IMG/VR virus record: IMGVR_UViG_2740892489_000001
Reading direction: 5' to 3' (one strand)
Length of the DNA: 49,169 bases
Source of the DNA: a virus
Taxonomy: Duplodnaviria; Heunggongvirae; Uroviricota; Caudoviricetes
Made by a program: the position numbers and the translations under genes. Positions 1 to 49,169 of the stretch are shown in pieces; positions within the stretch are counted from its first letter, which is position 1; the number at the start of each line of letters is the position of its first letter. Under the pieces are notes generated by a model. It was not told the DNA's origin. It saw only the letters and a program-made list of their open reading frames with translations, and did not search any database.

Positions 1-1237
1 CTACGATAACCGCGCATTCAACATGGCTATCTGTTCGTCGTTCATGTCATCAATCCACATACCGTAAATTTCATACACCATCTGCGCAGTTTCATGCCCC
101 ATTTGGCTGGCTATAAATGCCGGGTTCGCTCCTGCCGTCAACAGCCAGCAGGCAAAAGTATGCCGCGTATGGTACGGATTACGGCGGCGAATACCAGCAC
201 GTTTTACTGCTGCATTCCACCTTGCCCCCAAACTGCTTACCGAGTAATAAGGTTTTTGTTTTCCGTTACACACCCTGGGCATGAAAACAAAATGCAGTTT
301 TTGCTTTTCGGTTCTGCCGTACTCCCGATGATAAAAGGTGATTTCGCTTTTGCGATGATGCCCGGTCAGTTTGTATTGCTCCTTCAGTGCTTCAAGAGCA
401 GGCTGCAGTAGTGTTACTGTTCGGATCCCGGCATTTGTTTTTGGGGGACCGAACATATCAAGTATCGTCAGGTTTCTTCTGACATTCACTATTCCCTTTT
501 CGAGATCCACATCCTCCCACGCCAGAGCTGCCAGTTCCCCGTGACGAAGTCCTGAGTAAACGGCAAATTTCCACAAGTTCTGGCTCTGTCCTTTTTCACT
601 TTCCATTAATGCATTGAATTCTGTTTTAGATAACGGATCAGGCTTTATTCTGTTTCGCTGTAATTTTTTTACTCCTTCAAATGGTTTAGTTGATATAAAT
701 CCCGACTGATACGCAAAACGCAACAGCGAACAGAGCAGGGCGATATAGTTATCAACTGTGCGCACGGTTCTTCCTTTTTTTGTTGGATCTTGGATTATCC
801 AGGTAAAGCGTTTCTCCATGCAGCAGTTCATTCCGGTAGTTTAAGATATCGCTATAACGAATATGTGATATCGGGGTACTTTCACAAATTATTATTCTGA
901 GTGTTTTTAATTGTGATTTCGTTTTCTTCATTGTGTTTGTTGTTAACTCTGTCTCTTTAATTTTTGTCCAGATATCACAAAGCTCTCCGAACGTTTTTAT
1001 GACTCTCGTTGTCACCATTTTTGCCCCAGTGCTGGACTGGGGAAAACGTCTTAAATACTCAAATTCACCGGAGTTTATTTCATGAACTATCAGCGATCTT
1101 AAATTTCCGGCCTTTTTAATATTACTGTTTGTAATCTCCCAGCCTTTTAATGTTTCCCGACATCGTTTTCCTCGAAACATGAACCAGATGCGAATGTATC
1201 TACCTCTAATCTCGACACCTGTTGGTAATTTAGACAT
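1..1237 (-). CDS. intR: Tyrosine integrase (IntR-like); frame broken at T7 run 775-781
   Basis: ORFs 752..1237 (N-terminal part) and 1..831 (C-terminal catalytic part) overlap in different frames and together give about 411 aa. Confidence 0.85.
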
Positions 1238-1238
1238 A

Positions 1239-1454
1239 TCATGAGTCTTTGATAAACTGATTTATCTTTGGATAGTTGTACCAGATAATCCCTCGTTTGC
1301 TGTCTGGCTTACCTAAAGGAGATACTCGTTTGAAGTGGAAGCCCTCCACCCAACAGTTCTGGCGGTATGCTTCAATTTGTCTGGCCCCCAGACCAGTGCG
1401 AAGCATCAGGCCGTATTCAACCATCCACTCTTCATTAAAGATTACTTGTGCCAT
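1239..1454 (-). CDS. Excisionase-like small protein
   Basis: 79-aa ORF directly upstream of int on the same strand; internal Met ([10 protein letters not shown]) taken as start. Confidence 0.55.
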
Positions 1455-1532
1455 CGCATCACCTCTGGCAGGCGCCAATGTTAGACTGAAATTGACGCCC
1501 GATGTTGATTATTAATAATCAGCTATGAAGTT

Positions 1533-1754
1533 TTAATTTGAATACAATGCAATTCTCGAGGACTGAAGTTTCTCGCAATTAAAATTTATCAGTTTTACTT
1601 TCTGCTCTCTGGAAACGCCTGCTTCTTTTTTACCTGAGAGCATTTTTTCGCATTCTGATTTCGTTAGTTTAGATTTTGAATATCTTGTCCAGTTAGTAGG
1701 AGTGCCACCTTCCTTTTCAATAGTGGCGGTAATTTTATACATGAACACCTCCAT
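1533..1754 (-). CDS. YdaC-like small prophage protein
   Basis: Internal Met MEVFMYKITATIEKEGG of the 93-aa ORF; position between xis and ralR as in Rac. Confidence 0.45.
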   Translation of the reverse strand: MEVFMYKITATIEKEGGTPTNWTRYSKSKLTKSECEKMLSGKKEAGVSREQKVKLINFNCEKLQSSRIALYSN

Positions 1755-1929
1755 TATTATTTCCAGTGGTTCGTTTATTCCATCTTTCGAGTGCTTCTTT
1801 TTCACTTCCACCATAACCGGTTCGGGATTCGCATCCGTTACACTTCGCTCGGTAATATCCTGAAATGGCTTTCACCGTTACTGATGGACAACCACAAAAT
1901 GGACATGGTTTAACATTGTCATATCTCAT
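1735..1929 (-). CDS. ralR: Restriction alleviation protein Lar/RalR-like
   Basis: MRYDNVKPCPFCGC...KCNGCESRTGYG Cys-rich motif, 64 aa, immediately upstream of recT. Confidence 0.65.
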   Translation of the reverse strand: MRYDNVKPCPFCGCPSVTVKAISGYYRAKCNGCESRTGYGGSEKEALERWNKRTTGNNNGGVHV

Positions 1930-1985
1930 AATTTTTCTCATAAAAAATATTTCAAGTTGGCGGTGCATTACACCGCCAGGCTGAA

Positions 1986-2795
1986 TTATTCCTCTGAATT
2001 ATCGATTACACTGTATTCCCCGGTTAATACAGAGGAATCTGCAGGATCGATTGTCAGTGGTTCCTTTTCATCCATTGATACTGCACGCTGGATCTCAATT
2101 GATACGGGCAGATATTTGAACAGGCGACGAATAGCCGTTTTCTTTGCCATTTCTTCCCAGTGAGTTACCCACGGCCCGTTATTACCAGCTTTACTCAGGC
2201 TGCGCACCAGCTCAATCTGTTTGCGCGTCATAACTTCAAACTGAGTACCTCCGTCTTTCAGTCTTGCGACAGCATAGACGTGGGTAACCGGGGCATCTTC
2301 GTTTTCTCCCGGGCGGTGTATTAACTTTTCATCAAGGCCAAATTCGAAGCTAAACTCGTCACCTTCACGGACAACACGGGCTGACAGGCTGGCGATTTGA
2401 CCAGAACGGCGAGCCAGATCAATCATGCCGCGATAGCCAATGATTAGCTGAACGTTCTTTTTACCGCTCTTTTCGTTTTTATTACCAAAAGGCAGTAAAT
2501 ATGCATGACCGAGGGCGCTACCTGGCTCAAGTCCGAGCTGTGAACACTGTACGATCGCACTGACAAAACTCATAGTGTCACAGTTTCCTAACGCCGGAAC
2601 TTTACGAATTTCTGTGGTGGCGATACGGATCATACGTTCAGCCGTCATATGGCGTGGAAGAGCTGCTGCCAGTTGCTCTTTCATTGATGGCTGGTTAATA
2701 AAACTAATCACGTCGCTATTTTTAACTGCTGCTGGTGCACGGTTTCCCTGAGTTTTTTGCAGATCGGCTTTTGCGATTGGTGGTTGCTTAGTCAT
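1986..2795 (-). CDS. recT: RecT single-strand annealing protein
   Basis: 269 aa from [14 protein letters not shown]; paired with recE. Confidence 0.9.
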
Positions 2796-5389
2796 TTGCA
2801 TATTCCTTAGCCCAGCGGGGCAGTGATAATGTCTTAATAGCTGGCCATTCATCGGTATTCAGGCAGTCAGACAGGGTTCGCAGATTGCGGTGATATTCCT
2901 GTTGACCTGCCAGTTTTGCTTCTTCGCCCATCATGAAAATTTCAACCGGATAACGTCCGCATTCAATAGTTGTGCTGGCAACCAGAAAAACGAAAGTTGG
3001 CTGCACTCCAAACTGTGCTTCATAACCGTCACTGTAGAATGCATCCTGAACGTGATAGCGGTAGTCGTAATAAGCGGTTTTGAATCGTTGAATATCCGCC
3101 GTAGTTTTCACGTCCATGATCCAGTGAAATTCAGGGATAATTTTGTCCGGACGGCACCGACACAAAATTCCTGTTTCAGGATCTTCCCAGTAAATTGATG
3201 ATTCAGCGTGTCCGGCGCTTTCAACAAGCCATTGCCCCAGCGGCAAAGCCATAACGCTTTGATACATGAGTTCAATTTTCCGGCCTTCTTCCGCAGTGAT
3301 AACCGTTTTTCCTGTGCTTGCGCATTCCATCAGAAACGCTTTCTCTTCTTCTTTTCCGGCGTTTGTACGGCGGTTAAATTCAGGTGCTACGATAAAGCGG
3401 TTACTGAATTCTTCCGGTTCAAGTACCCGGCAGTGGAAAGCAGTTCCTAAATCGAGCGTTTTTGTCTTTGTGGTGTCCACGGGGGCATTTTTACGCCACA
3501 AATATAGTGCCGGAGTATCAGCAATGTCATCGAGCTGAGACTTACTGATACCGGGACCCGCGTGGTAATTCTCATTCGAAATTCCGTAATAAATACCTGG
3601 CTCTATGTCTTCTACGATTACGGGATCTGCGACTTCGCCAGTTTCATCACTGCAATCGCGATGCGGATCGCTGCCAGCATTCTCATTGTGCGGATGTTCA
3701 GCGCCTTCCATTTCCTCCGGATCATTTTCCTTAGCTTCAACCTGACTCTCTTCATCGAATGTTTCCTGGTATGTTGCGTCGCCCATCACCGCACCACAGT
3801 CAGGGCAGTTATCCCCGCCAGTCTGGCCGCAGGCATTGCAGGCTATTTCCGGTTCCTGTTGCACTACTGGCTCAGGTTGATTCATATCTGGGCTGGTTTT
3901 TTCCGTTTCTGGCTGGTTCTGGTACACACAATCGCGAGTCTGGATCCCCTTTACCCATTTCGGATCGTTCGGGTCGCTAATTCCGTCAACAAATTCACCA
4001 CGTGATGCAGCAAGCAATTTATCGGCATCGACAGGATTTTTTGATGGAATGTTTTTCCGGGCTTCATGGAGTTCTGCCCGCAGTTCCTGATATTTCGCAT
4101 CAACAGAATTTACCTGTGACTGAGCATCCAGCGGCTGCGTGTCCTGATGATGTTCAGTTGCGTCCGGTTCCATTGTTTCAGCCTCTCCCTGTTCAACTGC
4201 CGTTGTTCCAGATGGTTGCGGTTTTTCTTCATCATCCTGTTTTCCTTCTTCTGTTACTCGCTGCGGCATCGGGGCAGAGGAGCGACCGCAGGCAATATCC
4301 ACGATTTCCGGATCAGGGTTGGCATGATCGGTTTCAGTCAGTACTTTGTTCAGATATTCAGTGACGTGCGCGGGGATGACCTCGATCCCAATTGGTGCTT
4401 CTTTTACGGACGCAACCACGATGGCGCGGGAATAATCCAGCCCGCCAGGCATGGTGATGAATTTGTCGCGGAAAACAGAAAAGGGCGGTTTATTTTCAGC
4501 GATAATTTCCTCAATGCGTTTAGCGTGTGCCGGATGAAGGTTATAGATGTCCAGATCCATTGAACGGGCCAGTACGCCAGTGGCTACGTCGCGCGCCAGT
4601 GACGTCAGATCGTGTACGAAACCTTCGCCGCGATCGGTGAGGTTTCCGCCGCCAGCATTAGCACCGGAAGCCGTGCGAGTGATGTGTGAAACACGATTAC
4701 CCTTCATCCACTCTTTTGTCAGCAGTCCTCGATCGGTGTAGTCAGCGTTCAGGTATGCTTCGAAAAAAGCAGTTATCAGTCCCAGGTTTGAATTACCAGG
4801 ATTAGGGAAAACTTTGTCAGTGTCACGAACCAGTTTGTGGAGTTCGCGAATTTCCAGCGGGTCGAGCAGGCTGGTTTTGTGGGAAACAGCCAGGGCAGTA
4901 ACAGCCGGTAGTTCTTCAGCCCGAGCAATGTGTAATGCCTGGAGTCCGTCGCGTGAAACGTGCGTTACCGGTTTTTCGCTGCCGTGTTGAGCAAGCCAAC
5001 GAATGGGCAGTTCCTGGCCAGAAATTGGGAGTAGCATATTCTCCTCAATCTCAGTCATGTCTTCGCCGTTGACGTTGGTATTGCCTTGATAGTGAGCGTT
5101 GTCTGGTGCTGCTCCCGGTTTTAGTTCCCATGTCATGGAGTCTTTGCTGAGTTGATAGCGTTCACTCCAGGTAAAATCGATCTCACCTTCAGCGGGCAGG
5201 TCATTAACGACAGGAAAATTCGTGGCAACAGCTTTAAAATAGCTGCTCAGTTTTTTACCTGACTTAACGATCAGGTAGTCCAGAGTGGCACAGGTCGATT
5301 CAAAATCGTTGCTTGCCCACAGGACGACGTCAGGTTCACCGGATGATTTTTTTCGCTTTCCGTAACAGGAAGAGTGGTTTTGTGCTCAT
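2788..5389 (-). CDS. recE: RecE exonuclease VIII; N-terminus displaced by frameshift at T7 run 5347-5353
   Basis: 782-aa ORF from [11 protein letters not shown] ending [13 protein letters not shown]; upstream 17-codon [14 protein letters not shown] fragment joins in frame if the run is one base shorter. Confidence 0.9.
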
Positions 5390-5490
5390 TGTTTTTTAAC
5401 CTCAACTCAGATTAAAATTCGTTTTGTTCAGTGAATGATCTTGCCGGATACACACTGTTCATAGCCTGCGCCATACGCAGGCTATTTCTT

Positions 5491-5767
5491 TCAGATTTCA
5501 CCTTTTAATTTCATTGCAATTAGAGTTGCCAGAAATTCGGCTTTTTTTTCTGCGGGCAGATTCTTTCCGATATGCACCAGGCACATTTTTTTTGACACCT
5601 TCATCAAGTGTTTTTACGTTGCCTGATGGACCATCGATATCAACCACAGTGAATGGGGTTTCTTTATTTTCTGTTTTAATTACGTAGCCAATGCGCTTTC
5701 CTTCCAGATTCACCTCGTGAACAATGTCATCGGTAGTTACAACAGTGGCTTCATAATTGGTAATCAT
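5491..5767 (-). CDS. racC: RacC-like protein; frame broken at T8 run 5586-5593
   Basis: MITNYEATVVTTDDIVHEVNLEGKRIGYVIK... N-terminus; expected C-terminus (MCLVHIGKNLPAEKK...) is in the adjacent frame. Confidence 0.6.
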
Positions 5768-5841
5768 GTTTTTCTCCTTAATTAAGGTTGAGCGAATACC
5801 TGCCATTTCTGGCATAAATTCAGTTTCGAATAGTCAATTAA

Positions 5842-5994
5842 TTAAAGTTCATGTGCCATCTGGTCTTTTTCGGCACAAGCTTCACTGCAATATTTTCTCG
5901 GTTCGTCTTTTGATAAAATCCCGTGCATGAAGTGAAGCATTCTTTCAATAGCTTTGCTTTCTTCAACGTCTTTTTTTGCAAAGGTGGTAAGCAC
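5842..5994 (-). CDS. YdaE-like small Cys-containing protein (GTG start assumed)
   Basis: Open frame ...ESKAIERMLHFMHGILSKDEPRKYCSEACAEKDQMAHEL between racC and kilR; start and frame uncertain. Confidence 0.3.
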   Translation of the reverse strand: MLTTFAKKDVEESKAIERMLHFMHGILSKDEPRKYCSEACAEKDQMAHEL

Positions 5995-6012
5995 ATTTTA
6001 TTTTCTTAGTCA

Positions 6013-6233
6013 TCACCATGACTCCGCCTTTACAGGTAAACCATCACGACCGAGGAAGACTTTAATCATGCGGTCAGTAATGCATGTTTTTGTGGTCAGG
6101 TTACGAATATATAGTTTTCGCTTTTTAATATTGTTTGCCGAGCAATATATGTCCGGCCTTCATGAAGAACATAATCGCCAGGAGTCACACACTGACGTGG
6201 TATTTCATCAGTTCCGAAGTGATGTGCAATCAT
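6013..6233 (-). CDS. kilR: KilR-like killing protein; frame appears broken near 6140
   Basis: [31 protein letters not shown] in one frame, ...[14 protein letters not shown] in the adjacent frame. Confidence 0.5.
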
Positions 6234-6675
6234 AATTATCTCCATTTTTACAAATGAACTTTGTTGATGCGGTGCCTGGTGCCTCCAGGTGACTGCAACC
6301 AGTTAACAATTACAGTCGGCTTTCCCACCCAAACCAATAAGGACTAACATGACTTTTAACTGTGCCACGTGCGCTTAGCCGCATTCACCGCATCACAAAA
6401 TTCACTTTAAAAAGGGCGGACATCAGCCGAACTTCAAGAAAAAAAACTGATGCCGCCAGGACTACACACAGCAATGTCGTTATTTACAACCGGAGGCGCA
6501 CTCCCACCATTTAAATTTAACAGACAAGACCGACTCTTTATGGATATCGGAAATGCGCCTTCGTGTTGTGCCCGGTTTTATTTCACCACCTCCGGGCTTC
6601 GGTGGTCTCGGCTATACCCCTACAGCGAGAGCTTGTGTTAACATTTCAATACCCTTACAGTTGAGAGTTATTGAT

Positions 6676-7164
6676 ATGTTGGATGTATTTACTCCATTGT
6701 TGAAACTTTTTGCTAACGAGCCACTCGAAAGACTTATGTATACGATTATCATTTTTGGTCTCACTCTCTGGCTGATACCGAAAGAGTTTACTGTCGCATT
6801 CAATGCTTATACTGAAATACCTTGGCTCTTTCAGATTATCGTTTTTGCCTTTTCTTTCGTGGTCGCCATTTCCTTCTCAAGATTGCGAGCACATATTCAA
6901 AAGCATTATTCATTACTACCAGAGCAACGAGTATTGCTTCGTTTATCTGAGAAAGAAATCGCTGTATTTAAAGATTTCCTTAAAACAGGAAATCTTATTA
7001 TCACTTCTCCTTGCCGTAACCCGGTTATGAAAAAATTAGAACGGAAGGGCATCATTCAACATCAGAGTGATAGCGCAAACTGTTCTTATTATCTCGTCAC
7101 CGAAAAATACTCCCATTTTATGAAGTTATTCTGGAACAGCAGGAGTAGACGTTTTAATCGTTAG
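6676..7164 (+). CDS. sieB: Superinfection exclusion protein B
   Basis: MLDVFTPLLKLFANEPLERLMYTIIIFGLTLWLIP..., hydrophobic N-terminus; ATG at 6676 inside the longer track ORF. Confidence 0.8.
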   Translation: MLDVFTPLLKLFANEPLERLMYTIIIFGLTLWLIPKEFTVAFNAYTEIPWLFQIIVFAFSFVVAISFSRLRAHIQKHYSLLPEQRVLLRLSEKEIAVFKDFLKTGNLIITSPCRNPVMKKLERKGIIQHQSDSANCSYYLVTEKYSHFMKLFWNSRSRRFNR

Positions 7165-7316
7165 CTTACTGTGTGCTTCTCCAACCATCGGCGCGCACCA
7201 GTTTCGGTTTTAAATGTTTTGCTTTTGGTATACGTCATGGCAGTGAACGTTCCATCCTGGTTGGGGAACACGCCGCACACCAGGGATTCGTTGTTGCCGA
7301 GGTCGATTTTTTGCAT
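7161..7316 (-). CDS. YdaF-like small protein (51 aa)
   Basis: Hand translation MQKIDLGNNESLVCGVFPNQDGTF...; below track length cut-off. Confidence 0.45.
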   Translation of the reverse strand: MQKIDLGNNESLVCGVFPNQDGTFTAMTYTKSKTFKTETGARRWLEKHTVS

Positions 7317-7326
7317 TTTGCGAATC

Positions 7327-7461
7327 TCACATCTTGTTGCTACGTATAGCGACTTCTGCCTGCCAGAGATCCCAGTCGTTGCTGCGTAAAGCCTGCACAG
7401 CCTGGTTGTAAGTGATACCGCAACAATCCATCAAATACTGAACTACTTCGTAATGCACCAT
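7327..7461 (-). CDS. YdaG-like small protein (44 aa)
   Basis: Hand translation MVHYEVVQYLMDCCGITYNQAVQALRSNDWDLWQAEVAIRSNKM. Confidence 0.45.
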   Translation of the reverse strand: MVHYEVVQYLMDCCGITYNQAVQALRSNDWDLWQAEVAIRSNKM

Positions 7462-7631
7462 CTTATCTATCCCCTTAACGCCGGGTGGCGGAACTAACTG
7501 CTGCACTGCAAAATTTGAATCCCGCCGTCATGTTCATACGCCTCGGGCTGGCTACTTAACCCCTGACCACTGCCTGGTAACTCGAAGTATTGCCCGGCGT
7601 TCTGTGGGGCGGGGTGGGTTGGTAGGTATAT

Positions 7632-7674
7632 AATGTACTTTGTGTTCATCATTGTAAAGTACTTTAAGTACATT
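7632..7674. promoter_or_regulatory. Left operator-like cluster of GTACT-core palindromic motifs
   Basis: AATGTACT, AAAGTACT and AAGTACATT within 43 bp downstream of racR; same motif recurs at 8195-8226. Confidence 0.35.
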
Positions 7675-7748
7675 TTATGTATAAAAAAATGAGACGGGAT
7701 AAAGTGAAGCACAAACCCGGAGGGGGACGCTACCGGATTTATGCTGGT

Positions 7749-8171
7749 TTAAGAGGCTTTTTTGTTTTTTTCTTTCGTGCTAACTCTTCGTAAATTGCAT
7801 TGTACTTCTGTTTTTTTCTCCTCAAGAGTTTTTAAAAGTTCATCTGTCTCACTGTCAGGGAGCTCGTCCAGAAGGTCAATGATGATTTTTTGTCTTGGAT
7901 TTAACTCCTGATAGAAACGTATCTGTCCACTTTCTTCTGTATCCTCTCCCAAAAGATAGGTTGGTGTTGTTCCAATGAGTGTTGCTAATTCCCTTAATTT
8001 CTCTCGGCGAGGAATTGTTTCACCATTAAACCATTTGCTAACCGCTTTTGGTGTTAATTTCATTCGACGGGCAATTTCTGCCTGCCTTCCATGTTGTTCA
8101 TAACCAGCGTTTTCACAGGCTAGCGCAAGCCTACTGGCGAACTCTTTACGCGCTTTATCTTCATGAACCAT
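7749..8171 (-). CDS. racR: Prophage repressor, XRE-type HTH (RacR-like)
   Basis: HTH-like segment AEIARRMKLTPKAVSKWFNGETIP; divergent from the Cro-like gene; C-terminus passes two A7 runs so the exact end is uncertain. Confidence 0.7.
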   Translation of the reverse strand: MVHEDKARKEFASRLALACENAGYEQHGRQAEIARRMKLTPKAVSKWFNGETIPRREKLRELATLIGTTPTYLLGEDTEESGQIRFYQELNPRQKIIIDLLDELPDSETDELLKTLEEKKTEVQCNLRRVSTKEKNKKAS

Positions 8172-8250
8172 AAGTTCAATGATATTCGCTCTTGAATGTA
8201 CTGTCAGTTCTGTTATAGCATGTACTCAAAGTTCACATTGTGAGGATGAT
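8172..8250. promoter_or_regulatory. Divergent promoter/operator region between repressor and Cro-like gene
   Basis: AATGTACT (8195-8202) and CATGTACT (8219-8226); possible -35 TTGAAT / -10 TATAGC for the rightward gene. Confidence 0.4.
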
Positions 8251-8505
8251 ATGAACCAGAAAACACTTGAAGATGTAATCAAAACTGTTCGCGTTTCTGT
8301 TGTGGCCGACGTTTGTGGTGTCAGCCAAAGAGCAATCTACAAATGGATGGATAACGGAAAATTGCCTCGCACAGAATATACCGGCGAAACAAATTACGCT
8401 GAAAAAATCGCTCATGCATCAAACGGATTATTTTCTGCCGATGCAATTTTAACTATTGGCAGAAATAAAACTACTACGAAAAAGCTGATGGGAGTTGATT
8501 CATGA
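8251..8505 (+). CDS. Cro/YdaS-like HTH protein
   Basis: MNQKTLEDVIKTVRVSVVADVCGVSQRAIYKWM HTH; GAGGA Shine-Dalgarno before ATG 8251. Confidence 0.6.
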   Translation: MNQKTLEDVIKTVRVSVVADVCGVSQRAIYKWMDNGKLPRTEYTGETNYAEKIAHASNGLFSADAILTIGRNKTTTKKLMGVDS

Positions 8506-8924
8506 AAATCAAGCATGAGCACATCGAATCAGTGTTGTTAGCCCTGGCAGCCGAAAAAGGGCAGGCGTGGGTCGCTAACGCAATTACTGAAGAATATCTG
8601 CACCAGGGGGGCGGCGAATTGCCCCTGGTACCAGGCAAGGACTGGAACAATCAGCAGAATATCTATCATCGTTGGTTGAAAGGTGAAACGAATGCGCAAA
8701 GGGAAAAAATTCAGAAACTGATCCCTGCGGTTCTGGCAATTCTTCCTCGCGAGCTGCGTCACCGACTCTGCATCTTCGATACCTTGGAACGCCGTGCATT
8801 ACTGGCGGCACAGGATGCACTGAGTACGGCAATTGATGCGCATGATGATGCAGTCCAGGCCGTTTACCGTAAAGCACATTTCAGCGGCGGCGGTTCTCCT
8901 AGCGATTCTGTCGTAGTGCATTGA
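8502..8924 (+). CDS. YdaT-like (CII-position) regulatory protein
   Basis: 140-aa ORF overlapping the upstream stop (ATGA); position as ydaT in Rac. Confidence 0.5.
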   Translation: MKIKHEHIESVLLALAAEKGQAWVANAITEEYLHQGGGELPLVPGKDWNNQQNIYHRWLKGETNAQREKIQKLIPAVLAILPRELRHRLCIFDTLERRALLAAQDALSTAIDAHDDAVQAVYRKAHFSGGGSPSDSVVVH

Positions 8925-9001
8925 TTGAAATTAATCGTACCGAACTGTTTTGTTCGGTATCAGTTAAATGTAACGCTGCGAGCGTTACAAGGTGAAAACA
9001 A

Positions 9002-9790
9002 ATGGCTTCAAACTGGATAAAGCTCGAAGTTATTACGCCGGATAAGCCGGAAATATTCAGGCTTGCTGAGATTCTGAATATTGATCCAGATGCCGCATTA
9101 GGGAAAGTCATTCGCTTCTGGGCATGGGCGGATCAACAAATGATAGACGGTAACGCAGAGTGTAACGCTCGAGGCGTTACAAAAAGTGCAATAGACCGTA
9201 TCACTTTTATGGCTGGTTTTGCTGATGCGTTAATTCAGGTTGGATGGCTGGTCGAAAGTGATGGAGTGCTTTCACTACCAAACTTTGAGCGTCATAACGG
9301 AAAAAGCTCGAAAAAACGGGCGGTTACAAACGAGAGAGTTACAAAAATACGCGAACTGAAGCGAAAAGGTAACGCTGCCAGCGTTACACAAACGGATCAA
9401 AAAGCGTTACCAGAGGAAGAGGAAGAGGAAGATATAAATACTGATCTCCCCCTAAATCCCCCTCGGCAAAAACGAGCGTCTAAACAATTCGAGCCGGAGG
9501 CCATTGCTCTGCCCGACTGGTTGCCAGAAACACTCTGGAATGAGTGGGTCCAGTTCAGGCAGGCATTGCGAAAACCGATTCGAACGGAGCAGGGCGCTAA
9601 CGGGGCGATACGGGAACTGGAAAAATTCCGCCAGCAGGGTTTTACCCCTGAGCAGGTGATTCGACACAGCATCGCCAATGAATACCAGGGCTTGTTCGCG
9701 CCGAAAAGTGTTCGGCCTGAGACGTTGCTCCGACAGGTTAACACTGTCTCGTTTCCGGACAGTGCGATCCCGCCAGGCTTCAGGGGGTAA
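9002..9790 (+). CDS. Replication initiation protein, O-like
   Basis: 262 aa with acidic linker EEEEEED; iteron-like repeats inside the coding region; followed by DnaC-like gene. Confidence 0.7.
   Translation: MASNWIKLEVITPDKPEIFRLAEILNIDPDAALGKVIRFWAWADQQMIDGNAECNARGVTKSAIDRITFMAGFADALIQVGWLVESDGVLSLPNFERHNGKSSKKRAVTNERVTKIRELKRKGNAASVTQTDQKALPEEEEEEDINTDLPLNPPRQKRASKQFEPEAIALPDWLPETLWNEWVQFRQALRKPIRTEQGANGAIRELEKFRQQGFTPEQVIRHSIANEYQGLFAPKSVRPETLLRQVNTVSFPDSAIPPGFRG
9149..9410. repeat. Iteron-like GTAACGC / GCGTTAC repeats (candidate ori)
   Basis: GTAACGC at 9150 and 9162, GCGTTAC at 9174 and 9404, palindrome GTAACGCTGCCAGCGTTAC at 9369-9387; similar palindrome at 8970-8988. Confidence 0.6.
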
Positions 9791-9796
9791 CTGACC

Positions 9797-10543
9797 ATGA
9801 AAAATATTGCGACAGGCGGCGTTCTGGAACGTATCCGCAGACTGGCCCCGCCACATGTAACCGCGCCATTCAGGACGGTGGCGGAGTGGCGCGAGTGGCA
9901 ACTTGCAGAAGGCCAGAAACGTTGCGAGGAGATCAATCGCCAGAATCGTCAGTTGCGGGTGGAAAAAATTCTGAATCGCTCCGGCATCCAGCCGTTGCAC
10001 CGCAAATGCTCGTTTTCGAATTACCAGGTGCAGAACGACGGCCAGCGATACGCGTTGAGCCAGGCGAAATCCATCGCCGATGAACTGATGGTCGGGTGTA
10101 CAAATTTTGCGTTTAGCGGAAAACCTGGTACCGGAAAAAACCATCTGGCGGCGGCTATCGGGAATCGCCTGCTGAAAAACGGTCAGACAGTGATTGTGGT
10201 TACCGTGGCTGATGTTATGAGTGCTCTACACGCCAGCTATGACGACGGGCAATCAGGCGAAAAATTTTTGCGGGAACTGTGCGAAGTGGATCTGCTGGTT
10301 CTTGATGAAATTGGCATTCAGCGCGAGACAAAAAACGAGCAGGTGGTACTGCACCAGATTGTTGATCGCCGGACAGCGTCGATCCGCAGCGTGGGGATGC
10401 TGACAAACCTGAACTATGAGGCCATGAAAACATTGCTCGGCGAGAGGATTATGGATCGGATGACCATGAACGGCGGGCGATGGGTGAATTTTAACTGGGA
10501 GAGCTGGCGCCCGAATGTTGGTCAGCCAGGAATTGAGAAGTAA
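9797..10543 (+). CDS. DnaC-like helicase loader ATPase
   Basis: Walker A GKPGTGKNHLAAAIG and Walker B LLVLDEIG. Confidence 0.85.
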   Translation: MKNIATGGVLERIRRLAPPHVTAPFRTVAEWREWQLAEGQKRCEEINRQNRQLRVEKILNRSGIQPLHRKCSFSNYQVQNDGQRYALSQAKSIADELMVGCTNFAFSGKPGTGKNHLAAAIGNRLLKNGQTVIVVTVADVMSALHASYDDGQSGEKFLRELCEVDLLVLDEIGIQRETKNEQVVLHQIVDRRTASIRSVGMLTNLNYEAMKTLLGERIMDRMTMNGGRWVNFNWESWRPNVGQPGIEK

Positions 10544-10565
10544 TTTTTACCGGGAGGAAATTTTA

Positions 10566-11291
10566 ATGGAGACCGTTTTTGACGCACTGAAAGCAATGGG
10601 AAAAGCCTCTTCCCAGGAAGTGGCAGCACGTCTGGGAATGACCCGGGATGAGGCGATTAACGAGCTGTGGAAACTGAAGCGTCGTGGGGAAGCTGATAAC
10701 AAGGGCCCGATGTGGTGGTTGACTCAAACCGACGAAAACGCATCTGTAGCACAGGCTTCTAAAGTGACAGCGCAAATGCTGATCGAGGCGATTGAACAGC
10801 ATGGCCCTAAAGCGGCTGATGAACTTGCACTGATATTCAGAATTACTTCCCGCAGGGTGAACTCATCGCTGGCTATGGCCATCAGCAAAGGTCGTCTGAT
10901 TCGCGTAAATCAGAACGGTAAATTTCGTTACTGCCTGCCGGACGGTAATTTACCAGCAGAGCCGAAAGTTGTATCGGTAGTGAAAACACCTGGTAAAGGC
11001 TTTCCTCAGCCAGCCGGTGTTGCGTTACCAGTACAGGAAGCGGCAACACAGGAAGAAATTAAAACAGATACTGTGGGGGACATTGTGCAGTCACTACCAT
11101 CGTTCACTGAAACGCGAGCCAATGACCTGATTATACCATCGCTGCAAATGGCAAACCGCGAACTGCGCCGGGCGAAAAGTTATGTCCAGAAGTGGGAGCG
11201 AGTCTGCGCCGCGCTGCGTGAGCTGAACAAGCACCAGGATATTGTCCGTCAGATTGTCGATTCCTCCAGTCGTATTGTGTCGGAAAAGTGA
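10566..11291 (+). CDS. Hypothetical protein with two winged-helix-like segments
   Basis: GGAGG Shine-Dalgarno 8 nt before ATG 10566; 241 aa. Confidence 0.5.
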   Translation: METVFDALKAMGKASSQEVAARLGMTRDEAINELWKLKRRGEADNKGPMWWLTQTDENASVAQASKVTAQMLIEAIEQHGPKAADELALIFRITSRRVNSSLAMAISKGRLIRVNQNGKFRYCLPDGNLPAEPKVVSVVKTPGKGFPQPAGVALPVQEAATQEEIKTDTVGDIVQSLPSFTETRANDLIIPSLQMANRELRRAKSYVQKWERVCAALRELNKHQDIVRQIVDSSSRIVSEK

Positions 11292-11307
11292 TTCTAGGGG
11301 AGGGCTT

Positions 11308-11731
11308 ATGGCAAAAGTATTAACACAGGAAGAGCGAGAAAAAAATTAAAGGGCAGATTGTTGATCTCGTACGCCAGAGTGAGCGAGAGACGTTACGACA
11401 ACTGGAAGCTAAAACAGGGGCAACCAGATATCTGATAAGTATTCTCGCCAAAGAGCTGGTTTCGAGTGGTTACGTATACAACTCTGGCTACGGGTTATTC
11501 CCGTCTGAGCAGGCACGTAAAGACTGGCAAAACGCCAGCAAAAAACTCTCGAGTGCAAAGTCGAAGGAACCGGTTATGGTTGATCCTGACCTTATCTGCT
11601 CGTTATCTGACGGAGAAATACGTCGTTACGACAGGCGTCATAATATAATTTGTAGTGAGTGCCGTAAAAGAGAAGTTATGCAGCGTGTACTGGCGTTTTA
11701 TCGGGGAAACTTTCAAGAGGTGCTGTTGTGA
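11308..11731 (+). CDS. Hypothetical protein; frame broken at A7 run 11339-11345
   Basis: ATG with GGGGAGGG Shine-Dalgarno; 13 codons then stop; removing one A gives a continuous 140-aa frame ending with CSLSDGE...CSEC. Confidence 0.4.
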
Positions 11732-11891
11732 GCCAAATTAATAATCGGAACTTGGTGAAGTGAAAGAGAAAGCATAACCCAAATCTGAATAATTAAATTC
11801 AGCACTGTGAATAAAATAGAGTCCTTAACCGGAGGAATTCCTGCACTCTCAAATCATCAGGAGGCCGCCCGAAAAGGCGGTGGAGATAATA

Positions 11892-12410
11892 ATGGAAATA
11901 ACTAAAGAACGATTATTGGAAATAGCAAATCTTAGTGATGGGGCATTAAGTGATGGGAGAATTATTTCTCCTGATGCTTATGAATCAGTTACAAGTATAG
12001 AAATAATAACGATGGCTAGGATGCTTCTTGCGCGATTCAAAAAAGAATATAAAAAACAGGTAGATAGCAATGCTAATATATATGATATTTTGGACGGTTG
12101 GGGAGCCTGGGCTGTAGCTGAAAATAGTTCTATTGATTGGCAGGAAATAGCTGATAAATATAAAAATGTTGTTCCTCATGGTAAAAAATCACGTCGTCAG
12201 TGCAGCAATGATGAAGGGGGTATAATTGATACCTGCATGTTGAGGCTTAAACAATATAAGATAGATGACTATGAGTTAATTATCGCTCATTTTGTTATGG
12301 GAGTTTCATTGCGTTGTTTAGCTAAGATAAACGAATGTTCAGATGGTAAAATAAGGAAAAAAATGCAAATGGCAATGGGATTTATTGCAGGTTGTATCTA
12401 TTACCGTTGA
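11892..12410 (+). CDS. Q-antiterminator-like protein (QuuD/Q-933W type) with N-terminal extension; AT-rich
   Basis: DGWGAWA...KSRRQC...IIDTCMLRLK...FVMGVSLRCL...CSDGKIRKKMQ resembles the Q family signature as recalled; GGAG 6 nt before ATG 11892. Confidence 0.55.
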   Translation: MEITKERLLEIANLSDGALSDGRIISPDAYESVTSIEIITMARMLLARFKKEYKKQVDSNANIYDILDGWGAWAVAENSSIDWQEIADKYKNVVPHGKKSRRQCSNDEGGIIDTCMLRLKQYKIDDYELIIAHFVMGVSLRCLAKINECSDGKIRKKMQMAMGFIAGCIYYR

Positions 12411-12416
12411 TTTTTT

Positions 12417-12437
12417 AAGGCGAGTTTCTCTCGCCTT
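12417..12437. other. Perfect 8-bp stem-loop between convergent genes (possible terminator)
   Basis: AAGGCGAG-TTTCT-CTCGCCTT, T6 on the 5' side only; not a canonical hairpin-plus-U-tract in either direction. Confidence 0.4.
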
Positions 12438-12440
12438 AAA

Positions 12441-13924
12441 TTAACTACAGTAACTATTGATTAAGTGAGAACTGAGCCAAGAGGTAATTGCATTCGTAGC
12501 ATGTTCATCAAGCATTGAGAATCCTAATATGATCATTATAAATGAAATCAGCAAAGTCAGAATCACAACGAATGTGGCTATAATCTGATAAGCTTTGTAT
12601 GCTTCTCTTAATGGTGTGACTGCAAGATTCTCATAGTCAGTATCATCAAGAAAACCATATAGTTTATCTCTCCAGACTAGCCTAGTATTATCAAGTATCT
12701 TAAAGTAATTTTTATTTATGAAGAGAGTTGTAACCTGAGATATAAAAATATATATAGATAACGCGAAGAACATATATGGGAATATGTTATTGGTTATATT
12801 AATCTTTGATGCGTCTAGCGCATATTTTATTGCAAATAGACTTATAACCAGAGCCAGATCTTTCCAAAGAGCGGATGTGATGTCTTTAGACTGACTTATT
12901 ATTTTTTGCGTGTCTTCAGCTAAGGTTTTCCTTAGATCGGACAGAGATTTAATAGTCTCTCTGCTGCTAGCGCGAATGTGGGCCTTATATAGTAATTTTG
13001 CTGACTCAAAGGCCATAGGGAGTTTTTTTTGGTAAACCCTCACAGAAGGATACATACTCTGGCCATTCTCGTGCTAACTCACTTGTGAAGAAAGTATGTT
13101 TGAGTTCAATCTCATTGCCCTCAATAAAGATCCAGTTTATTACAGTTTGTAAAACTGAATAGTCGGAAAGCAGAATGTCTGGATCTCCATAAATTAATTT
13201 TTTTGGTGGCTTTCCAGTTAAACAAATTGATTTCTTTTCATCTGCTAATAATTCATTAACGAGAGTGCGACAAAGCATATTGCAGGAAACTTGTAACCAT
13301 TTTTTGAAAAAGTTGTCCTCTGCCTCAGGCATTTTATAAAGTACCCAAGGAGCTATATCAGATGCAGGCATGAACTCACTAGAATAGAATTTAACGTAGC
13401 TCTGTAAATTGATTGAAGTTCGTACGGTTTCATTAGATTCAATTTTTTTCTGGAGCATGGTTCCATGGCTCAACAGAATATCCTAAAGTTTCAAATCCAT
13501 GTTTCAAACCGAGAATATTCACTTTATTGGTTATTGATACTAAATCATCATTGTGTAGAAAAACATTCCACCCTTCGAGCGTAAAAATATACCTGTTATT
13601 TTCGAATGCAATGCATTTTAGCGTAATGTTAAGTTTATCACCTTCACTGCATGACGATGGTTTTACTTCATCATTACAGTCATCTTTAACAGTAATTTCA
13701 ATCCAATTTGGTACGTTTTCGTAAACGTACTGCCAAAGAATGAGTGCATCTTTGTCCATTTTGGCAGAAATTAGAACGCGCGCAGAATCATTTTTTATTG
13801 ATTCTGATGCCAAAAATTCAGGGTCTTTCCTTGACGCCTGTATAGACTCATCGATTTTTTGAAGTATCGATGTCATCAGTAATAATCCTCGCAGTAGTAA
13901 CAATAATTTGTTTTCGCCCATCAT
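12441..13924 (-). CDS. Hypothetical protein with multi-pass membrane C-terminus; three track ORFs joined across homopolymer indels
   Basis: ORFs 13439..13924, 13006..13473 and 12441..13055 become one frame if T7 13443-13449 and T8 13023-13030 are each one base shorter; hydrophobic helices in last ~200 aa. Confidence 0.5.
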
Positions 13925-14907
13925 CTAAGTTTCTTATTTCTGGACGGTCATCTTCATTATAACTAATTACTACACTTTCTGCAGTTTCAATTTTTCGTCT
14001 TGGTGGTTTATGAATGCCATCTGCTTTTATAGTAAAGGATTCGCCTTCAATACCAGCATTTTTTGTTTGAGTTTTGAATGTGTTGAGAATTGGTGATTTT
14101 TCATCTAACGGCCCAAAAATGCTGGTCAATAACGGAGAAGCATCTTCAGGATTATATTCGAAATCAGCTCTGCTTAAAACTTCATATATTTTATTTACGC
14201 CGCTTTTTTGAATTGACTCTGGCAATAATTCTTTATGCCTTTTGAAGGTTATTTTCAGCGCATCAATAAGCTTATTGCAAAGTTCAATTTCAGAGTTGAC
14301 TCTTTTAACATTTAAGAAGCCTTTAAAATATCCTGAAATATTGGTTCTTTTACTCCTGTCTTTTACAATAACTTTCCCGCCTTTCCCACTTGGATCAAGT
14401 TGAATTAACGCTATTTTTTTGCATTGCCTCAGCTTTTTTTACGAAAGTTTCATGAAATCTTTCTAAAGTAGGCATTTGTTCTTCAGATAACTTTTCGTCA
14501 AGAACATAACGAACCACATCTTCATTATCGTATTTTATAATTGCATAGAATTTTTCCTTATCTGAAACCAATTCAAATAAGAAAAAGCATCCCATACTCG
14601 TGTTACCGCTAGAATGGTGTGACTGAAAATCACTGGCCAGTAGCTTCGATTGTTCTGTAAAACAATTAGCTTCAGCATCTGCTTTATCTCTAATGATACG
14701 CAGGATTCTTTCGGTATTTGAATTCTCCAGAAAAGTGAAAAGATTTCCTTTCAGTGAAGATTTGATACGTTCAAGAAAAAAATCCACATGCTGAACTGGT
14801 TTTATTTCTTTGAGAAGTGTCGGTGCTTCAAGATTCTTACCTACAACGTGAAAGATCATTTTATTAATGACTAAATTTTGTACGTCTTGTTCAGAAAGGA
14901 AACTCAT
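13848..14907 (-). CDS. NdpA/YejK-like (nucleoid-associated protein family) candidate; two track ORFs joined
   Basis: ORFs 14395..14907 and 13848..14225 fuse if T7 14414-14420 or 14434-14440 is one base shorter; motifs MIFHVV, GCFFLFELV...YAIIKYD, IQLDPSGKGGKVIVKDRSK recall the YejK family; GGAG before start. Confidence 0.45.
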
Positions 14908-14948
14908 CCTGACTCCATAATCAAGCAGATTAGAACTATGACTAGTCT

Positions 14949-14977
14949 AGTATATGCATCTTTTGGTGCGTACGCAA
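14949..14977 (-). promoter_or_regulatory. Candidate sigma70 promoter for the minus-strand island genes
   Basis: On minus strand TTGCGT-17 nt-TATACT, about 50 nt upstream of start 14907. Confidence 0.35.
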
Positions 14978-14999
14978 AAGTTCTTAAACTCAAAATGTT

Positions 15000-15236
15000 A
15001 TCGCGGATAGATCTTTGTAGAGTCAGTGATTGGCGCAGGTAGGTGGTAACAGCAGACAAATAGCTGCGGATACTTGAGGCTATCTGCCTCGGGCATGAAC
15101 ATCAAAGGCAGATAGAGAAAAGCCCCAGTTAACATTACGCATCCGGCAAGACGCTTAACATTAATCTGAGGCCAATTTCATGCTTTGCACATGTAGGTTA
15201 GCCTCTTACGTGCCGAAAGGCAAGGAGAAGCAGGCT
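15000..15236. promoter_or_regulatory. hok leader / putative sok antisense region
   Basis: Structured GC-rich leader typical of hok mRNAs upstream of the hok ATG. Confidence 0.4.
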
Positions 15237-15392
15237 ATGAAGCAGCAAAAGGCGATGTTAGTCGCCCTGATCGTCATCTGTTTAACCGTTATAGTGACGG
15301 TACTGGTAACGAGGAAAGACCTCTGCGAGGTACGAATCCGAACCGACCAGACGGAGGTCGCTGTCTTCACAGCTTACGAACTTGGGGAGTAA
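15237..15392 (+). CDS. hok: Hok/Gef-family type I toxin
   Basis: MKQQKAMLVALIVICLTVIVTVLVTRKDLCEVRIRTDQTEVAVFTAYELGE; in-frame upstream extension from 15180 (mok-like). Confidence 0.85.
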   Translation: MKQQKAMLVALIVICLTVIVTVLVTRKDLCEVRIRTDQTEVAVFTAYELGE

Positions 15393-15400
15393 GAGGACCG

Positions 15401-15418
15401 GCGGGGAGAAATCCCCGC
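15401..15418 (+). terminator. Stem-loop at hok 3' end
   Basis: GCGGGGA-GAAA-TCCCCGC immediately after hok stop. Confidence 0.45.
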
Positions 15419-15855
15419 AACCTCTGATGTATTATGCATCCTCAACGCAGCCACAGTTAACCTGATTGGCGGGTTTATTTCATCTGTAAATATATTTATA
15501 AAAATAATGCCCACGCACAGCATAAAACAAAAAGTATTACAGATAAAAAAGGAACGTAATGTGCAGATTTGTTGTTTTCCATATTTACTCACCTTAATAT
15601 GATTAACCCTGATAGGGTTGTTATTTCAGCGGTTTTCAAATGAGATATTATGGTGATCTGACAAATTTGCATAACATTAAAATTTAATTTGTTTAACCGC
15701 TTTTAATAATAAGCGTTGTTTGTATCCCAGCAATCTGTTGTTTGGTTTTTATTCCATTAAGGTGGGGGCTTTACACTGGAGCCAGTTTATTTATACTTCA
15801 TACGTCAGCCTGAACAACTGGCATCTGCTGCGCTGCGCCATCGAGAGATTGAGAA

Positions 15856-16455
15856 ATGGCGCATATACAACTGGTCAAACAAACCTCTTCCGGATTACTT
15901 CTCCCGGCGACGCCGGAGAGTTGTGATTTTCTGCATCAAATCAAAATAGGCGAGTGGATACACGCAGACTTTAAGCGTGTGCGTAACTACGCATTCCACA
16001 AGCGTTTTTTCAAACTCCTGCAACTGGGATTCGATTACTGGACTCCGGTCGGTGGGGCGATCACGCCTCGCGAACGAAAACTGCTGTCTGGTTTCGTTGA
16101 TTACCTGTGCGAATCAGTTGGTCGGGAACACACGCCAGCCCTGAGTGATGCCGCAGAGCAATATCTGAATACAGTTGCGACACGCAGAACCCGGGATACG
16201 GCATTGTTAAAGTCGTTTGAGGCTTTTCGCGAGTGGGTAACCATTCAGGCTGGATTTTACACCGAACATTTTTATCCGGACGGTAGCCATGGGCGTCGGG
16301 CGAAATCCATCGCTTTTGCGAATATGGACGAAACCGAGTTTCAGCAGGTTTATAAATCTGTTCTGAATGTGCTGTGGAACTGGATTCTGTTCCGTAAATT
16401 TTCCTCTCCGGAACAAGTCGAAAATGTGGCCGCGCAGCTGCTGGAGTTTGCGTAA
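15856..16455 (+). CDS. Nin-region phage protein (DUF1367-like by recollection)
   Basis: 199-aa ORF in the position of ydfU-type genes upstream of the late regulator. Confidence 0.45.
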   Translation: MAHIQLVKQTSSGLLLPATPESCDFLHQIKIGEWIHADFKRVRNYAFHKRFFKLLQLGFDYWTPVGGAITPRERKLLSGFVDYLCESVGREHTPALSDAAEQYLNTVATRRTRDTALLKSFEAFREWVTIQAGFYTEHFYPDGSHGRRAKSIAFANMDETEFQQVYKSVLNVLWNWILFRKFSSPEQVENVAAQLLEFA

Positions 16456-16745
16456 TGGTGGATTTACGTAAAGCGGCGCGGGGGCAGATGTGCACCGTCA
16501 GAATTCCTGGCTACTGCAATCACGATCCGGAAACGTCTGTGCTGGCGCATTACCGACTGGCGGGAACGTGCGGAACAGCGACAAAACCACACAATATGCA
16601 GGCGGCGATTGCCTGTAGCTCATGCCACGATCTAATCGACGGGCGGGTAAAAACCATCGATTACACCAAAGAAGAATTACGCCTGATGCATGCAGAAGGT
16701 GTTCTTCGCACACAAGAAATCTGGAGAAAGGAGGGATATTTATGA
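16455..16745 (+). CDS. YbcO-like Cys-rich protein (DUF1364 by recollection)
   Basis: CTVRIPGYCNHDPETSVLAHYRLAG...CSSCHD pattern, 96 aa. Confidence 0.5.
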   Translation: MVDLRKAARGQMCTVRIPGYCNHDPETSVLAHYRLAGTCGTATKPHNMQAAIACSSCHDLIDGRVKTIDYTKEELRLMHAEGVLRTQEIWRKEGYL

Positions 16746-16924
16746 TTTACCCAACGAATACAGGAAAAAGCGGAGAACACCTTCGTCTCACCACGCTGGA
16801 AAGTGTCTGGATTCAGGGAAAACTACGTATGTGGGGGCGCTGGTCGTATATTGGCGGCGGTAAGACGGGGAATATGTTCAACCAGTTGTTGGCCTCTAAA
16901 AAGCTGACAAAAAACGGCAATTAA
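16742..16924 (+). CDS. Hypothetical 60-aa protein
   Basis: GGAGGG Shine-Dalgarno before ATG 16742; overlaps upstream stop. Confidence 0.4.
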   Translation: MIYPTNTGKSGEHLRLTTLESVWIQGKLRMWGRWSYIGGGKTGNMFNQLLASKKLTKNGN

Positions 16925-16940
16925 CGAGGCGCTCCGGAGG

Positions 16941-17286
16941 ATGAAAAAAAGCAGGTCTGAACAAGTCTGAACTTGAGGCTTTTTTGCGGGATATGATTAA
17001 CGGTAAGCAAAAGAGCTGGCTGGCGCATTGTACTGATGCAGAGGCGTTATGTATTGATCGGGTCATAAGTGAGGTGCTGGCAGAGCATCCAGGATTGATT
17101 AGCGTCCTTCGGCAACGGTATGAGGGGCGGGGGATGACCAAACGCAAAATGGCTGAATTGCTAAATGATGCACACCCAGAGTGGTGTTTTAGCACATGCG
17201 AAAAGCGAATTGCTAATTGGTTGGCCGTTGCTGAGTATGCGCTATACATTCCCATGCGAGAATCATTCGCTCAAAAAACGGCTTGA
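16941..17286 (+). CDS. Hypothetical protein at the Q position upstream of the late region; frame broken at A7 run 16944-16950
   Basis: ATG 16941 with GGAGG Shine-Dalgarno gives 9 codons then stop; one fewer A yields a continuous 115-aa frame MKKAGLNKSELEAFLRDMINGK... Confidence 0.4.
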
Positions 17287-17532
17287 TTTTTTACGCATAA
17301 ACTGCTTCAATTTTGCTACGCTTCGCAAAGCTGTATCGCGAGGCGAATCAAGCGCAATTAAACTTTAATAGAACCCGCCATCGAGCGGGTTTTGTTGTTT
17401 CTGTGGTGTGATATCAGAAACGATATTTAATCATCGCCTTCAAAATAAATTTATTTATATGTTGTTGTATATATTTTAAGTGAAAGTGAATTATTCACAT
17501 AAAATAAAAACATATAAATAAATTTACATAAC

Positions 17533-17576
17533 TTGACGCAAACTGTTGTTGCGATTGGAATATTAAATCGTATCAT
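17533..17576 (+). promoter_or_regulatory. Candidate promoter upstream of tRNA genes
   Basis: TTGACG at 17533 after a very AT-rich upstream stretch (17440-17530); -10 element ambiguous. Confidence 0.3.
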
Positions 17577-17639
17577 CGAAAACGGTTCTGAGGGGGAACT
17601 CTTCTTTGAACGGTGATATCGCTCCCCTGAAGAACCAAT

Positions 17640-17715
<76 letters not shown>

Positions 17716-17718
17716 TAT

Positions 17719-17793
<75 letters not shown>

Positions 17794-18159
17794 GCATTTG
17801 AAACAAGCCTTATTGTATTACGGCACTGGCGTATTTTTTTTATTACGTGGGAGCAGGTTGTTTTGAAAAAGCATTCTGTTCTCTGGCTATGATTTGAGGC
17901 CGGGTGTAGCCTCAGTGCTGATTTTTTACGGCAGCAGAATGGTGCATTATCGGTGGAGATTTTGTATTTCCTGGCAGGGTCGGTGATGCATCATTCTGGT
18001 GTTGTAAATCGCACCACAGAGGCGCTCCTCAGTGCGAGGGTGGTTTAAAGAGTCGGTTTAGCGGGAAACCACAGTATCCATACAGCACGGAATACTTCGG
18101 GAGGCACCCGACGCCTCGGTTTAATAACAATTAAAAAATTCATCCCTTGCATTGACCAA

Positions 18160-18184
18160 CCGCCATATCTGGCGGTTTTTTTTT
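18160..18184 (+). terminator. Rho-independent terminator
   Basis: CCGCCA-TATC-TGGCGG followed by T9. Confidence 0.7.
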
Positions 18185-18574
18185 ATTCCTTTCTCAGGAC
18201 AAAAAAAAGACACGAGCATCCAGGAATACTCGTGGGACAACGTCCTTTAGATAGCAATTTGCGAGAGGGTGAAAAGTAGCGCGGTCGTCGGATTAAGACC
18301 GCGGGACAAAGTCCATGAAGAATAATAAGTATTGGCCCCCTTCTGGGGACATGTTCATACTACTAAGCTTCAGAAGTGGTTTAAATCATCAAATTAACCT
18401 TAATTTTCGATAAGTCTTATTTCATTTCTTTGCGCCACATCTGGCGCGCATCAAATAACGCCACGCAAAGGGCATCTGCGGATGCCGGTGCTTTTGACGG
18501 GGTGTTTTTTACGGGCCGCTGGTGGCCATTTTTTGTTTCCATTACACAGCGCCCGCATCTGCGAGGTGGGGGTT

Positions 18575-18790
18575 ATGAAATCCATGGATAAGTTAACAAC
18601 GGGTGTCGCCTATGGCACCTCCGCAAGCAGTGCTGGCTACTGGTTTTTACAGTTGCTCGATAGAGTAACTCCGTCACAGTGGGCTGCAATCGGTGTGCTG
18701 GGTAGTCTGGTTTTTGGCCTGCTGACGTACCTGACAAACCTTTATTTCAAGATTAAAGAAGATAAGCGCAAGGCTGCGAGAGGTGAATAA
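18575..18790 (+). CDS. Phage-21-type pinholin (S21-like), dual start MKSM
   Basis: [71 protein letters not shown], 71 aa. Confidence 0.85.
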
Positions 18791-19287
18791 TGCCTCCATC
18801 ATTACGAAAAGCCGTTGCTGCTGCTATTGGTGGCGGAGCAATTGCTATAGCATCAGTGTTAATCACTGGCTCAAGTGGTAACGATGGTCTGGAGGGTGTC
18901 AGCTACATACCATACAAAGATATTGTTGGTGTATGGACTGTATGTCACGGGCATACAGGAAAAGACATCATGCTCGGTAAAACGTATACCAAAGCAGAAT
19001 GCAAAGCACTCTTGAATAAAGACCTTGCCACTGTCGCCAGACAAATTAACCCGTACATCAAAGTCGATATACCGGAAACAACGCGCGGCGCTCTTTACTC
19101 ATTCGTTTACAACGTGGGTGCTGGCAATTTCAGAACATCGACGCTTCTTCGCAAAATAAACCAGGGCGATATCAAAGGCGCATGTGATCAGCTACGTCGC
19201 TGGACATATGCTGGCGGTAAGCAATGGAAAGGTCTCATGACTCGTCGTGAGATTGAGCGTGAAATCTGTTTGTGGGGTCAGCAATGA
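18790..19287 (+). CDS. Endolysin (lysozyme) with N-terminal signal-anchor-release segment
   Basis: Hydrophobic Gly/Ala-rich N-terminus then lysozyme-like region; start overlaps holin stop (TAATG). Confidence 0.85.
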
Positions 19288-19748
19288 ACAGAGTAACCGC
19301 GATTATCTCCGCTCTGGTTATCTGCATCATCGTCTGCCTGTCATGGGCTGTTAATCATTACCGTGATAACGCCATTACCTACAAAGCCCAGCGCGACAAA
19401 AATGCCAGAGAACTGAAGCTGGCGAACGCGGCAATTACTGACATGCAGATGCGTCAGCGTGATGTTGCTGCGCTCGATGCAAAATACACGAAGGAGTTAG
19501 CTGATGCGAAAGCTGAAAATGATGCTCTGCGTGATGATGTTGCCGCTGGTCGTCGTCGGTTGCACATCAAAGCAGTCTGTCAGTCAGTGCGTGAAGCCAC
19601 CACCGCCTCCGGCGTGGATAATGCAGCCTCCCCCCGACTGGCAGACACCGCTGAACGGGATTATTTCACCCTCCGGGAACGACTGGTAATGATGCAGGCC
19701 CAACTTGAAGGTGCTCAGCAATACATAACCGAACAGTGTTTAAAGTAA
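19284..19748 (+). CDS. Rz-like inner-membrane spanin subunit
   Basis: N-terminal TM helix then coiled-coil-like sequence; overlaps endolysin stop. Confidence 0.75.
19504..19689 (+). CDS. Rz1-like outer-membrane lipoprotein spanin subunit, embedded in Rz
   Basis: Lipobox LVVVGC, proline-rich [13 protein letters not shown], nested in the +1 frame of Rz. Confidence 0.7.
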
Positions 19749-19885
19749 AATCTTAACTACAATATGATTCATTTTGATGATTGTTTCATAAGGAACAGTG
19801 AAGTAAGATCTAAGATGAGTTAAATTTTATACAGTATAATCATAATATTGCAGCAAGGTGGTTATAATTGAAAGAATATTTAGAT

Positions 19886-21344
19886 ATGAATACATCTCAT
19901 GTAAGAGTTGTTACTCATATGTGTGGGTTCCTGGTTTGGCTCTATAGTCTTTCAATGTTGCCACCAATGGTTGTAGCATTGTTTTATAAAGAAAAAAGCC
20001 TGTTCGTTTTCTTTATAACTTTCGTTATATTTTTTTTGCATTGGTGGCGGAGCGTGGTATACAACTAAGAAATCTGGCATTCAATTACGTACCCGTGATG
20101 GGTTTATTATAATTGTAATGTTTTGGATTTTGTTTTCTGTTATTAGTGCATTCCCTTTATGGATTGACTCAGAACTTAATTTAACGTTCATTGATGCTCT
20201 GTTTGAAGGGGTTTCTGGAATAACAACAACAGGAGCAACTGTAATTGATGATGTTAGTTCATTACCTCGGGCATATTTGTACTATCGGTCACAGTTAAAT
20301 TTTATAGGTGGTTTAGGAGTTATTGTTCTGGCGGTTGCTGTATTGCCATTATTGGGTATTGGTGGTGCAAAGCTTTATCAGTCAGAAATGCCGGGGCCAT
20401 TTAAGGATGACAAACTCACTCCCCGCCTGGCCGATACGTCACGGACACTGTGGATAACTTATTCTTTATTAGGTATTGCTTGTATTGTCTGTTATAGACT
20501 TGCAGGAATGCCTTTGTTTGATGCTATTTGTCACGGGATTTCCACAGTTTCGCTTGGTGGTTTCTCAACTCATAGCGAGAGTATCGGATATTTTAATAAC
20601 TATTTGGTTGAGCTGGTGGCTGGTTCTTTTTCCCTGCTATCGGCTTTCAACTTCACTCTTTGGTATATTGTTATTAGCAGGAAAACGATAAAACCTTTAA
20701 TCAGAGATATTGAACTTCGTTTCTTTCTGTTAATAGCCTTAGGGGTGATCATTGTTACCTCTTTCCAGGTCTGGCATATAGGTATGTATGACTTGCATGG
20801 AAGTTTTATTCATTCGTTTTTTCTTGCCAGCTCCATGCTCACTGATAATGGTTTAGCTACGCAGGATTATGCAAACTGGCCCACGCACACGATAGTGTTT
20901 TTGCTGTTGTCAAGTTTCTTTGGGGGATGTATAGGTTCAACTTGTGGTGGAATTAAGTCACTTCGATTTCTTATACTTTTCAAACAAAGCAAACACGAGA
21001 TAAATCAGCTTTCTCATCCCAGAGCGTTGTTGAGTGTAAATGTAGGAGGGAAGATAGTTACAGATCGTGTAATGAGGTCTGTATGGAGTTTCTTTTTTCT
21101 TTATACTCTCTTCACGGTGTTTTTTATACTGGTGTTAAATGGTATGGGATATGATTTTCTTACATCATTTGCAACAGTGGCTGCATGTATTAATAATATG
21201 GGATTAGGTTTTGGGGCTACTGCATCGTCATTCGGAGTGCTTAATGACATTGCAAAATATTTAATGTGCATAGCTATGATTCTTGGTCGCCTTGAAATTT
21301 ATCCTGTTATTATATTGTTTTCAGGTTTTTTTTGGCGCTCCTAA
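19886..21344 (+). CDS. trkG: Trk potassium uptake membrane protein TrkG; frame broken at T8 run 20030-20037
   Basis: MNTSHVRVVTHMCGFLVWLYSL... N-terminus (ORF 19868..20068) and 408-aa ORF 20118..21344 join if the run is one base shorter. Confidence 0.85.
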
Positions 21345-21481
21345 TATATGGCTGATTTATAATTGTGAGTTTAATATTATATTGACTCACTCATTGATCC
21401 AATACCTAACTTTACCAGCAACACCTCCGCCCCCAGTAGCACTGGCTGCTGGGGTGCGTTTTATTCATAAAGCAAGGCTGT

Positions 21482-22270
21482 ATGAGCGAGAAATTAAAGA
21501 TAGTCTATCGCCCATTACAAGAATTGTCACCGTATGCGCACAACGCCAGGACGCACAGTACTGAGCAGGTGGCACAACTGGTAGAAAGTATTAAGCAATT
21601 CGGCTGGACTAATCCGGTGCTGATTGACGAAAAGGGCGAAATTATTGCGGGTCACGGTCGTGTTATGGCGGCTGAAATGCTCAAAATGGATTCTGTTCCG
21701 GTCATTGTTCTGTCTGGCCTGACGGATGAGCAGAAAAAGGCGTACCGCCTGGCAGATAATCGCCTACCGATGAATGCTGGCTGGGATGAAGATCTATTGC
21801 GGATGGAGCTGTCGGACCTAATCAATGCTGATTTTGATGTCTCCCTGACAGGCTTCGGCCCGACAGAAATTGATGAACTGTTGACGGATGTTTTGCCCGG
21901 TACAGGAAATAAGGAGGAGCCGTATACGACGAAAATTGATACGCCTGTTTATGAGCCGTCGGGCGGTAAACCGGATATCAGTGAACTGTACGACGATACG
22001 AAAACTCAGGAGCTGATCAGCCGGATACGTTCGGCGTCCCTTGATCCTGATATTGAGAAATTCCTCCTGTGTGCGGCAGAACGTCACACGGTGTTTAATT
22101 TCAGCAGAATTGCGGACTATTACGCTCATGCCCCCGCTGAAATTCAGTGCCTTTTCGAGGAGTCGGCGCTGGTGATCATTGATTATCAGCAGGCTATTGA
22201 AAATGGATTTGTCCGAATGACGCAGCGCATGGTGGCGATCATGCATAGCGGGGAGGAGGAATATGCGTGA
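21482..22270 (+). CDS. ParB-like nuclease domain protein (YnaK-like)
   Basis: N-terminal IVYRPLQELSPYAHNARTHS...GHGRVMAA resembles a ParB N-terminal domain. Confidence 0.6.
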   Translation: MSEKLKIVYRPLQELSPYAHNARTHSTEQVAQLVESIKQFGWTNPVLIDEKGEIIAGHGRVMAAEMLKMDSVPVIVLSGLTDEQKKAYRLADNRLPMNAGWDEDLLRMELSDLINADFDVSLTGFGPTEIDELLTDVLPGTGNKEEPYTTKIDTPVYEPSGGKPDISELYDDTKTQELISRIRSASLDPDIEKFLLCAAERHTVFNFSRIADYYAHAPAEIQCLFEESALVIIDYQQAIENGFVRMTQRMVAIMHSGEEEYA

Positions 22271-23196
22271 TGATTTTTGCGCCTTTATTCTGACTCACGG
22301 GCGACCGGACAAAGTTCTGACTTACCGGACGTTGCGTCGTGCTGGCTATACCGGGAAAATTTTTATCGTTGTTGATGATGAAGATAAGACACGGCATCAG
22401 TACATGGCTGAATTTGGTGAACAGGTGCTGGTATTTTCCAAAGCCGATATTGCCAGTCGTTTTGACGAAGCCGATAATTTTGGTGACCGCCGCTCAATTT
22501 TTTTACGCCCGTAATGCCTGTTTCGACCTGGCAAAACTGGTCGGGTGTAAATACTTCATTCAGCTCGATGATGATTATCACGAGTTCCAGTTTCGGGTGG
22601 ATCGCAACTATGACCAGGCCTATTTCCCGATAAGGAAACTGGATGCGATCCTTTCTGAAATGCTGGCGTATTACGAATCAATACCCGCGCTTTCCATCGC
22701 TATGTCGCAGGGCGGGGATTTTCTTGGTGACAATGGCGGCCATGCTTCGTGGGTGAAACGCAAGGCAATGAACAGCTTTATCTGTTCGGTTGATCGACCG
22801 TTCTCATTCATGGGGCGCATTAACGAGGATGTGAATACGTACACGAATCTCGGTCGCTGTGGTGAATTGTTTATGACGATCGGTGCTGTCCAGTTAGGGC
22901 AGAAACAGACGCAGAAAAACAGCGGCGGAATGACCGAGCTGTATCTGGATTCCGGAACCTACGTTAAAAGTTTTTACTCCGTCATGTATGCGCCGTCGTG
23001 CGTAAAAATCTCACTGATGGGTGCCAGCCATAAACGCATTCACCATCAGGTCACCTGGAACAACGCTGCAGTAAAAATCCTTCACGAAAAATACAGGAAG
23101 AAGACACCCTGCATATCAATGGGGGTGACAAATGATTCCGTATTCGAAAGTCGAGTCTCTGGCAGCGTGCCGGATGACTGCACAACAAATCGCTGA
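22263..23196 (+). CDS. Hypothetical protein, possibly glycosyltransferase-like; frame broken at T7 run 22498-22504
   Basis: ORF 22263..22514 (AFILTHGRPD...) continues into ORF 22339..23196 frame (FYARNACFD..., IQLDDDY) if one T is removed. Confidence 0.4.
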
Positions 23197-23383
23197 CGTT
23201 CTGGATGTTGATCTGAACCGACTGAAAGAAAATCGGGAAGCAATGACAGATTTTTATGCGGCCATCCGTAAGGGCAGAGCGAAAGGTGAAGCCGAGTTAC
23301 GAGCGGCATTGTTTAAGCTTGCCAGAAAAGGGGATGCCTTTGCTCTGCGCGAACTACTCAGGGTGGATAAAAATCAGGACTAA
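23132..23383 (+). CDS. Small hypothetical protein upstream of terminase
   Basis: 83-aa ORF; overlaps end of upstream gene; function unknown. Confidence 0.3.
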   Translation: MIPYSKVESLAACRMTAQQIADVLDVDLNRLKENREAMTDFYAAIRKGRAKGEAELRAALFKLARKGDAFALRELLRVDKNQD

Positions 23384-23386
23384 CTG

Positions 23387-24486
23387 ATGAGCAGACCGGA
23401 CTGGGGGGCGTTGCAGCAGGAGTATATTGCTGAATACACCCGCTCCGGTATATCTCCGGTGGCATGGTGTGAAGCAAGGGGACTGAACTACGCAACAGCC
23501 CGTCGTTACATCAAAAAAAACTCCGAAAAATGCGCAGAAAGAAAATGCGCAAAACTGCGCAAAAAAAGTGCGCGAAAAAAAAACTGCGCAGACTGCGCAA
23601 AGGCAGAACGGAAAATCTCAGAAAAAAAAAGGCTGTATCCGATGCACTCCTGATTGAGGGGGACACGGAAGAAATTTCGTTCTGCCCCGATGAATTCGGT
23701 ATTTCTGACCAGCAGGCAAAATTCGCCATGTTGGTTGCTCAGGGGAAAAAGCCGACAGAGGCATACCGACTGGCTGGTTATGAGGGGCAAGGTGCGACAG
23801 CTAACAGCAACGCCAGCCGTATGCTTAGAAATGCCAGGGTTTATCGTGCTATCAGCTACTTCCGCAATCAGTACCAGAAACGCTATACCGCAGACCTGGA
23901 TTTACTGGTGAGCCAGTTGATGGCCATTGTCCAGGCCGACCCCAATCAGTTGGCACAATTTCGCCGTGTTAACTGCCGTTATTGCTGGGGCGAGAATCAT
24001 CTCTACCAGTGGCGTGATATTGCAGAATTCGATAAGGCTGCGGCACAGGCCTCCAGAGATGGTAAACCCGAGCCGGAATATGGAGGCCTCGGCTTTGTTG
24101 ATAACGCCATACCCAATCCGGATTGCCCGAAGTGCTGCGGTGAGGGAACGGGACAGCTTTATATGGCTGATACCACACTGCTTGATGGGGATGCGCGGCA
24201 ATTATATGCAGGGTCAAAGCTCGGAAAATACGGTGTTGAGATCCTGCTGGAGGATAAGGCTGCCGCCCGGCGTGAATTGTTGCGTTTGCTTTCTGCTGGC
24301 GGGGCATTATGTGCAGATAAACGGCTACAGGAACTGGAAATTGAACGGCGCAGAATAGAAAACCAGAAGCTGCGCAAAGAGATCGAAACGGTGGAGGATA
24401 ATGAACATCCCCAGCCTGTGGCGATCAATATTAATGTGGTTGATGCCAGATTAAGGAGTGATGAAGATGATCTCTCCGACGCTTAA
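23387..24486 (+). CDS. Terminase small subunit; frame ambiguous through A-run repeat region 23513-23630
   Basis: N-terminal ORF 23387..23653 and ORF 23530..24486 (AKFAMLVAQGKKPTEAYRLAGY...ANSNASRMLRNARV) separated only by A8/A7/A9 runs. Confidence 0.6.
23513..23630. repeat. Array of six TGCGC(A/G) hexamers interleaved with A6-A9 tracts
   Basis: TGCGCA at 23531, 23546, 23556, 23585, 23594 and TGCGCG at 23569; A runs at 23513, 23561, 23575, 23622. Confidence 0.5.
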
Positions 24487-25768
24487 TGTGCCTCAGGCGC
24501 GATTTCTTTCAATGCCCCATAAATTTAAAGCCTATATTGCTGGTTTTGGCTCGGGCAAAACATGGGTTGGGTGTGGCGGCATATGCAAGGGGATTTGGGA
24601 GCATCCAGGTATAAATCAGGGATATTTTGCGCCAACGTATCCCCAAATTCGCGATATTTTTTACCCTACAGTGGAAGAAGTTGCTGCTGACTGGGGATTG
24701 AACGTAAAAATTAATGAGGGAAATAAAGAGGTTCACTTTTATTACGGACGCCAGTATCGGGGAACCACTATCTGCAGATCGATGGAGAAGCCACAAACGA
24801 TCGTCGGTTTCAAAATTGGTAATGCGCTGGTGGATGAACTGGATATTTTGCCGAAGGAAAAAGCCAGAACGGCGTGGCGCAAGATAATTGCGCGTATGCG
24901 TTATAAGATTGATGGACTTCGCAACGGTATTGACGTTACAACCACGCCGGAAGGATTCAAATTTGTCTACGAGCAGTTTGTTAAAGCCGTGCGTGAAAAA
25001 ACAGAGCTGGCCTCACTGTATGGTCTGGTGCAGGCATCTACTTTCGATAATGAAAAGAACCTGCCAGCAGATTACATTCCTTCACTTCTTGAATCATACC
25101 CTCCAGGGTTGATTAAAGCCTATCTTCTAGGACGGTTTACTAACCTGACAAGTGGTACTGTTTACCATCAGTTTGACCGGAAACTGAATAATTGCGAAGA
25201 AGTGGAGCAGCCAGGGGAGCCGATTTATATTGGGATGGATTTTAACGTTGGAAAGATGGCGGGAATCGTCCATGTGCTGCGTTTGGGGCTTCCATGTGCG
25301 GTAACTGAAATCATCAATGCCTACGATACGCCGGATATGATCCGCCTCATTAAAGAACGCTTCTGGCCGTATGACGGGCATGATTACCGGAAAGTGAGGG
25401 AGATTTATATTTATCCAGATGCTTCCGGAGATTCCAGAAAATCAAGTAACGCAAGTACGACGGATATAGCCCAGCTTAAGCAGGCAGGTTTTAACGTTGT
25501 GGTGAACAGCTCGAACCCGCCAGTAAAAGATCGCGTTAACTCAATGAATGCAATGTTCTGCAATGCCAATGGTGAGCGTCGCTATAAAGTTAATGTGAAG
25601 CGTTGTCCGGTATATGCCGAATCTCTGGAGCAACAGGTCTGGGATGATAAGGGGGAGCCTGATAAAAAATCTGGCAATGATCACCCGAATGATGCCGGAG
25701 GTTATTTCATCGTTAAGCAATTCCCTATTGTCAAACCGACCGGAAGAGTCACATCACTTCGGATTTAA
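24458..25768 (+). CDS. Terminase large subunit
   Basis: Walker A-like AGFGSGKTW near N-terminus; 436 aa. Confidence 0.85.
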   Translation: MMKMISPTLNVPQARFLSMPHKFKAYIAGFGSGKTWVGCGGICKGIWEHPGINQGYFAPTYPQIRDIFYPTVEEVAADWGLNVKINEGNKEVHFYYGRQYRGTTICRSMEKPQTIVGFKIGNALVDELDILPKEKARTAWRKIIARMRYKIDGLRNGIDVTTTPEGFKFVYEQFVKAVREKTELASLYGLVQASTFDNEKNLPADYIPSLLESYPPGLIKAYLLGRFTNLTSGTVYHQFDRKLNNCEEVEQPGEPIYIGMDFNVGKMAGIVHVLRLGLPCAVTEIINAYDTPDMIRLIKERFWPYDGHDYRKVREIYIYPDASGDSRKSSNASTTDIAQLKQAGFNVVVNSSNPPVKDRVNSMNAMFCNANGERRYKVNVKRCPVYAESLEQQVWDDKGEPDKKSGNDHPNDAGGYFIVKQFPIVKPTGRVTSLRI

Positions 25769-25770
25769 TT

Positions 25771-27178
25771 ATGGCTGATATATCAACACCCAACCTCGAC
25801 TATAACGATATGCTGGAGGCGTGGGATATTAACGACGCATTGATGGGCGGTACGCTTGAAATGCGCAGGCAGGGGGAAAATTATCTCCCCAAATGGCCTA
25901 ATGAAGATGAAGACGCTTATAAAAAAACGCCTGTCTGTGGCTACGCTACTTCCTGTGTATGAAGAAAGCATCAAACAAAATATTGGGCGCATATTTGCAG
26001 AGCCGACAGTATTGAGTGAGGAAACGCCGGAAAAAATCAGGGAATATGCAGAAAATATCGACATGGAGGGGAGCCGACTGGATGTGTGGGCGCAGCAATT
26101 TTTCAGTCTCGCATTTCAGTATGGTGTGGCACATGCGCTGGTGGACTATCCACGAACGGATATGAACGAGATTCGGACAAAAGCCGATGAAAACGCGGCC
26201 GGTGGTCGCCCGTACGTTACGATGCTGAATCCACGCCAGGTTATTGGATGGAAATCGAAAGTTGAAAAAGGGAAAGTTGTTCTCACTGATTTGCGTATAA
26301 AAGAGGTCATCATTATTGATGGTGATGATTTCGGGCAGAAGAAGGTGGAGCAGATCCGCCATATTATGCCCCGTCGAGTAGAAATTTATCGACGCAGCGA
26401 AGGTACTAATGGCGAATCTGTCTGGATGCTTCATGAGTCATGGAATACCAGCCGTGATGATATTCCTCTGGTAACACTGTATACGAAGAAAACAGGGTTT
26501 ATGCGTGGTACACCGCCATTGCTTAATCTTGGCTTGCTGAATATCAAGCACTGGCAAAGCCAGAGCGAGCAGGACAATATTCTTCATGTTGCCCGCGTTC
26601 CATTGCTGGTGGCCTACGGGCTGGACAGGAATGAAGAACTGACGGTTGGTGCATCCACCGCTACGATTTTTGAGGACAGAACAAAAAATGGCCTCGAATA
26701 TGTTGAACATAGTGGCGCAGCGATAGAATCTGGCGAAACATCACTTGAGAAGCTGGAAAATCAGATGCGTCATGCCGGCGCTAAACTTCTGCGGGCTGAA
26801 AATACATCCACCAAATCTGTTGATCAGACTAATGAAGAGCGGATGCAGGAACACTCGCCGCTTTATACAATGGCGAACTCCCTCGAAGATGCCCTCGATA
26901 ATATTCTCCAGATAATGGCGGAATGGAGCGGAGAGAGTTGCGGTGGCAATGTGGATGTGCGCACTGAACTGGATGTATCTGCCCAGGTGTTTGACTCATC
27001 CTCCGCGCTGGCTGTTCAGTCATTGCGTCAGGGCGGTGATATACGTCAGATTGATGCGGTTCGGGTGTTGCAGGCGTTGAAATTTATCGATCAGGATTCC
27101 CGTCCAGAGGAAGTGATCGATGAATTAAAAAATCAGAGTGTAATGCTGATGGAAATCAATGATGCAAACCGTGAATGA
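25771..27178 (+). CDS. Portal protein; frame broken at A7 run 25921-25927
   Basis: ORF 25771..25962 joins 440-aa ORF 25856..27178 in frame (…AYKKRLSVATLLPVYEES…) if one A is removed. Confidence 0.75.
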
Positions 27179-28274
27179 ACGGCTGCGTGATGAATCAATT
27201 GCTCATGCAGTCTGGATATCCCGCTATAGCACTGGTGTGGCTGCCAGAATGGTGAAAATACTGAATGACAGCGATGCGGAGCTTACAGCTCGCCTGCTGG
27301 TAGCACTGGACAGCCTCGATCCTGGTAGTTTTACCGTTACGCGCCTGGAGTCACTTCTGGCGAGTGTCAGAGAGGTTAACCGCGCTGCTATTAACAGCAT
27401 GTTTACCAGTCTCTCCGGAGAGCTGAACGAGCTGGCAATTTATGAGGCTGGTTATCAGTTAAGTCTGTTTGATTCTCTGCTACCTGATTTTGTTGCTGAT
27501 GTTCACCCTCTGGTTGGTATATCTTCTGATGCACTTTACGCCGCTGCAATGGCGCGACCATTCCAGGGACGACTGCTCAGTGAGTGGGCCTTGGATCTTG
27601 AGGCGGATCGGCTCAGACGCATAACAAATACGGTGCGTCAGGGTTTTTTGCTGGGGGATACCAATGAGCAGATCGCAAGAAAAATTCGGGGACATGTCAG
27701 CAAGGGATTTCAGGATGGTGCATTGCAGATGAGCCGGGCTAATGCGGCCAGCATTGCAAAAACAGCGGTTGGACATCTTGCTGCTACTGCCCGTGAGAGT
27801 TTTGCCAGCGCGAATAATGATTTGATTAAGGGTAAGCAATGGTTATCAACGCTTGATAATCGTACTACGCCACAATGTCGAATCAGGGATCGCCTCAAAT
27901 ATACGCTGGATAATAAACCTGTAGGTCACAGTGTGCCTTATTTGCATGGGCCGGGAAAAATTCATTTCTGCTGCCGCTCAACGGAAACGTTCATTCTGAA
28001 ATCAGCGAAGGAACTGGGTATTGATGTTCGTGATATTTCCCCGGCTGAGCGGGCCAGCATGGATGGCGTGGTGGCCGGAGATACAACCTACAGGGAATGG
28101 TTTTTGCGTCAGCCTTACACCAGACAAAAACAGATTGTGGGGGAAACCCGGGCAAAGCTGATTCGGGATGGCGGTATGTCGCCAGATGAATTTTACACCG
28201 ATAAAGGCGAATGGCTGACGCTGAAGCAACTCCGTGAGCGTGATGCACAGGTATTCAGAAAAGCAGGGATTTAA
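27159..28274 (+). CDS. Head morphogenesis protein (Mu F / SPP1 gp7-like)
   Basis: 371 aa immediately after portal, overlapping its end. Confidence 0.65.
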   Translation: MMQTVNERLRDESIAHAVWISRYSTGVAARMVKILNDSDAELTARLLVALDSLDPGSFTVTRLESLLASVREVNRAAINSMFTSLSGELNELAIYEAGYQLSLFDSLLPDFVADVHPLVGISSDALYAAAMARPFQGRLLSEWALDLEADRLRRITNTVRQGFLLGDTNEQIARKIRGHVSKGFQDGALQMSRANAASIAKTAVGHLAATARESFASANNDLIKGKQWLSTLDNRTTPQCRIRDRLKYTLDNKPVGHSVPYLHGPGKIHFCCRSTETFILKSAKELGIDVRDISPAERASMDGVVAGDTTYREWFLRQPYTRQKQIVGETRAKLIRDGGMSPDEFYTDKGEWLTLKQLRERDAQVFRKAGI

Positions 28275-28294
28275 ATAAATCATTTATTACAACA

Positions 28295-28318
28295 GGCTAC
28301 CTTCGGGTGGCCTTTTTT
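28295..28318 (+). terminator. Stem-loop plus T tract after head morphogenesis gene
   Basis: GGCTACC-TTCG-GGTGGCC followed by T6. Confidence 0.5.
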
Positions 28319-28378
28319 ATTGCTGCGATCCGGATGGTGAGCAGCGTAACTGTCGGAAGACTTAAACCAGGTACTAAT

Positions 28379-29143
28379 ATGAAACTGAAAACGGTCGAGA
28401 TTAACGGAAAACAATACGCAGAAATTGATACTGCTGGCCTGCCAGTTTATGTGCACGACGATGGTAAAGAAATCGGCTTCGATGCACCGCTGGCGATAAA
28501 AAAAATTACAGAGCTTAATGGCGAGGCAAAAAATCATCGCCTGGCTAAAGAAGCTGCAGAGGAAAAACTGGCTAAGTTTGCCGCTATCGAAGACCCGAAG
28601 AAGGCGATCGAGGCACTGGAAATGCTGTCAAAAATCGACCAGAAAAAGCTGATCGATGCGGGACAGGTTGACCAGGTTAAGGCAGAAATTACGAAAAATT
28701 TTCAGCAGCAATTAGATGAAGAAAAGCAACGCTCTCAGATGCTGGAGACGCAGCTTTACGATTCTATGATTGGCGGTAGTTTTGCGGGTTCAAAATATAT
28801 TGCCGATAAAATTGCGATCCCGGCAGATTTATTACAAGCCCGCTTCGGGCAGGCATTCAAAGTGGAAGAAGGGAAGATCGTTGCTTATGACGCTTCCGGC
28901 AACAAAATTTATTCCCGCGCGAAGCCTGGCGAACTGGCGCAGTTTGATGAGGCGCTGGAGTTCCTCGTCGAAAATTACCCTCAGAAAGACTACATCCTGA
29001 AAGCCAGTGGCAACAATGGCGGCGGCTCCCGTCCGACACAGCATGATGTTGGTCAGAAAACGATGAAACGCTCTGCTTTTGATGCACTGGATGTTGCAGG
29101 TAAGCAAAACGCATTGAAAGACGGTATCACAATTGTTGATTAA
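28379..29143 (+). CDS. Scaffolding protein candidate
   Basis: Charged, helical-looking 254-aa protein directly upstream of the major capsid gene. Confidence 0.5.
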   Translation: MKLKTVEINGKQYAEIDTAGLPVYVHDDGKEIGFDAPLAIKKITELNGEAKNHRLAKEAAEEKLAKFAAIEDPKKAIEALEMLSKIDQKKLIDAGQVDQVKAEITKNFQQQLDEEKQRSQMLETQLYDSMIGGSFAGSKYIADKIAIPADLLQARFGQAFKVEEGKIVAYDASGNKIYSRAKPGELAQFDEALEFLVENYPQKDYILKASGNNGGGSRPTQHDVGQKTMKRSAFDALDVAGKQNALKDGITIVD

Positions 29144-29241
29144 CACATTTGTCAGCTTCCGGATGGGAGCTGGTGTCAGGGCTGGATAGCTCATTACTCC
29201 ATCTATTCACAATTACGCAAATTTTTAAGGAATATTTAATT

Positions 29242-30381
29242 ATGGCTGGAAATACCCTGACCGGGTTGATCCCGACTATTTATACCGCCCTGGATATTGT
29301 ATCCCGTGAGCAGGTAGGTTTTATCCCTGCGGTAGCAAAAAACGCAAAAGCTGACGCCGCAGCAAAAGATCAGACGGTAACCGCGCCAGTTGCGCCTGAG
29401 GCGAAAACCGAAGATATCGTACCGGGGCCGTCAGCTCCGAATACCGGTGATCAAAATATTGGCACTGTTGATGTGAAAATTACTAAATCCAAAATGGCAC
29501 CGGTTAAATGGAATGGTGAAGAACAACTGGCTCTTGGCCCTTCAGGGACTTACAACACCATTCTGGCTGATCAGTTCAAGCAGGCTTTTCGCGCCCTTGC
29601 AAACGAGGTTGAGGCTGATCTTGGTGCGTTGTATTTCGGTGCTTCCCGCGCCGTGGGAACCGCAGGGACAACGCCGTTTGGTGTTAAAGATGATCTTTCT
29701 GATGCTGCTCTGGCTCGTCAGGTTCTGGAGGATAACGGCGCACCGACAACCGATCTGCAGATGGTGCTTGGCTCCACTGCCATTGCTAATTTGCGCGGAA
29801 AACAGTCTGTACTGTTTAAAGTGAATGAATCCGGCACTGAACAGCTACTGCGTGAGGGCGTGTTGGGGCGTCTGGAGGGATTCAATATTCACAGTTCGGC
29901 AGGTGTAAAACGAGCGCCAAAGGTTGCTGCAACTGGTTATCTCGTGAATGGCGAGAAAAAAGAAGGCGATGTTCTTATTTCCATTGATACTGGTTCGGGG
30001 AGTATTTCTGCAGGTCAGATTGTTACGTTCGCTGGCGATCCGAATCAGTATGTTGTGGCAGCAGCGACCAGCAATCTGATTACTCTTGCAGCGCCCGGAC
30101 TGCGTCAGGATCTGGCCGATGATACTGCAATCACAGTTGTTGGCTCCTTTACTGCAAATATGGCGTTTGATCGCAACGCGTTTCTGCTGGCATCCCGTAC
30201 TCCGGCAATGCCGGAAGGTGGCGATAATGCTGATGATGTAATGAATGTTACGGACCCGATTTCAGGGATTACGTTCCAGATTGCACTGTATCGTCAGTAT
30301 CGCCAGGTGCGCTATGAAGTTGGACTGGCATGGGGTGTTTCATCAGTGAAGCCGGCACATGGTTGTCTGATTCTTGGTTAA
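29242..30381 (+). CDS. Major capsid protein candidate
   Basis: 379 aa after scaffold, followed by a strong terminator; AAGGA Shine-Dalgarno before ATG 29242. Confidence 0.6.
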   Translation: MAGNTLTGLIPTIYTALDIVSREQVGFIPAVAKNAKADAAAKDQTVTAPVAPEAKTEDIVPGPSAPNTGDQNIGTVDVKITKSKMAPVKWNGEEQLALGPSGTYNTILADQFKQAFRALANEVEADLGALYFGASRAVGTAGTTPFGVKDDLSDAALARQVLEDNGAPTTDLQMVLGSTAIANLRGKQSVLFKVNESGTEQLLREGVLGRLEGFNIHSSAGVKRAPKVAATGYLVNGEKKEGDVLISIDTGSGSISAGQIVTFAGDPNQYVVAAATSNLITLAAPGLRQDLADDTAITVVGSFTANMAFDRNAFLLASRTPAMPEGGDNADDVMNVTDPISGITFQIALYRQYRQVRYEVGLAWGVSSVKPAHGCLILG

Positions 30382-30391
30382 ACATTCAAAC

Positions 30392-30411
30392 GGGGCTTCG
30401 GCCCCATTTTT
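30392..30411 (+). terminator. Rho-independent terminator after capsid gene
   Basis: GGGGC-TTCG-GCCCC followed by ATTTTT. Confidence 0.6.
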
Positions 30412-30423
30412 AATGGGGGGCAT

Positions 30424-30600
30424 ATGGCCGGATTAACTAAAGAGCAAAGAGCACAGCGTGAAGCCGCACAAAAAACGCAAATTGAGTTAGTGGTTATGGT
30501 GACCGATTATCAGATGTTTCCCGGCGCACCAACTATCGCTAATGTTCATCCTGATGAAGTTGACAACTGGAAGGCTATGGGCTGGAAAACTCAGGAGTAA
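30424..30600 (+). CDS. Small head-region protein (58 aa)
   Basis: Hand translation MAGLTKEQRAQREAAQKTQIELVV...; GGGGGG Shine-Dalgarno; below track cut-off. Confidence 0.35.
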   Translation: MAGLTKEQRAQREAAQKTQIELVVMVTDYQMFPGAPTIANVHPDEVDNWKAMGWKTQE

Positions 30601-30603
30601 CAC

Positions 30604-30999
30604 ATGATCACTTACGTGACCTGTGATGACGTTGATAATGCGTTTGGGAACGCCTGGACGAGTGAGAACGCTAAAAATAAAGCTGTTTTAATGGCTAATG
30701 CCTGGCTTAATGGCTTCAACCTGAAAATTAACCCATCCCGTATTCCGGAAGAGGTAAAACTTGCGGGAGCATATGCAGCCAGAATTGCCTCATTCGGTAA
30801 GTTGTTTCAGCAGAAAAATGATTCTGGCGTTGTTATCAGTAAAGCCGTGTCGGCTGACGGGGTCAGTGTATCGAAATCATTTTCTGAGTTGCCAGCAAAC
30901 AGCACTGCATTGCTTGAACCCGATTTACAGCTTGCGATAGCACTGCTGAAACCGTACGGACTTAGTCGCTCACAAGTCAGGGTTGTGAGGGGGGGATAA
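30604..30999 (+). CDS. Head-tail connector/adaptor protein candidate
   Basis: First of four tightly packed ~130-aa ORFs between capsid and major tail genes. Confidence 0.45.
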   Translation: MITYVTCDDVDNAFGNAWTSENAKNKAVLMANAWLNGFNLKINPSRIPEEVKLAGAYAARIASFGKLFQQKNDSGVVISKAVSADGVSVSKSFSELPANSTALLEPDLQLAIALLKPYGLSRSQVRVVRGG

Positions 31000-31382
31000 T
31001 GGGGCTTCGTGAAGAGATTCAGTCAGAGGTTGCCGCTGCTTTTGATGAGGATTTAGCGGACGCCGTGAGTGATTTTTCTGGTTCTTACGTTACGCACCGG
31101 CACTGGGATCCTGTGACGGAAACTGGCGGCGAATCCACCGAAATCTATACCGGGCGAGGCGTGTTGACACGTTATAAGCTGGGCAGAATTGATGGGATTA
31201 ATATTTTGCATGGTGACCTTAAATTAACCGCTCTGGTATGCGAGGTTACGGATAAACCAGCTGTCGACCATATTATTGAGATTTATGATCCTGTATCAAG
31301 GCAGTTACAACGATACGAGGTAATTACAGCAAGTGTAGATCCTTCCGCATCAGTTTACTCTATCCAGTTAAGGAGAGCGTAA
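30999..31382 (+). CDS. Head completion protein candidate
   Basis: Overlapping start/stop with neighbours; position. Confidence 0.4.
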   Translation: MGLREEIQSEVAAAFDEDLADAVSDFSGSYVTHRHWDPVTETGGESTEIYTGRGVLTRYKLGRIDGINILHGDLKLTALVCEVTDKPAVDHIIEIYDPVSRQLQRYEVITASVDPSASVYSIQLRRA

Positions 31383-31763
31383 ATGGCAAAGGCATGGGAT
31401 ATAGAACCGTCAATATTTGCCGGGATGATTGAGGAAGATGTAGGGCTGAAGATTCGCTACATCGCTATTCAGATTCTTACTGCTATTGATATTGCTGCTC
31501 CGGTTGATACCGGACGTTTCAGAAATAACAACCTGGTGTCGTTACAGCATCCCGATTTTGGTATATCTGATAACGTGGATCCGAACGGTACGATTGCTGT
31601 TCAGCGTGGGATCGGGGTTATTTCGAAAGCTGCAAATTACGGAGTTATTTATATCCAGAATAACCTTCCTTATGCAGAGGCTCTTGAAAACGGTCATTCA
31701 CAACAAGCGCCAACTGGCGTGTATGCCAACGCTTTTCATGGTGTTTTACAGGCTTACAAATGA
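31383..31763 (+). CDS. Tail completion/neck protein candidate
   Basis: Position in head-tail joining block. Confidence 0.4.
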   Translation: MAKAWDIEPSIFAGMIEEDVGLKIRYIAIQILTAIDIAAPVDTGRFRNNNLVSLQHPDFGISDNVDPNGTIAVQRGIGVISKAANYGVIYIQNNLPYAEALENGHSQQAPTGVYANAFHGVLQAYK

Positions 31764-32152
31764 CGTTTACTGAAATCAGAAATACGGTTATTTCCAGAAT
31801 GACGGCACAGACGATTATTGATGGAAAAGACGTATTGTATCCGAACGCGCCAACGTTCGATCCTTCCGGTAAGTTAATCTGGGCGCGGTTAAGTAATATT
31901 CCCGGGCAGGCTGGAGTTAATGAAATTGGCGCGGGGCCGATTGTTTATCGCACGGGGATAATCATTATTCAGTTATTTGTCCCCGCAGGTTCTGGTTCAA
32001 AACTCATTACTGAGACAGCCGATAAATTGCGGGAACTGTTTGAGTTTCAGGATGACGATCGTCTCAGTTACCAGGCTGTTTCCTCAATAGCCGTTGGCGA
32101 AAAGAATGGCTGGTTCCAGCTTAATCTTCAAATTCCATATCGCGCGCTCTAG
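31760..32152 (+). CDS. Tail terminator-like protein candidate
   Basis: Position directly upstream of the major tail gene. Confidence 0.4.
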   Translation: MTFTEIRNTVISRMTAQTIIDGKDVLYPNAPTFDPSGKLIWARLSNIPGQAGVNEIGAGPIVYRTGIIIIQLFVPAGSGSKLITETADKLRELFEFQDDDRLSYQAVSSIAVGEKNGWFQLNLQIPYRAL

Positions 32153-32178
32153 CGCAATTAATGACATAGGAGGCTCCT

Positions 32179-33144
32179 GTGAGTTCAGGTGCAAAGGTTA
32201 TCTCGGCATTTATCCGGGAGACGGTTGCAGGCACTACGCCAGCAAGTGGTGACTGGAGTTTATTAAAACGCACAAGCTGGGGAGTAAAACCCACCCAGAA
32301 TAAAGGCGAAAATAATGAGATTGGTGGCTCCCGGATGGCTCAGGGGGCGACGCCTGGCACTGTGGATGTCGGCGGTGATGTTGGTACCAAATTTCGCTGG
32401 GGTCAACATGATGATTTTCTTGCATCCTGTTTCGGCGCGGAATGGTCAGGCGATTCTCTGACAATGGGGAATGAGCGAATAACATTTTCTCTGGCGACCT
32501 ATGCGTCCGATGTCGGAATTGCCTCTGTCGTCAGAGGAGCGCAGGTTGGCTCATGGAAAATGCAGATCCCTAACGACGGCGATATTACAGCGACCGTAAC
32601 CTTTGCCGGACTGGACTGGGAATCAAAGGCCGATGATACGAATTTTATCAAAGGCGAACCTGTGGATAGTGCAGGAAAGCTACGTTATTCGTTTAAGGAG
32701 GTTTCAGCAGTAAGCCTGAATGGTGTTGCCGGAGGTAACGGTTTTTGTATCGACAGTTTTGATATTCAGTTCGATAACAAACTCCAGACACAGCGTTGTA
32801 TCGGGACTGGCTCGCCTTATGCAGGAGCAAATATTCCGACTACTTTTACACCGTCCGGTACGGTGACGCTTTCATGGTCTAAAGCCGCGTGGGAAATCTG
32901 GAGTAAAACACTGACTGGAGAAACAGTTCCGTTCAGCTTCACGCTTTCGAATGGAGAGGGGGCATACACTTTCAGTTTCCCGAAGGTTCAGGTGTCAGGT
33001 GAATGGCCTGATGGGGGTAATAGCGACATTATCCAGGTTCAATTGAGCATTACCGCAGCAGATGAAGCACCTACGATAACCAGAAAAAAAAAAAATTCCC
33101 CGGCTGCCGTGATCGCAAAAGCCAGTGCTGAGGCGATTAGTTGA
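32179..33144 (+). CDS. Major tail (tube) protein candidate; C-terminus passes an A12 run
   Basis: 321 aa directly upstream of the G/G-T chaperone pair and tape measure; A12 at 33084-33095 makes the true C-terminus uncertain. Confidence 0.55.
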   Translation: MSSGAKVISAFIRETVAGTTPASGDWSLLKRTSWGVKPTQNKGENNEIGGSRMAQGATPGTVDVGGDVGTKFRWGQHDDFLASCFGAEWSGDSLTMGNERITFSLATYASDVGIASVVRGAQVGSWKMQIPNDGDITATVTFAGLDWESKADDTNFIKGEPVDSAGKLRYSFKEVSAVSLNGVAGGNGFCIDSFDIQFDNKLQTQRCIGTGSPYAGANIPTTFTPSGTVTLSWSKAAWEIWSKTLTGETVPFSFTLSNGEGAYTFSFPKVQVSGEWPDGGNSDIIQVQLSITAADEAPTITRKKKNSPAAVIAKASAEAIS

Positions 33145-33192
33145 TTTTCCGTTATTCCTCCTGTGGTACTGCCCTACAGGGGGACGCATTGA

Positions 33193-33654
33193 ATGAGGTT
33201 ATGGATGTTTATTCTTAATCAGAAAATTATCATTGGTGGAGAACGCTGGTTTACGCCAATGAAGGACTTAAAACCTGTAGACGGGTTAAAACTGTTGGTG
33301 GCAAGCAGCGATAACGATCAGTATCGCTCCCGTAATGCATTAATCCGTCGCCACATTGAGAAAATGGATGCCAGTTTGCACGTCGGAACGAAGGAGTTTG
33401 ATATTTCAAAGGTTTCCGAGGTGGATTCTGTTGATGATTTACTCATTGATAATGCCGCTCGTTATCTGCTGAAAGACTGGAAAGGGGTTGGTGAACTGGT
33501 TAATGGTGTTGAGGTTGCACTGGAATATACGGCAGAACGAGGGATCGCGCTGCTTAAGCAGAATCCAGAGTTGTACTGGCAGATCCTTGCAGAAGCAGCC
33601 AGCATCGCCCAGGGTAAAGAGCAGCAGAAGCAGGATACGATAAAAAAGCCATAG
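33193..33654 (+). CDS. Tail assembly chaperone G
   Basis: Ends with slippery A-AAA-AAG and stop; upstream of tape measure. Confidence 0.6.
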   Translation: MRLWMFILNQKIIIGGERWFTPMKDLKPVDGLKLLVASSDNDQYRSRNALIRRHIEKMDASLHVGTKEFDISKVSEVDSVDDLLIDNAARYLLKDWKGVGELVNGVEVALEYTAERGIALLKQNPELYWQILAEAASIAQGKEQQKQDTIKKP

Positions 33655-33962
33655 CTGCCCAGCGGTGGTTATCGGAGTTCGGGGGAGAAAGGGGGGAAAA
33701 GGCAAGATGGAAGCGAGAAAAACTCAGGTTGCCACCGATACCGGAACCAGAAATAGACCCGGTGCTTAAGGAGTTGTTGTACGCCTATTCGGTAATATCC
33801 CGTGCCCGACGTTATGCTGGAATGGCTGGGGTGCCTTTGCCTTTATCTCTGACAGAGATAAATGAATATTTAGCCACTCATCCGGTATTGATTGAGCGCG
33901 ATGAATTTGAAGCAGTGATCTTTGCACTGGATGACCAGTATTTTCAGGAGCAGTGTGTGTAG
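33193..33962 (+). CDS. Tail assembly chaperone G-T fusion via programmed -1 frameshift
   Basis: -1 frame after heptamer 33642-33648 is open to 33962 and matches track ORF 33729..33962. Confidence 0.55.
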
Positions 33963-34127
33963 TTGTTAATTACGTACACTCTGTTACAGAGATGTGATGG
34001 TGTCTTTAATTAAATCGATGATGCTCCTGGAGAAAAGCATCGCGTGGCCTCGTAATCGCTATATCTACTATTATGTCGCCTGAAACCCACTTCGCGGTGG
34101 GTTTTTTGTTGTCAGGAGTTTTAATAA

Positions 34128-37100
34128 ATGGCAGAGCAAACCTCGCGTCTCGCAATAATTATTGATAGCACTGGAGCGAAAAATAATGCTGACAATCTGA
34201 CCTCCTCATTAGTCAAAATGACGCAGGCTGGGGAAACTGCTGCAAATAGCGCAGGGAAAGTGACTAAGGCAACAGAAGATGAGAAGAACGCGCTCGCAAA
34301 ATTAAAAGCAGCTATTGATCCAGTTGGTGCCGCAATTGATACTGTCGGTCGACGCTATTCTGAATTAAAGAAATTTTTCGATAAAGGGCTTATTGATAAA
34401 GAAGAATATGAATTTCTTGTCCGTAAACTTAATGAAACCACAGAGGAATTGAGCGGGGTTGCGCAAGCGCAGAGAGAAGCCGAGAAGGCCGGAAAACTTG
34501 CTGCCGCCCAGCAGGAAGCGCAGGCTCAGGCCTTTCAAAGAATGCTGGACAAGATCGACCCTCTGGCTGCGGCGCTAAGAAATCTTGAACAACAGCATGA
34601 TGAACTTAATGCTGCGTTTGCATCCGGGAAAATAAATGGTTCTCAGTTTGAGAATTATAGCCGAAAAATACAGGAAACACGGCGAGAGCTTACCGGAGAG
34701 GCTCAGGCAGAGCGAGAAGCAGCAAAAGCGCATGATGAACAGGTTGTTGCTTTGCAACGTCTGATTGCTCAACTTGATCCTGTCGGAACTGCTTTTAATC
34801 GTCTGGTAGAACAACAGAAACAGCTCAATGAAGCAAAAGCTAAGGGGATGCTTTCTCCTGAAATGTATGAGGAGCTTTCTGGAAAACTTCGTGCTATGCG
34901 GAGTGAGCTTGAGGTTACTCAATCACAATTAAGCAAAACCGGAATGTCGGCAAAACAAACGGCTTTTGCTATGCGCATGTTGCCTGCACAAATGACGGAT
35001 ATTGTTGTTGGGTTGTCCACTGGTCAGTCGCCATTTATGGTGTTAATGCAGCAGGGCGGCCAGCTAAAAGATATGTTCGGTGGGATTGGCCCGGCGATCA
35101 AAGGTGTAGGTTCTTATGTGCTGGGATTAATTAATCCTTTTACCCTGGCCGCAGCAGCCGTTGGGGTCTTAGGACTGGCTTACTATAAAGGCTCTCAGGA
35201 GCAGGACGAATTTAATAAATCTCTTATTCTTACCGGAAATCAGTTGGGGACAACCAGCGGGCAATTGGGCGATATAGCTCAACGTGCCGGGAATGCGGCT
35301 GATTCGACAACTGGTGCTGCGGCGGCAGTATTAAATCAGCTTGTGCGTTCGGGAAAGGTAGCGAGCAGTTCGCTGGAGCAAGTGACGACAGCGATAGTAA
35401 AAACGAGCGAAGTAACAGGAATATCAACCGAACAACTGGTTAATGACTTCAATGAAATTGCAAAGGATCCTGTCAGTGCCATATCAAAACTTAATGATCA
35501 GTACCATTTTCTGACACTTGCGACTTATAACCAGATTAAGGCGCTACAGGATGAAGGGAACCAGCAGGAGGCCGCCCGCATTGCGACAGAAGAATACTCA
35601 TCCTCAATGATCCAGCGCACCAACCAGATTAAAGAAAATCTTGGTTATCTTGAGACTGCATGGAAAGCTGTCGCAGACTCCGCAAAATGGGCATGGGATT
35701 CCATGCTGGATATTGGCCGTGAGGCCTCCCTTGATCAAAAAATCTCAGATGTTCTCCGTCAAATTGATGAAATAGAAAAAAATACCCGACCCGGAGTTTT
35801 CGGGTTAGGTGGCATTGGAGATGGCGGAGCTCAAAATAAAAGGCTGGCACGATTAAAGCAGCAATTGGGCGTACTTCAAGCAGAAAAAATTGCTCAGGAC
35901 GTACTAAATTCATCAATAAACGATTACAACAAGCGACAACAGGAAGGAATTGAACTCAGACAGAGAGCAGATGCCTTTTCAAAACAATATCAGACCCGGG
36001 AGCAGCAGAGAGCTAGTGAACTTGCAAAACTGGAAAAGCTAAAGAATCAGTATTCAAAGGAAGAATATAATAATCTTATCGCTCAAATAAATGAGCGTTA
36101 TAAAGATCCAAAGCAACCAAAGGCGAAAGGTTATTCTGATGATGCAGCCCAACGAATGATTGATCATCTGAATCAACAGAATGCGTTACTAAGTTCACAA
36201 GCTGAGTTGACCGTTAAATTAAGTTCCTCTGAACAGGAACTGGTTAAGTGGCGTCAGCGGATTGCCGACCTAGAGTCACGACCATCATCGAAATTAACCC
36301 AGGATCAGAAATCGCTTCTCTTACACCGGGAAGAAATAACCGCGTTGATGGAGAAAAATGTTGCGATTGAAAAGAATAACAGGCTAATCAAGGAATCCGC
36401 CGAAATAACAGCATGGCGTGATTCATTGCAGGCTTCGATTGATAATCGTCAGCAGGGGTATGATATTCAGATTGCTGGTTATGGGGTTGGCGATAAAAAT
36501 CAGCAACGCCAGCAGGAATTACTGCGGATTGAACATGGATATAACAATCAGCGTCTGCAACTTGAACGTGACTATGCAGATAAATCCCGTGGAATGTCAG
36601 ATCATGTTTTTCAAGAGAAAATGCAGGCTCTGAATGATGCTCTGGAACGGGAAAAAGAAATTGTCAGACAGAAAAACGAGCAGCTCGATATTCAGGCAGG
36701 AGACTGGGTTAGTGGTGCCTCCCAGGGATTCAATAACTGGCTGGATGACACTAAGGATATCAGTGAGCAGATAAAATCAACCACGACTCAGATGTTTGAT
36801 GGGATGACCGATGCGCTGGGTGATTTTGTCACGACAGGCAAGGCAAATTTTCGTTCTTTCGCTACTTCCGTGATTTCGGATCTTAGTCGAATGGCATTAA
36901 AGGCTTCAATTACTGGGATTTTCGACAGCATTAGTAACAGTTCTTCTGGGGGGATTTTAGGAACTATCGGGAGTGCTATTAGTAAATTTATTCCGAATGC
37001 AAAGGGCGGTATTTATGAGTCTCCGTCATTGAGCACGTATTCGAACGGTATTTATGATTCCCCGCAATTTTTTTGCTTTTTGCAAAAGGGGCTGGTGTTT

Positions 37101-37363
37101 TTGGTGAGGCTGGACCGGAAGCCATTATGCCATTAACACGAACTTCCGATGGTTCTCTTGGTGTCAGAGCTATTAATAGTAAAAGTGGTAATGGAGGCGG
37201 AGATATTACCTATGCCCCTGTATACCAAATCACTATTCAAAATGACGGCCAGAATGGAGAGATTGGCCCTCAGGCAATAAAAGCACTTATGGGGATGGTT
37301 GATCAGCGGGTGCAGGGCAATCTGTTAAATATGCGACGTGATGGGGGAATATTAAGTGGCTAA
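34128..37363 (+). CDS. Tail tape measure protein; frame broken at T7 run 37068-37074
   Basis: 1002-aa coiled-coil-rich ORF; C-terminal ORF 37073..37363 ([21 protein letters not shown]…) joins if the run is one base longer. Confidence 0.85.
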
Positions 37364-37695
37364 TACGGAAGAATTTCACTGGTTACCAGAGGATGGAATG
37401 AAAACAGAAAATAAACCATCGATAAAAACTGTAAGATTTGGCGATGGTTATGAGCAACGAAGTCCAAATGGACTTAATCATTCTCTGCGCGTTTTCACCT
37501 GTGATTTCAAAGTTGAGGCGAATGAACGTGATTCATTTGAAAAATTTTTAGCCCGGCATGAAGGCTATAAATCTTTTTTTTTGGCGCCCGCCGGGTATTA
37601 ACAGAAAAATCAGAGTGGTGTGTCGAACGTGGTCAGCGACAGAACATATCACCTATACCGATTTTTCGTGTCAGTTTGACGAAGTGGTGATCTGA
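37356..37695 (+). CDS. Minor tail protein M; frame broken at T9 run 37574-37582
   Basis: VRFGDGYEQRSPNGLN... matches lambda M; M-like C-terminus (…CQFDEVVI) is in frame with one fewer T. Confidence 0.75.
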
Positions 37696-38393
37696 TGCAG
37701 GACATACAACAGGAAACGCTGAATGAATGCATTCGTGCGGAGCAGTCGGCCAGCGTGGTGCTCTGGGAAATCGACCTGACCGAGGTAGGCGGGGATCGCT
37801 ACTTTTTCTGTAATGAGCAGAACGAAAAAGGTGAGTCTGTCACCTGGCAGAGTCGGCAGTATCAGGCCTATCCCATTCAGGGGAGTGGATTTGAGATGAA
37901 CGGCAAGGGCAGTGCTGCCCGTCCGACACTGACGGTCTCTAACCTGCACGGCATGATCACCGGGATGGCGGAAGATCTGCAGAGTCTGGTCGGCGGAACG
38001 GTGGTCCGGCGTAAGGTTTACGCCCGCTTTCTGGATGCGGTGAACTTCGTCAACGGAAACAGCGAAGCCGATCCGGAGCAGGAGGTGATCAGCCGCTGGC
38101 GCATCGAGCAGTGCAGCGAACTGAGCGCGGTCAGTGCCTCTTTTGTACTGTCCACGCCGACGGAAACGGACGGTGCCGTTTTTCCGGGACGTATCATGCT
38201 GGCCAACACCTGCACCTGGACCTATCGCGGTGATGAGTGCGGTTATCACGGTCCGGCGGTCGCGGATGAATATGATCAGCCGACGTCCGATATCACGAAG
38301 GATAAATGCAGCAAATGCCTGAGCGGCTGTAAGTTTCGCAATAACGTCGGCAACTTTGGCGGCTTCCTTTCCATTAACAAACTTTCGCAGTGA
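37695..38393 (+). CDS. Minor tail protein L
   Basis: 232 aa, C-terminal Cys cluster CSKCLSGCKFRNN; start overlaps M stop. Confidence 0.85.
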   Translation: MQDIQQETLNECIRAEQSASVVLWEIDLTEVGGDRYFFCNEQNEKGESVTWQSRQYQAYPIQGSGFEMNGKGSAARPTLTVSNLHGMITGMAEDLQSLVGGTVVRRKVYARFLDAVNFVNGNSEADPEQEVISRWRIEQCSELSAVSASFVLSTPTETDGAVFPGRIMLANTCTWTYRGDECGYHGPAVADEYDQPTSDITKDKCSKCLSGCKFRNNVGNFGGFLSINKLSQ

Positions 38394-39142
38394 ATCCCAT
38401 GACAGAGACAGAATCAGCGATTCTGGCGCACGCCCGGCGATGTGCGCCAGCGGAGTCGTGCGGCTTCGTGGTGAGAACACCGGAGGGGGAAAGATATTTT
38501 CCCTGCGTGAATATCTCCGGTGAGCCGGAGGAGTATTTCCGGATGTCGCCGGAGGACTGGCTGCGGGCAGAGATGCAGGGTGAGATTGTGGCGCTGGTCC
38601 ACAGCCACCCCGGTGGTCTGCCCTGGCTGAGTGAGACCGACCGGCGGCTGCAGGTGCAGAGTGATTTGCCGTGGTGGCTGGTTTGCCGGGGGGCGATTCA
38701 CAAGTTCCGCTGTGTGCCACATCTTTCCGGGCGGCGCTTTGAGCACGGGGTGACGGACTGTTACACGCTGTTCCGGGATGCTTACCATCTGGCGGGGATT
38801 GAGATGCCGGATTTTCATCGCGAGGATGACTGGTGGCGTCACGGTCAGAATCTCTATCTGGATAATCTGGAGGCCACAGGGCTGTATCAGGTGCCGTTGT
38901 CAGCGGCGCAGCCGGGCGATGTGCTGCTGTGCTGTTTTGGTTCATCGGTGCCGAATCATGCCGCCATTTACTGTGGTGACAGCGAGCTGCTGCACCATAT
39001 TCCTGAACAACTGAGCAAACGAGAGAGGTACACCGACAAATGGCAGCGACGCACACACTCCCTCTGGCGTCACCGGGCATGGCACGCATCTGCCTTTACG
39101 GGGATTTACAACGATTTGGCCGCCGCATCGACCTTCGAGTGA
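38390..39142 (+). CDS. Tail tip assembly protein K
   Basis: MTETESAILAHARRCAPAESCGFV...VHSHPGG metalloprotease-like and C-terminal Cys/His segment; 3' end overlaps I by about 100 nt. Confidence 0.8.
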   Translation: MNPMTETESAILAHARRCAPAESCGFVVRTPEGERYFPCVNISGEPEEYFRMSPEDWLRAEMQGEIVALVHSHPGGLPWLSETDRRLQVQSDLPWWLVCRGAIHKFRCVPHLSGRRFEHGVTDCYTLFRDAYHLAGIEMPDFHREDDWWRHGQNLYLDNLEATGLYQVPLSAAQPGDVLLCCFGSSVPNHAAIYCGDSELLHHIPEQLSKRERYTDKWQRRTHSLWRHRAWHASAFTGIYNDLAAASTFE

Positions 39143-39687
39143 AAACGGGGTCCGAAGCCATCCGGGCGCTGGCCATGCAGATCCCGGCGTTTCGTCAGAA
39201 ACTGAGCGACGGCTGGTACCAGGTACGCATTGCCGGGCGTGATGCCGGTGAAACCGAATTGTCTGCCCGTCTTAATGAGCCGCTGGCAAATGGTGCCGTG
39301 ATCCACATCGTGCCGCGTCTGGCGGGAGCTAAAAGTGGCGGTGTGTTTCAGGTGGTGCTGGGGGCGGCTCTGATTGCGGTGGCATGGTGGAACCCTGTGG
39401 GCTGGCTGGGTGCCGCGGCTGTATCGGGCATGTATGCGGCAGGGGCCAGTATGATCCTGGGCGGAGTGGCGCAGATGCTGGCACCGAAAGCCAGGACGCC
39501 CACGGCAGCAAGTACAGATAACGGCAAACAGAACACCTATTTCTCCTCACTGGATAACATGGTTGCCCAGGGCAATGTTCTGCCCGTTCTGTACGGTGAA
39601 ATGCGCGTGGGGTCGCGGGTGGTCTCTCAGGAGATCAGCACGGCAGACGAAGGGGATGGTGGTCAGGTTGTGGTGATTGGTCGCTGA
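39040..39687 (+). CDS. Tail tip assembly protein I
   Basis: MAATHTLPLASPGMARICLYGDLQRFGRRIDLRV...; Gly/Ala-rich hydrophobic centre. Confidence 0.85.
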   Translation: MAATHTLPLASPGMARICLYGDLQRFGRRIDLRVKTGSEAIRALAMQIPAFRQKLSDGWYQVRIAGRDAGETELSARLNEPLANGAVIHIVPRLAGAKSGGVFQVVLGAALIAVAWWNPVGWLGAAAVSGMYAAGASMILGGVAQMLAPKARTPTAASTDNGKQNTYFSSLDNMVAQGNVLPVLYGEMRVGSRVVSQEISTADEGDGGQVVVIGR

Positions 39688-39747
39688 TGCAAAACATTTT
39701 ATGTGAAACCGCCTGCGGGCGGTTTTGTCGTTTATGGAGCGTGATGA

Positions 39748-42700
39748 ATGGGTAAAGGCAGCAGTAAGGGGCATACCCCGCGCGAAGCGAAGGACAACCT
39801 GAAATCCACGCAGTTGCTGAGTGTGATTGATGCCATCAGTGAAGGGCCGATTGAAGGTCCGGTGGATGGATTAAAAAGCGTGCTGCTGAACAGTACGCCG
39901 GTGCTGGACAGTGAGGGGAATACCAACATCGTCGGTGTCACGGTGGTGTTCCGGGCTGGTGAGCAGGAGCAGACTCCGCCGGAGGGATTTGAATCCTCCG
40001 GCTCCGAGACGGTGCTGGGTACGGAAGTGAAATACGACACGCCGATCACCCGCACCATCACGTCGGCAAACATCGACCGACTGCGCTTTACCTTCGGTGT
40101 GCAGGCACTGGTGGAAACCACCTCAAAGGGGGACCGGAATCCGTCGGAAGTTCGCCTGCTGGTTCAGATACAACGTAACGGTGGCTGGGTGACGGAAAAA
40201 GACATCACCATTAAGGGCAAAACCACCTCGCAGTATCTGGCCTCGGTGGTGGTGGATAACCTGCCGCCGCGCCCGTTTAATATCCGGATGCGCAGAATGA
40301 CGCCGGACAGCACCACAGACCAGCTGCAGAACAAAACGCTCTGGTCGTCATACACCGAAATCATCGATGTGAAACAGTGCTACCCGAACACGGCACTGGT
40401 CGGCGTGCAGGTGGATTCGGAGCAGTTCGGCAGCCAGCAGGTGAGCCGTAATTATCATCTGCGCGGGCGCATTCTGCAGGTGCCGTCGAACTATAACCCG
40501 CAGACGCGGCAATACAGCGGTATCTGGGACGGAACGTTTAAGCCAGCATACAGCAACAACATGGCCTGGTGTCTGTGGGATATGCTGACCCATCCGCGCT
40601 ACGGCATGGGGAAACGTCTTGGTGCGGCGGATGTGGACAAATGGGCGCTGTATGTCATCGGCCAGCATTGCGATCAGTCGGTGCCGGACGGTTTTGGCGG
40701 CACGGAGCCGCGCATCACCTGTAATGCGTACCTGACCACACAGCGCAAGGCGTGGGATGTGCTCAGTGATTTCTGCTCTGCGATGCGCTGTATGCCGGTA
40801 TGGAACGGGCAGACGCTGACGTTCGTGCAGGACCGACCGTCGGATAAGGTGTGGACCTATAACCGCAGTAATGTGGTGATGCCGGATGATGGTGCGCCGT
40901 TCCGCTACAGCTTCAGCGCCCTGAAGGACCGCCATAATGCCGTTGAGGTGAACTGGATTGACCCGAATAACGGCTGGGAGACGGCGACAGAGCTTGTGGA
41001 GGACACGCAGTCCATTGCCCGTTACGGTCGTAACGTCACGAAGATGGATGCTTTTGGCTGTACCAGCCGGGGGCAGGCACACCGCGCCGGGCTGTGGCTG
41101 ATTAAAACAGAACTGCTGGAAACGCAGACCGTGGACTTCAGCGTGGGTGCCGAAGGGCTTCGCCATGTACCGGGCGATGTCATTGAAATCTGCGATGATG
41201 ACTATGCCGGTATCCGCACCGGCGGGCGCGTGCTGGCGGTAAACAGCCAGACCCGGACGCTGACGCTCGACCGTGAAATCACGCTGCCATCTTCCGGCAC
41301 CACGCTGATAAGCCTGGTTGACGGGCAGGGGAGTCCGGTCAGCGTGGAGGTTCAGTCCGTCACCGACGGCGTGAAGGTGAAAGTGAGCCGTGTTCCTGAC
41401 GGCGTTGCTGAATACAGCGTATGGGGGCTGAAGCTGCCGACGCTGCGCCAGCGCCTGTTCCGCTGCGTGAGTATCCGTGAGAACGACGACGGCACGTATG
41501 CCATCACCGCCGTGCAGCATGTACCGGAAAAAGAGGCCATCGTGGATAACGGGGCGCACTTTGACGGCGACCAGAGCGGCACGGTAAATGGTGTCACGCC
41601 GCCAGCGGTGCAGCACCTGACCGCAGAAGTCACCGCAGACAGCGGGGAATACCAGGTGCTGGCCCGCTGGGACACGCCGAAGGTGGTGAAGGGCGTGAGC
41701 TTCCTGCTTCGCCTGACCGTGGCAGCGGATGACGGCCGTGAGCGGCTGGTCAGCACGGCCCGGACGACGGAAACCACTTACCGCTTCACACAACTGGCTC
41801 TGGGGAACTACAGGCTGACAGTCCGGGCAGTAAATGCGTGGGGGCAGCAGGGCGATCCGGCGTCGGTATCGTTCCGGATTGCCGCACCGGCAGCGCCGTC
41901 GCGGATTGAGCTGACGCCGGGCTATTTTCAGATAACCGCCACGCCGCATCTTGCGGTTTATGACCCGACGGTACAGTTTGAGTTCTGGTTCTCGGAAAAA
42001 CGGATTGCGGATATCAGGCAGGTTGAAACCAGCGCGCGTTATCTTGGTACGGCACTGTACTGGATAGCCGCCAGTATCAATATCAAACCGGGCCATGATT
42101 ATTATTTTTACGTTCGCAGTGTGAACACCGTTGGCAAATCGGCATTCGTGGAGGCTGTCGGCCAGCCGAGTGATGATGCATCAGGCTATCTGGATTTTTT
42201 CAAAGGCGAGATAGGGAAAACCCATCTGGCTCAGGAGCTGTGGACGCAGATTGATAACGGTCAGCTTGCGCCTGACCTGGCTGAAATCAGGACGTCCATT
42301 ACGGATGTCAGCAATGAAATCACACAGACCGTCAATAAGAAACTGGAAGACCAGAGTGCAGCGATCCAGCAGATACAGAAGGTTCAGGTTGATACAAATA
42401 ATAATCTGAACAGCATGTGGGCTGTGAAGCTGCAACAGATGAAGGACGGACGCCTTTATATTGCGGGTATCGGTGCCGGTATTGAGAATACGCCAGCAGG
42501 AATGCAGAGTCAGGTGCTGCTGGCGGCAGACAGGATTGCGATGATTAATCCTGCGAATGGCAACACAAAACCGATGTTTGTTGGTCAGGGTGATCAGATA
42601 TTCATGAATGAAGTGTTCCTGAAGCGCCTGACGGCCCCCACCATTACCAGCGGCGGCAATCCTCCGGCCTTTTCCCTGACACCGGACGGAAAGCTGACCG

Positions 42701-43227
42701 CTAAAAATGCGGATATCAGTGGCAGTGTGAATGCGAACTCCGGGACGCTCAACAACGTTACGATAAATGAGAACTGTCAGATTAAAGGGAAACTGTCAGC
42801 CAACCAGATTGAAGGCGATATTGTCAAAACAGTGGGTAAGGCTTTCCCGCGGGACTCCCGGGCACCGGAGCGGTGGCCATCAGGAACCATTACCGTCAGG
42901 ATTTATGACGATCAGCCGTTTGACCGGCAGATTGTTATTCCGGCGGTGGCATTCAGCGGTGCTAAACATGAGAGAGAGCATACTGATATTTACTCCTCAT
43001 GCCGCCTGATAGTGAAGAAAAATGGTGCTGAAATTTATAACCGTACCGCGCTGGATAATACGCTGATTTACAGTGGTGTTATTGATATGCCAGCTGGTCA
43101 CGGCCACATGACGCTGGAGTTTTCGGTGTCAGCATGGCTGGTAAATGACTGGTATCCCACAGCAAGTATCAGCGATTTGCTGGTTGTGGTGATGAAGAAA
43201 GCCACCGCAGGCATCAGTATCAGCTGA
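39748..43227 (+). CDS. Host specificity / central tail fibre protein J
   Basis: 1159 aa, immediately after I. Confidence 0.9.
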
Positions 43228-43246
43228 ATTTTATAACCCATATACG

Positions 43247-43270
43247 GGCGCCAGAAATGGCGCCTTTTTT
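43247..43270 (+). terminator. Rho-independent terminator after J
   Basis: GGCGCC-AGAAAT-GGCGCC followed by T6. Confidence 0.6.
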
Positions 43271-43294
43271 ATTGCAGAAAAGCGAGAGGTAATT

Positions 43295-43893
43295 ATGCGT
43301 AAAGTTTGTGCAGCCATTTTGTCCGCAGCCATCTGTCTGGCCGTATCCGGTGCGCCTGCATGGGCGTCTGAGCAGCAGGCCACACTGAGCGCAGGGTATC
43401 TTCATGCCCGTACGAACGCTCCCGGCAGCGATAATCTGAACGGGATTAACGTGAAATACCGTTATGAGTTTACGGACACGCTGGGGCTGATTACGTCATT
43501 CAGTTATGCCAACGCTGAAGATGAGCAAAAACGCATTACAGCGATACCCGCTGGCATGAGGATTCCGTGCGTAATCGCTGGTTCAGCGTGATGGCGGGGC
43601 CGTCTGTGCGCGTGAATGAATGGTTCAGCGCGTATGCGATGGCGGGTATGGCTTACAGCCGTGTGTCGACTTTCTCCGGGGATTATATCCGCGTAACTGA
43701 CAACAAGGGGAAAACGCACGATGTGCTGACCGGAAGTGATGACGGTCGCCACAGCAACACGTCTCTGGCGTGGGGAGCTGGCGTGCAGTTTAACCTGACC
43801 GAATCGGTGGCCATTGATATTGCTTATGAAGGCTCCGGCAGTGGTGACTGGCGCACTGACGGTTTCATCGTGGGTGTCGGTTATAAATTCTGA
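43295..43893 (+). CDS. lom: Lom-family outer membrane protein; frame broken at A5 run 43527-43531
   Basis: Signal peptide MRKVCAAILSAAICLAVSGAPAWA; C-terminal ORF 43567..43893 (...SVMAGPSVRVNEWF...GVGYKF) joins with one extra A. Confidence 0.85.
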
Positions 43894-43920
43894 TTAGCCA
43901 GGTAACACAGTGTTATGACA

Positions 43921-43946
43921 GCCCGCCGGTTCAGGCGGGCTTTTTT
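43921..43946 (+). terminator. Rho-independent terminator after lom
   Basis: GCCCGCC-GGTTCAG-GCGGGC followed by T6. Confidence 0.65.
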
Positions 43947-43957
43947 GTGGGGTGAAT

Positions 43958-46900
43958 ATGGCAGTAAAGATTTCAGGTGTACTGAAAGACGGTGCAGGTA
44001 AACCGGTACAGAACTGCACAATCCAGCTGAAAGCAAAACGTAACAGCACCACGGTGGTGGTGAACACGCTGGCCTCAGAAAATCCGGATGAAGCCGGGCG
44101 TTACAGCATGGACGTTGAGTACGGGCAGTACAGCGTTATTCTGTTGGTGGAGGGATTCCCGCCGTCACATGCCGGGACCATCACCGTGTATGAAGATTCC
44201 CGACCCGGTACGCTGAATGATTTTCTCGGTGCCATGACGGAGGATGATGCCCGTCCTGAGGCACTGCGCCGTTTTGAACTGATGGTGGAAGAGGTGGCGC
44301 GTAACGCGTCCGCGGTGGCACAGAACACGGCAGCCGCGAAGAAGTCAGCCAGCGATGCCGGCACATCAGCCCGTGAGGCGGCAACCCATGCGACTGATGC
44401 TGCAGGCTCAGCACGCGCAGCCAGCACGTCAGCCGGACAGGCCGCTTCGTCGGCTCAGTCAGCGTCTTCCAGCGCAGGAACGGCATCAACAAAGGCCACT
44501 GAAGCATCGAAAAGTGCTGCTGCTGCAGAGTCCTCAAAAAGCGCGGCAGCTACCAGTGCCAGTGCCGCGAAAACGTCAGAAACGAATGCGGCAGCGTCAC
44601 AAAAATCTGCAGCCACTTCTGCATCCGCCGCGACCACGAAGGCGTCAGAAGCTGCCACCTCAGCCCGGGATGCGGCGGCCTCAAAAGAGGCAGCGAAATC
44701 ATCAGAAACGAACGCATCATCAAGCGCCAGTAGTGCCGCTTCCTCGGCAACGGCGGCAGGCAATTCCGCGAAGGCGGCAAAGACGTCTGAGACAAACGCC
44801 AGGTCTTCTGAAACGGCAGCGGGACAGAGCGCCTCGGCTGCGGCAGGCTCAAAAACAGCGGCTGCGTCGTCTGCCAGTGCCGCGTCAACAAGTGCCGGGC
44901 AGGCCTCAGCCAGTGCCACCGCCGCCGGAAAATCGGCAGAAAGTGCCGCATCGTCTGCTTCAACAGCCACAACGAAGGCTGGCGAAGCCACTGAACAGGC
45001 CAGCGCAGCAGCGAGGTCTGCTTCCGCAGCGAAGACATCCGAGACGAACGCGAAAGCGTCGGAAACCAGCGCAGAATCCTCAAAAACGGCTGCCGCATCG
45101 TCCGCCAGTTCGGCGGCGTCATCGGCATCATCGGCGTCTGCTTCAAAAGATGAGGCGACCAGACAGGCGTCAGCAGCGAAGGGCAGCGCCACGACGGCAT
45201 CCACGAAGGCGACAGAGGCAGCTGGCAGTGCGACGGCGGCAGCTCAGAGCAAAAGTACGGCGGAATCCGCGGCAACGCGCGCCGAGACAGCGGCAAAACG
45301 GGCAGAGGATATTGCATCCGCCGTGGCGCTTGAGGATGCGAGCACGACGAAAAAGGGGATAGTACAGCTCAGCAGTGCGACCAACAGTACGTCTGAAACG
45401 CTGGCGGCAACGCCAAAGGCAGTAAAAGCAGCCTATGACAATGCAGAGAAACGTCTGCAGAAAGACCAGAACGGTGCTGATATTCCCGACAAGGACCGCT
45501 TCCTGAGTAACATTAATGTTTACAGCAAAGGTGAAGTGGATCAGAAAAAGGGGATGCGATACGTTGTGGTAAATGCCCCGGCGGGTGTCCAGGAAGGTAA
45601 ATATTATCCGTTAGTGATAAAAAGGAATGACAGCCATCGGGCATCCCGCGTTGTCATTTCAACGCCAAGTCGCTCAGCTAATCACAGAATGAATAATTGT
45701 GAGTTTAATGGTTTTGTTTGCGCAGGCGGCTGGACGGACCGGGGTAGCTATGCCTGTGGTATGTTCTGGGCTTATTCAACATCGGAACGCGCTATTCATT
45801 CCATTCTGATGAGTAATAAAGGCGATACCGTAGACAGCGTATTCTATATAGAAGGTGGGGCATTTCCCGTAGAGGTCTTTTTAGAAGAAGGTCTCTCCGT
45901 TACTGCACCTGCTTCTGATTATATTGTTGCTGAAACGACTTATAAATTTGGCGCAACTGATCCTTATTCTGAATCAGTTGCGGTAAATTTAATTTTAGAT
46001 TTTAAACAAGGTAATGGATTTTATAGTTCGTATCCTGTTTTGAGTAAGTCAGACATTAGCGGGAATAAGATTTACGCTAATGATGAAGTTATTGTCCGTA
46101 GTCAGAACGCGTTAAGGATGATTGCAGGTGATTACGGTGTCATATGGCGAAATGATGGAGCAAATACTTACTTGCTCATGACTGATAAAGGCGACCAGTA
46201 CGGTGGCTGGAACGGTCTTCGACCATTTGCAGTAAATAACGCAACAGGTGAAGTGACGATCAATACACCACTTAATTCTCCTAAGGGGATTAAGGGAAAT
46301 TCTGATACAGCTACGAAACTTCAGACAGCAATAAAAATATCTGGTGTTTCGTTTGATGGTTCTACTGATATCACTTTAACCGCTGCGCATGTTGCTGCTT
46401 TTGCCAGAAGAGCAACGGATACGTATGCCGATGCGGATGGGGGCGTTCCATGGAATGCCGAATCAGGCGCTTACAATGTCACCCGCTCTGGCGACAGCTA
46501 TATTCTGGTTAACTTCTATACCGGAGTCGGAAGTTGCCGGACCTTGCAGATGAAGGCACATTACAGAAATGGAGGTCTGTTCTACCGTTCCTCAAGAGAT
46601 GGCTATGGTTTTGAGGAAGACTGGGCAGAAGTTTATACCTCGAAAAATCTTCCACCAGAAAGCTACCCAGTCGGCGCACCAATCCCGTGGCCATCAGATA
46701 CCGTTCCGTCTGGTTATGCCCTGATGCAGGGGCAGGCTTTTGACAAATCTGCATACCCGAAACTTGCAGCGGCTTATCCGTCAGGCGTGATCCCTGATAT
46801 GCGTGGCTGGACGATTAAGGGCAAACCTGCCAGTGGTCGGGCCGTATTGTCTCAGGAACAGGACGGCATTAAATCGCATACCCACAGCGCCAGCGCATCC

Positions 46901-47353
46901 AGTACGGATTTGGGGGCGAAAACCACATCGTCGTTTGATTACGGCACTAAATCCACGAATAACACTGGTGCGCATACCCATAGTTTAAGTGGCAGCACGA
47001 ATGCAGCTGGTAATCACAGCCATAGAGATGGCCGTCGATTTAACCCCAGTGTTTTTAAAGATACTTATCAATATGGTTATACAAGCTCAGGTCAAAATAC
47101 CTGGGGTGTACAAGGCTCAGTAGGTATGTCTACGGGGTGGTTAGCTAATACCAGTACAGATGGTAATCATAGCCACTCACTGTCCGGCACAGCAGCATCT
47201 GCAGGTGCACACGCGCATACTGTCGGTATTGGTGCTCATACGCACTCCGTTGCGATTGGTTCACATGGACACACCATCACCGTTAACGCTGCTGGTAACG
47301 CGGAAAACACCGTCAAAAACATCGCATTTAACTATATTGTGAGGCTTGCATAA
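43958..47353 (+). CDS. Side tail fibre protein (Stf-like)
   Basis: [28 protein letters not shown]-terminus, long Ala/Ser/Thr repeat region, His-rich C-terminus (HTHS, HSHS, HAHT). Confidence 0.85.
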
Positions 47354-47930
47354 TGGCATTCAGAATGAGTGAACAACCACGGACCATAAAAATTTATAAT
47401 CTGCTGGCCGGAACTAATGAATTTATTGGTGAAGGTGACGCATATATTCCGCCTCATACAGGTCTGCCAGCAAACAGTACCGATATTGCACCACCAGATA
47501 TTCCTGCTGGCTTTGTGGCTGTTTTCAACAGTGATGAGGCATCGTGGCATCTCGTTGAAGACCATCGGGGTAAAACGGTTTATGACGTAGCGTCAGGGGA
47601 CGAGTTATTTATTTCTGAACTCGGTCCGTTACCGGAAAATGTTACCTGGTTATCGCCGGAAGGGGAGTTTCAGAAGTGGAACGGCACAGCCTGGGTGAAG
47701 GATACGGAAGCAGAAAAAACTGTTCCGGATCCGGGAGGCGGAAGAAACAAAAAAACAACCTGATGCAGGTAGCCAGTGAGCATATTGCGCCGCTTCAGGA
47801 TGCTGCAGATCTGGAAATTGCAACGGAGGAAGAAATCTCGTTGCTGGAAGCATGGAAAAAGTATCGGGTATTGCTGAACCGTGTTGATACGTCAACTTCA
47901 CAGGATATTGAATGGCCAGCACTGCCGTAG
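47353..47930 (+). CDS. Tail fibre assembly protein (Tfa-like); frame broken at A6 47714-47719 and A7 47749-47755
   Basis: [37 protein letters not shown]... then C-terminal [21 protein letters not shown]... in ORF 47676..47930. Confidence 0.8.
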
Positions 47931-48028
47931 GGTAAAACATATAAATTCTATAATTAGATGTATCTTTCCATTTACGGCAAGGAAGGGGGCTTGGAAGACG
48001 TAAAGCATCTCACACCGAGATTATTTTT

Positions 48029-48619
48029 TTATATGTCAGGTGTCTGAAGTTTTGCTTTGGCTCTTAAAATGGTTTGCCGCGAGGTTTTGAATTCCCGGGC
48101 AATGGCACTTATACTTACACCTGACTTAATTCGTTCGAATACCACCTGTTTCTGTTCTTCATTTAACACAGGTGGTCGACCAAAACGTTTCCCTGCGCCG
48201 CGGGCTCTTACTATCCCGGAATGAGTGCGTTCAAGTAAAAGGTCTCGTTCAAATTCAGCGACTGCTGAAATTACTTGCATCATCATTTTTCCTGTTGGAC
48301 TGGTCAGGTCAATGCCCCCCAATGCTAAGCAATGCACTCTGATACCTGTTTCGGTCAGTTGTTCCACTGTTTTCCTGATATCCATTGCATTACAACCAAG
48401 GCGATCCAGTTTTGTCACAATCAATTGATCACCACATTTCAGGCGAGCAAGCAACCGGTTAAAACCAGGACGCTCACTGGTTGCTGCTGAGCCGCTAATG
48501 TGTTCTTCGATTATTTGCTGAGGTTTGATTTTAAAACCTGCACTTTCGATTTCCCGGCGTTGATTTTCGGTGGTCTGATCCAGCGTTGATATCCGACAGT
48601 AAGCAAAAATTCGAGACAT
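48029..48619 (-). CDS. pin: Serine recombinase, Pin/Gin/Hin-type DNA invertase
   Basis: [20 protein letters not shown] catalytic Ser motif and C-terminal HTH, 196 aa. Confidence 0.9.
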
Positions 48620-48935
48620 AGTGAGACTCTATACGAAATTGGTGTTCATATCATAATGCATCTCAGAAAATAATTATGATTATTTTTGTGCATATTTGTA
48701 TGTACACGTTCGAAAATAAACGAATGCGTATGCAACCCCGTAATTTTGGTGAGACCCAAAATCGATTTTGTGAAAAATGGCTTTAACTCGGTTTGTTTTT
48801 CGAGTTCCGGGCGGACTCAAGGAAGAAGAATAGTGTTGCGTGTTATTTTAACCAGATTTCAAGTTGTTTGGTCGTGGAAAAGTGGAGCAAAATGTTGTTA
48901 AAGTGGAAAAATGATAAAAAAGTAAGTTTATTATA

Positions 48936-49169
48936 TTACATTTTACCATTTAAATTTTGGTTGTCTTTAAGAACTGATATCGCTGTTTGTAATAATTCTT
49001 TGTTATCCAGCCATGATTTTTTCTTTATGTTTCCTTCAATGTAATCAAGCAATGTTCTGGTATTGATAGGTCTTCCCTGTTTTGCTACTTCCACTACAGC
49101 ATCCCCTAGGATAATTCTTACTTCAGGAAGCTGCGCAGGGAACCACTTTAGGGTGTCTTTTGATTTCAT
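48936..49169 (-). CDS. Small prophage protein (YnaE-like)
   Basis: 77-aa ORF whose ATG is the last three bases of the window. Confidence 0.45.
   Translation of the reverse strand: MKSKDTLKWFPAQLPEVRIILGDAVVEVAKQGRPINTRTLLDYIEGNIKKKSWLDNKELLQTAISVLKDNQNLNGKM

Follow-up and report, generated by a model that had tools for sequence, protein, structure and literature searches.

The Rac element of Escherichia coli K-12 is a well-known defective prophage, whose defect stems from a large deletion reaching from the terminase to the tail genes. The stretch of 49,169 nucleotides analysed here (the window) holds a Rac-like lambdoid prophage of E. coli in which 17 genes are out of frame. A second body of work relevant to this element concerns the Ion Torrent PGM, for which a raw calling accuracy of ~68% for 6-mers has been reported, with error-prone flows tending to be A or T, and with long homopolymers being under-called in raw reads so that deletions are dominant (PMC3623719). 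The frame breaks in the window are almost certainly one-base run-length errors in the consensus of an Ion Torrent draft and not the result of gene decay.

The window corresponds to bases 140472-189640 of GenBank LAXB01000011.1, from E. coli RCE08. The loci L013 and L015, which come from this contig (NCBI GCA_001630965.1), match the window base for base over positions 29748-49169 and 1-11237. RCE08 is a 2015-era draft assembly, described as a 'meta-assembly' of isolates from a single Crohn's disease patient. For this project (LAXB00000000), reads came from an Ion Torrent PGM (318 chip, 200-bp kit), and MIRA 4.0 served as the assembler (PMC5517970). According to its authors, homopolymer errors cause 'artificial frame shifts', and the gain from HomoHomo correction is limited, artificial indels being lowered 'by the factor of about 2.5' (PMC5517970). 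The prophage region was presumably excised at gene boundaries later, by a provirus-calling pipeline. The contig is also in circulation among viral contigs collected under ENA ERZ26120531, as record IMG_VR_16614. A 40-base pattern with the terS alleles of the window gave no match in a separate copy of the IMG/VR viral contigs.

Run lengths were compared with those in eight near-identical finished E. coli genomes (L001-L004 and L006-L009), 4 to 8 of which cover each site; the prophage relatives are 99.7-99.9% identical in DNA. Only differences from every covering reference were counted as private. Past ~42,200, L001 aligns poorly on account of its divergent alleles of J, lom and stf; the many apparent indels relative to it in this part are noise of the alignment and did not enter the count. 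The window contains 35 private length differences, consisting of 32 insertions and 3 deletions (Table 1), and at all 35 sites every covering reference has the other length. All are changes in the length of a homopolymer or doublet, by one base in 34 cases and by three bases in the remaining one; 29 lie in coding sequences and 6 are intergenic.

Table 1. Private length differences in the window relative to the covering reference genomes (+/-, strand; run lengths given as base and number)
Gene or region	Gene coordinates	Strand	Site	Window	References	Remarks
intR	1-1237	-	775-781	T7	T6	frame broken
recE	2788-5389	-	5347-5353	T7	T6	frame broken
racC	5491-5767	-	5586-5593	T8	T7	frame broken
ydaE	5842-6013	-	5971-5977	T7	T6	frame broken; overlooked in first pass
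kilR	6013-6233	-	6142	G	GG	frame broken; overlooked in first pass
intergenic			6439-6446	A8	A7	
repressor-like HTH gene	7749-8171	-	7758-7763	T6	T5	first of three +1 events
repressor-like HTH gene	7749-8171	-	7765-7771	T7	T6	
repressor-like HTH gene	7749-8171	-	7811-7817	T7	T6	
DUF977 gene	11308-11731	+	11339-11345	A7	A6	frame broken
477-aa hypothetical gene	12441-13876	-	13023-13030	T8	T7	
477-aa hypothetical gene	12441-13876	-	13443-13449	T7	T6	net +2
NA37-family nucleoid-associated protein gene	13848-14907	-	14414-14420	T7	T6	frame broken
DUF1133 gene	16742-17286	+	16909-16914	A6	A5	overlooked in first pass
DUF1133 gene	16742-17286	+	16944-16950	A7	A6	net +2
intergenic, downstream of tRNA-Gly			17834-17841	T8	T7	
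intergenic			17922-17927	T6	T7	deletion
intergenic			18176-18184	T9	T8	
intergenic			18201-18208	A8	A7	
trkG	19886-21344	+	20030-20037	T8	T7	frame broken
TAGT-family glycosyltransferase gene (PF20691)	22263-23196	+	22498-22504	T7	T6	frame broken
terS	23387-24486	+	23513-23520	A8	A7	first of five
terS	23387-24486	+	23542-23545	A4	A3	
terS	23387-24486	+	23561-23567	A7	A6	
terS	23387-24486	+	23575-23583	A9	A8	
terS	23387-24486	+	23622-23630	A9	A8	net +5
portal (DUF4055) gene	25771-27178	+	25921-25927	A7	A6	frame broken
tail tube gene	32179-33144	+	33084-33095	A12	A9 (all eight)	in frame
tape measure gene	34128-37363	+	37068-37074	T7	T6	product cut to 1002 aa
tape measure gene	34128-37363	+	37077-37081	T5	T4	net +2; overlooked in first pass
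M-like minor tail gene	37356-37695	+	37574-37582	T9	T8	frame broken
lom	43295-43893	+	43527-43531	A5	A6	deletion; frame broken
tfaR	47353-47930	+	47714-47719	A6	A5	
tfaR	47353-47930	+	47749-47755	A7	A6	net +2
intergenic, between tfaR and pinR			48024-48030	T7	T6	

The 17 break sites listed by the first-pass annotation are all real, each being a single-base length difference from every covering reference, and its figure of about 17 was too low. Besides the frame breaks in ydaE and kilR and the second events in the DUF1133 and tape measure genes, its list lacked the in-frame changes. In the repressor-like gene the three insertions add up to +3 and the frame is regained, yielding a protein that is one residue longer (140 aa against 139) and contains a scrambled stretch. 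The longer run in the tail tube gene gives its product an additional Lys close to the C-terminus. Its placing of all breaks at A/T homopolymers agrees with 34 of the 35 differences, kilR being the sole event outside A/T runs. The further statement that a single-base change restores each full-length protein does not apply to five genes: terS, whose five events fall inside 118 bases, requires five corrections, and the tape measure gene, tfaR, the DUF1133 gene and the 477-aa island gene require two each. The co-occurrence of insertions and deletions, put forward as a signature of miscalling, is nominally correct but makes a weak argument at 32 against 3. Furthermore, the broken glycosyltransferase gene had been taken for a ydaY-like gene, whereas the ydaY homologue is found at 33295-33654. 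A PADLOC scan of two island proteins gave no match.

The changes depend strongly on run length. A/T runs with a reference length of at least 5 make up 2.9% of the window and contain 32 of the 35 indels (binomial P = 5.5e-46). The proportion of changed A/T runs rises from 1/1117 at a reference length of 3 (0.09%) and 1/431 at 4 (0.2%), through 3/154 at 5 (1.9%) and 16/78 at 6 (21%), to 8/15 at 7 (53%) and 5/8 at 8 or more (63%). Both strands are hit (A runs, 12/47 changed; T runs, 17/54), coding and non-coding runs are changed at rates that do not differ (23/83 vs 6/18, P = 0.77), and the indels are evenly spread over the window given its run content (bins, chi-square P = 0.56). None of the G/C runs of at least 6 is changed, although there are only 9 such runs, for which simple arithmetic from the observed rates predicts about 2 changes (P about 0.1), so that the comparison has too little power to establish a specificity for A/T. 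The share of insertions is 91%, far from a 1:1 ratio (P = 4e-7). In addition, no private substitution is present over window positions 1-37004, beside 28 private indels.

The same pattern is seen in the host chromosome. The chromosomal flanks of the same contig, which provided 13.3 kb of host DNA for this comparison, show 10 A/T-run indels and 0 SNPs. The left flank (9,249 bases), compared with the same-lineage EC_J_9, accounts for four of these, two of them within dgcM, and the right flank (4,058 bases) for six insertion events. Per kb, the flanks hold 0.75 indels and the prophage 0.71, and runs of at least 6 are altered in 7/17 and 29/101 cases, respectively (P = 0.39).

Taken together, the relatives' run lengths, the run-length dependence, the absence of substitutions, the flanks and the Ion Torrent source bear out the initial suggestion of homopolymer miscalling in place of pseudogenes, and the comparison with close finished genomes that had been proposed as a check gives a shorter or in-frame run in the relatives at every site. 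The frame breaks are an ordinary artefact, with no biological feature behind them. On the PGM, identical bases in succession give one flow signal, which becomes less certain with increasing run length, so that the consensus is often one base off in runs of at least 6. The direction of the bias in this consensus, which is over-called in 91% of cases, is opposite to that reported for raw PGM reads; possible origins are a recalibration by the base caller, the rules by which MIRA builds its consensus, or the HomoHomo step. As judged from the sequence comparison, every individual site would be an error of this kind. The true prophage is probably an intact Rac-like lambdoid element with a complete structural module, its genes identical or nearly so to those of the relatives. 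PacBio was also considered as the platform, as A/T insertion errors have been described for its assemblies, including those of E. coli (PMC8574707), but the source paper names Ion Torrent. For Nanopore methylation-motif errors, positions 1-37004 offer no private substitution to inspect, and this idea became moot once the platform was known.

Genuine pseudogenisation, in which a cryptic prophage like K-12 Rac has decayed by slippage in A/T runs, is very improbable. Unconstrained decay would also make coding and non-coding indels equally frequent, and some relatives do carry true lesions, such as IS insertions and a truncated ynaK. However, neither mixed lesions with a matching substitution divergence nor a restriction to the element is found: the 28 indels over 37 kb come without any private substitution, the window is free of nonsense mutations, of deletions and of IS elements, and none of the 35 changes is present in the eight closest references. 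The pattern has equal density in the flanks, dgcM included, it affects the cargo gene trkG, which encodes a host-type potassium transporter, and it crowds five events into a short segment of terS. The source paper itself admits residual artificial indels (PMC5517970). The extension of the pattern past the prophage would suit a hypermutator lineage, for example a mismatch-repair-defective one, with true slippage throughout the genome. Indeed, the indel rate in mismatch-repair-defective E. coli rises exponentially with homopolymer length, but there 30,061 substitutions were recorded against 5,324 indels, or ~5.6 per small indel (PMC8510543). Here, not one substitution accompanies either the 28 indels counted for the prophage or the 10 of the flanks, and at the published ratio 28 indels without a substitution have a probability of ~1e-23. 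Moreover, ~29% of A/T runs of at least 6 are altered, and 0.7 indels per kb over ~5 Mb would amount to thousands of frameshifts genome-wide, which a culturable isolate would not be expected to survive. We know of no counterpart to the 32:3 insertion bias in the mismatch-repair-defective spectrum and count it against a hypermutator, which we regard as extremely unlikely.

A/T runs of ~9 or more can make RNA polymerase slip and thereby regain a reading frame, and such runs are present in the window, four with 9 bases and one with 12. Functional slippery tracts, in which programmed frameshifting, transcriptional slippage or phase-variable runs gate prophage genes, nevertheless have a negligible likelihood. 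Programmed sites keep the shifted form, whereas the eight relatives all have the in-frame form here and a single, fixed run length per site. Most affected runs span just 6-8 bases, and the events include six in intergenic DNA and, beyond the prophage, ten in the host flanks. Neither a shifted form nor run polymorphism is found among the relatives, with the exception of the terS A9 run at 23575-23583. This run also occurs in NCTC11129 and E29, whose terS genes are flagged as frameshifted in RefSeq, and probably in NCTC11476, which has the same 147-base match at this position. Among the 194 complete E. coli genomes carrying the terS segment, none matches the 151 bases of the window at 99% or more, and the run at 23575-23583 is A8 in 191 and A9 in three, counting NCTC11476. 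The change from A8 to A9 at this terS site could be a genuine polymorphism, and the tail tube gene, with its expansion from A9 to A12, may show either an error or a genuine polymorphism. That a few of the 35 differences are genuine is unlikely; these two would be the best candidates, the terS run possibly being a tract prone to slippage, through which terminase expression, and with it prophage viability, would be turned on and off.

The importance of consensus errors in this contig lies in data hygiene rather than in biology. Frameshifts split 17 of the ~60 annotated genes on the contig, and through these split genes chimeric and truncated proteins are fed into protein databases. Protein look-ups for the 1002-aa 'tape measure' and for an intact 1131-aa variant of the tail fibre (stf) each had this contig as their sole match. 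Measures of gene content or completeness would mis-score the contig as a degraded prophage. Similar contigs could be flagged by many +1/-1 run-length differences, in the absence of private substitutions, relative to near-identical relatives.

The pattern resembles Ion Torrent and 454 miscalls in its homopolymer-confined indels, their steep rise with run length, the artificial frameshifts in coding sequences and a substitution level an order of magnitude below that of indels. It differs from them in that published raw Ion Torrent reads under-call long runs, whereas 32 of 35 runs were over-called here, and in that all but one event fall in A/T runs, a comparison in which G/C is represented by only 9 runs. 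Long-read-only assemblies (PacBio RSII, ONT) likewise contain split genes and false pseudogenes (PMC8812927, PMC8574707), and the +1 in the terS A8 run is shared with NCTC11129, E29 and probably NCTC11476. Unlike for PacBio, however, the platform is Ion Torrent, and 0.7 indels per kb is ~100x the 37 indels per genome of a high-coverage PacBio assembly of E. coli (PMC8574707). The prophage shares with K-12 Rac the integration site adjoining ttcA and the genes intR, xisR, rcbA, ralR, recET, racC, kilR and sieB, a ydaSTUV-type region, and trkG, ynaK, ydaY, lom, stf, tfaR, pinR and ynaE. In contrast to K-12 Rac, the full structural module is kept in this element, and its apparent lesions are artefacts of the assembly.

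The window is a complete Rac-like lambdoid prophage of E. coli, bounded by the intR stop codon (position 1) and the ynaE start codon (position 49169). With gene names taken from the annotation of near-identical RefSeq loci and transferred to window coordinates, the order is intR, xisR, rcbA, ralR, recT, recE, racC, ydaE, kilR and sieB, followed by the repressor/cro/ydaT region, the replication genes, Q, a two-gene island and hok. These are followed by tRNA-Thr and tRNA-Gly, the lysis genes, trkG, a ParB/Srx gene, a TAGT-family gene, terS, terL, the portal, head and tail genes, and finally J, lom, stf, tfaR and pinR. Over positions 1-37004, identity to the closest complete genomes (e.g. NZ_OW967178, THO-008) is 99.9%, and over 21966-49169 it is 99.6-99.7% to EC_J_9 (NZ_CP075062), MINF_2E, 13KWH46 (NZ_CP019250) and strain 2196.

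Several genes deserve separate mention. The tRNA pair, known from RefSeq annotation of reference sequence identical to the window, follows the DUF1133 gene and precedes the lysis cassette, and neither tRNA gene contains a length difference. The ParB/Srx-domain gene is located directly 5' of the TAGT gene, the pair standing just upstream of terS. The TAGT gene, called 'ydaY-like' (at 22498) in the first-pass annotation, belongs instead to the TET-associated glycosyltransferase family (PF20691, E = 5.5e-35; 'GREB1-related' in one RefSeq record), and the ydaY homologue is found elsewhere. No TET/JBP dioxygenase gene was seen near the pair, which might serve Rac-like phages as a DNA-modification module. 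The island between the antiterminator gene Q and hok encodes a 477-aa protein, for which neither Pfam nor PADLOC gave a match, and a protein of the NA37 family (37-kDa nucleoid-associated; PF04245, E = 1.2e-12), and looks like moron-type cargo. In ynaE, a TAA stop of four references is CAA in the window, so that YnaE is full length there (77 aa, PF27475), compared to the 60-aa product annotated in the references.

Coordinates of features in the window, its contig and RefSeq loci
Feature	Sequence	Position	Strand
Two-gene island	window	12441-14907	-
tRNA-Thr and tRNA-Gly	window	17640-17793	
ParB/Srx-domain gene	window	21482-22270	
GGA-unit difference	window	22252	
TAGT-family gene	window	22263-23196	
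ydaY homologue	window	33295-33654	
stf substitution tract	window	44760-45388	
ynaE	window	48936-49169	-
ynaE codon CAA (TAA in references)	window	48987-48989	
dgcM	L015 (stretch of LAXB01000011.1)	15444-16676	
RefSeq frameshift	L011	14893-15988	
RefSeq frameshift	L012	14893-15988	
RefSeq frameshift	L007 (reference locus)	17489-17763	
RefSeq frameshift	L007 (reference locus)	27844-28444	
RefSeq frameshift	L001 (reference locus)	9195-9984	
RefSeq frameshift	L006 (reference locus)	20995-21784	

The window was aligned to eight near-identical finished loci, and only private differences, common to all references covering the site, were kept. This yielded 35 length differences, comprising 32 insertions (31 of one base and one of three) and 3 one-base deletions. 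The first-pass annotation had reported about 17 frame breaks, all at A/T homopolymers. The breaks are real and all 17 named sites are among the 35, which makes the original number an undercount, and A or T runs hold 34 of the 35 events, the sole exception being kilR (G in the window, GG in the references). The mixture of insertions and deletions described there is not borne out, with 91% of the events being insertions (32 vs 3), nor is the idea of one correction per gene, as five genes need two to five. Runs of A or T with a reference length of at least 5 contain 32 of the 35 events while making up 2.9% of the window (P = 5.5e-46). The events fall in CDSs in 29 cases and between genes in 6, leaving 17 genes out of frame: intR, recE, racC, ydaE, kilR, DUF977, the 477-aa island gene, the NA37-family gene, DUF1133, trkG, the TAGT-family gene, terS, portal, tape measure, the M-like tail gene, lom and tfaR. 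Two further genes change length in frame, namely the repressor, with three +1 events in 60 bases (net +3), and the tail tube gene, in which A9 has become A12 and one lysine is gained. In terS, a 151-base segment holds five +1 events; of 194 complete E. coli genomes with this stretch, none matches the window's version at 99% or more.

The share of A/T runs that are changed climbs steadily with reference length, from 1 of 1117 at three bases to 1 of 431 at four, 3 of 154 at five, 16 of 78 at six, 8 of 15 at seven and 5 of 8 at eight or more. Among runs of at least 6, coding (23/83) and non-coding (6/18) runs do not differ (Fisher P = 0.77); A runs (12/47) and T runs (17/54) are changed alike, and the events are even along the window given its run content (chi-square P = 0.56). 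None of the G/C runs of at least 6 is changed (0/9, with about 2 expected), a sample too small to establish A/T specificity. This pattern looks like measurement error.

Events of the same kind occur in the chromosomal flanks carried by the source contig. The left flank (9,249 bases, abgB to ttcA), compared with EC_J_9 of the same lineage, has 0 SNPs and 4 indels, and the right flank (4,058 bases with ynaM, uspF and ompN), compared with four references, likewise has 0 SNPs, with 6 insertions totalling 7 bases; every one of these flank events is in an A/T run. In dgcM of the left flank, A6 to A7 (+1) and T6 to T5 (-1) lie 24 bases apart, restoring the frame, so that dgcM is annotated as full length (410 aa) with about 8 misread codons; a frameshift screen would miss compensating errors of this kind. 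Per kb, the flanks carry 0.75 events and the prophage 0.71, and runs of at least 6 are changed in 7 of 17 and 29 of 101 cases, respectively (P = 0.39). The phenomenon is a property of the assembly and not of the prophage.

The frameshift-truncated tape measure protein has its only exact match in ENA ERZ26120531, record IMG_VR_16614, a 49,169-base contig that is the window itself. Intact gpJ and the N-terminal int fragment also match exactly in GCA_001630965.1, contig LAXB01000011.1 (314,936 bases). Stretches of this contig are identical to window positions 29748-49169 and 1-11237, so the window corresponds to its bases 140472-189640, trimmed at gene boundaries. LAXB00000000 is RCE08, E. coli originating from a patient with Crohn's disease; MIRA 4.0 was used to assemble it from Ion Torrent PGM reads (318 chip, 200-bp kit; Rakitina et al., BMC Genomics 2017, PMC5517970). 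Its authors state that homopolymer errors caused artificial CDS frameshifts and that their HomoHomo correction cut artificial indels only ~2.5-fold (PMC5517970); by their own account, therefore, many remain. Long homopolymers are reported to be under-called in raw PGM reads; the flows prone to error tend to be those of A or T, and most 'high-frequency indels' insert A/T or delete C/G (PMC3623719). In the consensus, 32 runs of the window are over-called and 3 under-called, and the flanks have 9 and 1; later base-caller calibration, the way MIRA forms its consensus or HomoHomo, which is guided by BLAST, could each be the cause. Neither this insertion bias nor the point on A/T specificity changes the verdict.

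That a cryptic prophage has truly decayed is very improbable as the cause of the breaks: private substitutions (over positions 1-37004) and other lesion types are missing, none of the changes is present in any of the eight references, and the host flanks are affected too. Positions 1-37004 hold 28 private indels and no private substitution, each SNP relative to the best reference also being found in another reference. The substitution-to-indel ratio also contradicts a mutator lineage, which deserves equally little credence: mismatch-repair-defective E. coli mutation-accumulation lines gathered 30,061 substitutions vs 5,324 small indels (PMC8510543), and 28 indels without a substitution have P ~1e-23 under that spectrum. 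If real and genome-wide, the events would imply that a culturable isolate carries frameshifts by the thousand. Programmed slippage or phase variation is less credible still. Comparison with closely related finished genomes, the check proposed in the first-pass annotation, gives an in-frame run in all, of one fixed length per site, and the only exception is terS, where A8 is A9, as in the window, in NCTC11129 and E29.

Taken together, the sequence comparisons and the platform stated in the source paper support the earlier attribution to homopolymer miscalling rather than pseudogenes. The frame breaks do not count as a biological feature, and most likely the Rac-like prophage is intact. The practical value is a warning, as this contig feeds fragmented pseudo-proteins into viral and protein collections, and other Ion Torrent assemblies of the same study probably do likewise.

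Some other differences look real. A 630-base tract of stf carries 30 private substitutions relative to the four references covering the tail fibre gene, to which the surrounding region is otherwise nearly identical; it looks like a tail-fibre recombination tract rather than error. In the final part of the ParB/Srx gene, the second reference group has two GGA units more (6 bases, in frame) than the window and the first group; this is a real short-repeat polymorphism common to finished genomes and not a private error.

Occasional frameshifts of the same kind at A/T runs are also found in RefSeq 'complete' genomes. RefSeq flags terS of both NCTC11129 and E29 as frameshifted, and NCTC11476, with the same 147-base terS match, probably has A9 as well. 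KE55 shows T7 to T6 in racC and a DUF1367 frameshift, and EC-1639 and THO-008 show A6 to A7 in a hypothetical gene. These are probably residual assembly errors too, at most a few per reference genome compared to 35 in the window.

Follow-up and report, generated by a model that had tools for sequence, protein, structure and literature searches.

HK022-type operator sets predicted on an immunity cassette of a Rac-like Escherichia coli prophage

The closest described counterparts of the switch considered here are those of the lambdoid phages HK022 and HK75. The GenBank record of HK75 annotates oR1-oR3, oL1-oL3, OFR, pL and pR as "similar to bacteriophage HK022", and this annotation, together with PMC8053113, is the source of the HK022 operator knowledge used in this study. 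The annotated HK75 operators are of the type TG(A/T)AC-N5-GT(A/T)CA, and HK022 itself has the same sites. In PMC8053113, which cites Carlson and Little (1993), HK022 CI is described as binding cooperatively at adjacent operators and as looping OL to OR.

Three further systems offer points of comparison. In the Rac prophage of E. coli K-12, the footprinted motif of the RacR repressor is (T/A)TAGGC-N3-GCCTA(T/A) (PMC9638921). In prophage CP-933P of E. coli O157:H7, the PaaR2/YdaS/YdaT module has a lambda-like OR between the repressor gene and ydaS and, apart from it, an OL/PL set to which the repressor and the Cro analogue both bind; its repressor mRNA is leaderless (PMC8630535). Lastly, the repressors GfoR, GfhR and GtgR of the Salmonella Gifsy prophages are dimeric HTH proteins of ~136 aa that have no cleavage domain and stay uncleaved on induction; they are inactivated by LexA-controlled antirepressors and are functional though non-cleavable (PMC3121763).

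The DNA analysed in this study, a stretch of 49,169 nucleotides referred to as the window, reads as a Rac-like E. coli prophage in the region around the motifs. It carries there, in this order, recET, kilR, sieB, ydaF, a ydaG-like ORF and a repressor gene; rightward of the repressor lie a cro-like gene, ydaT (8502-8924), ydaU and ydaV. We consider it very probable, from the comparisons set out below, that repeated motifs on either side of the repressor gene are the operators of an HK022-immunity-type lambdoid switch carried on an 871-bp cassette. The kind of element is fully known, a textbook lambdoid switch; a literature search found no paper on this particular cassette. In E. coli genomes the repressor is annotated only as a "helix-turn-helix protein" or is mistaken for RacR, and the operators are unannotated.

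An earlier note on this DNA had drawn attention to repeated palindromes with a GTACT core. Its octamers are all present where it placed them, with AATGTACT at 7632-7639, AAAGTACT at 7656-7663 and AAGTACATT at 7666-7674 on one side of the repressor gene, and AATGTACT again at 8195-8202 and CATGTACT at 8219-8226 on the other. The unit is nonetheless a different one, as the octamers are half-sites of 17-bp pseudo-palindromes rather than separate palindromes. The 15-bp core of these sites, TG(A/T)AC-N5-GT(A/T)CA, is an imperfect palindrome, and each of the five sites deviates from it at 0-1 positions. They are given here without a strand. The leftward set consists of OL1 (7633..7649, centre 7641, ATGTACTTTGTGTTCAT) and OL2 (7657..7673, centre 7665, AAGTACTTTAAGTACAT), and the rightward set of OR3 (8163..8179, centre 8171, ATGAACCATAAGTTCAA), OR2 (8196..8212, centre 8204, ATGTACTGTCAGTTCTG) and OR1 (8220..8236, centre 8228, ATGTACTCAAAGTTCAC); OL1 and OR1 match the core exactly. 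From centre to centre, OL1 and OL2 are 24 bp apart, OR3 and OR2 33 bp, and OR2 and OR1 24 bp. The OL set lies downstream of the repressor gene, ~0.5 kb from OR. OR3, with the halves TGAAC/GTTCA, spans the repressor start codon (8171..8169) and was missing from the original list of repeats, which had located its five octamers correctly. Three right halves had escaped notice because they read GTTC instead of GTAC.

The sites are embedded in candidate promoters. A PL-like promoter on the minus strand (7630..7658) has TTTACA (7658..7653) and CATTAT (7635..7630) separated by a 17-bp spacer and scored 9/12 in a consensus scan. It faces the ydaG/ydaF/kilR/recET side and is the position-for-position equivalent of the annotated HK75 pL (TTTACA-17-CATCAT), and the scan picked it up independently. 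OL1 lies between the -35 and -10 of this promoter and overlaps the -10, and OL2 overlaps the -35. A PRM-like promoter, also on the minus strand (8179..8207), combines CTGACA (8207..8202), a 17-bp spacer and TATCAT (8184..8179), scoring 10/12. Its -10 ends 7 nt before the A of the repressor ATG, which predicts that the repressor mRNA would be leaderless; such cI-type mRNAs have been reported for lambda, paaR2 and K-12 racR (PMC8630535, PMC9638921). Both this -10 (TATGAT/TATCAT) and its distance to the ATG are kept across the family described below.

The PR-like promoter of the cro-like gene (8192..8221, plus strand) was missed by the consensus scan. We infer it from position-for-position alignment with the annotated HK75 pR, TTGACT-16-CATAAT, which places a -35 at TTGAAT (8192-8197) and a -10 at either TATAGC (8214-8219) or TAGCAT (8216-8221). 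Either version of the -10 is poor, and weaker than elsewhere in the family. OR2 falls between the -35 and -10 of the putative PR and at the same time over the -35 of PRM, and OR1 covers the predicted PR start. A terminator scan of 7300-8600 returned none, and an Rfam search of 5000-9500 placed no RNA family within or beside the operator regions. The sole Rfam matches in 5000-9500 were DicF-like and STnc100-like, near kilR.

Site by site, the operators align with those of HK75. OL1 corresponds to oL1 (ATGAACTTTAGGTACAT), OL2 to oL2 (ATGTACTACTGGTACTT), OR2 to oR2 (GGAACTGATAGTACA) and OR1 to oR1, while the 15-bp core of OR3 is identical at 15/15 positions to HK022/HK75 oR1 and oR3 (TGAACTTATGGTTCA, other strand). 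The OL region as a whole is 79% identical over 61 bp to HK75 oL1/oL2/pL. In HK022 and HK75, as in the window, OL1 and OL2 are 24 bp apart over a TTTACA-17-CATYAT promoter, and these two phages and Klebsiella phage 2b share with it the OR spacing of 24 + 33 bp and the location of OR3 on the repressor ATG. Across OR, the window, HK75 and phage 2b align with almost no gaps, the few being of a single base and left of OR1. The proteins agree with this picture, with homologous repressor N-terminal domains (39% identity to HK022/HK75 in the overall alignment) and a cro-like protein that shares 56% identity with the Cro proteins of HK75 and Klebsiella phage 2b. Encoded at the ydaS position (8251..8505, plus strand), this 84-aa protein was recognised by alignment and by a weak HTH_17 match, and it is expected to share its operators with the repressor.

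The resemblance has limits. In contrast to HK022/HK75, the window repressor is without an S24 peptidase/oligomerisation domain, and the PR -10 is the weaker one. HK022 and HK75 have an OFR at ~-330, whereas no equivalent of OL3 or OFR was found in the window, where no further site between 7400 and 9100 exceeds a weight-matrix score of 5.4. The flanking operons are also of the Rac type (ydaG/ydaF/kilR/recET on one side, ydaT as CII analogue on the other), as opposed to the nun/put/cII type of HK022. YdaT/CII was considered as the binder of the repeated motifs and rejected; the YdaT box, at 8495-8512, reads TTGATT-N6-AATCAA, unlike those motifs.

How far the arrangement extends was assessed with one genome per species, which yielded 28 loci encoding relatives of the repressor at 37-89% identity, in Shigella, Klebsiella, Kluyvera, Enterobacter, Brenneria, Pantoea, Providencia, Salmonella, Pseudomonas, Haemophilus and relatives. 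Most have three high-scoring sites, 24 and 33 bp apart, just upstream of the repressor gene; in a few, the number of sites is one or two, or a contig end interrupts the locus. Relative to the ATG, the sites stand at -57, -33 and 0 in the loci of Enterobacterales and Pseudomonas, and ~20 bp further upstream in those of Pasteurellaceae. The OR3 equivalent is at position 0 to the ATG in most loci, and in most of the others it lies 6-24 bp upstream of the start of the match. In at least 13 related loci there is also an OL pair with 24-bp spacing, 0.5-2.1 kb downstream and without exception at the far boundary of the immunity region. When 18 distinct OR regions are stacked without gaps, half-sites and promoter hexamers prove near-invariant, and the central and inter-operator spacers vary freely; this pattern of near-invariant half-sites and drifting spacers holds over the 28 species-level loci, two further Salmonella loci and HK022.

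Those two Salmonella loci encode short-form repressors that are 62-65% identical to that of the window, and they keep the same OR set. Both also have an OL pair, ~0.9 kb beyond the repressor stop and past an inserted HigB/HigA-like gene pair. This conservation indicates that the operator sets move together with the repressor and delimit the immunity region on both sides. One Salmonella gene model of a short homologue has an upstream in-frame AUG inside OR, which recalls GfhR* (PMC3121763). Within E. coli, a 1.3-kb query that holds the cassette (7300-8600) is covered to at least 80% in 1025 of 5426 complete genomes, with matches mostly at 95% identity or above. The record vB_EcoS-673R7 and related "phage" records were set aside as evidence of a viable phage, as they are in-silico prophages from clinical isolates.

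The repressor gene (7749..8171, minus strand) was characterised by Pfam, tblastn, alignment and an AlphaFold (AF2) model. Pfam detects an HTH_3 domain and no match to Peptidase_S24. In tblastn searches of phage genomes, residues 1 to ~102 are homologous to three CI groups, namely HK022 and HK75 CI (44-45% identity over 102 aa), Klebsiella phage 2b CI (63%) and the CI of 933W-type phages (51% over 73 aa). Between the N-terminal HTH domain and HK022-type CI proteins, identity amounts to 39-54% across the full alignment and 44-64% in local tblastn matches of ~100 aa; the recognition helix, TPKA(V/I)SKWFNGE, is conserved, with one V/I position varying. Judged by its sequence, the DNA-binding domain belongs to the HK022 CI family.

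Beyond that domain the proteins part ways. Similarity to the full-length 235-aa relatives, which carry PF00717, ends at IDLLD, just before their SAGPG cleavage region, and in place of the S24 C-terminal domain and the Ala-Gly cleavage site the window repressor has a ~40-aa two-helix tail. In lambda-type repressors, dimerisation, pairwise cooperativity and looping are all functions of the S24 C-terminal domain. The AlphaFold model, made with the database protein P0002, has a mean pLDDT of 80 and comprises a five-helix HTH domain (residues 3-74), a disordered linker (77-90) and C-terminal helices at 92-103 and 106-138. A PDB sequence search with the repressor returned only the P22 C2 N-terminal domain (E=0.006), and Foldseek against the PDB nothing beyond generic XRE-HTH proteins (E>1e-3), SinR and phage repressors among them; for the tail, Foldseek gave no confident structural match and the PDB sequence search no specific one. 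The tail is kept in the Salmonella short homologues, which points to a functional design and not a recent truncation. The window copy is 140 aa long, compared with 139 aa in every reference (WP_000233319, for example), and its tail is locally frameshifted by three homopolymer indels, with three extra A residues within 7760-7820; if real and not a sequencing artefact, this frameshift might impair the protein.

The alternative that survives best takes the HK022-type operators as real and supposes that the Cro-like protein is their main or sole user, the repressor being a crippled N-terminal fragment in a decaying cassette. The repressor does end where the CI C-terminal domain would start, the tail of this copy has the indels just mentioned, and isolated N-terminal domains of lambda CI bind weakly. 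Against this, the short form, tail included, is conserved in Salmonella prophages that have the same OR and OL sets, and the region is present in the many complete E. coli genomes counted above. Moreover, the model gives the tail two confidently predicted helices, the cassette keeps OR3 over the repressor ATG together with the conserved PRM -10, and the short non-cleavable lambdoid repressors of Gifsy are functional (PMC3121763). We regard a switch left to Cro as very improbable.

Comparison with K-12 Rac by blastn and alignment delimits the cassette. The window is 99.6% identical to K-12 Rac over 5001-7624 and 92% over 8496-8922, with no similarity between, so that an 871-bp immunity cassette (7625..8495, no strand assigned) containing OL, repressor, OR and cro replaces the K-12 racR-ydaS cassette. 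The left breakpoint lies approximately at the predicted PL start, and the right one coincides with the YdaT box over the ydaT ATG. The K-12 locus has five copies of the RacR motif in all. Three are in the racR-ydaS intergenic region, and the other two, 25 bp apart, lie just inside the left breakpoint over a leftward TTGACA-17-TATAGT promoter. At both positions, then, each repressor is matched by a motif of its own, the classical OL/OR signature of heteroimmune lambdoid phages, and a window-type prophage would be expected to be heteroimmune to K-12 Rac.

The two prophages otherwise have much in common, including the backbone and gene order, a short repressor without S24 and a repressor promoter that is leaderless, in the window by prediction (PMC9638921, PMC11879457), as well as three operators in the divergent intergenic region, one of them over the repressor ATG, and a YdaT box at the ydaT ATG. 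The gene order, which is that of K-12 Rac, and the location of the gene, at the position of racR, favour the earlier suggestion that the gene is racR and that the sites are operators of a RacR-type repressor, which would mean the same family and specificity as K-12 RacR. The sequences tell otherwise. With the 158-aa K-12 RacR, BLASTP aligns no more than 33 aa of the HTH, at 36% identity; neither the repressor nor the cro sequence is related to its K-12 counterpart, the DNA of the 871-bp cassette has no relation to that of K-12, and the operator motif differs from the footprinted TAGGC-N3-GCCTA (PMC9638921). RacR-type specificity consequently has a negligible probability in our estimate. What stands of the suggestion is its other half. 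Two sets do flank the repressor gene, by homology to HK022/HK75, and as predicted OL/OR-like operators they are supported by the cassette swap and by the family-wide footprint.

The sites stand out statistically as well. Taken over the whole window, the bare 7-mer ATGTACT shows no enrichment (5 copies, 3.8 expected; 32 of 100 shuffles reach 5), yet four of its five copies fall inside 594 bp, for which P ~3.5e-5 if points are placed uniformly. The full unit, TGWAC-N5-GTWCA with at most one mismatch, has 11 matches in the whole window against 4.35 expected, a number reached by 0 of 100 shuffles, and five of these 11 fall in two clusters that are the five operator sites. A symmetrised weight matrix (PWM) was built from six HK75-annotated operators only, with the window sequence excluded. 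It ranks the five sites 1-5 in the 49-kb window, in the order OR3 (score 19.9), OL2 (18.2), OR1 (16.3), OR2 (14.4) and OL1 (13.8). Dinucleotide-shuffled sequences contain a mean of 0.23 sites at the score of the fifth site, with a maximum of 2, and between 7400 and 9100 the weakest of the five is followed at a wide distance by the next best match, at 5.4. Extra PWM or core matches at 14333-14349 and 14879-14893 were dismissed as chance, being at the level of the best shuffle score and, in one case, within an ORF. That the motifs are a functionless chance cluster of short A+T-rich palindromes (GTAC, AGTACT) in A+T-rich intergenic DNA, as the unenriched 7-mer and the GC content of the cassette (39%, window 47%) might be taken to imply, is scarcely credible given the clustering, the top five ranks under an independent matrix and sites that are conserved base for base across genera while their spacers drift. 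The sites exist, far beyond chance, and are homologous in sequence, spacing and promoter context to the HK022/HK75 operators.

For the HK022-type switch on this cassette, inference extends to repressor binding and its cooperativity, to the sequence in which the sites are occupied, to where the promoters start and to any looping between OL and OR. Dimers of the repressor, and presumably also of the Cro-like protein, would recognise the 17-bp sites. OR1 and OR2 cover the rightward promoter of the cro/ydaT/replication operon, where bound repressor dimers would shut PR; OL1 and OL2 likewise cover the leftward promoter of the ydaG-ydaF-kilR-recET operon, where they would shut PL. OR3, placed on the start codon and predicted transcription start of the repressor gene, may provide negative autoregulation, and Cro would compete with the repressor for the same sites. 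With OL and OR both occupied, the prophage would be silent and confer superinfection immunity.

Other known switches resemble this one in part. CP-933P is alike in the layout of its OR and OL/PL sets and in its leaderless repressor mRNA (PMC8630535), a feature predicted for the window, and unlike in its operators, which are 18-bp palindromes based on GTTTAGTAA with four IRs, and in the toxin-antitoxin pair downstream of its repressor gene. With Gifsy the likeness lies in a short non-cleavable repressor (here 139/140 aa, no S24) in a recET-carrying lambdoid prophage; it is a likeness of type. A LexA box (CTGT-N8-ACAG) is absent from the window, a looser search gave nothing convincing and no obvious antirepressor was found in it; an antirepressor might be encoded beyond the window or work in trans.

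In combination, the HK022-specificity domain, the full cooperative geometry of the operators and the two-helix tail suggest a prophage that is homoimmune or cross-reacting with HK022, whose repressor is not cleavable through RecA and dimerises by a helical module. We put this forward tentatively, giving all of these properties together somewhat under an even chance. If true, a Rac-like prophage of this kind, homoimmune or cross-reacting with phage HK022 and its relatives, is present in about one fifth of complete E. coli genomes. Such a prophage would not be induced via RecA-mediated cleavage of its repressor, so an antirepressor or some other route would be needed. Dimerisation, and perhaps cooperativity or looping, would then depend on a small helical module.

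The analysis corrects the annotation of a very common region of E. coli prophages, and for HK022-type phages it means that prophages of the window type may be homoimmune with them. It also provides a natural comparison, in which the same operators are read by either a full-length cleavable CI or a short non-cleavable repressor, and which could help to define the part played by the C-terminal domain in cooperativity and looping.

The short form of the repressor, encoded at 7749-8171 (minus strand) in the window and at 3001-3456 and 3001-3417 in two Salmonella loci (L035 and L037, respectively), consists of an HK022-type N-terminal domain and a conserved two-helix tail, without an S24 domain. 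It was found in E. coli, Shigella and Salmonella only, while nearly all other relatives carry 235-aa S24 CI proteins. In one Salmonella gene model, the repressor reading frame begins further upstream, at an in-frame AUG within OR (the set of three operators between the repressor and cro-like genes), which recalls the GfhR* form described for Gifsy-3 (PMC3121763).

The 3′ part of the window repressor gene (7760-7820, minus strand) contains three additional A residues in homopolymer runs relative to all E. coli, Shigella and prophage references; one run is A7 as opposed to A6 in the references, and two other runs are also affected. Together, they place approximately 17 codons of the repressor tail out of frame, after which the frame is regained. 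Since the reference frame is the one that fits the conserved Salmonella tail, the three extra residues probably reflect either a homopolymer sequencing artefact or a mutation that arose very recently.

The right breakpoint of the immunity cassette falls at a perfect YdaT box (TTGATT-N6-AATCAA, 8495-8512) lying across the ydaT start codon (8502), the same position that the box occupies in K-12 Rac and CP-933P (PMC11879457, PMC9986795). Two further operator-like matches, CTGAAATATTGGTTCTT (14333-14349, intergenic, PWM score 13.1) and TGTACGTCTTGTTCA (14879-14893, an exact core match inside the minus-strand ORF 14395-14907), scored no better than the top shuffles and are therefore probably due to chance.

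On the leftward side, sub-threshold Rfam matches to DicF (6414-6470, minus strand; 39 bits against a gathering score of 48) and STnc100 (6226-6412, minus strand; 35.5 bits against 47) lie upstream of kilR, where K-12 has the annotated kilS sRNA. A ydaG-like ORF of 59 aa with a GTG start (7327-7506, minus strand) has a Pfam match to the UBA-like UBA_4 (E = 7e-5), barely over the gathering score.

The RacR literature cited is confined to the racR-ydaS intergenic region. Downstream of racR in the K-12 Rac locus (L002), two RacR-type TAGGC-N3-GCCTA sites (3131-3143 and 3156-3168, spaced 25 bp apart) overlap a strong leftward promoter (TTGACA-17-TATAGT) and have the appearance of an OL/PL set. In the Salmonella relatives, a gene pair resembling a HigB toxin and HTH antitoxin (L035 3588-4255; L037 3553-4220) lies between the repressor gene and OL; in this slot lambda carries rexAB, and CP-933P carries paaA2-parE2.

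Follow-up and report, generated by a model that had tools for sequence, protein, structure and literature searches.

Several phages and plasmids begin replication through an initiator that binds repeats lying in or beside its own gene, as for P22 gene 18, SPP1 gene 38 (G38P) at oriL, and plasmid iteron/Rep systems, and in these origins the repeats adjoin an easily opened stretch. Plasmid iterons are arranged as direct repeats in tandem, to which monomers bind. In phage lambda, our reading of the gene O sequence located dyad-symmetric iterons of the 7-N5-7 type (ATCCCTC-AAAAC-GAGGGAA) at +348 to +432 of the gene, with an 18-nt purine run, AAAAGAAAAAAGAAAAGA, about 20 bp 3' of iteron 4. A second point of reference is E. 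coli DnaT, which has its own oligomerising N-domain and is brought to forks by PriA/PriB. DnaT forms a filament on single-stranded DNA and marks the helicase-loading site (PMC13377028). A third is the Rac prophage of E. coli K-12, whose known active origin is oriJ (PMC3945230).

The DNA analysed here (the window, 49,169 nucleotides of viral sequence) contains a Rac-like module of an E. coli prophage, in which a putative initiator gene is followed by a gene for a DnaC-type helicase loader. The region was found in 786 of 5,426 complete E. coli genomes, and the initiator family recurs in viral contigs, with at least 550 confirmed matches in each of two scans. RefSeq annotates the gene only as 'hypothetical protein'. 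Literature searches on oriJ/ydaU, DnaT-like phage initiators, the epsilon15 origin, and the repeat motif returned nothing on this initiator family, and no published experiments on binding or origin activity were found for any of its members. The sequence-only reading had proposed a lambda-like origin embedded in this gene, and comparison with homologues lends support to that proposal through conserved DNA sites, sites that track the N-terminal domain of the protein, and a layout resembling lambda ori. We consider it likely that the 19-bp palindromes are cognate double-stranded sites of the encoded initiator and that, with the adjoining purine tract and AT-rich stretch, they form a lambda-style prophage origin. 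The features of the locus are as follows.

8970-8988, unstranded: upstream palindrome, GTAACGC-TGCGA-GCGTTAC (GTAACGCTGCGAGCGTTAC), intergenic, perfect over 19 bp, an optional third site
9002-9790, plus strand: initiator gene, a ydaU allele, 262 aa, PHROG 2509 'replication initiation protein'
9150-9156, plus strand: additional half-site GTAACGC in direct orientation, preceding the next one by 12 bp
9162-9180, unstranded: intragenic palindrome 1, GTAACGC-TCGAG-GCGTTAC (GTAACGCTCGAGGCGTTAC), perfect over 19 bp, 7-N5-7
9320-9342, unstranded: degenerate half-sites GCGGTTAC (9320-9327, one inserted base) and GAGTTAC (9336-9342), weakly evidenced
9369-9387, unstranded: intragenic palindrome 2, GTAACGC-TGCCA-GCGTTAC (GTAACGCTGCCAGCGTTAC), perfect over 19 bp, at the N-domain/linker boundary
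9404-9410, minus strand: terminal half-site, GCGTTAC on the top strand, followed by one C and then the purine tract
9412-9432, plus strand: pure purine tract AGAGGAAGAGGAAGAGGAAGA, (AGAGGA)3AGA, 21 nt, encoding EEEEEE
9433-9464, unstranded: AT-rich stretch TATAAATACTGATC, then C-runs TCCCCCTAAATCCCCCTC, from base composition and duplex stability
9797-10543, plus strand: YdaV-like, DnaC-type helicase loader (NCBIfam PRK12377 4.6e-152, DnaC 6e-91; PHROG 50)

The repeat coordinates given from sequence alone were all correct (8970-8988, 9150-9156, 9162-9168, 9174-9180, 9369-9387, 9404-9410), although describing 9150-9180 as direct GTAACGC copies plus a GCGTTAC overlooked that 9162-9180 is a perfect palindrome, with the copies at 9162-9168 and 9174-9180 as its arms. 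The total is three full 7-N5-7 palindromes and two single half-sites (9150 and 9404); the degenerate half-sites at 9320-9342 may be decayed sites. Exact GTAACGC/GCGTTAC heptamers number 15 in the 49-kb window, compared to 4.5 ± 2.1 expected (0 of 100 shuffles reached 15), and 8 of these 15 fall within 8970-9410 (~440 bp). With up to two mismatches allowed, GTAACGC-N5-GCGTTAC occurs three times in the 49-kb window against 0.07 expected by chance, each time at this locus. The upstream palindrome ends 13 nt 5' of the initiator ATG and abuts the Shine-Dalgarno sequence AAGGTG, and no sigma-70-like promoter was predicted near it on the plus strand. Distances between sites range from 207 to 264 bp, too few independent values for helical phasing. 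A search of 8900-9520 gave no convincing match to a DnaA box, an IHF consensus, or an oriC-like 13-mer, and the absence of DnaA box and IHF consensus fits a self-contained, initiator-driven origin.

Conservation was assessed by a position scan of 24 loci from ~12 genera (23 homologous loci for the upstream copy), and in a wider set of 179 non-redundant homologous loci. Homologues sharing as little as ~45% protein identity still place their palindromes where the window does, and they come from phages that infect Enterobacterales, Xanthomonas, Pseudomonas, and Ralstonia. Across the 24 loci, perfect or near-perfect GTAACGC-N5-GCGTTAC, with a free N5 spacer, lies at -32 to -44, +148/160, and +357 to +412, and over the set of 179 the arms are retained whereas the spacer varies. 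The sequence-only reading would have been undermined had the repeats not been conserved in homologous O-like genes, and this motif scan shows that they are kept. The upstream copy (perfect or with one mismatch, at -32 to -44) is present at 13 of the 23 loci, which are all those with an intergenic gap, and is missing from the other 10, where the preceding gene abuts the ATG. The arrangement of three half-sites at +148, +160, and +172 is shared by 11 of 22 other loci, half-site 9150-9156 being the product of a 12-bp duplication that added four codons (ECNA) relative to Uetakevirus-like homologues.

These comparisons bear directly on whether the repeats could be due to chance or to constraint on an encoded G-N-A-x-S-V-T peptide, without any role at the DNA level. 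Coding sequence does contain two of the three, and these share a reading frame in the window (G-N-A...V-T), but the third-codon positions of the palindrome 1 arms are invariant (GGT in 22/23, AAC in 25/25, GTT in 23/23), whereas other synonymous sites vary freely, the top-base fraction for codons of other conserved residues being 0.30-0.78. Palindrome 2, read as G-N-A-A-S-V-T in the window, is read in another frame in Uetakevirus-like homologues (V-T-x-T-A-L) because of -2/+11 indels, and one of the three copies is non-coding. The structure model likewise argues against a peptide constraint, as palindrome 1 encodes aa 47-60 of the N-domain (G-N-A-x-x-V-T), modelled as a loop with low confidence. 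The palindromes are thus conserved at the DNA level, as seen from invariant synonymous sites, two reading frames, one non-coding copy, and a free spacer. Coding constraint or chance is already effectively refuted by the statistics, the frame shift, and the synonymous invariance, and we attach next to no probability to it.

We also considered RNA hairpins in the early-operon mRNA, acting in stability, processing, attenuation, or ydaU translation. Each palindrome could fold into a stem of 7 bp capped by a 5-nt loop, that upstream of the gene lying just 5' of the ribosome-binding site, and arms that differ between clades remain complementary; a simple scan called 9369-9387 and 8938-8959 terminator-like, on the minus strand only. 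Within a clade, however, the arm sequence itself is invariant, beyond what complementarity demands, the conserved solitary half-sites and 12-bp direct repeats (including the terminal half-site) have no pairing partner, and no T-run follows the palindromes on the sense strand, so that a role as hairpins appears very unlikely. The hairpin at 8938-8959 (TACCGAAC-N6-GTTCGGTA) was set aside as incidental: its sequence differs by non-compensatory changes in two close relatives, other loci lack it, and on the sense strand it is not followed by a T-run.

The junction beyond the terminal half-site is conserved in a similar way. Its order, from terminal half-site to homopurine tract (21-26 nt) to short AT-rich stretch, is kept across the family, and the 8 nt 5' of the tract read AGCGGACC, CGTTACCT, or GCGTTACC in most of the 179 loci. 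The purine run has a family-wide median of 23 nt and reaches at least 18 nt in 118 of the 179 loci; control windows gave a median of 8 and a 95th percentile of 12. Arginine codons within the tract were counted in seven phage loci, of which five have 57-64% G+C, and 18 of 18 are AGA, against 5% outside the tract. A GATC site and the C-runs occur at the same place in several homologues. The acidic-linker coding stretch after the repeats had been described as AT-rich, which applies to TATAAATA (9433-9440), where G+C over 40 bp is 0.375-0.40 versus ~0.47 for the whole window, but not to the remainder, which is mainly the homopurine tract at ~48% G+C. Positions 9428-9457 form the least stable 30-bp window of 8800-9900, with a predicted stability ~1.8 SD under the mean of the 49-kb window, outside its least stable 1%. 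The purine tract is presumed to be an unwinding or single-strand-loading element.

If the initiator reads these sites, the sites should change with the part of the protein that binds them, and such a pattern was observed. In an unbiased search of the 179 loci, the commonest inverted repeated hexamer was of the TAACGC type in 96 and of the GTCCGC type in 79. The 99 loci nearer to the N-domain of the window carry a mean of 6.0 TAACGC hexamers in -100 to +480, versus 0.23 per 580 bp of flank, and the 80 loci nearer to epsilon15 carry 7.2 GTCCGC hexamers, versus 0.31 in flanks. Three exceptions each have a palindrome of their own (GTAGACG-N6-CGTCTAC, TGTCACA-N7-TGTGACA, and GTTGCGC-N5-GCGCAAC). 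Both large classes occur in enterobacterial phages, and the TAACGC class also in Xanthomonas, Pseudomonas, and Ralstonia phages. As the two large classes are deep clades, the association between site and clade amounts to few independent events, namely ~five site types and one N-domain swap. This swap is found in phage 683R6, which has a K-12-type allele with a DUF1376 N-domain (PF07120, 8.7e-26) and a YdaV-type loader; its C-domain is highly similar by eye, with 86% nucleotide identity over the C-terminal half of the gene, and its linker-coding region carries five copies of CAGATGTTCAAACA and no GTAACGC site. This natural exchange of the N-domain goes with different repeats. The sites therefore follow the clade to which the N-domain belongs, rather than the host, the flanking genes, or the C-domain. 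Clade-specific residues of the N-domain are E9, T12, D14, K15, E17, D30, A31, W42, and Q46.

This pattern also speaks to the identity of the binding protein. Several DNA-binding proteins are encoded beside the sites, and the cII-like YdaT, the repressor or Cro of the module, YdaV, YdaW, or a host factor might each be proposed to bind them. Yet the GTAACGC palindrome is absent from the racR-ydaS operator region and from the rest of the 49 kb, and site type goes with the phage N-domain and not with the host. Phages sharing the sites carry unrelated regulators and loaders, with cII/YdaT-like, methylase, KilAC, or Roi genes 5' of the initiator and DnaC-like, lambda-P-like, or DnaB genes 3' of it. 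We thus regard a binder other than the initiator as highly improbable. The published YdaT box is (A/T)TGATT-N6-AATCAA (PMC11879457), and the cII-like YdaT was rejected as the binder, since its box in the window, TTGATT-N6-AATCAA, lies at 8495-8512, away from the palindromes.

The initiator matches the PHROG 2509 profile over its full length (E 3e-89, residues 1-262 against profile positions 1-277) and is organised into a helical N-terminal domain (~aa 1-123), a disordered acidic linker (~aa 124-168), and a C-terminal three-helix domain (aa 169-262). An AlphaFold2 model of the N-domain, presumed to be the origin-binding domain, was confident and predicted a helical core with a beta hairpin, for which fold comparison gave weak winged-helix-type matches only. 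The C-domain, predicted to be a three-helix bundle, is DnaT-like by sequence: a phmmer search against the PDB matched about aa 169-262 to residues 89-179 of DnaT (2ru8, E 5e-4), the C-terminal tail VNTVS-PDS-IPPGFRG is identical in the initiator and E. coli DnaT, and the NCBIfam DnaT model weakly matched the initiator tail. A Pfam scan of the 262-aa initiator returned no match, including to PF04492, PF07120, Rep_3, and Phage_rep_org_N, with the DnaT model at E > 0.01. PF17948 is significant in other members of the family (BUCT554, 3e-17; epsilon15, 1e-12). The adjacent YdaV-like loader is the presumed partner of the C-domain.

Compared to lambda, the locus presents the hallmarks of the same layout, with multiple ~19-bp dyad sites in the gene, a junction position with a purine-asymmetric stretch, and covariation of site and N-domain. 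As with ITN1-4 in gene O, the putative origin lies inside the initiator gene, in the part encoding the N-/C-domain junction and linker, its core sites at +367 to +408 corresponding to +348 to +432 of O. The sites are likewise ~19-bp, dyad-symmetric, and of the 7-N5-7 type, they are followed by a long coding-strand purine run (18 nt in lambda; 21 nt in the window, 1 bp past the last half-site), and specificity appears to reside in an N-domain exchangeable as a module. Unlike the four tandem iterons of lambda, contained in ~100 bp, the sites of the window form three clusters ~200 bp apart over ~440 bp, one of them in the N-domain coding region and one 5' of the gene; the purine tract is G-rich and not clearly AT-rich, and a DnaT-like C-domain with a DnaC-type loader stands where lambda uses P. 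Homology to lambda O was rejected (no PF04492, detected in lambda O at 5.7e-36 in the same scan; hhalign probability 0.3%; BLASTP E 0.47), and because the proteins are not homologous, the earlier label "O-like" holds by analogy only. The window also differs from plasmid Rep/iteron systems and SPP1 G38P in that its repeats are palindromic and dispersed, and its protein lacks Rep_3 and Phage_rep_org_N. With E. coli DnaT (PF17948; PDB 2ru8, 9zbt), the initiator shares the C-terminal single-strand-binding domain and its identical tail, but here this DnaT-like domain is fused to a putative sequence-specific origin-binding domain. The K-12 Rac YdaU occupies the same slot in the Rac-type module, with a close C-domain and the same YdaV loader, but it has a DUF1376 (PF07120) N-domain and, instead of GTAACGC, repeats of CAGATGTTCAAACA, which we infer to correspond to oriJ.

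A plausible sequence of events can be outlined from these observations. N-domain dimers would bind each GTAACGC-N5-GCGTTAC, and single subunits the extra half-sites with their 12-bp spacing; this step is suggested by the DNA-level conservation of the sites and by their change with N-domain clade. The cluster at 9369-9410 would set initiator molecules against the purine tract (9412-9432) and TATAAATA (9433-9440), and the two distal sites, which lie ~200 and 400 bp further upstream, may be brought in by looping or may act in autoregulation. The duplex would then open at or beside the purine/AT-rich stretch, with DnaT-like C-domains holding the single strand and, together with the adjacent DnaC-like YdaV, loading host DnaB, as homology and gene context suggest for strand opening and helicase loading.

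The upstream copy raises the question of whether the palindromes are operators only, through which the initiator or another regulator controls ydaU-ydaV by roadblock or autorepression, the origin being located elsewhere. A palindrome 13 nt before the ATG and abutting the Shine-Dalgarno is at a typical spot for autoregulation, and dispersal at ~200-bp intervals would suit looping-type repression. Still, this is the copy that is dispensable (missing from 10 of 23 loci), while both copies inside the gene are conserved, and for the junction of half-site, homopurine tract, and AT-rich stretch, which parallels lambda ori, no regulatory purpose is evident. We therefore view a purely regulatory role as unlikely, and autoregulation and origin function are compatible, not mutually exclusive.

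Within the preferred reading of the locus as an initiator-driven origin, the conserved junction invites a further, speculative proposal to which we give rather low odds. The half-site, one C, and a 21-26-nt homopurine repeat ((AGAGA)n/(AGAGGA)n) could act as a two-part element for unwinding, along the lines of the DnaA-box/DnaA-trio system. Initiators anchored by their N-domains would thread a filament of DnaT-like C-domains onto one of the two strands of the tract, each subunit interface taking up two nucleotides as it does in the DnaT preprimosome, thereby opening the origin and marking the DnaB loading site.

Taken together, the putative origin and its cognate initiator would define a replicon for Rac-like prophages and for Uetakevirus (epsilon15/phiV10-like) phages, including the Stx phage TL-2011b, and this assignment would extend to phages of plant pathogens (Xanthomonas, Ralstonia, and Pseudomonas). 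The family combines one fold with five or more types of half-site and offers natural specificity variants for how initiators read DNA. It would also connect origin-dependent initiation with the single-strand filament domain of DnaT, which has only recently been visualised in the context of replication restart, and the conserved homopurine tract within the coding sequence represents a clear overlap of protein and DNA codes. If the tentative two-part unwinding reading were true, these phages would possess a class of initiator built on the fold of a replication-restart protein, and the sequence that encodes the acidic linker would contain a dedicated track for the single strand.

The 49,169-bp window contains 15 exact copies of GTAACGC or its complement, where 4.5 ± 2.1 would be expected (0 of 100 shuffles reached 15), and eight of these fall between 8970 and 9410. 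The inverted arrangement GTAACGC-N5-GCGTTAC, allowing up to two mismatches, was found three times versus 0.07 expected, each time as a perfect palindrome. Re-reading the sequence agreed with the earlier description of repeats in and before the initiator gene at 8970-9410; the heptamers at 9150-9180 are as the sequence-only reading listed them, but they are not merely separate copies, 9162-9180 being a third full palindrome. A Rac-type immunity and replication module surrounds the sites:

7749-8171, minus strand: HTH repressor
8179-8505: Cro/YdaS-like gene
8502-8924: YdaT/cII-like gene
8970-8988: upstream palindrome, perfect GTAACGC-N5-GCGTTAC
9002-9790: initiator ORF, 262 aa
9150-9156: single half-site, direct copy, 12 bp 5' of the next half-site
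9162-9180: palindrome 1, perfect GTAACGC-N5-GCGTTAC
9320-9342: degenerate half-site copies
9369-9387: palindrome 2, perfect GTAACGC-N5-GCGTTAC
9404-9410: single half-site, 23 bp past the preceding half-site
9797-10543: DnaC-type loader
10515-11291: DUF1627 gene (ydaW-like)

No Pfam family matches the initiator, but over its full length it aligns with the PHROG 2509 profile, 'replication initiation protein' (E 3e-89). Its DNA is 98% identical to 'ydaU' in Rac record MN652886, and the region is present in 786 of 5,426 complete E. coli genomes, always annotated as 'hypothetical protein'. According to alignment and an AlphaFold2 model, a 12-bp duplication produced the half-site at 9150 and added four codons to a protein loop. 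Between ydaT and the upstream palindrome, an inverted repeat (TACCGAAC-tgtttt-GTTCGGTA, 8938-8959) is flagged as terminator-like on the minus strand only; it is not conserved, being absent from other genera and carrying non-compensatory changes in loci L006 and L007 (Shigella flexneri and E. coli ECMA0423). These two loci, probably decaying prophages, have an initiator ORF cut to 210 aa with all three palindromes intact. The last 29 nt of the DnaC-like gene (10515-10543) are shared with the start of the DUF1627 gene, and in P0110 and P0107 initiator fragments have been joined to DUF1627 by fusion or deletion.

Phages only 67-70% identical at the DNA level (BUCT554, ST11-OXA245phi3.2, ZX5, and Stx phage TL-2011b) retain both intragenic palindromes at unchanged offsets, and their spacers differ. 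Scanning one genome per species yielded 19 loci from about a dozen Enterobacterales genera, in which perfect or one-mismatch palindromes lie at +148/160 and +357 to +412 from the initiator gene start and, wherever an intergenic gap exists, at -32 to -44 upstream, with extra half-sites at 12-bp spacing. Autoregulation through some or all of these sites, the upstream one especially, is the main residual alternative to an origin. Across 25 non-redundant genes, third-codon positions within the arms hardly vary (GGT 22/23, AAC 25/25, GTT 23/23), versus top-base fractions of 0.30-0.78 for other conserved residues and 0.32-0.40 for other four-fold Gly codons. Nucleotide alignment with relatives further revealed that the window has lost 2 nt ahead of palindrome 2 and gained 11 nt behind it, so that the same DNA reads GNAASVT in the window and VTxTAL in Uetakevirus-like phages, and one palindrome copy is non-coding. 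Since constraint therefore acts on the DNA and not the protein, the palindromes are unlikely to reflect coding requirements; a role as RNA hairpins is also unlikely.

Searches with the N-domain (tblastn) extended to phages of Xanthomonas, Pseudomonas, Ralstonia, Vibrio, and Salmonella. At 45-50% identity, CP2, VW-6S, PAN70, and QkW1 still carry (G)TAACGC-N5-GCGTTA(C) close to +148; near +345 to +385 it recurs as a perfect palindrome in QkW1 and as spaced half-sites in the other three. Raharianne (about 40%) carries GTAGACG-N6-CGTCTAC at +153 and +369. In epsilon15 and phiPSA1 (33-34%) the palindrome is (T)GTCCGC-N7-GCGGAC(A), located at +65 and between +344 and +364; its counterparts are TGTCACA-N7-TGTGACA in a Vibrio phage and GTTGCGC-N5-GCGCAAC in one metagenomic bin. 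With their first intragenic palindrome at +65 and not +150, epsilon15 and phiPSA1 belong to a GTCCGC class in which the distal site has moved within the N-domain coding part, the core before the purine tract staying fixed. Two further viral-contig scans led to 179 loci with distinct N-domain DNA, and an unbiased search for the commonest inverted-pair hexamer returned a motif in every locus, of TAACGC type in 96 and GTCCGC type in 79. Within -100 to +480, TAACGC hexamers average 6.0 per locus among the 99 loci nearer the window N-domain (versus 0.23 per 580 bp of flank), and GTCCGC hexamers average 7.2 among the 80 nearer epsilon15 (versus 0.31 in flanks).

Neighbor genes vary widely among site-sharing phages, which argues against another protein as the binder. 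In K-12 Rac, the reverse racR promoter is activated through the published YdaT box, 5'-(A/T)TGATT-N6-AATCAA-3' (PMC11879457); its match in the window, TTGATT-CATGAA-AATCAA at 8495-8512, includes the ATG at 8502 that starts the ydaT-like gene. This box differs from the palindromes and sits elsewhere. Binding by another protein is unlikely, and across the loci compared the sole constant partner of the sites is the N-domain of the initiator encoded at the same locus. A naturally occurring domain swap is seen in phage vB_EcoS-683R6, where the C-terminal half (86% nucleotide identity) and the YdaV loader are close relatives of the window's and the N-domain is DUF1376, of K-12 YdaU type. Its initiator locus contains no GTAACGC site, and its linker-coding region holds five copies of CAGATGTTCAAACA. 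This repeat family, (A/C)AGATGTTCAAACA (1146-1463 of its locus), comprises five direct copies at 33- and 12-bp spacings plus one inverted; these likely serve as iterons for the K-12-type Rac origin (perhaps oriJ).

An AlphaFold2 model from a 116-sequence alignment (mean pLDDT 78) is confident for the N-domain, where helices at 16-25, 29-46, 61-68, and 73-80 are followed by a beta hairpin (84-91) and then a basic helix (103-123), and places a low-confidence loop, 47-60, at exactly the part encoded by palindrome 1. Residues separating the TAACGC and GTCCGC classes cluster at 9-31, 42-47, and this loop, class being confounded with phylogeny; as a lead only, this suggests that helices 16-25 and 29-46 may be the reading head. 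Beyond a disordered linker (137-159), the three-helix C-domain aligns with E. coli DnaT 89-179 (E 5e-4), with an identical tail (VNTVS.PDS.IPPGFRG), and initiator homologues match Pfam DnaT significantly.

One base past the last half-site, nearly all loci have a pure purine tract, which is AGAGGAAGAGGAAGAGGAAGA in the enteric group (window 9412-9432, coding EEEEEE) and (AGAGA)4-5 outside it (coding REEKRRE). The longest purine run in this gene part has a median of 23 nt and is at least 18 nt in 118 of 179 loci, whereas control 240-bp windows from the same loci have a median of 8 nt (95th percentile, 12); the 8 nt preceding it are mostly AGCGGACC, CGTTACCT, or GCGTTACC. Across seven phage loci (five with 57-64% G+C), Arg codons are AGA in 18/18 cases within the tract versus 5% (20/402) outside, indicating that the tract is selected as DNA. 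It is conceivable, if rather doubtful, that the tract would serve specifically as a single-strand track for filaments formed by the DnaT-like domain. The AT-rich stretch earlier described after the repeats does exist (TATAAATA in the window, often followed by GATC and then C-runs), but it is short and lies past the purine tract; 9428-9457 is the least stable 30-mer of 8800-9900, just ~1.8 SD under the window mean.

Directly past this stretch lies a GATC (Dam) site (9443-9446), found at the same place in loci L002, L010, L020, L022, L107, and L111 (phiPSA1), with other window GATC sites at 9083, 9131, and 9395; a link to methylation or SeqA is possible. Paired C-runs then follow past the origin core (TCCCCCTAAATCCCCCTC, 9447-9464; CCCCCC-N3-5-CCCCCC in homologues), where the homology boundary with the DUF1376 allele falls; they code P-x-N-P-P and may be kept either for their DNA sequence or for the proline-rich linker that it encodes. 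In 376-aa initiator variants from E. coli and Salmonella (P0026 and about 45 similar clusters), a ~114-aa linker insertion (THPKPF...KKFDPLSV) sits directly past the core, after residues corresponding to window 9446. The insertion has no Pfam match, looks like a PD-(D/E)xK nuclease by its motif GRIDIVV...IELD...K, and is possibly mobile or homing.

Lambda ori contains four annotated 18-bp dyad iterons (e.g. ATCCCTC-AAAAC-GAGGGAA) at +348 to +432 of gene O, with an 18-nt purine run, AAAAGAAAAAAGAAAAGA, about 20 bp past them. The window shares its 7-N5-7 site geometry, its location within the gene (+367 to +408), and a downstream purine asymmetry; unlike in lambda, sites are spread over three clusters, the initiator C-domain is DnaT-like, and the loader is DnaC-type. 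The initiator itself was rejected as a lambda O relative (no Pfam PF04492 match, hhalign probability 0.3%, BLASTP E 0.47). The proposal of a lambda-like origin in an O-like gene thus gains strong comparative support for its arrangement, but the protein is unrelated to O. The searchable literature yielded nothing that describes this origin or the site specificity of its initiator; the origin architecture itself is classic. Taken together, the initiator-binding-site array and the purine/AT-rich opening region quite probably constitute the predicted origin of the prophage, an element that, by analogy, would work like lambda ori/O from outside the O protein family.

Follow-up and report, generated by a model that had tools for sequence, protein, structure and literature searches.

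A nucleoid-protein and candidate membrane-effector gene pair in a low-GC island of a Rac-type Escherichia coli prophage resembles Type II PANGU

Relation to described anti-phage systems

Type II PANGU is composed of a nucleoid-associated protein (NAP), Pag2A, and a transmembrane effector, Pag2B (Li et al., bioRxiv 10.64898/2026.04.06.716658, April 2026). The Type II system from E. coli protects against the phages T4 and Bas34 and needs both of its genes for this; it shows abortive-infection behaviour with growth arrest at high MOI, and T4 denA mutants escape from it (bioRxiv 10.64898/2026.04.06.716658). In the same study, the NAP of PANGU-Ecu was reported to leave the nucleoid upon infection, and Pag2B was described as an acidic N-terminal DNA-mimicking (DMK) domain joined to a C-terminal transmembrane domain. 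Another two-gene system of E. coli, DS-1, consists of the NA37 protein WP_000355468.1 and WP_000150292.1 and has been validated as anti-phage (DeWeirdt et al., Science 2026, PMC13092281).

The stretch of DNA analysed here (the window, 49,169 nucleotides, IMG/VR record IMGVR_UViG_2740892489_000001) holds an apparently complete Rac-type prophage, extending from int to the tail fibres. Two overlapping genes on its minus strand encode a NAP, which is our sensor candidate and Pag2A-like (13848–14907, WP_001586997, 352 aa when intact), and a partner, which is our effector candidate and Pag2B-like (12441–13876, WP_001586996, 477 aa when intact). Li et al. delimited NAP operons by a YejK/NdpA HMM match with E < 1e-10 in a protein of at least 300 aa, a partner gene at a gap of at most 40 bp and defence genes within 10 kb. 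Our NAP matches Pfam NA37 with an E-value of 1.2e-12 (48.3 bits against a cutoff of 24.6) over essentially the full length (residues 17–334 of 352), and its gene overlaps that of the non-NAP partner by 29 nt. The transmembrane domain that Type II PANGU has at the C-terminal end of the effector finds its counterpart in two hydrophobic helices of the partner, and defence genes lie within 10 kb of the pair in the two related loci L013 (DruE) and L014 (MTase and DRT2).

The pair thus shares with Type II PANGU a YejK/NdpA-like NAP of at least 300 aa, a tight bicistronic operon, an E. coli host and ties to mobile elements and known defence genes, and its partner, like Pag2B, combines an acidic N-terminal domain with a C-terminal hydrophobic or transmembrane region; this is a likeness of architecture, drawn from the published description. 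The predicted architecture matches Type II PANGU, and the pair most likely belongs to a known kind of system and not to a new class. The location in the DUF977–hok slot of Rac and the setting convergent with a Q gene come from our analysis; the text of the PANGU paper is without them (the word 'prophage' occurs 0 times).

DS-1 resembles our pair in being an E. coli two-gene system in which a YejK/NA37-domain protein is followed by a protein of about 400 aa with a hydrophobic C-terminus. However, the NAP of DS-1 is 391 aa long and carries an N-terminal zinc ribbon, and we found no homology to DS-1 either for the NAP (BLASTP E 3.5) or for the partner (profile hhalign probability 0.15%). DefensePredictor includes exactly our NAP, WP_001586997.1, under the label 'Predicted novel defense gene' with a mean log-odds of 8.42, where the stringent cutoff is 4 (supplement, Science 2026, PMC13092281). 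It stands there in the predicted list and is not among the validated systems of the supplementary tables searched, and a literature search for both accessions of the pair returned the NAP in this supplement only. An earlier note on this DNA, made from the sequence alone, had proposed that the island holds an undescribed module; that description no longer applies, since the NAP plus transmembrane-effector architecture is published as Type II PANGU, the YejK-domain system DS-1 is validated and the NAP itself belongs to the DefensePredictor set.

The pair also bears comparison with lambda RexAB and similar pairs, being prophage-encoded, probably expressed in the lysogen and apparently made up of a cytoplasmic sensor and a small-to-medium membrane effector by which the infected cell would be stopped. 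However, it has no sequence relationship to RexAB, and the candidate sensor is a nucleoid protein here and RexA there.

A foreign low-GC island in a variable slot

The pair is carried by a mosaic island of 3343 bp (11715–15057) situated in the DUF977–hok slot of the Rac-type prophage. Its GC content of 0.351 (35.1%) is the minimum among all segments of the same length in the window (mean 0.474, sd 0.049; 0.2% equally low). In 1-kb windows, GC amounts to 0.34–0.38 between 11501 and 15000 and to 0.45–0.54 on either side, so the composition of the region is far from uniform and the AT-rich block that the earlier note had described is real. The low GC extends uniformly over the genes, with values of 0.345 for a Q-like gene, 0.349 for the effector candidate and 0.337 for the NAP. 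These three make up the whole gene content of the island: a Q21-family antiterminator-like gene on the plus strand, and then the convergent two-gene operon on the minus strand.

Alignment to a collinear Rac-like prophage without the block, that of E. coli 042, defined the edges of the island. Homology stops at 11714 and restarts at 15058, and a QueH gene occupies the intervening position in 042; the limits of 11750 and 15700 given earlier are therefore wrong, and the true edges are 11715 and 15057. The survey covered 5426 complete E. coli genomes; 29 of them (about 0.5%) carry the core block, in full-length copies of at least 99.6% identity. Accessory defence cargo typically shows this combination of rarity and identity among the copies. 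Many carriers of the island-bearing prophage are human isolates, urine isolates among them. The island is a foreign, accessory, horizontally acquired low-GC insert in a Rac-type E. coli prophage. Direct or inverted repeats flanking it were not found, and site-specific insertion or transposition as its origin was rejected on this ground.

The hok/sok type I toxin-antitoxin locus (15058–15392, plus strand) adjoins the island. Its presence, noticed earlier, is established by a match of sok to Rfam RF01794 (15068–15242; 99.4 bits against a gathering score of 59) and of Hok to PF01848 (E 2.6e-21; hok ORF 15237–15392). However, it is not island cargo as the earlier note had it. The GC content of the locus is 0.50, homology to the 042 Rac prophage resumes exactly at 15058, and some part of the flanking backbone (the DUF977 end and the hok region) has matches in 4802 of the 5426 complete E. 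coli genomes; hok/sok therefore belongs to the conserved prophage backbone. This bears on the idea that the pair is an addiction module of toxin-antitoxin type, which would stabilise the prophage together with hok/sok. The pair does adjoin a type I toxin-antitoxin locus, and a membrane-active candidate toxin with a tightly linked partner would suit such a role. However, hok/sok occurs without the pair in thousands of genomes, and toxicity was absent in the published systems whether the genes were present singly or together, the role of the NAP there being to activate the effector and not to neutralise it. We regard an addiction module as highly improbable.

The contents of the DUF977–hok slot vary among related lambdoid prophages, where it is occupied by QueH, by DUF7167, by DUF4406 or, in a sister prophage, by a DUF6731 protein together with a weakly RexB-like one. 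In one prophage the slot holds DRT2, a validated defence system. This variability, with DRT2 among the cargo, supports the earlier suggestion that the position is a hotspot.

Overlapping NAP and partner genes are also found in Citrobacter (adjoining an integrase), Serratia, Sodalis, Sphingomonas and a metagenomic lambdoid prophage (L014), as well as in the remote member P0326 and in Thiobacimonas phage vB_ThpS-P1, where they lie beside the CI repressor. The overlap is 29 nt long in L001 and also in L003–L010 and L013–L015, 23 nt in L018 and 11 nt in L020. Settings of the pair include prophage moron sites, integrase islands and large plasmids. In the Sodalis locus L013 the pair adjoins the Druantia gene DruE (1946 bits), in L014 a type II MTase adjoins it and DRT2 is located 4.5 kb away in the same prophage, and one family member stands beside dndBCDE. 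Both in L014 and in Serratia, the pair lies between the late Q gene and the lysis genes.

These surroundings are relevant to the possibility that the nucleoid protein and a membrane tether organise, silence or partition the AT-rich DNA of the element itself. The NA37/YejK family is well established as one of nucleoid proteins, the module is present on large plasmids too, and PADLOC has no model for the pair, all of which would be compatible with such housekeeping. However, the pair recurs across unrelated elements as a compact, self-contained cassette, and beside Druantia and dnd; sister prophages fill the same slots with DRT2 or the weakly RexB-like pair; isogenic Rac prophages exist without it; and the DefensePredictor score of the NAP is high. 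A role in housekeeping of the element is accordingly judged unlikely.

The two genes and their Q-like neighbour

The minus-strand block of about 2.5 kb that had been noticed earlier is confirmed at 12441–14907 (2467 bp). However, it comprises two genes only, and the reading as a multi-gene block is not upheld: the five ORFs of the window are fragments of these two, the partner being frameshifted at 13023 and 13443 and the NAP at 14414, each time by an additional T. All three frameshifts arise from +1 insertions within A/T runs at least 7 letters long, and a further insertion stands at 11339. Such errors are spread over the whole window: in the 16.5 kb compared, 17 of 20 indels are +1 homopolymer insertions, against 6 substitutions; this window-wide pattern with few substitutions is the signature of sequencing or assembly error, and the five ORFs as separate genes or pseudogenes were rejected on this ground. 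Should the frameshifts of the window be genuine, this strain would have a non-functional module. The corresponding view, in which the module has truly decayed to pseudogenes along with neighbouring genes and nothing functional is encoded, takes the splitting of two genes into five ORFs at face value. However, the same type of error hits genes throughout the window, the 29 full-length copies in complete genomes are nearly identical, the partner gene is intact in locus L001 and in a further 28 genomes, and both genes are intact in those annotated examples that were examined. E. coli 201609 (NZ_CP048107.1, where 2849922–2852560 corresponds to 12411–15057 of the window) is one strain with intact genes. 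Such decay is in our estimate quite unlikely.

The assignment of the NAP to the NA37/YejK family of nucleoid-associated proteins, made from its sequence, agrees with its AF2 model (pLDDT 86.8), for which E. coli YejK (9be2, E 2.8e-9, probability 1.00) is the sole significant match in the PDB. Upstream of the NAP gene, within the island, a putative promoter and ribosome-binding site of the operon can be read from the sequence (14908–14977, minus strand). The promoter candidate consists of TTGCGT (14977–14972), a 17-nt spacer and TATACT (14954–14949) and falls below the threshold of a consensus scan; a GGAG is situated 7 nt upstream of the ATG at 14907. The operon thus appears to have a promoter of its own. 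With this promoter and an orientation against both early and late transcription of the prophage, expression in the lysogen is probable.

In the partner protein, an acidic alpha/beta domain forms the N-terminal part, and there are long helices as well as two hydrophobic helices at the C-terminal end. The N-domain has a net charge of -12 and a pI of about 5, and the charge averages -11.8 over 36 homologues (range -3 to -19); acidity is judged here from net charge, a measure of composition. The hydrophobic helices lie at about residues 360–387 and 425–457; all 36 homologues have the first of them, and 34 have both. In the AF2 model of an 85%-identical homologue, P0002 (pLDDT 86), the C-terminal part forms long helical hairpins. 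The partner family comprises 652 clusters at 50% identity (E ≤ 1e-3). None of Pfam, PADLOC, NCBIfam and PHROG has a family for the partner, comparison of single proteins and of profiles with PDB sequences gave no relevant match, and fold searches with the partner model returned generic helical bundles only, the fold of the N-domain being without a solved analogue. Among the intact Q-like, NAP and partner proteins and Hok, Pfam, NCBIfam, PHROGs and PADLOC recognised the NA37, Q and Hok families only. A defence-system HMM scan, which had been proposed earlier, was negative: the fragmented window ORFs had no match in PADLOC-DB v2.0.0, nor did the three island proteins in their intact form at E ≤ 1. 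In agreement with the earlier note, no structural, replication or lysis role was found for the minus-strand block.

The Q-like gene reported earlier is confirmed at 11892–12410 on the plus strand (172 aa, WP_001586995). Its product matches PF06530 with E 1.8e-33 over residues 66–173 and phrog_79, 'anti-termination protein Q-like', with E 5e-33. It is the second Q-type gene of the prophage and is not in the canonical late position; the lysis genes lie 6 kb downstream, beyond a DUF1133 gene in late position (about 16742–17286) that scores weakly on PF06530. About 65 other genomes contain copies of about 87% identity that precede different convergent cargo. In our island, the stop codon of the Q-like gene is 30 bp from the convergent gene, and a strong hairpin (12414–12440) fills the space between the stop codon of the Q-like gene and that of the effector candidate. 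This hairpin has a GC-rich stem of 11 bp, with an MFE of -18.9 kcal/mol and a z-score of -4.95 against shuffles. The canonical U-tract after the stem is absent on both strands, and a canonical bidirectional intrinsic terminator was rejected on this basis; the hairpin may nevertheless act as a terminator.

Self-contained cargo of foreign GC beside a Q antiterminator is reminiscent of the lambdoid morons downstream of Q, such as lambda bor and stx. The window differs from those morons in that its Q and cargo block was relocated to a place upstream of hok and the nin-like genes, which leaves the prophage with two Q-type genes. We propose that a low-GC moron segment of a lambdoid phage, consisting of the Q gene and its convergent cargo, would have recombined into the DUF977–hok slot of the Rac-type prophage. 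The additional Q-like gene most likely came along as a passenger in this recombination event.

Probable function and its meaning

With a probability of roughly 70%, we interpret the pair as a two-gene abortive-infection module of NAP-sensor and membrane-effector type, similar to Type II PANGU, in a moron segment. The module most likely senses degradation of the host genome. The defensive role, its trigger, the action on the membrane and the pattern of expression are inferred, and the mechanism is proposed by analogy with the published system. In the lysogen, the YejK-like protein would sit on the host nucleoid. An incoming lytic phage that degrades the host chromosome, as T4 does by EndoII/denA, would set the NAP free; the freed NAP would bind the acidic, DNA-mimicking N-terminal domain of the partner, and the C-terminal helical hairpins of the latter would then damage the membrane, so that the infected cell and the phage are stopped together.

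The earlier note had left the choice between superinfection exclusion and abortive infection. In the former case, the membrane protein would block DNA entry or another early step, the cell would survive and the NAP would serve as regulator or cofactor. The C-terminal membrane helices of the partner fit this, membrane exclusion proteins are common in lambdoid morons, and the prophage already encodes exclusion of SieB type, its own sieB being the only exclusion gene nearby in the window. However, the published system that has this architecture behaves as abortive infection, with arrest of growth at high MOI among its features, and a strictly co-inherited cytoplasmic DNA-binding partner suits a sensor-effector pair better than an entry block. 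We therefore consider exclusion improbable, and abortive infection is the better reading of the two.

A further reading, rather unlikely in our judgement, joins two propositions: that the NAP and effector lineage forms a separate cluster with a new fold of the effector N-domain, and that the placement convergent with Q is functional. The lineage is unrelated in sequence to DS-1 and may be so to PANGU-Ecu as well, and the convergent placement right behind the Q antiterminator is kept in E. coli Rac, in Serratia and in L014. If this were true, antiterminated transcription through the Q gene on induction would run antisense over the operon and shut the module off, and the prophage would gain a built-in self-immunity to its own defence cargo.

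Taken as an abortive-infection module, the locus would represent a NAP-sensor and membrane-effector pair in its natural vehicle, a Rac-type prophage of about 0.5% of complete E. coli genomes, and a native construct for asking what a type II-like effector does at the membrane. DRT2, the weakly RexB-like pair and the NAP and partner pair show that the DUF977–hok slot and the Q–lysis slot of lambdoid phages swap such cassettes. The locus further raises the question of whether a prophage with nucleases of its own (RecE, RalR) sets off its genome-damage sensor at induction, and that of the interplay between convergent Q-driven transcripts and defence cargo that is expressed in the lysogen.

A low-GC segment in a Rac-type prophage

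The window is a lambdoid prophage of E. coli, of the Rac type and essentially complete. Over its initial 5.4 kb it matches intR-xisR-rcbA-ralR-recT-recE of E. coli strain 201609, positions 5294–21804 are 99.84% identical to the 201609 segment running from racC-kilR-sieB-ydaT-ydaV to essD-rrrD-trkG, and positions 21676–44307 are 98% identical to the head and tail genes of that strain. Collinearity with 201609 stops at about 44307, and the distal tail-fibre region (44307–49169) diverges between these otherwise near-identical prophages.

The earlier note had placed an AT-rich island at 11750–15700. GC content in 1-kb windows is 0.34–0.38 over 11501–15000 and 0.45–0.54 in the flanks, and the 3343-bp island, with a GC content of 0.351, is the minimum among same-length windows of the sequence (mean 0.474, sd 0.049). 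The low-GC foreign segment is therefore confirmed, but its limits had to be redrawn. Alignment to the Rac prophage of E. coli 042, which is collinear with the window, puts the left border at 11714/11715, 17 nt 5' of the DUF977 stop codon, and the right one at 15057/15058, so that the island spans 11715–15057. No flanking direct or inverted repeats were found around it, which fits mosaic recombination among lambdoid phages better than it fits transposition or insertion at a specific site. The three genes of the island are evenly low in GC (0.337–0.349). Elsewhere in the window, a further low-GC stretch at 19500–21500 (0.38–0.40) is, by reference annotation, the potassium-transporter gene trkG, placed between the lysis and head genes, and a high-GC stretch at 38000–45500 (0.56–0.62) corresponds to the tail L/K/I/J genes.

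The hok/sok locus (from 15058; Hok PF01848, Rfam sok 99.4 bits), which had been counted as part of the island, belongs to the backbone and not to the cargo, because its start coincides exactly with the resumption of backbone homology, its GC content is 0.50, and some part of the flanking backbone is matched in 4802 of the 5426 complete E. coli genomes as against 29 for the core block. Every copy of the core block has at least 99.6% identity. In some lineages the cargo is undergoing erosion. In E. coli E01 an IS1 element has deleted all DNA between a point within the effector gene and the genes for the tail fibres, and several other copies (matched E. coli genomes H1, H10, H12, H18, H19 and H45) have IS421 or ISKpn26 within the block or close to it.

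A two-gene operon and its products

The convergent minus-strand block described earlier is present, although the five open reading frames seen in the window are frameshift fragments of what are two annotated genes on the same DNA in 201609. There, a 352-aa 'nucleoid-associated protein' (NAP, WP_001586997.1) overlaps a 477-aa hypothetical protein (WP_001586996.1) by 29 nt. The difference is due to one extra T in each of three T-runs, at 13023, 13443 and 14414. Over the 16.5 kb shared with 201609 there are 20 indels and only 6 substitutions, and 17 of the indels lengthen an A/T homopolymer by one base, frameshifting many genes that are unrelated to each other (for example at 5347, 5586, 5971, 6439, 7763, 7811, 11339, 16909, 16944, 17834, 18176, 18201 and 20030, besides the three in the operon). 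This pattern looks like a long-read assembly artefact. Because of this bias across unrelated genes we take the insertions for errors of assembly and regard the two genes as intact; true pseudogenisation in the source strain is the less likely explanation of the broken frames. Readings of the window based on its open reading frames accordingly need correcting.

The full length of the NAP is covered by a match to the Pfam family NA37 (E 1.2e-12, 48.3 bits, cutoff 24.6). An AlphaFold2 model built with 37 homologues as input (pLDDT 86.8) gave one significant match in the PDB, namely E. coli YejK (9be2; E 2.8e-9, probability 1.00), with a full-length alignment at 14% identity.

The partner protein has no match in Pfam, NCBIfam, PHROGs or PADLOC, and a PDB sequence search returned no relatives. 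The modelled structure of a homologue with 85% identity to it (pLDDT 86.0) consists of an alpha/beta domain (residues ~1–270), long helices (277–355) and C-terminal helical hairpins (364–404, 411–454 and 457–476), and hydropathy analysis reveals two hydrophobic segments (~360–387 and 425–457). Its N-terminal domain is acidic, with a net charge of -12 (mean -11.8 and range -3 to -19 in 36 homologues). The family is of moderate size: a word-indexed search gives 86 clusters at 90% identity, and a profile run exhaustively against 1.84 billion representatives gives 652 clusters at 50% identity (E <= 1e-3), nearly all of 450–500 aa.

Q-type genes, the variable slot and the contexts of the pair

The Q-like gene reported for the block is indeed a Q21-family antiterminator homologue (11892–12410, plus strand; PF06530 E 1.8e-33, phrog_79). 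Between its stop codon and the end of the convergent operon lie 30 bp filled by a hairpin, which is strong (-18.9 kcal/mol, z -4.95). The DUF1133 gene (~16742–17286), at the canonical site before the tRNAs and lysis genes, has a weak PF06530 score (27.1 bits), so that the prophage carries two genes of Q type.

The stretch between the DUF977 and hok genes varies among related prophages, which hold there QueH, DUF7167 with small ORFs, or DUF4406. The epoxyqueuosine reductase QueH stands in place of the island in the isogenic Rac backbone of E. coli 042 (6611–7276 of its locus). Other prophages have DUF4752 and a Q-like gene of 87% identity, behind which lies a convergent pair of another kind; in E. 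coli 504838 (5662–7071 of its locus) this pair consists of DUF6731 and a 158-aa protein with a weak RexB match (E 1.5e-3), and may be an uncharacterised RexAB-like module. In the metagenomic lambdoid prophage L014 the slot (15968–18315) holds DRT2 (PADLOC Drt2, E 7e-203) and an 8xMP-domain protein. These varied contents, DRT2 included, support the description of the site as a variable moron and anti-phage hotspot.

L014 carries two defence cargos in two moron sites, since a 62%-identical NAP and effector pair occupies its Q-lysis slot, with the late Q on one side and a type II methyltransferase, holins and lysozyme on the other. In a Serratia prophage remnant the pair is convergent with a PF06530 Q gene of 46% identity to that of the island. 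As the pair lies directly behind a late Q in both, the most economical account is that a lambdoid phage of low GC content supplied a 'Q + convergent cargo' segment, which entered the DUF977-hok slot of Rac by recombination and left the prophage with its two genes of Q type.

In almost every readable context of the partner family, as in Sphingomonas, the gene directly upstream is of the NA37 type and overlaps the end of the partner gene. The pair adjoins a tyrosine integrase in Citrobacter, and an integrase together with Druantia DruE (PADLOC 1946 bits) in Sodalis. In the temperate phage vB_ThpS-P1 (KT381864.1, locus positions 752–3011), whose Thiobacimonas host is an alphaproteobacterium, a NAP-like gene (hhalign probability 99.4%) overlaps an effector homologue of 23% identity beside the CI repressor; both are annotated as hypothetical. 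Upstream of P0326, a remote member of the family, lies a fragment that hhalign places on the C-terminus of the NAP with a probability of 89%. Eleven large plasmids also carry the family, and in the three closest, from Pantoea, the neighbouring gene is annotated as a nucleoid-associated protein. The sole exception is a 611-aa member (594–2429 of locus L019) which has no upstream NAP, bears an additional C-terminal extension of ~165 aa and adjoins a dndBCDE/PAPS-reductase phosphorothioation cluster. Given its linkage across these contexts, the pair is a self-contained mobile cassette, carried in moron sites of prophages, in integrative islands and in the vicinity of defence genes. A housekeeping nucleoid-membrane function for the mobile element is a less likely role.

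Relation to known defence systems

In a preprint of April 2026, Li et al. (bioRxiv 10.64898/2026.04.06.716658) define PANGU as systems of two genes whose YejK-like NAP detects the breakdown of the host genome that a phage brings about. In Type II the NAP Pag2A is paired with Pag2B, whose N-terminal acidic 'DNA-mimicking' domain binds the NAP (KD 19 nM) and whose C-terminal domain is transmembrane. The Type II system of E. coli UPEC protects against T4 and Bas34 with abortive-infection behaviour and requires both genes; T4 denA (EndoII) mutants escape it, and NAP-GFP leaves the nucleoid upon infection (bioRxiv 10.64898/2026.04.06.716658). The island pair has the features by which that study delimits NAP operons (an NdpA HMM match at E < 1e-10, a length of 300 aa or more, a gap no wider than 40 bp, and linkage to defence genes), and the partner, with an N-terminal domain acidic by net charge and hydrophobic helices at its C-terminus, fits the architecture described for Pag2B. 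DS-1, a YejK-domain protein with a ~400-aa partner validated with DefensePredictor (Science 2026, PMC13092281), has no detectable similarity to the proteins of the pair. The supplementary data of the same study list WP_001586997.1 as 'Predicted novel defense gene' (mean log-odds 8.42, stringent cutoff 4), and the supplementary tables searched give no indication of an experiment on it.

Architecture and gene linkage of the pair are directly observed, and we consider it probable (roughly 70%) that it is an anti-phage module of a NAP sensor and a membrane effector. The operon probably has a promoter of its own that is active in the lysogen, for which TTGCGT-17-TATACT (14977–14949), with a GGAG Shine-Dalgarno sequence, is a candidate read from the sequence. 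The NAP would rest on the nucleoid until an invading phage degrades host DNA; once freed, it would engage the acidic N-domain of the partner, whose C-terminal helices would in turn damage the membrane, thereby aborting the infection. We infer this trigger, the binding and the membrane action from the likeness to PANGU. Superinfection exclusion and an addiction module are both less likely than such an abortive sensor-effector system.

The observation made in the earlier note was thus correct and its interpretation largely right, except that the module can no longer be called undescribed, its class having since been published and its NAP already flagged computationally. The pair would belong to an already described class, and would be already known outright if it is the published PANGU-Ecu.

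What the first reader, a model, noticed from the sequence alone, without database searches (positions are those of the whole stretch)
11892..12410. Q-antiterminator paralog with N-terminal extension, far from the late genes
The C-terminal ~110 aa carry a Q-type signature (WGAWA, SRRQC, IIDTCMLRLK, CSDGKIRKK) but the gene is AT-rich, has an extra ~60-aa N-terminal segment and sits about 6 kb upstream of the lysis cassette. It is convergent with the island genes and only 31 nt from their stop. A second, unrelated small gene (16941..17286) occupies the canonical Q position. Either the island carried its own Q-like regulator or this is a decoy or sensor of late transcription.
Basis: partly seen in the sequence, partly recalled or inferred. 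Interest (0 to 1): 0.6.

Follow-up and report, generated by a model that had tools for sequence, protein, structure and literature searches.

The report
Extra Q-like regulator heading cargo cassette
A Rac-like E. coli prophage carries, besides its normal late-gene switch, a second, diverged Q-type antiterminator gene with a 60-residue N-terminal add-on that always sits at the head of a swappable block of probable phage-exclusion genes and most likely regulates that block rather than the late genes.

Summary
ORF 11892-12410 (172 aa) matches the Q21-type antiterminator family PF06530 over residues 62-169 (E 1.7e-33), has a conserved 61-residue N-terminal extension, lies in a 35% GC island, and ends 30 nt from convergent genes.

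One detail is wrong. The "unrelated small gene" at 16941-17286 is the 3' part of a 180-aa DUF1133 Q-like gene. In this window it is split by two homopolymer indels, two of 28 such indels, probably assembly errors. That gene has a promoter-like site and a terminator right behind it, so it is the likely late switch.

The extended Q is a small, monophyletic lineage under purifying selection: 24 protein clusters in E. coli and Salmonella, found in 60 of 5426 complete E. coli genomes. It always sits between the ren-like gene and hok, and it is followed by one of at least five convergent cargo cassettes.

Each cassette ends with the invariant 13-mer TGCGTACGCAAAA. That 13-mer is the core of the late-promoter block of the related short Qs. 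The extended-Q cassettes keep the 13-mer and usually a leftward cargo promoter, but they have lost the rightward late-promoter hexamers, the conserved leader and its terminator.

Best reading (moderate confidence): a neofunctionalised Q paralog that binds the 13-mer and controls the cargo promoter. It is a new variant of a known kind.

The parts
11732..11891 (+). Conserved left flank and leader of the island. It contains the palindrome CTGAATAATTAAATTCAG (11785-11802), a GC-rich hairpin with a GAAA(A) loop (11863-11881) and the GGAG ribosome-binding site (11883-11886). It is backbone sequence, not cargo.
   Evidence: Aligned with two other extended-Q loci and with phage Rac 442/2 (MN652886), which carries different cargo. 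Similarity runs up to the hairpin and then stops. The hairpin sequence is unique in the window. The fold of the leader as a whole is not better than shuffles (z -0.8).
11892..12074 (+). N-terminal extension of the Q paralog (residues 1-61), predicted helical, with no known domain.
   Evidence: It lies outside the PF06530 match and gives no Pfam hit even at E<=10. It matches phrog_3323 (unknown function, E 3e-14). The 'stand-alone' proteins that resemble it are frameshifted alleles of the same gene. It is nearly invariant in 17 full-length homologues. dN/dS is 0.10-0.16 in the most divergent pairs. No deposited phage has it.
12075..12410 (+). Q21-family antiterminator core (residues 62-172 plus stop), with a sigma-region-4-like helix-turn-helix near the C-terminus.
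   Evidence: PF06530 E 1.7e-33. The family profile hits the solved Q21 structures 6JNX/6P18 at E 2.1e-5. It is 55-63% identical to short Qs that sit in the canonical Q position. Family-invariant residues are retained.
12417..12440 (.). Inverted repeat AAGGCGAG-N6-CTCGCCTT between the two convergent stop codons. It has a T-run on the upstream side and A's downstream, so it does not look like an intrinsic terminator in either direction.
   Evidence: Read directly from the sequence. It is not reported by the terminator scan.
12441..13876 (-). Cargo gene 2: a 477-aa hypothetical protein with C-terminal hydrophobic segments. In the window it is split by homopolymer indels at 13023 and 13443.
   Evidence: It is intact in NZ_CP018957; the indel list is. 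There are no Pfam, PADLOC or NCBIfam hits. Kyte-Doolittle peaks lie at residues ~364-388 and ~425-460.
13848..14907 (-). Cargo gene 1: a 352-aa NA37-like (nucleoid-associated protein family) protein. In the window it is split by an indel at 14414.
   Evidence: PF04245 NA37 E 1.2e-12 on the intact copy. RefSeq names it 'nucleoid-associated protein'.
14949..14979 (-). Regulatory node at the right end of the cassette. It comprises the invariant 13-mer TGCGTACGCAAAA (14967-14979, + strand) and a leftward sigma-70-like promoter, TTGCGT (14977-14972) - 17 nt - TATACT (14954-14949). The promoter lies about 40 nt upstream of the cargo ATG at 14907.
   Evidence: The 13-mer occurs exactly once in the window. 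It is present in all five cargo types of extended-Q loci, with otherwise unrelated flanks. It is the core of the late-promoter block of short-Q loci. 93 of 96 evaluable IMG/VR loci with the 14-mer variant have a same-strand Q of this subfamily upstream. A leftward -10 sits at a fixed spacing in 12 of 17 short-Q loci (p about 1e-12).
15068..15392 (+). hok/sok toxin-antitoxin module. It forms the right-hand backbone border of the hotspot.
   Evidence: Rfam sok RF01794, 99.4 bits. A Hok/Gef CDS is annotated in relatives. Homology to many lambdoid phages resumes at about 15059.
16742..17286 (+). The gene in the canonical Q position: DUF1133 family, Q-like. In the window it is broken by A insertions at 16909 and 16944.
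   Evidence: It is annotated 'q; prophage antiterminator' in MN652886 and listed as 'Q antiterminator (HHPred)' in PMC8136144.
17283..17397 (+). Candidate late promoter TTGATT(17283-17288)-N17-TTCAAT(17306-17311), followed by a strong terminator-like hairpin (17366-17397 plus a T-run). Together they give the classical Q / PR' / tR' layout.
   Evidence: Sequence read; terminator scan. tRNA-Thr and tRNA-Gly and then the lysis genes follow.

Best explanation
ORF 11892-12410 encodes a diverged paralog of the Q21-type late antiterminator (PF06530) that has gained a 61-residue N-terminal module. I call it the extended Q; the ordinary 113-120-aa members of the same subfamily are the short Qs.

The extended Q is the fixed first gene of a swappable cassette that sits in the ren(DUF977)-hok hotspot of Rac/Qin-like lambdoid prophages. 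The cassette runs: extended Q (rightward), then two or three convergent cargo genes, then the invariant 13-mer TGCGTACGCAAAA. In this window the cargo is an NA37-like DNA-binding protein plus a membrane protein, which may be a Rex-like exclusion pair.

The cassette descends from the 'Q gene - convergent cargo - late promoter' module that the short Qs carry at the canonical Q position.

Proposed mechanism (inferred, not shown):
- The extended Q lies on the strand of the early rightward operon, downstream of the replication genes. I infer that it is transcribed with that operon when the prophage is induced.
- Its sigma-region-4-like helix-turn-helix binds the 13-mer, the family's probable Q-binding element. 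In the cassette that element coincides with the -35 of the leftward cargo promoter.
- Binding sets the activity of the cargo promoter. The most economical version is shut-off during the phage's own lytic growth, reinforced by head-on transcription between the convergent units.
- It does not serve as the late-gene switch. That role belongs to the DUF1133 Q-like gene at 16742-17286, which has its own promoter and terminator.

Shown: family membership, conservation, context, the 13-mer and its tie to this Q subfamily, loss of the rightward promoter block, and purifying selection.

Inferred: DNA binding to the 13-mer, the direction of regulation, the timing of expression, and the role of the N-terminal module.
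For: Family:
- PF06530 E 1.7e-33. PF06530 is the Q21 family (PMC9388147).
- The profile hits Q21 structures 6JNX/6P18 at E 2.1e-5. Q21 DNA-contact residues S93 and H95 align with the invariant S139 and the near-invariant R141.

Recurrent context:
- In every locus read, the extended Q follows the ren-like region and is convergent with cargo, then hok.
- The canonical Q in these loci is of three different types: DUF1133, the lambda type PF03589, and the Q82 type PF06323.
- There are five cargo types. Relatives of three of them occur behind short Qs at the canonical position.

Cis element:
- The 13-mer is unique in the window.
- It is invariant in all nine distinct cassette junctions.
- It is the core of the conserved block motif-TAnnnT-TGtTAAGAGTgG-terminator behind short Qs.
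- It is tied to this Q subfamily in 93 of 96 evaluable IMG/VR loci.
- It lies directly at the stop codon of more distant QuuD-like Qs.
- It is absent from the hotspot of Rac 442/2 and Evi, which lack such a Q.

Loss of the late-promoter function in the cassette:
- The rightward TAnnnT hexamers are present in 17/17 and 13/17 short-Q loci and in 0/9 extended-Q junctions.
- nhmmer aligns only the motif.
- The leftward TTGCGT-N17/18-TAnnnT promoter is kept in 4 of 5 cargo types.

Selection:
- The extended-Q cores form one clade in a neighbour-joining tree.
- Core dN/dS is 0.12-0.51 at dS 0.45-1.4. The N-terminal extension has dN/dS 0.10-0.16 in the most divergent pairs.

The canonical switch exists: DUF1133 with TTGATT-N17-TTCAAT and a terminator.
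Against: - No experiment or structure supports binding of the extended Q to the 13-mer. The identification of the 13-mer as the Q-binding element rests on position and co-occurrence only. Q21 itself uses a different site, a direct repeat of TGAGCA.
- The 13-mer could be conserved partly because it supplies the -35 of the cargo promoter.
- The extended-Q clade keeps nearly all family-invariant residues outside the helix-turn-helix, for example PHGKK.R.QC..DEG..ID, which aligns with the part of Q21 that forms the RNA-exit 'nozzle'. This is more than a plain repressor would need and favours retained contact with RNA polymerase.
- One cargo type (NA37 380 aa + 406-410 aa) lacks a good leftward -10.
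- Frameshifted alleles exist in some strains, so the gene is dispensable for keeping the prophage.
- Both structure predictions were of low confidence (pLDDT 51 and 56).
- The promoter scan of the region is at chance level.
Confidence: 0.42

Rival explanations
1. It is still a working antiterminator in a relay. The extended Q loads onto RNA polymerase at or near the 13-mer and makes rightward transcription resistant to termination. Early transcription interrupted by the convergent cassette can then pass the hok/sok terminators and reach the nin-like genes and the canonical Q.
For: - All family-invariant residues are retained, including the segment that aligns with the nozzle-forming part of Q21.
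- Terminator-like hairpins lie between hok and the next genes, at 15459-15475, 15604-15620, 15698-15715 and 15767-15783.
- The 13-mer sits exactly where the cassette ends and rightward backbone genes begin.
Against: - The rightward -10, the conserved TGtTAAGAGTgG element and the leader terminator are invariant features behind short Qs. They are missing from all nine extended-Q junctions, and the sequences right of the motif are unrelated between cargo types.
- Rac-like phages without the extended Q (Rac 442/2, Evi) have the same hok and nin-like genes and manage without it.
Confidence: 0.2
2. It acts in trans on other phages. Its DNA-binding half resembles that of the short Qs, and the 13-mer is shared with their late promoters. 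The extended Q could therefore occupy the late promoter of a co-resident or superinfecting lambdoid phage with this Q type. It would either block that promoter (a dominant-negative 'anti-Q' exclusion factor) or fire it prematurely. The N-terminal module would be what changes the outcome.
For: - The same 13-mer core lies in the late-promoter block of many Enterobacterales phages, including Stx1a-converting phages.
- The putative recognition-helix residues (C149, D151, G152, R155, K156) are conserved between the extended and short clades.
- The gene sits in a hotspot next to probable exclusion genes, with a weak RexB-like hit in one cargo.
- The N-terminal extension is under purifying selection.
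Against: - No promoter for expression in the lysogen was identified.
- The convergent cargo transcription would be antisense to the gene.
- There is no hit in the PADLOC defence models.
- The idea does not explain why a copy of the 13-mer is kept inside every cassette.
Confidence: 0.15
3. It is a passenger with no function of its own. A copy of Q was carried into the ren-hok hotspot together with cargo by recombination, fused in frame to a short upstream ORF, and now persists as a homology arm for cassette exchange.
For: - The gene is mosaic. The 5' part diverges much less (dS 0.05-0.49) than the core (dS 0.45-1.4), with breakpoints inside the core. This is as expected if its 3' half travels with the cargo.
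- Frameshifted alleles occur in several strains.
Against: - dN/dS is well below 1 in both parts at substantial dS.
- The extended cores form their own deep clade rather than being scattered among short Qs, so they diversified while already in this context.
- The family invariants are kept.
- The ORF is annotated as an intact CDS in nearly all of the 40 listed records among 60 matching E. coli genomes.
Confidence: 0.1
4. In this particular prophage the canonical Q is truly broken and 11892-12410 is the only functional Q, driving the late genes.
For: In the window the DUF1133 gene is interrupted at 16909 and 16944.
Against: - The interruptions are two of 28 homopolymer indels spread over all kinds of genes, relative to a 99.87%-identical genome in which the gene is intact.
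- The family's 13-mer is absent from the late-promoter region 17283-17400.
- The extended Q co-occurs with intact canonical Qs of three different families elsewhere.
Confidence: 0.03

Closest known systems
Q21-family late antiterminators (Pfam PF06530; phage 21 Q, PDB 6JNX/6P18; DLP12 QuuD-like proteins)
   Same: - Clear sequence membership over residues 62-169.
- Conserved WGAW, QC..DEG..ID and SLR...C.DG..RK motifs.
- Sigma-region-4-like helix-turn-helix.
- A cognate-looking DNA element is kept nearby.
   Different: - It has a 61-residue N-terminal extension found in no characterised Q and in no deposited phage.
- It lies about 6 kb upstream of the lysis genes, at the start of the nin-like region.
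- It is followed by convergent genes, not by a late promoter.
- The pause/leader/terminator block is missing.
- It co-exists with another Q in the canonical place.
- AGF is replaced by DKY at residues 88-90, a fixed difference from the short Qs, and its core evolves faster (median identity within the clade 68% versus 83%).
Short Qs of the same subfamily at the canonical position (Stx1a-converting phages, mEp460, and Pantoea/Enterobacter/Klebsiella prophages)
   Same: - 55-63% identical cores.
- The same layout: Q gene, convergent cargo of related families, then the GCGTACGCAAAA motif with a leftward promoter.
   Different: - They lack the N-terminal extension.
- Their motif is followed by conserved rightward TAnnnT hexamers, a TGtTAAGAGTgG element, a short leader and a terminator in front of the lysis or stx genes.
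- They are the only Q of their phage.
DUF1133 / phrog_753 Q-like proteins (the gene at 16742-17286)
   Same: Distantly related to PF06530 (weak profile hits), and annotated as the prophage antiterminator.
   Different: It is a different family. It occupies the canonical position with its own promoter-terminator pair and has no 13-mer.
Regulators that travel with diverse defence systems (e.g. WYL-domain BrxR/CapW; from general knowledge, not tested here)
   Same: One conserved DNA-binding regulator gene sits next to interchangeable cargo systems.
   Different: There is no homology (only PF06530 is detected). The regulator here derives from an antiterminator and is convergent with the cargo, not upstream of it.
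Lambda RexA/RexB exclusion module (for the cargo, not for the Q)
   Same: - Two-gene layout: a DNA-binding protein of roughly 300-400 aa plus a membrane protein, carried by a prophage.
- One cargo partner gives a weak RexB hit (E 0.0015).
- RexA is reported to share its fold with the DNA-binding protein RdgC (PMC11077077).
   Different: No significant sequence match to RexA or RexB for the window's own cargo. The location and regulation differ. The resemblance is a lead only.

Membership tests
Q21-family antiterminator (PF06530) | Sequence match to the family model above the curated threshold | tested here: met
   115.5 bits against a cut-off of 26, E 1.7e-33, residues 62-169 on profile positions 3-110 of 118. 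phrog_79 gives E 3.4e-33.
Q21-family antiterminator (PF06530) | Homology to the structurally solved member (Q21), including DNA-contact positions of the helix-turn-helix | tested here: inconclusive
   The profile hits 6JNX/6P18 at E 2.1e-5 over residues 66-145, aligned to Q21 residues 19-99. Q21 S93 and H95 align with S139 and R141. The second (recognition) helix is outside the aligned stretch.
Q21-family antiterminator (PF06530) | Q21-like three-dimensional fold | tested here: inconclusive
   The two AlphaFold2 models have mean pLDDT 51 and 56. In Foldseek against the PDB, Q21 chains appear among the top hits (ranks 1 and 5), but only at E>1.
Q21-family antiterminator (PF06530) | Gene lies immediately upstream of the late transcription unit (late promoter, pause site, terminator, lysis genes) | tested here: not met
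   It is followed after 30 nt by convergent genes. The lysis genes are 6.2 kb away. Another Q-like gene holds the canonical place.
Q21-family antiterminator (PF06530) | Cognate cis site: a Q-binding element embedded in a promoter, with a -10-like pause element and a downstream terminator | tested here: not met
   The subfamily's 13-mer core is present at 14967-14979. The rightward hexamers (17/17 and 13/17 in short-Q loci), the conserved leader and the terminator are absent in 9/9 extended-Q junctions.
Q21-family antiterminator (PF06530) | Antitermination activity on RNA polymerase | not testable with these tools
   This needs in vitro transcription or reporter assays.
Late-gene switch of this prophage | A Q-like gene directly followed by a promoter, a short leader and a terminator ahead of the lysis genes | tested here: not met
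   This layout is met by the DUF1133 gene 16742-17286, with TTGATT-N17-TTCAAT and the hairpin 17366-17397. It is not met by 11892-12410.
Known anti-phage defence system components (PADLOC-DB v2) | Match to a defence-protein model | tested here: not met
   There are no hits for the extended Q or for the window's two cargo proteins. The other cargo types give only weak hits: RexB at 0.0015, PDC-M18B at 0.0066 and PDC-S54 at 0.0014.
NA37 nucleoid-associated protein family (cargo gene 1) | Match to PF04245 above threshold | tested here: met
   48.3 bits against a cut-off of 24.6, E 1.2e-12, on the intact 352-aa copy. The fragment in the window scored below the cut-off.

The most novel reading that the evidence does not exclude
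The extended Q is a re-purposed antiterminator that works as the control element of a mobile exclusion cassette. In one version it forms a two-state toggle with the convergent cargo promoter: cargo on and Q off in the lysogen, the reverse in lytic growth. In the other it is an 'anti-Q' that occupies the shared 13-mer in the late promoters of rival lambdoid phages, including Stx1a-type phages, and sabotages their late transcription. The N-terminal module would convert a loader of RNA polymerase into a blocker or sensor.
Probability: 0.2. Interest if true: 0.75.

Novelty: new variant of a known kind. Interest (0 to 1): 0.5.

Why it matters
Q proteins are the textbook late-gene switch, one per lambdoid phage, placed right before the late promoter. 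Here a Q-family lineage has left that job. It gained a new N-terminal module, stayed under selection, and became the constant head of an interchangeable cargo cassette.

If it regulates the cassette through the family's DNA element, it would show how a phage ties accessory (probably anti-phage) genes to its own developmental clock. It would also show an antiterminator evolving into a different kind of regulator.

The side result also matters. In this Q subfamily the space between the Q gene and its late promoter is a general cargo hotspot with its own leftward promoter. This includes Stx1a-converting phages, where that promoter block lies upstream of stx1. The hotspot gives a defined place to look for new prophage-borne exclusion systems.

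Tried and rejected
- **Structure.** Two AlphaFold2 runs, with 23 and 89 aligned sequences, gave mean pLDDT 51 and 56. Foldseek against the PDB gave nothing below E=1. No structural conclusion is drawn, least of all for the N-terminal module.
- **Origin of the N-terminal module.** I looked for it as a separate gene. The only 'stand-alone' relatives are frameshifted alleles of the same gene. There is no Pfam hit at E<=10 and no tblastn hit in deposited phages.
- **Defence annotation.** PADLOC and NCBIfam gave nothing for the extended Q or its cargo. The term DUF6731 occurs in no paper of the library.
- **Late-promoter block in the window.** I built an nhmmer profile of the short-Q late-promoter block and searched the window and two extended-Q loci. 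Only the motif itself aligns. I therefore rejected the idea that a whole Q-cargo-late-promoter unit is still functional here.
- **Palindrome idea.** I considered that the T variant of the motif (TGCGTACGCA, a perfect palindrome) is specific to extended-Q loci and points to dimer binding. Rejected: the T variants also occur behind short and distant Qs.
- **Nut-site idea.** I considered the GAAA(A)-loop hairpin at 11863-11881, with a boxA-like CACTCTCA upstream, as a nut-like site. No second copy exists in the window and the leader fold is not better than shuffles. It is left as an aside.
- **Promoter scan.** The generic promoter scan of 11300-18500 found 18 sites against 18.0 expected from shuffles. 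It is not used as evidence.
- **DUF1133 comparison.** hhalign of the Q alignment against the single DUF1133 sequence was weak (E 0.072). The link to Q families rests on the hmmscan hits instead.
- **Representative genomes.** The scan of genome contigs (one genome per species) found only short Qs.
Full report
**What is in the window**

The window starts at the integrase of a Rac-like lambdoid prophage inserted next to ttcA. Its first 27.4 kb are 99.87% identical to E. coli Ecol_316, NZ_CP018957.

The two sequences differ by 8 substitutions and 28 single-base indels. Nearly all of the indels lie in A/T homopolymer runs of about six bases or more. That pattern points to an error-prone assembly rather than to biology.

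The indels split several genes that are intact in the relative:
- the DUF977 ren-like gene (indel at 11339);
- both island cargo genes (13023, 13443, 14414);
- the DUF1133 gene (16909, 16944).

**Checking the observation**

ORF 11892-12410 is not affected by the indels. It has the same length as the RefSeq CDS WP_001586995.1, 'antiterminator Q family protein'.

- Residues 62-169 match Pfam PF06530 at E 1.7e-33, 115.5 bits against a cut-off of 26. They also match phrog_79 'anti-termination protein Q-like'.
- PF06530 is the family of phage 21 Q, according to Yin, Kaelber and Ebright (PMC9388147).
- A profile of the homologues hits the solved Q21 chains 6JNX/6P18 at E 2.1e-5.
- The island is at 32-39% GC against about 50% on either side.
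- The gap to the convergent stop codon is 30 nt.
- The lysis genes begin about 6.2 kb downstream.

So the core observation is confirmed.

One part is wrong. 16941-17286 is not a small unrelated gene. It is the 3' portion of a 180-aa DUF1133 gene. That gene is Q-like by phrog_753 (E 1e-79) and has weak hits to the Q21-type profiles. It is annotated 'q; prophage antiterminator' in phage Rac 442/2 and listed as 'Q antiterminator (HHPred)' in a survey of Stx phages (PMC8136144). It is followed by TTGATT-N17-TTCAAT and a strong terminator-like hairpin at 17366-17397. This is the classical Q / late promoter / terminator layout.

**The protein lineage**

A search of 5.8 billion proteins finds 24 clusters of full-length relatives (161-185 aa, 65-99% identical), all from E. 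coli or Salmonella. I call these the extended Qs. It also finds more than a thousand short relatives. The nearest short Qs listed are mostly 113-120 aa, lack the first ~61 residues and are 55-63% identical over the core.

- The extension is nearly invariant among the full-length proteins.
- It has no Pfam match.
- It occurs in no deposited phage genome.
- The short proteins that resemble it are frameshifted alleles of the same gene.
- 60 of 5426 complete E. coli genomes carry it, one copy each.

On the core region the extended proteins form a single clade, separate from the short Qs, in a midpoint-rooted neighbour-joining tree. The one apparent exception in that tree is a full-length protein with an earlier annotated start.

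Pairwise Nei-Gojobori estimates give the following:
- Core: dN/dS 0.12-0.51 at dS 0.45-1.4.
- Extension: dN/dS 0.10-0.16 in the most divergent pairs.

The gene has therefore been maintained by selection in its present form.

It is also mosaic. The 5' part is much less diverged than the core, and breakpoints lie inside the core.

Family-invariant residues are kept. These include the stretch PHGKK.R.QC..DEG..ID, which aligns with the nozzle-forming part of Q21, and SLR...C.DG..RK in the helix-turn-helix. There is a fixed AGF-to-DKY change, and overall conservation is lower than among the short Qs.

**The context is constant**

In every locus read, the extended Q follows the ren-like DUF977 region and faces two or three convergent genes. 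The hok/sok module comes next.

Five cargo sets were seen:
- NA37-like 352 aa + 477 aa (this window);
- NA37 380 aa + 406-410 aa;
- DUF6731 304 aa + 159 aa;
- 363 + 142 + 197 aa;
- 309 + 182 aa.

The canonical Q further downstream in these loci is DUF1133, lambda-type (PF03589) or Q82-type (PF06323). The extended Q is therefore always an additional Q and is independent of the phage's late switch.

In Rac 442/2 and in phage Evi the same hotspot holds other genes and no such Q. The left flank, up to a hairpin just before the ATG, is shared with Rac 442/2, so the cassette begins at the Q gene.

**Where the cassette comes from**

The short Qs sit at the canonical position. Examples are Stx1a-converting phages, mEp460, and Pantoea, Enterobacter, Klebsiella and Shigella prophages. 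They too are normally followed by convergent cargo.

Three of the five extended-Q cargo sets have relatives behind short Qs, at 23-74% identity.

Behind the cargo, all short-Q loci share a conserved block: CTAACGCGTACGCAAAA, then TAnnnT hexamers 6 and 11 nt after the GCGTACGC core (13/17 and 17/17 loci), then TGtTAAGAGTgG, a short leader and a hairpin with a T-run. This has the anatomy of a late promoter with its Q-binding element, pause element and terminator. In Q21 the binding element lies between the -35 and -10 and the pause element lies in the initial transcribed region (PMC6606751). Assigning these roles here is inference.

- Of 96 evaluable IMG/VR loci holding ACGCGTACGCAAAA, 93 have a same-strand Q of this subfamily 45-3575 bp upstream, median 1568 bp.
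- In more distant QuuD-like Qs the motif lies right at the stop codon, followed by TATGGT/TAGTGT and a terminator.

So the motif is this Q subfamily's own cis element. The gap between the Q gene and the motif is a general cargo hotspot.

On the other strand the motif supplies TTGCGT. A TAnnnT hexamer lies exactly 17 nt further left in 12 of 17 short-Q loci (background frequency 0.05, p about 1e-12). This makes a leftward promoter for the cargo.

**What the extended-Q cassettes keep and what they lost**

All nine distinct junctions keep TGCGTACGCAAAA, 55-82 nt from the cargo start codon in the loci measured, within otherwise unrelated sequence. The 13-mer occurs exactly once in the 49-kb window, at 14967-14979.

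Four of the five cargo types keep the leftward promoter. In the window it is TTGCGT-N17-TATACT at 14977-14949.

None keeps the rightward hexamers, the TGtTAAGAGTgG element or the leader terminator. A profile of the block aligns only to the motif. Two cargo types still show decayed remnants (ACTATC...) of the rightward part.

The cassette therefore looks like a transplanted 'Q - cargo - late promoter' module. In it the late-promoter function has decayed, while the motif, the cargo promoter and the Q gene have been kept.

**How it most likely works**

Shown: family, conservation, context, the cis element and its link to the subfamily, loss of the rightward block, and presence of a separate canonical Q with its own promoter and terminator.

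Inferred:
- The extended Q binds the 13-mer through its sigma-region-4-like helix-turn-helix.
- It lies on the strand of the early rightward operon, downstream of the replication genes, so I infer that it is made after induction.
- Because the 13-mer overlaps the -35 of the cargo promoter, binding sets cargo expression. The simplest version is shut-off during the phage's own lytic growth, helped by head-on transcription. No terminator separates the convergent units.
- The role of the N-terminal module is unknown.

I give this reading about 0.4.

The main rival (about 0.2) is that it is still an antiterminator that carries rightward transcription across the hok-distal terminators. The retained nozzle-region residues favour this. 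The missing pause/promoter block, and the Rac-like phages that do without it, speak against it.

A trans-acting 'anti-Q' or cross-talk role on other phages that share the motif is possible (about 0.15). A functionless passenger is unlikely given the selection signal (about 0.1). The idea that it is the only Q of this prophage rests on probable sequencing errors (about 0.03).

**The cargo**

Cargo gene 1 is an NA37-family protein (E 1.2e-12 on the intact copy). Cargo gene 2 (477 aa) has C-terminal hydrophobic segments. PADLOC finds nothing for either.

One partner protein of another cargo type gives a weak RexB hit (E 0.0015). A DNA-binding protein paired with a membrane protein recalls lambda RexAB, and RexA is reported to share its fold with the DNA-binding protein RdgC (PMC11077077). 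This is a lead, not a result.

**Comparison and novelty**

By sequence this is a member of the Q21 family. By the other defining features of a late antiterminator it fails membership: it is not positioned before the late unit, and it lacks a full cognate promoter/pause/terminator site.

RefSeq already names it 'antiterminator Q family protein'. I found no paper describing the extended lineage, its fixed place at the head of a cargo cassette, or the Q-to-late-promoter gap as a cargo hotspot with its own promoter.

I file it as a new variant of a known kind, with interest 0.5.

Noticed in passing
window 775-25921 (28 sites; e.g. 11339, 13023, 13443, 14414, 16909, 16944, 23513-23622): The single-base indels relative to the 99.87%-identical genome NZ_CP018957 fall almost entirely in A/T homopolymer runs. 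They split many ORFs, including DUF977, both island cargo genes, DUF1133 and genes around 23.5 kb. This is probably assembly error, so gene calls in this window should not be read as pseudogenes.
   Followed up: yes
L013-L035, L016 (Stx1a phage LC567825), L017 (mEp460_4F5), IMG/VR loci L044-L163: In the short-Q subfamily the Q gene is almost never adjacent to its motif and late-promoter block. 92 of 93 IMG/VR loci have 0.6-3.6 kb of mostly convergent cargo in between. A conserved leftward promoter (TTGCGT-N17-TAnnnT) shares the palindromic core GCGTACGC with the rightward block. In Stx1a-converting phages this block lies upstream of stx1A.
   Followed up: partly
window 12441-14907 (minus strand); L002 8531-9940; L040 7519-9669; L042 7536-9000: The cargo sets pair a 300-390-aa protein (NA37-like or DUF6731) with a smaller or membrane protein. 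One partner gives a weak RexB hit (E 0.0015). They may be Rex-like exclusion modules that current defence models do not recognise.
   Followed up: partly
window 11845-11881: A CACTCTCA sequence (boxA-like) is followed 12 nt later by a GC-rich hairpin with a GAAA(A) loop (boxB-like), just upstream of the island and conserved in Rac 442/2. It resembles a nut site, but no second copy was found in the window and the fold of the leader is not significant.
   Followed up: partly
L036 7001-7521; L037-L039 7001-7524: Some E. coli strains carry frameshifted alleles of the extended Q, annotated as two small ORFs. phrog_3323 ('unknown function') matches the N-terminal extension and may derive from such fragments.
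   Followed up: partly
L006 9171-10399; hit H19 (NZ_CM146015): Insertion sequences interrupt the cargo in some genomes. An IS3-family element lies in the DUF6731 gene, and ISKpn26 lies in the island of strain YZ_2_2.
   Followed up: no
window 17640-17790: tRNA-Thr and tRNA-Gly genes lie between the canonical Q terminator and the lysis genes. This is the position where Stx phages carry tRNAs and toxin genes.
   Followed up: no
L040 13894-14200 (NZ_CP041429): In strain STEC367 a 'scabin-related ADP-ribosyltransferase' gene follows the DUF1133 Q, in the position of a late-promoter-driven moron.
   Followed up: no
L042 10336-13361 (NZ_CP134805): In one strain a type I restriction-modification methylase (HsdM) and specificity (HsdS) gene pair sits just after hok in the same prophage region. 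This suggests a second accessory-gene slot next to the extended-Q cassette.
   Followed up: no

Follow-up and report, generated by a model that had tools for sequence, protein, structure and literature searches.

A prophage-borne gene pair encoding a YejK-fold nucleoid-associated protein and an acidic membrane protein, probably a PANGU-like abortive infection operon of Escherichia coli

Two overlapping genes on the minus strand of a 49,169-nucleotide stretch of viral DNA (IMGVR_UViG_2740892489_000001; hereafter the window, with positions counted from its first letter) probably constitute a PANGU-like, type II-like abortive infection defence operon, which a lambdoid, Rac-like prophage of E. coli carries among its accessory genes. 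We have now defined the true gene models as two overlapping proteins of 352 and 477 amino acids (Table 1), the first being a nucleoid-associated protein (NAP) and the second its membrane partner. The initial annotation of this DNA had suspected a DNA-sensing exclusion system in the region, while knowing of no phage defence gene built on this fold. The latter statement is outdated, as PANGU types I and II and DS-1 are now described, PANGU being two-gene anti-phage operons built on YejK-like NAPs (bioRxiv 10.64898/2026.04.06.716658). The defence idea is right in spirit, and it is already published, with a different sensing logic. Considering the PANGU literature, DefensePredictor and the defence genes in the neighbourhood, a role in defence is the best reading of the locus, which would make it a prophage-borne example of newly recognised defences where a nucleoid clamp serves as a 'guard' of host-genome integrity.

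Table 1. Coordinates of the NAP-partner operon in the window
Feature	Position	Strand	Description
Partner gene (pagB-like)	12441..13876	-	477 aa, identical to WP_001586996.1 after correction
Gene junction	13848..13890	-	partner ATG 13876-13874, NAP stop 13850-13848; sequence read directly
NAP gene (pagA-like)	13848..14907	-	352-aa NA37/YejK-fold protein; ORFs, Pfam, AF2, Foldseek
Upstream intergenic region	14908..15179	-	divergent from hok/gef; operon promoter must lie here, by position only

The assignment of the first protein was examined by profile and by structure. The corrected NAP matched the Pfam family NA37 (PF04245) with an E-value of 1.2e-12, far below the 1e-5 that the initial annotation had named as supportive, and scored 48.3 bits where the gathering cut-off is 24.6, the match spanning residues 18-335 of the protein and positions 1-316 of the 325 in the profile. 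PF04245 was also annotated on every one of the NAP homologues recovered (79/79). The three motifs first quoted for this gene are all found in the joined translation, namely MIFHVV at residues 17-22, GCFFLFELV...YAIIKYD at 106-127 and IQLDPSGKGGKVIVKDRSK at 168-186. AF2 modelling was performed for the monomer on a homologue of 85% identity (P0001), and the model (pLDDT 85) consists of an N-terminal domain of a sheet plus helices followed by five helices and then four strands, which is the order of secondary structure in the published YejK topology (PMC11229321). Foldseek comparison of this model with the PDB, taking E <= 1e-3 as significant, returned a single significant match, E. coli YejK (9be2; E 2.5e-7, probability 1.0), with 13% identity in the structural alignment and a TM score of just 0.39-0.40, which is expected because a hinge joins the two domains. 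The C-terminal half of the NAP has a pI of 9.1, the invariant basic residues of the family include K125, K158, K164, R184 and R202, and a segment of low pLDDT (132-159) coincides with the location of the YejK dimerisation hairpin; these are indirect signs of a putative dimeric clamp whose electropositive pore would hold DNA irrespective of its sequence. At the sequence level, a PDB search with the NAP family profile gave no YejK match, and hhalign comparisons of the family were non-significant with YejK (E 0.12) and with the DS-1 NAP, which could not be aligned profile-to-sequence; the evidence for family membership is therefore the Pfam profile together with the fold. PADLOC v2 (2023) and NCBIfam gave nothing informative for the corrected NAP, and its only match in PHROGs was phrog_1974, of unknown function. 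Judged by the Pfam profile and by the predicted structure, the flagged product is an NA37/NdpA/YejK-fold protein, and the domain first proposed for it is thereby supported on both counts.

The NAP and its partner are arranged as a single unit. The last 29 nt of the NAP gene are at the same time the first 29 nt of the partner gene, the same 29-nt overlap being present in the RefSeq gene models, and a GAGGA Shine-Dalgarno sequence (13890-13886) is located 9 nt upstream of the partner ATG. This junction layout is as expected for translational coupling, by which the two genes would be linked. We surveyed 72 loci from 72 species, recovered through the partner protein, and observed an NA37 gene directly upstream of the partner gene and co-oriented with it in all of them (72/72), the two genes overlapping in 71 of the 72. 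These species belong to the Enterobacterales, Pseudomonas, Methylococcales, Rhizobiales, Sphingomonadales, Acetobacteraceae, Burkholderiales and Terriglobus, so that the pair spans the gamma-, alpha- and beta-proteobacteria and one acidobacterial genome (Terriglobus). The pairwise distances of NAP and partner were strongly correlated (r = 0.955), a value reached by none of 2000 permutations. When a conserved third gene was sought among the related loci none was found, the flanking ORFs varying in size and strand. Across three proteobacterial classes and Terriglobus, the NAP and its partner are one invariant unit. It was observed separately that the protein database places the NAP (352 aa) and the partner (477 aa), two unrelated proteins, in one 90%-identity cluster of 386 members whose representative is a 446-aa partial partner; this co-clustering may be spurious, arising from ORF calls that are fused or overlap, and owing to it the NAP homologue search contained no full-length match of 100% identity.

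The partner is annotated in RefSeq as a hypothetical protein of 477 aa (WP_001586996.1, in E. coli Ecol_316). Its N-terminal alpha/beta domain (about residues 1-280) is acidic, with a pI of 4.8 and a net charge of -15, and this character is kept across the partner family (median pI 4.9). Hydropathy located two transmembrane (TM) segments, residues 364-387 and 425-459, behind long helices, and two such segments were present in 82 of 93 family members. The AF2 model, obtained with an 85%-identical homologue as first row, has a pLDDT of 87.9 and likewise comprises an N-terminal alpha/beta domain and then very long helices. We recovered 101 homologues, and an exhaustive profile search gave proteins of uniform length that fall into 674 clusters at 50% identity. 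The three ORFs into which the partner is broken in the assembly matched nothing in Pfam, PADLOC v2 (2023) or NCBIfam and nothing informative in PHROGs, and neither the family profile nor the AF2 model found solved relatives in the PDB. The initial annotation had spoken of a membrane protein next door; the neighbour does have TM helices, and what had been seen corresponds to just the last third of the partner, whose 477 aa are divided among three ORFs in this assembly. The functional tie of the NAP to a membrane protein is supported by the TM architecture and the conserved pairing. As the structural matches of the partner model were generic long-helix ones, an activity as a pore or in damaging the membrane is speculative. 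It is possible, but on balance doubtful, that the partner represents an uncharacterised effector class for NAP-sensed immunity, distinct from Pag2B, in the form of a CorA/ClyA-like helical-hairpin module gated by the NAP; if true, gating would follow once the DNA clamp, freed from the nucleoid, has bound the acidic domain on the cytoplasmic side.

The pair is located inside the Rac-like prophage, between a Q-family antiterminator and the hok/gef locus together with nin-region genes, and the annotated Ecol_316 region bears out the prophage location originally given for the NAP gene. A cattle isolate carries the pair in the same prophage position. The two genes make up an island of 33-36% GC within flanks of 45-57% GC, and when 5426 complete E. 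coli genomes were searched by megablast, 29 contained the 2.9-kb cassette at an identity of at least 99.8%. A consensus scan for promoters and terminators gave nothing above the shuffled expectation. A search of the phage collection for near-identical DNA found no phage with the cassette, and only the neighbouring hok/mok region was matched. That neighbour is a Hok/Gef-family type I toxin locus at 15180-15392 (+), directly upstream of the NAP operon and divergent from it, of mok/hok/sok-like organisation and sharing 91-93% identity with the mokW/sokW region of Stx phages. The prophage has two antiterminator-Q-type genes, at 11880-12410 (+) and about 16742-17286 (+). The former (Phage_antitermQ, E 1.8e-33) has 35% GC, and since it is AT-rich like the cassette and abuts it, its composition suggests that this Q gene and the cassette arrived together by mosaic insertion into the nin region. 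Genes for tRNA-Thr(TGT) and tRNA-Gly(TCC) are found at 17640-17793 (+) of the window, with the Q-like gene on one side and the lysis genes on the other. Rac-like cargo (about 1-10000 and about 19900-21350) includes intR/xisR, ralR, recET, kilR, sieB, ydaS/T-type genes and trkG, and sitBCD follows the prophage at the far end of the window.

Outside E. coli prophages, the pair was found on 11 plasmids, including those of Pantoea, Rhizobium and Methylocystis, and in Thiobacimonas phage vB_ThpS-P1, a temperate isolate, where it adjoins the Cro/CI gene. The NA37 homologue of this phage (KT381864, gene 052) is annotated with 281 aa from position 752; an open frame matching positions 3-341 of the NAP profile starts near 437 (437-1597), and by this frame gene 052 appears to be annotated too short. 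Integrases are the most frequent Pfam family among the neighbours of the pair, with P4-type integrases and recombinases adjacent. In Siccibacter, Citrobacter, Dryocola, Klebsiella, Enterobacter and Pseudescherichia, a co-oriented ORF of 417-429 aa lies ~200 bp upstream of the pair (at about 5480-6770 in the Enterobacterales loci L002-L006 and L010). An aggregated scan of the batch with these loci gave Arm-DNA-bind_3, Phage_int_M and Phage_integrase matches for six neighbour ORFs, and the 417-429-aa ORFs are probably P4-type integrases, which would point to a small integrative island. We also compared the 348 ORFs within 4 kb of the pair with PADLOC, an uncontrolled tally that we take as supportive only. 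A good number matched known defence proteins strongly, these being PtuA (5.6e-184), a type I MTase (1.7e-179), LmuB (3.5e-106), GajB (2e-214), Dsr1 (3e-137), a CBASS cyclase (4e-115), type IIG RM, MkoA, PtuB, DRT and MADS. The pair is often found beside Septu, Gabija, RM, Lamassu or integrases.

How such a pair would work can be proposed from its characterised relatives. In type II PANGU the NAP (Pag2A) is encoded with Pag2B, a protein that begins with an acidic DNA-mimic domain and ends with a TM domain; the E. coli UPEC system, PANGU-Ecu, acts by abortive infection against T4 and Bas34 and needs both genes (bioRxiv 10.64898/2026.04.06.716658). The PANGU NAP sits on the host nucleoid and is freed when phage nucleases degrade host DNA; a GFP-tagged type II NAP leaves the nucleoid upon infection, and T4 denA (EndoII) mutants escape the system (bioRxiv 10.64898/2026.04.06.716658). 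The evidence for the need of both genes, for abortive infection and for host-DNA degradation covers PANGU-Ecu and PANGU-Ff (bioRxiv 10.64898/2026.04.06.716658). Every mechanistic step of the defence model given here is one that we infer by analogy with these systems; what the present analysis itself demonstrates is the fold, the pairing of the genes, the acidic-plus-TM architecture, the setting in mobile elements and defence islands, and the artefactual character of the frameshifts. Like YejK and Pag1A/Pag2A, the NAP would dimerise and form a clamp around host chromosomal DNA, and the partner would sit in the inner membrane with its acidic N-terminal domain, possibly a DNA mimic, on the cytoplasmic side. 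In the uninfected cell the nucleoid would hold the NAP apart from its partner. A lytic phage that degrades host DNA, as T4 does with EndoII/denA, would free the NAP, which could then dock on the acidic domain of the partner; docking would turn on the helical-hairpin TM module, the membrane would be damaged or depolarised, and the infected cell would no longer support phage growth.

A DNA binder paired with a membrane protein could also bring to mind superinfection exclusion, with the NAP sensing incoming phage DNA at the membrane as the initial annotation had suggested, or a TA-like module in which a NAP antitoxin and a membrane toxin stabilise the prophage, and it fits with both ideas that a hok/gef type I toxin locus adjoins the pair and that the prophage carries exclusion genes such as sieB. 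We consider this reading unlikely. In type II PANGU neither gene is toxic alone (bioRxiv 10.64898/2026.04.06.716658), and for that reason it is not a classical TA pair, which by analogy would speak against such a module here. The trigger of type II PANGU is the degradation of host DNA, as the denA escape mutants indicate, and not the entry of foreign DNA, and before infection its NAP is on the nucleoid and not at the membrane; if the present pair behaves like these relatives, sensing of DNA at the membrane does not hold.

Another reading is that of a mobile-element NAP which regulates or silences prophage or host genes, the membrane protein having an unrelated or accessory role. Regulatory roles of NA37 homologues on ICEs and plasmids are documented (PMC8565334, PMC6606824, PMC5576294), NdpA2, controlling the transfer of the PAPI-1 ICE, and Pnd, acting on plasmid pCAR1, would serve as models, and the NAP gene of the window is indeed located between prophage regulatory genes, the Q antiterminators. 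A stand-alone regulator, however, is not expected to show overlapping pairing with one membrane-protein family at 72 of 72 loci, nor co-divergence with it, and the pair stays constant while its context shifts from prophage to plasmid to integrative island. Many defence genes are found nearby, and DefensePredictor scores the NAP itself as defensive, WP_001586997.1 being listed in its Table S10 as a predicted defence gene with a log-odds of 8.42 (cut-off 4) (PMC13092281). We therefore hold a purely regulatory role to be quite improbable, and the PANGU-like defence operon is retained as the preferred reading.

Both genes are interrupted in the window as assembled, and the gene models given here depend on how these interruptions are understood. 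The NAP gene runs on the minus strand from an ATG at 14905-14907 to a stop codon at 13848-13850, precisely the limits of the initial annotation. Within these limits the assembly contains a 170-aa ORF (14395-14907) and then a 125-aa ORF (13848-14225), with the middle open in a second frame. The frameshift site is a run of seven T at 14414-14420 (A7 on the coding strand), which has six T in other E. coli; when one base is deleted there, the 352-aa product is identical to RefSeq WP_001586997.1, a 'nucleoid-associated protein'. The partner gene is similarly split, by an additional T at 13023 and at 13443, into ORFs 13439-13924, 13006-13473 and 12441-13055. In public data the exact corrected sequences occur on 815 contigs for the NAP, which is thus widespread in Escherichia, and on 587 for the partner. 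When positions 12300-15200 of the window were compared with Ecol_316, the sole differences were these three additional T in T-runs (13023, 13443, 14414), and over the 26.9 kb shared with that genome there were 25 one-base insertions, 3 deletions and 8 mismatches, the indels being nearly all in A/T runs. Since A/T homopolymer indels far outnumber mismatches across the 26.9 kb, the split of the NAP gene is almost certainly an assembly artefact, neither a pseudogene nor a programmed frameshift. Programmed frameshifting in the A-run of the NAP gene was considered and rejected, as the identical +1 homopolymer error type is found all over the window. The joining of two ORFs in the initial annotation did yield one continuous 352-aa gene, and the need for joining came from sequencing error and not from biology.

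That both genes are relics, decayed and non-functional in this strain through three real frameshift mutations, which would leave the locus dead there, is very improbable, as the interruptions on which this idea is founded are all +1 differences in T runs of at least 6 bases, errors of this type are met roughly every kb over 27 kb, essential phage genes included, and the remaining cassette is 100% identical to intact copies. The +1 errors are spread over positions 293-27212 of the window, for example at 775, 5347, 5586, 7763, 16909, 16944 and 23513-23622, and a DUF1133/Q-like gene is artificially split so that it appears as ORFs 16622-16924 and 16984-17286. Because these errors are systematic against a near-identical E. 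coli genome, many ORFs of the window are artificially split, and with ~1 homopolymer indel per kb, split ORFs elsewhere in it should not be taken as biology.

We compared the operon with the known members of this family of proteins and systems. The NAP resembles chromosomal YejK/NdpA (E. coli b2186; PDB 9be2) in Pfam family, two-domain fold and topology, and differs from it in having only ~13% identity, in being prophage-borne and in its obligate pairing with a membrane protein. In a housekeeping-orthologue test, the NAP gene was found outside the rplY-yejK-yejL locus, and the K-12 yejK locus differs. Given this location, and as directly comparing the sequence with that of YejK yields nothing above noise, the NAP is a divergent paralogue of a mobile-element clade and not the housekeeping NAP. 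With type II PANGU the pair shares the organisation as an E. coli bicistronic operon in which a YejK-like NA37 protein is encoded first, the link with defence islands and mobile elements, and a second protein in which an acidic N-terminal domain precedes a TM region at the C-terminus, a likeness of described architecture. Type II PANGU genes are adjacent with a gap under 40 bp, and here the two genes overlap by 29 nt; the type II effector feature is represented here by the acidic N-terminal domain (pI 4.8, net -15) and two C-terminal TM helices, the DNA mimicry of a 'DMK' domain being putative. The pair may instead belong to another cluster of the PANGU preprint, for example Cluster 3, which is composed of a NAP and a downstream conserved hypothetical protein (bioRxiv 10.64898/2026.04.06.716658). 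As compared with type I PANGU (Pag1A with the GRel toxSAS Pag1B), it would share, by analogy, a NAP as sensor and an effector that offers an acidic DMK domain for docking, but the partner has neither a toxSAS nor another enzymatic domain and is a membrane protein instead.

DefensePredictor (Science 2026) validated the E. coli YejK-domain pair DS-1 (D390), which consists of WP_000355468.1 (zinc ribbon plus NA37, 391 aa) and WP_000150292.1 (404 aa) (PMC13092281). As in DS-1, the NA37 gene of the present operon precedes that of an uncharacterised partner with an acidic N-terminal part. The DS-1 NAP, however, carries its NA37 domain at residues 42-382, after a CxxC...CxxC segment, whereas our NAP has no N-terminal zinc ribbon or Cys-rich N-terminus and matches NA37 from residue 18. 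The partners also differ, ours having two strong TM helices and that of DS-1 weakly hydrophobic segments only, and profile-profile comparison by hhalign found our partner unrelated to WP_000150292.1 (probability 0.8%, E 0.074, 26 columns). The membrane partner family is hence separate from that of DS-1, the sole validated system with sequences available for comparison, and possibly forms a separate effector clade within this recently described kind of defence. Being separate from the DS-1 family and invariant as a pair, it is a good candidate for learning how a released NAP activates a membrane effector, the step left open by the PANGU preprint (bioRxiv 10.64898/2026.04.06.716658).

Follow-up and report, generated by a model that had tools for sequence, protein, structure and literature searches.

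The window analysed here, a DNA stretch of 49,169 nucleotides, probably carries a translationally coupled two-gene anti-phage cassette of type II PANGU architecture, inserted as an AT-rich moron into a Rac-type lambdoid prophage. The first gene encodes a YejK-like nucleoid-associated protein and the second a membrane protein. In annotation, these two intact genes should replace the five fragments into which the window sequence divides the locus. That the cassette serves in defence is considered quite likely, and for the membrane protein WP_001586996.1, hitherto a "hypothetical protein", the provisional role of membrane effector in a nucleoid-protein-sensing defence is suggested. The finding is real, and a prophage defence of an ordinary sort is the probable function of the cassette. 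No new principle is involved, since the 2026 literature already contains both the class and the prediction for this exact nucleoid protein.

Three overlapping minus-strand ORFs, which a preliminary description made from the sequence had joined to one frame by shortening two homopolymers, were found as described (Table 1), and the T8 and T7 runs (plus strand) named there are located exactly at the frame changes. Megablast of positions 12300-15100 against 5,426 complete E. coli genomes showed the whole segment to be covered in 29 genomes with 99.7-99.9% identity, nearly all of them having 2,798 bases compared to 2,801 in the window. The three fragments are one gene, the intact form of which is present in the 29 complete genomes; the exact intact effector is encoded on 587 contigs and the exact intact nucleoid protein on 815. 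Over the same segment, the window differs from Ecol_316 at three positions only, each with one extra T (13023, 13443 and 14414). In the RefSeq annotation of Ecol_316, WP_001586996.1 is a single hypothetical protein of 477 amino acids and WP_001586997.1 a "nucleoid-associated protein" of 352 amino acids. The length of about 490 amino acids proposed before has to be corrected to 477, as the start is an internal methionine (MTSILQKID..., window position 13876), which corresponds to residue 1 in homologues across the effector family. The third insertion, absent from the preliminary description, breaks the upstream DNA-binding gene as well.

Table 1. Features of the cassette and its immediate surroundings (positions in the window).
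Feature	Position	Strand	Remarks
Q-family antiterminator gene	11880-12410	+	convergent with cassette; AT-rich too, about 35% GC
Inverted repeat, 8-bp, G+C-rich	12417-12437		AAGGCGAG-N5-CTCGCCTT; between convergent effector and Q-family genes; read from sequence
ORF fragment, 204 aa	12441-13055	-	
Membrane-effector gene	12441-13876	-	WP_001586996.1, 477 aa, after removal of two extra T; Pag2B-like
ORF fragment, 155 aa	13006-13473	-	
T8 run (A8 on coding strand)	13023-13030		T7 in reference genomes; second apparent frameshift of effector gene
ORF fragment, 161 aa	13439-13924	-	
T7 run (A7 on coding strand)	13443-13449		T6 in reference genomes; first apparent frameshift of effector gene
Nucleoid-associated protein gene	13848-14907	-	WP_001586997.1, 352 aa, after removal of one extra T; Pag2A-like
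T7 run	14414-14420		T6 in reference genomes; divides nucleoid-protein gene into pieces of 170 and 125 aa
sok RNA (hok/sok type I toxin-antitoxin)	15068-15242	+	Rfam RF01794, 99 bits
Hok/Gef ORF	15180-15392	+	shorter CDS of 156 nt inside in RefSeq annotation of Ecol_316

The two genes are tightly linked. In E. coli, the 3' end of the nucleoid-protein gene overlaps the effector start by 29 nt. Without exception, the effector gene of the 73 species-representative loci, and of every metagenomic locus inspected, is directly preceded by an NA37-family gene in the same orientation; the two genes overlap in 72 of the 73. These loci are distributed over Enterobacterales, Pseudomonas, Rhizobiales, Sphingomonadales, Methylococcales and Burkholderiales, with one representative in Terriglobus. 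Furthermore, both proteins co-diverge (r = 0.95 for the pairwise identities of 2,415 pairs). Judged by gene order and co-divergence, the nucleoid-protein and effector genes form one two-gene unit.

The upstream protein is assigned to the NA37 family (PF04245) with 48.3 bits compared to a cut-off of 24.6 (E 1.2e-12, aa 18-335). When the model of an 85%-identical homologue was compared to the PDB with Foldseek, E. coli YejK (9BE2) was the sole significant match (E 2.9e-8, probability 1.0, full length). By sequence, no match to the PDB was obtained for the nucleoid-protein family, even with the family profile. A weak match of this profile to a phage integrase N-terminal domain (E 0.004) was disregarded. 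Although the window protein passes the NA37 gathering score and shares the fold with E. coli YejK (NdpA), it is highly divergent from the latter (15% identity) and, in contrast to it, has its gene on mobile DNA, invariably coupled to that of a membrane protein. This location and the constant coupling argue against a housekeeping function.

In the membrane protein, aa 1-275 form an acidic alpha/beta N-domain, which is followed by a basic helical region at aa 276-345 and by a pair of transmembrane helices at aa 364-387 and 429-453. About 100 full-length relatives with 27-85% identity were found in a database clustered at 90%, none of them named and none with Pfam domains. With the family profile, 673 clusters at 50% identity were retrieved from 1.84 billion representatives, 380 of them at E <= 1e-30; nearly all of the 673 are 445-530 aa long and match end to end. 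With full-length homologues in this number of clusters, the reconstructed frame is far beyond chance. Of the several long hydrophobic segments described before for the C-terminal part, the two quoted explicitly are strong in the E. coli protein (Kyte-Doolittle), and a third at about aa 337-355 is weaker and amphipathic, so that "multi-pass" is to be understood as two transmembrane helices. The two segments of the hydropathy profile match long helices in the AF2 model of an 85%-identical homologue. This model is confident (pLDDT 89.1), with an alpha/beta domain at 1-270, long helices at 277-355, a helical hairpin (364-404 and 411-454) and a terminal helix. Two hydrophobic segments are present in 82 of 94 aligned family members.

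The first 275 residues are acidic in all 94 aligned members (net charge -4 to -22, mean -12.8, median pI 4.9); in the E. coli protein, the acidity is moderate with a net charge of -14 over 275 aa and a pI of 4.8. Residues 276-345 are basic across the aligned family. The best-conserved block comprises aa 251-345 (column identity about 0.7) with the motif ELKHTF..ELAREWP...LYKAHIR...DLRK...LWKD, and W248, E257, H260, E266, R269, W271, R315, W337 and D339 are among the invariant residues. Conservation therefore peaks in the presumably cytoplasmic juxtamembrane region and not in the transmembrane helices. No relative of the N-domain was found among solved structures, a search of the effector family against the PDB by sequence was empty, and scans with PADLOC, PHROGs and NCBIfam gave nothing usable. 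Two Pfam matches were attributed to chance similarity of hydrophobic helices and discarded, namely Saf_2TM, the SAVED-fused 2TM effector (14 bits with a cut-off of 29.5, in one of the 94 members), and cytochrome b561.

PANGU systems were recently described as two-gene operons of YejK-like nucleoid proteins with effectors (bioRxiv 10.64898/2026.04.06.716658, Li et al., April 2026). In type II PANGU, found in an E. coli strain, Pag2A is encoded together with Pag2B, which combines an acidic N-terminal "DNA-mimicking" domain with a C-terminal transmembrane domain. According to the same preprint (bioRxiv 10.64898/2026.04.06.716658), type II PANGU lowers T4 plaquing by 3-4 logs, for which both genes are required, and behaves as an abortive-infection system with growth arrest at high MOI. 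The system is non-toxic by itself, and neither gene alone is toxic in PANGU systems. T4 escapes via mutations in denA (EndoII), Pag2A-GFP departs from the nucleoid upon infection, and the isolated Pag2B N-domain binds Pag2A with a KD of 19 nM. How Pag2A engages and activates Pag2B, and how Pag2B acts, is left open in the preprint (bioRxiv 10.64898/2026.04.06.716658).

The window cassette appears to match type II PANGU in architecture; the likeness refers to the published description rather than to PANGU-Ecu sequences. Here too, a YejK-like nucleoid protein is encoded first in a bicistronic operon. The core gene is identified as YejK-like (NA37) by the PF04245 and 9BE2 matches, and the partner gene lies less than 40 bp away, given the 29-nt overlap and the overlapping genes in 72 of 73 loci. 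The C-terminal transmembrane domain is seen both in the Kyte-Doolittle segments and in the AF2 helices 364-404 and 411-454, and the N-terminal domain is acidic throughout the family (94/94), yet only moderately so. Linkage to known defence genes was found in the form of Septu, DRT, SoFic and Abi neighbours, as recorded in a descriptive survey. Both type II PANGU and the window pair come from E. coli and both are spread across phyla, though the family described here is mostly found in Pseudomonadota. Moreover, the closest relatives of the window pair are prophage morons, mostly next to Q, and not residents of chromosomal defence islands. The preliminary description had regarded a membrane effector downstream of a DNA-binding protein as a common abortive-infection arrangement. 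This was borne out by the two-helix C-terminus, by the overlap with a gene of the NA37/YejK family and by the correspondence of the arrangement to a published abortive-infection defence.

By analogy to type II PANGU, the nucleoid protein would be sequestered on the chromosome in uninfected cells and freed when a phage degrades the host DNA. The freed protein would then bind to the acidic cytoplasmic N-domain of the 477-aa inner-membrane protein, the proposed docking site. Binding might be relayed via the conserved juxtamembrane helices to the transmembrane hairpin. This putative killing module would oligomerise or otherwise harm the membrane, and the resulting damage or depolarisation would abort the infection. 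This study established that the genes are intact elsewhere, that they are paired, which folds and domains they encode and that their context is mobile or defence-linked; the steps of sensing, binding and killing are taken from the literature. The chances of the mechanism holding in full are judged to be about even. If it does, the cassette would add a prophage-borne family to a new class in which a nucleoid protein reports the destruction of the host genome. The confidently modelled effector may also be a place to study how binding of the nucleoid protein is relayed to the membrane, the step left open in the preprint.

Kiwa is a two-gene defence composed of the membrane protein KwaA and the DNA-binding protein KwaB. 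The window pair, a translationally coupled combination of a membrane and a DNA-binding protein, has the same architecture and could work in a Kiwa-like manner, opposite in direction to the mechanism proposed above. The membrane protein would keep the nucleoid-like protein inactive, sense for example phage attachment or DNA injection at the envelope and then release its partner onto phage DNA, where replication or late transcription would be blocked; death of the cell would be unnecessary. The conservation maximum in the cytoplasmic juxtamembrane region rather than in the transmembrane helices is compatible with this order of events, as is the latitude the preprint leaves for the engagement of Pag2B by Pag2A. 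Nevertheless, neither protein matched KwaA, KwaB or any other PADLOC model, with no family of PADLOC-DB v2 (Kiwa models included) retrieved for either of them at E <= 1. In comparison to Kiwa, the gene order is reversed and the window membrane protein is much larger, with a predicted cytoplasmic part of 345 aa. The denA escape, the exit from the nucleoid and the arrest at high MOI reported for type II PANGU point in the opposite direction, an argument that counts only if both belong to the same family. A Kiwa-like function with the membrane protein as sensor is regarded as unlikely, and sensing by the nucleoid protein is preferred; in this proposed model for the window pair, the roles of sensor and effector are swapped relative to Kiwa.

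A further E. coli pair, DS-1 (working ID D390: WP_000355468.1 and WP_000150292.1), was validated as anti-phage in the DefensePredictor study (Science 2026, PMC13092281), in which WP_001586997.1, the nucleoid protein of the window cassette, was scored as a predicted defence gene with mean log-odds of 8.42. DS-1 resembles the window pair in that a YejK-domain protein is followed by a protein of roughly 400 aa with an acidic N-terminal part and a hydrophobic C-terminus. Its nucleoid protein has an extra N-terminal zinc-ribbon, unlike the window protein. Homology between the pairs was not detectable with hhalign (probabilities of 0.2% and 0.3% for nucleoid protein and partner, respectively), and DS-1 as a member of the same family was rejected on this basis in favour of an analogous pairing. 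Since DS-1 is not detectably homologous to the window pair, such combinations of nucleoid and membrane proteins appear, at the level of sequence, to have arisen more than once and need not have a common mechanism. It is conceivable, albeit doubtful, that the family represents a third, independently evolved nucleoid-protein/membrane-effector pairing distinct from PANGU-Ecu and DS-1. Its 275-aa N-domain would then have a fold without solved relative, the invariant block aa 251-345 would act as a switch by which binding of the nucleoid protein opens a two-helix membrane pore, and the cassette, placed mostly beside Q in lambdoid prophages, would guard lysogens against phages degrading host DNA.

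The window contains a complete Rac-type prophage (intR, recET, kilR, sieB, ydaT, ... trkG, tail genes) adjoining sitABCD. Relative to the phage genes, the cassette occupies the other strand; it is flanked by the Q-family antiterminator gene and a hok/sok module and has a GC content of 33-36% compared to about 50% around it. Its three closest homologues, with 81%, 62% and 44% identity, all come from lambdoid prophages, and those with 62% and 44% identity directly adjoin Q. In prophages of Serratia and of metagenomic origin (L086, L088), the cassette likewise has a Phage_antitermQ gene as its direct neighbour. Possibly, Q and the cassette are mobilised jointly as a single module. The inverted repeat located between the effector and Q-family genes may form a shared transcript end for both. 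Neither strand of this repeat conforms to the consensus of an intrinsic terminator, and it was absent from the output of the terminator scan; promoter and terminator scans gave nothing above shuffled expectation.

More distant homologues are located next to integrases, a giant NERD-helicase gene or a ThiF/multi-ubiquitin cluster. Outside prophages, the cassette was also found as an immediate neighbour of Septu, DRT, NERD-helicase and Abi genes. In a survey of the ORFs directly adjoining the pair (129 in 73 species), which considered strong PADLOC or Pfam matches and is descriptive, without a matched control, PtuA (Septu) was found five times, PtuB and NERD+UvrD four times each, and PDC-S24, DRT and SoFic three times each. 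AbiJ and Abi_C were matched twice each and phage integrases seven times. Carriers of the pair also include five IMG/VR contigs and an isolated temperate phage, Thiobacimonas phage vB_ThpS-P1, in which the pair adjoins a cI/Cro gene.

The frequent position of the cassette next to integrases or the Q antiterminator would also suit a module without defence function, in which a xenogeneic nucleoid protein regulates the prophage or island and the membrane partner tethers or titrates it. Paralogues of NA37 on mobile elements can regulate transfer (PMC8565334), and NdpA2 has a regulatory function of this type for ICE PAPI-1. Against a purely regulatory function stand the occurrence away from prophages, beside Septu, DRT, NERD-helicase and Abi genes, and the strict pairing with a membrane protein. 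The high defence odds given to the nucleoid protein by DefensePredictor and the validation of analogous pairs as defence systems also speak against it, and a regulatory module is considered quite improbable. Defence remains the preferred function.

Several neighbouring genes of the homologous pairs are noteworthy in their own right. In Sphingomonas (L008, L009 and L010, 10000-15100), genes for RNase_T, Multi_ubiq and DUF6791-ThiF (E1-like) adjoin the pair, and this cluster looks like a ubiquitin-like conjugation defence module. In Methylobacterium (L006 and L007, 137-6735), a protein of 1,703 aa with NERD and superfamily-1 helicase domains and a faint kinase match is encoded divergently from the pair, and the helicase gene is followed by that of a 496-aa protein without domains. 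The PADLOC candidate model "NERD+UvrD" fits neighbours of the NERD-helicase type in four species. The early region of the prophage carrying the 62%-identical cassette (L086, 15968-18315) encodes a reverse transcriptase (RVT_1, 428 aa) and an 8xMP protein, which probably form another prophage-borne defence pair. In the same prophage, the cassette and a Hok/Gef gene are separated by about 3 kb. For H30, a genome without the cassette, alternative cargo was considered and rejected, as an IS1 deletion was found instead. In L085 (E. coli E01, 6100-7400), IS1A deleted the Rac-type prophage from just past Q to the tail-fibre gene, the cassette included.

The apparent frameshifts follow a pattern extending over the window. 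In 14.8 kb around the locus, 16 indels relative to Ecol_316 were counted, every one in A/T homopolymers, compared to five substitutions. Over the entire 49-kb window, about 34 homopolymer indels were found, almost all of them +1 in the window. An additional base was present in 14 of 22 A/T runs of length 7, in 7 of 10 of length 8 and in all four of length 9, and the excess affects coding and non-coding DNA alike. Within positions 1-42244, such over-calls are located for example at 775, 5347, 5586, 6439, 7763-7811, 11339, 16909, 16944, 17834, 18176, 18201, 20030, 22498, 23513-23622, 25921, 33084-33086, 37074 and 37574. The A12 run at about 33084 is longer by three bases than in Ecol_316. As A/T runs of seven or more bases are over-called throughout, many other ORFs of the window will look frameshifted for technical reasons.

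If the frameshifts were real, slips in homopolymer tracts would have disrupted both genes, leaving the cassette decayed or in an off phase. Slippage does occur naturally in AT-rich homopolymers, and truncated forms of the cassette proteins do occur in a few other assemblies (H17, H23 and cluster members of 250-330 aa). On the other hand, the same +1 is seen at most long A/T runs of the window, this part of the prophage has few substitutions, and three independent inactivating slips in 2.5 kb accompanied by about 30 others in the same direction indicate the signature of a base-calling error. Genuine inactivation is thus very unlikely, and from the sequence comparison the frameshifts in both genes are almost certainly homopolymer over-calls of the assembly. 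The cassette itself is with high confidence intact in the organism. One site runs against this trend. At position 9310, the window has A6 and an intact ORF of 262 aa (9002-9790, plus strand), and Ecol_316 and E01 have A7 with the gene annotated as "frameshifted". This difference is either an error of the reference genomes or a real polymorphism.

Upstream of the nucleoid-protein gene, the hok/sok module (15068-15392) is located at a distance of about 160 bp in divergent orientation. An overlapping two-gene operon on mobile DNA that encodes a protein with a small membrane domain and adjoins hok/sok could itself be taken for a toxin-antitoxin system, with the membrane protein as constitutive toxin and the nucleoid-like protein as antitoxin, but this is scarcely credible given that the analogous PANGU genes are non-toxic singly, that the nucleoid protein is the activator there and that the effector, a large protein of 477 aa, possesses a regulatory N-domain which is conserved. 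Further along the prophage, two tRNA genes (Thr and Gly according to the reference annotation) are located at 17640-17790 on the plus strand, between the nin-like region and the lysis genes.
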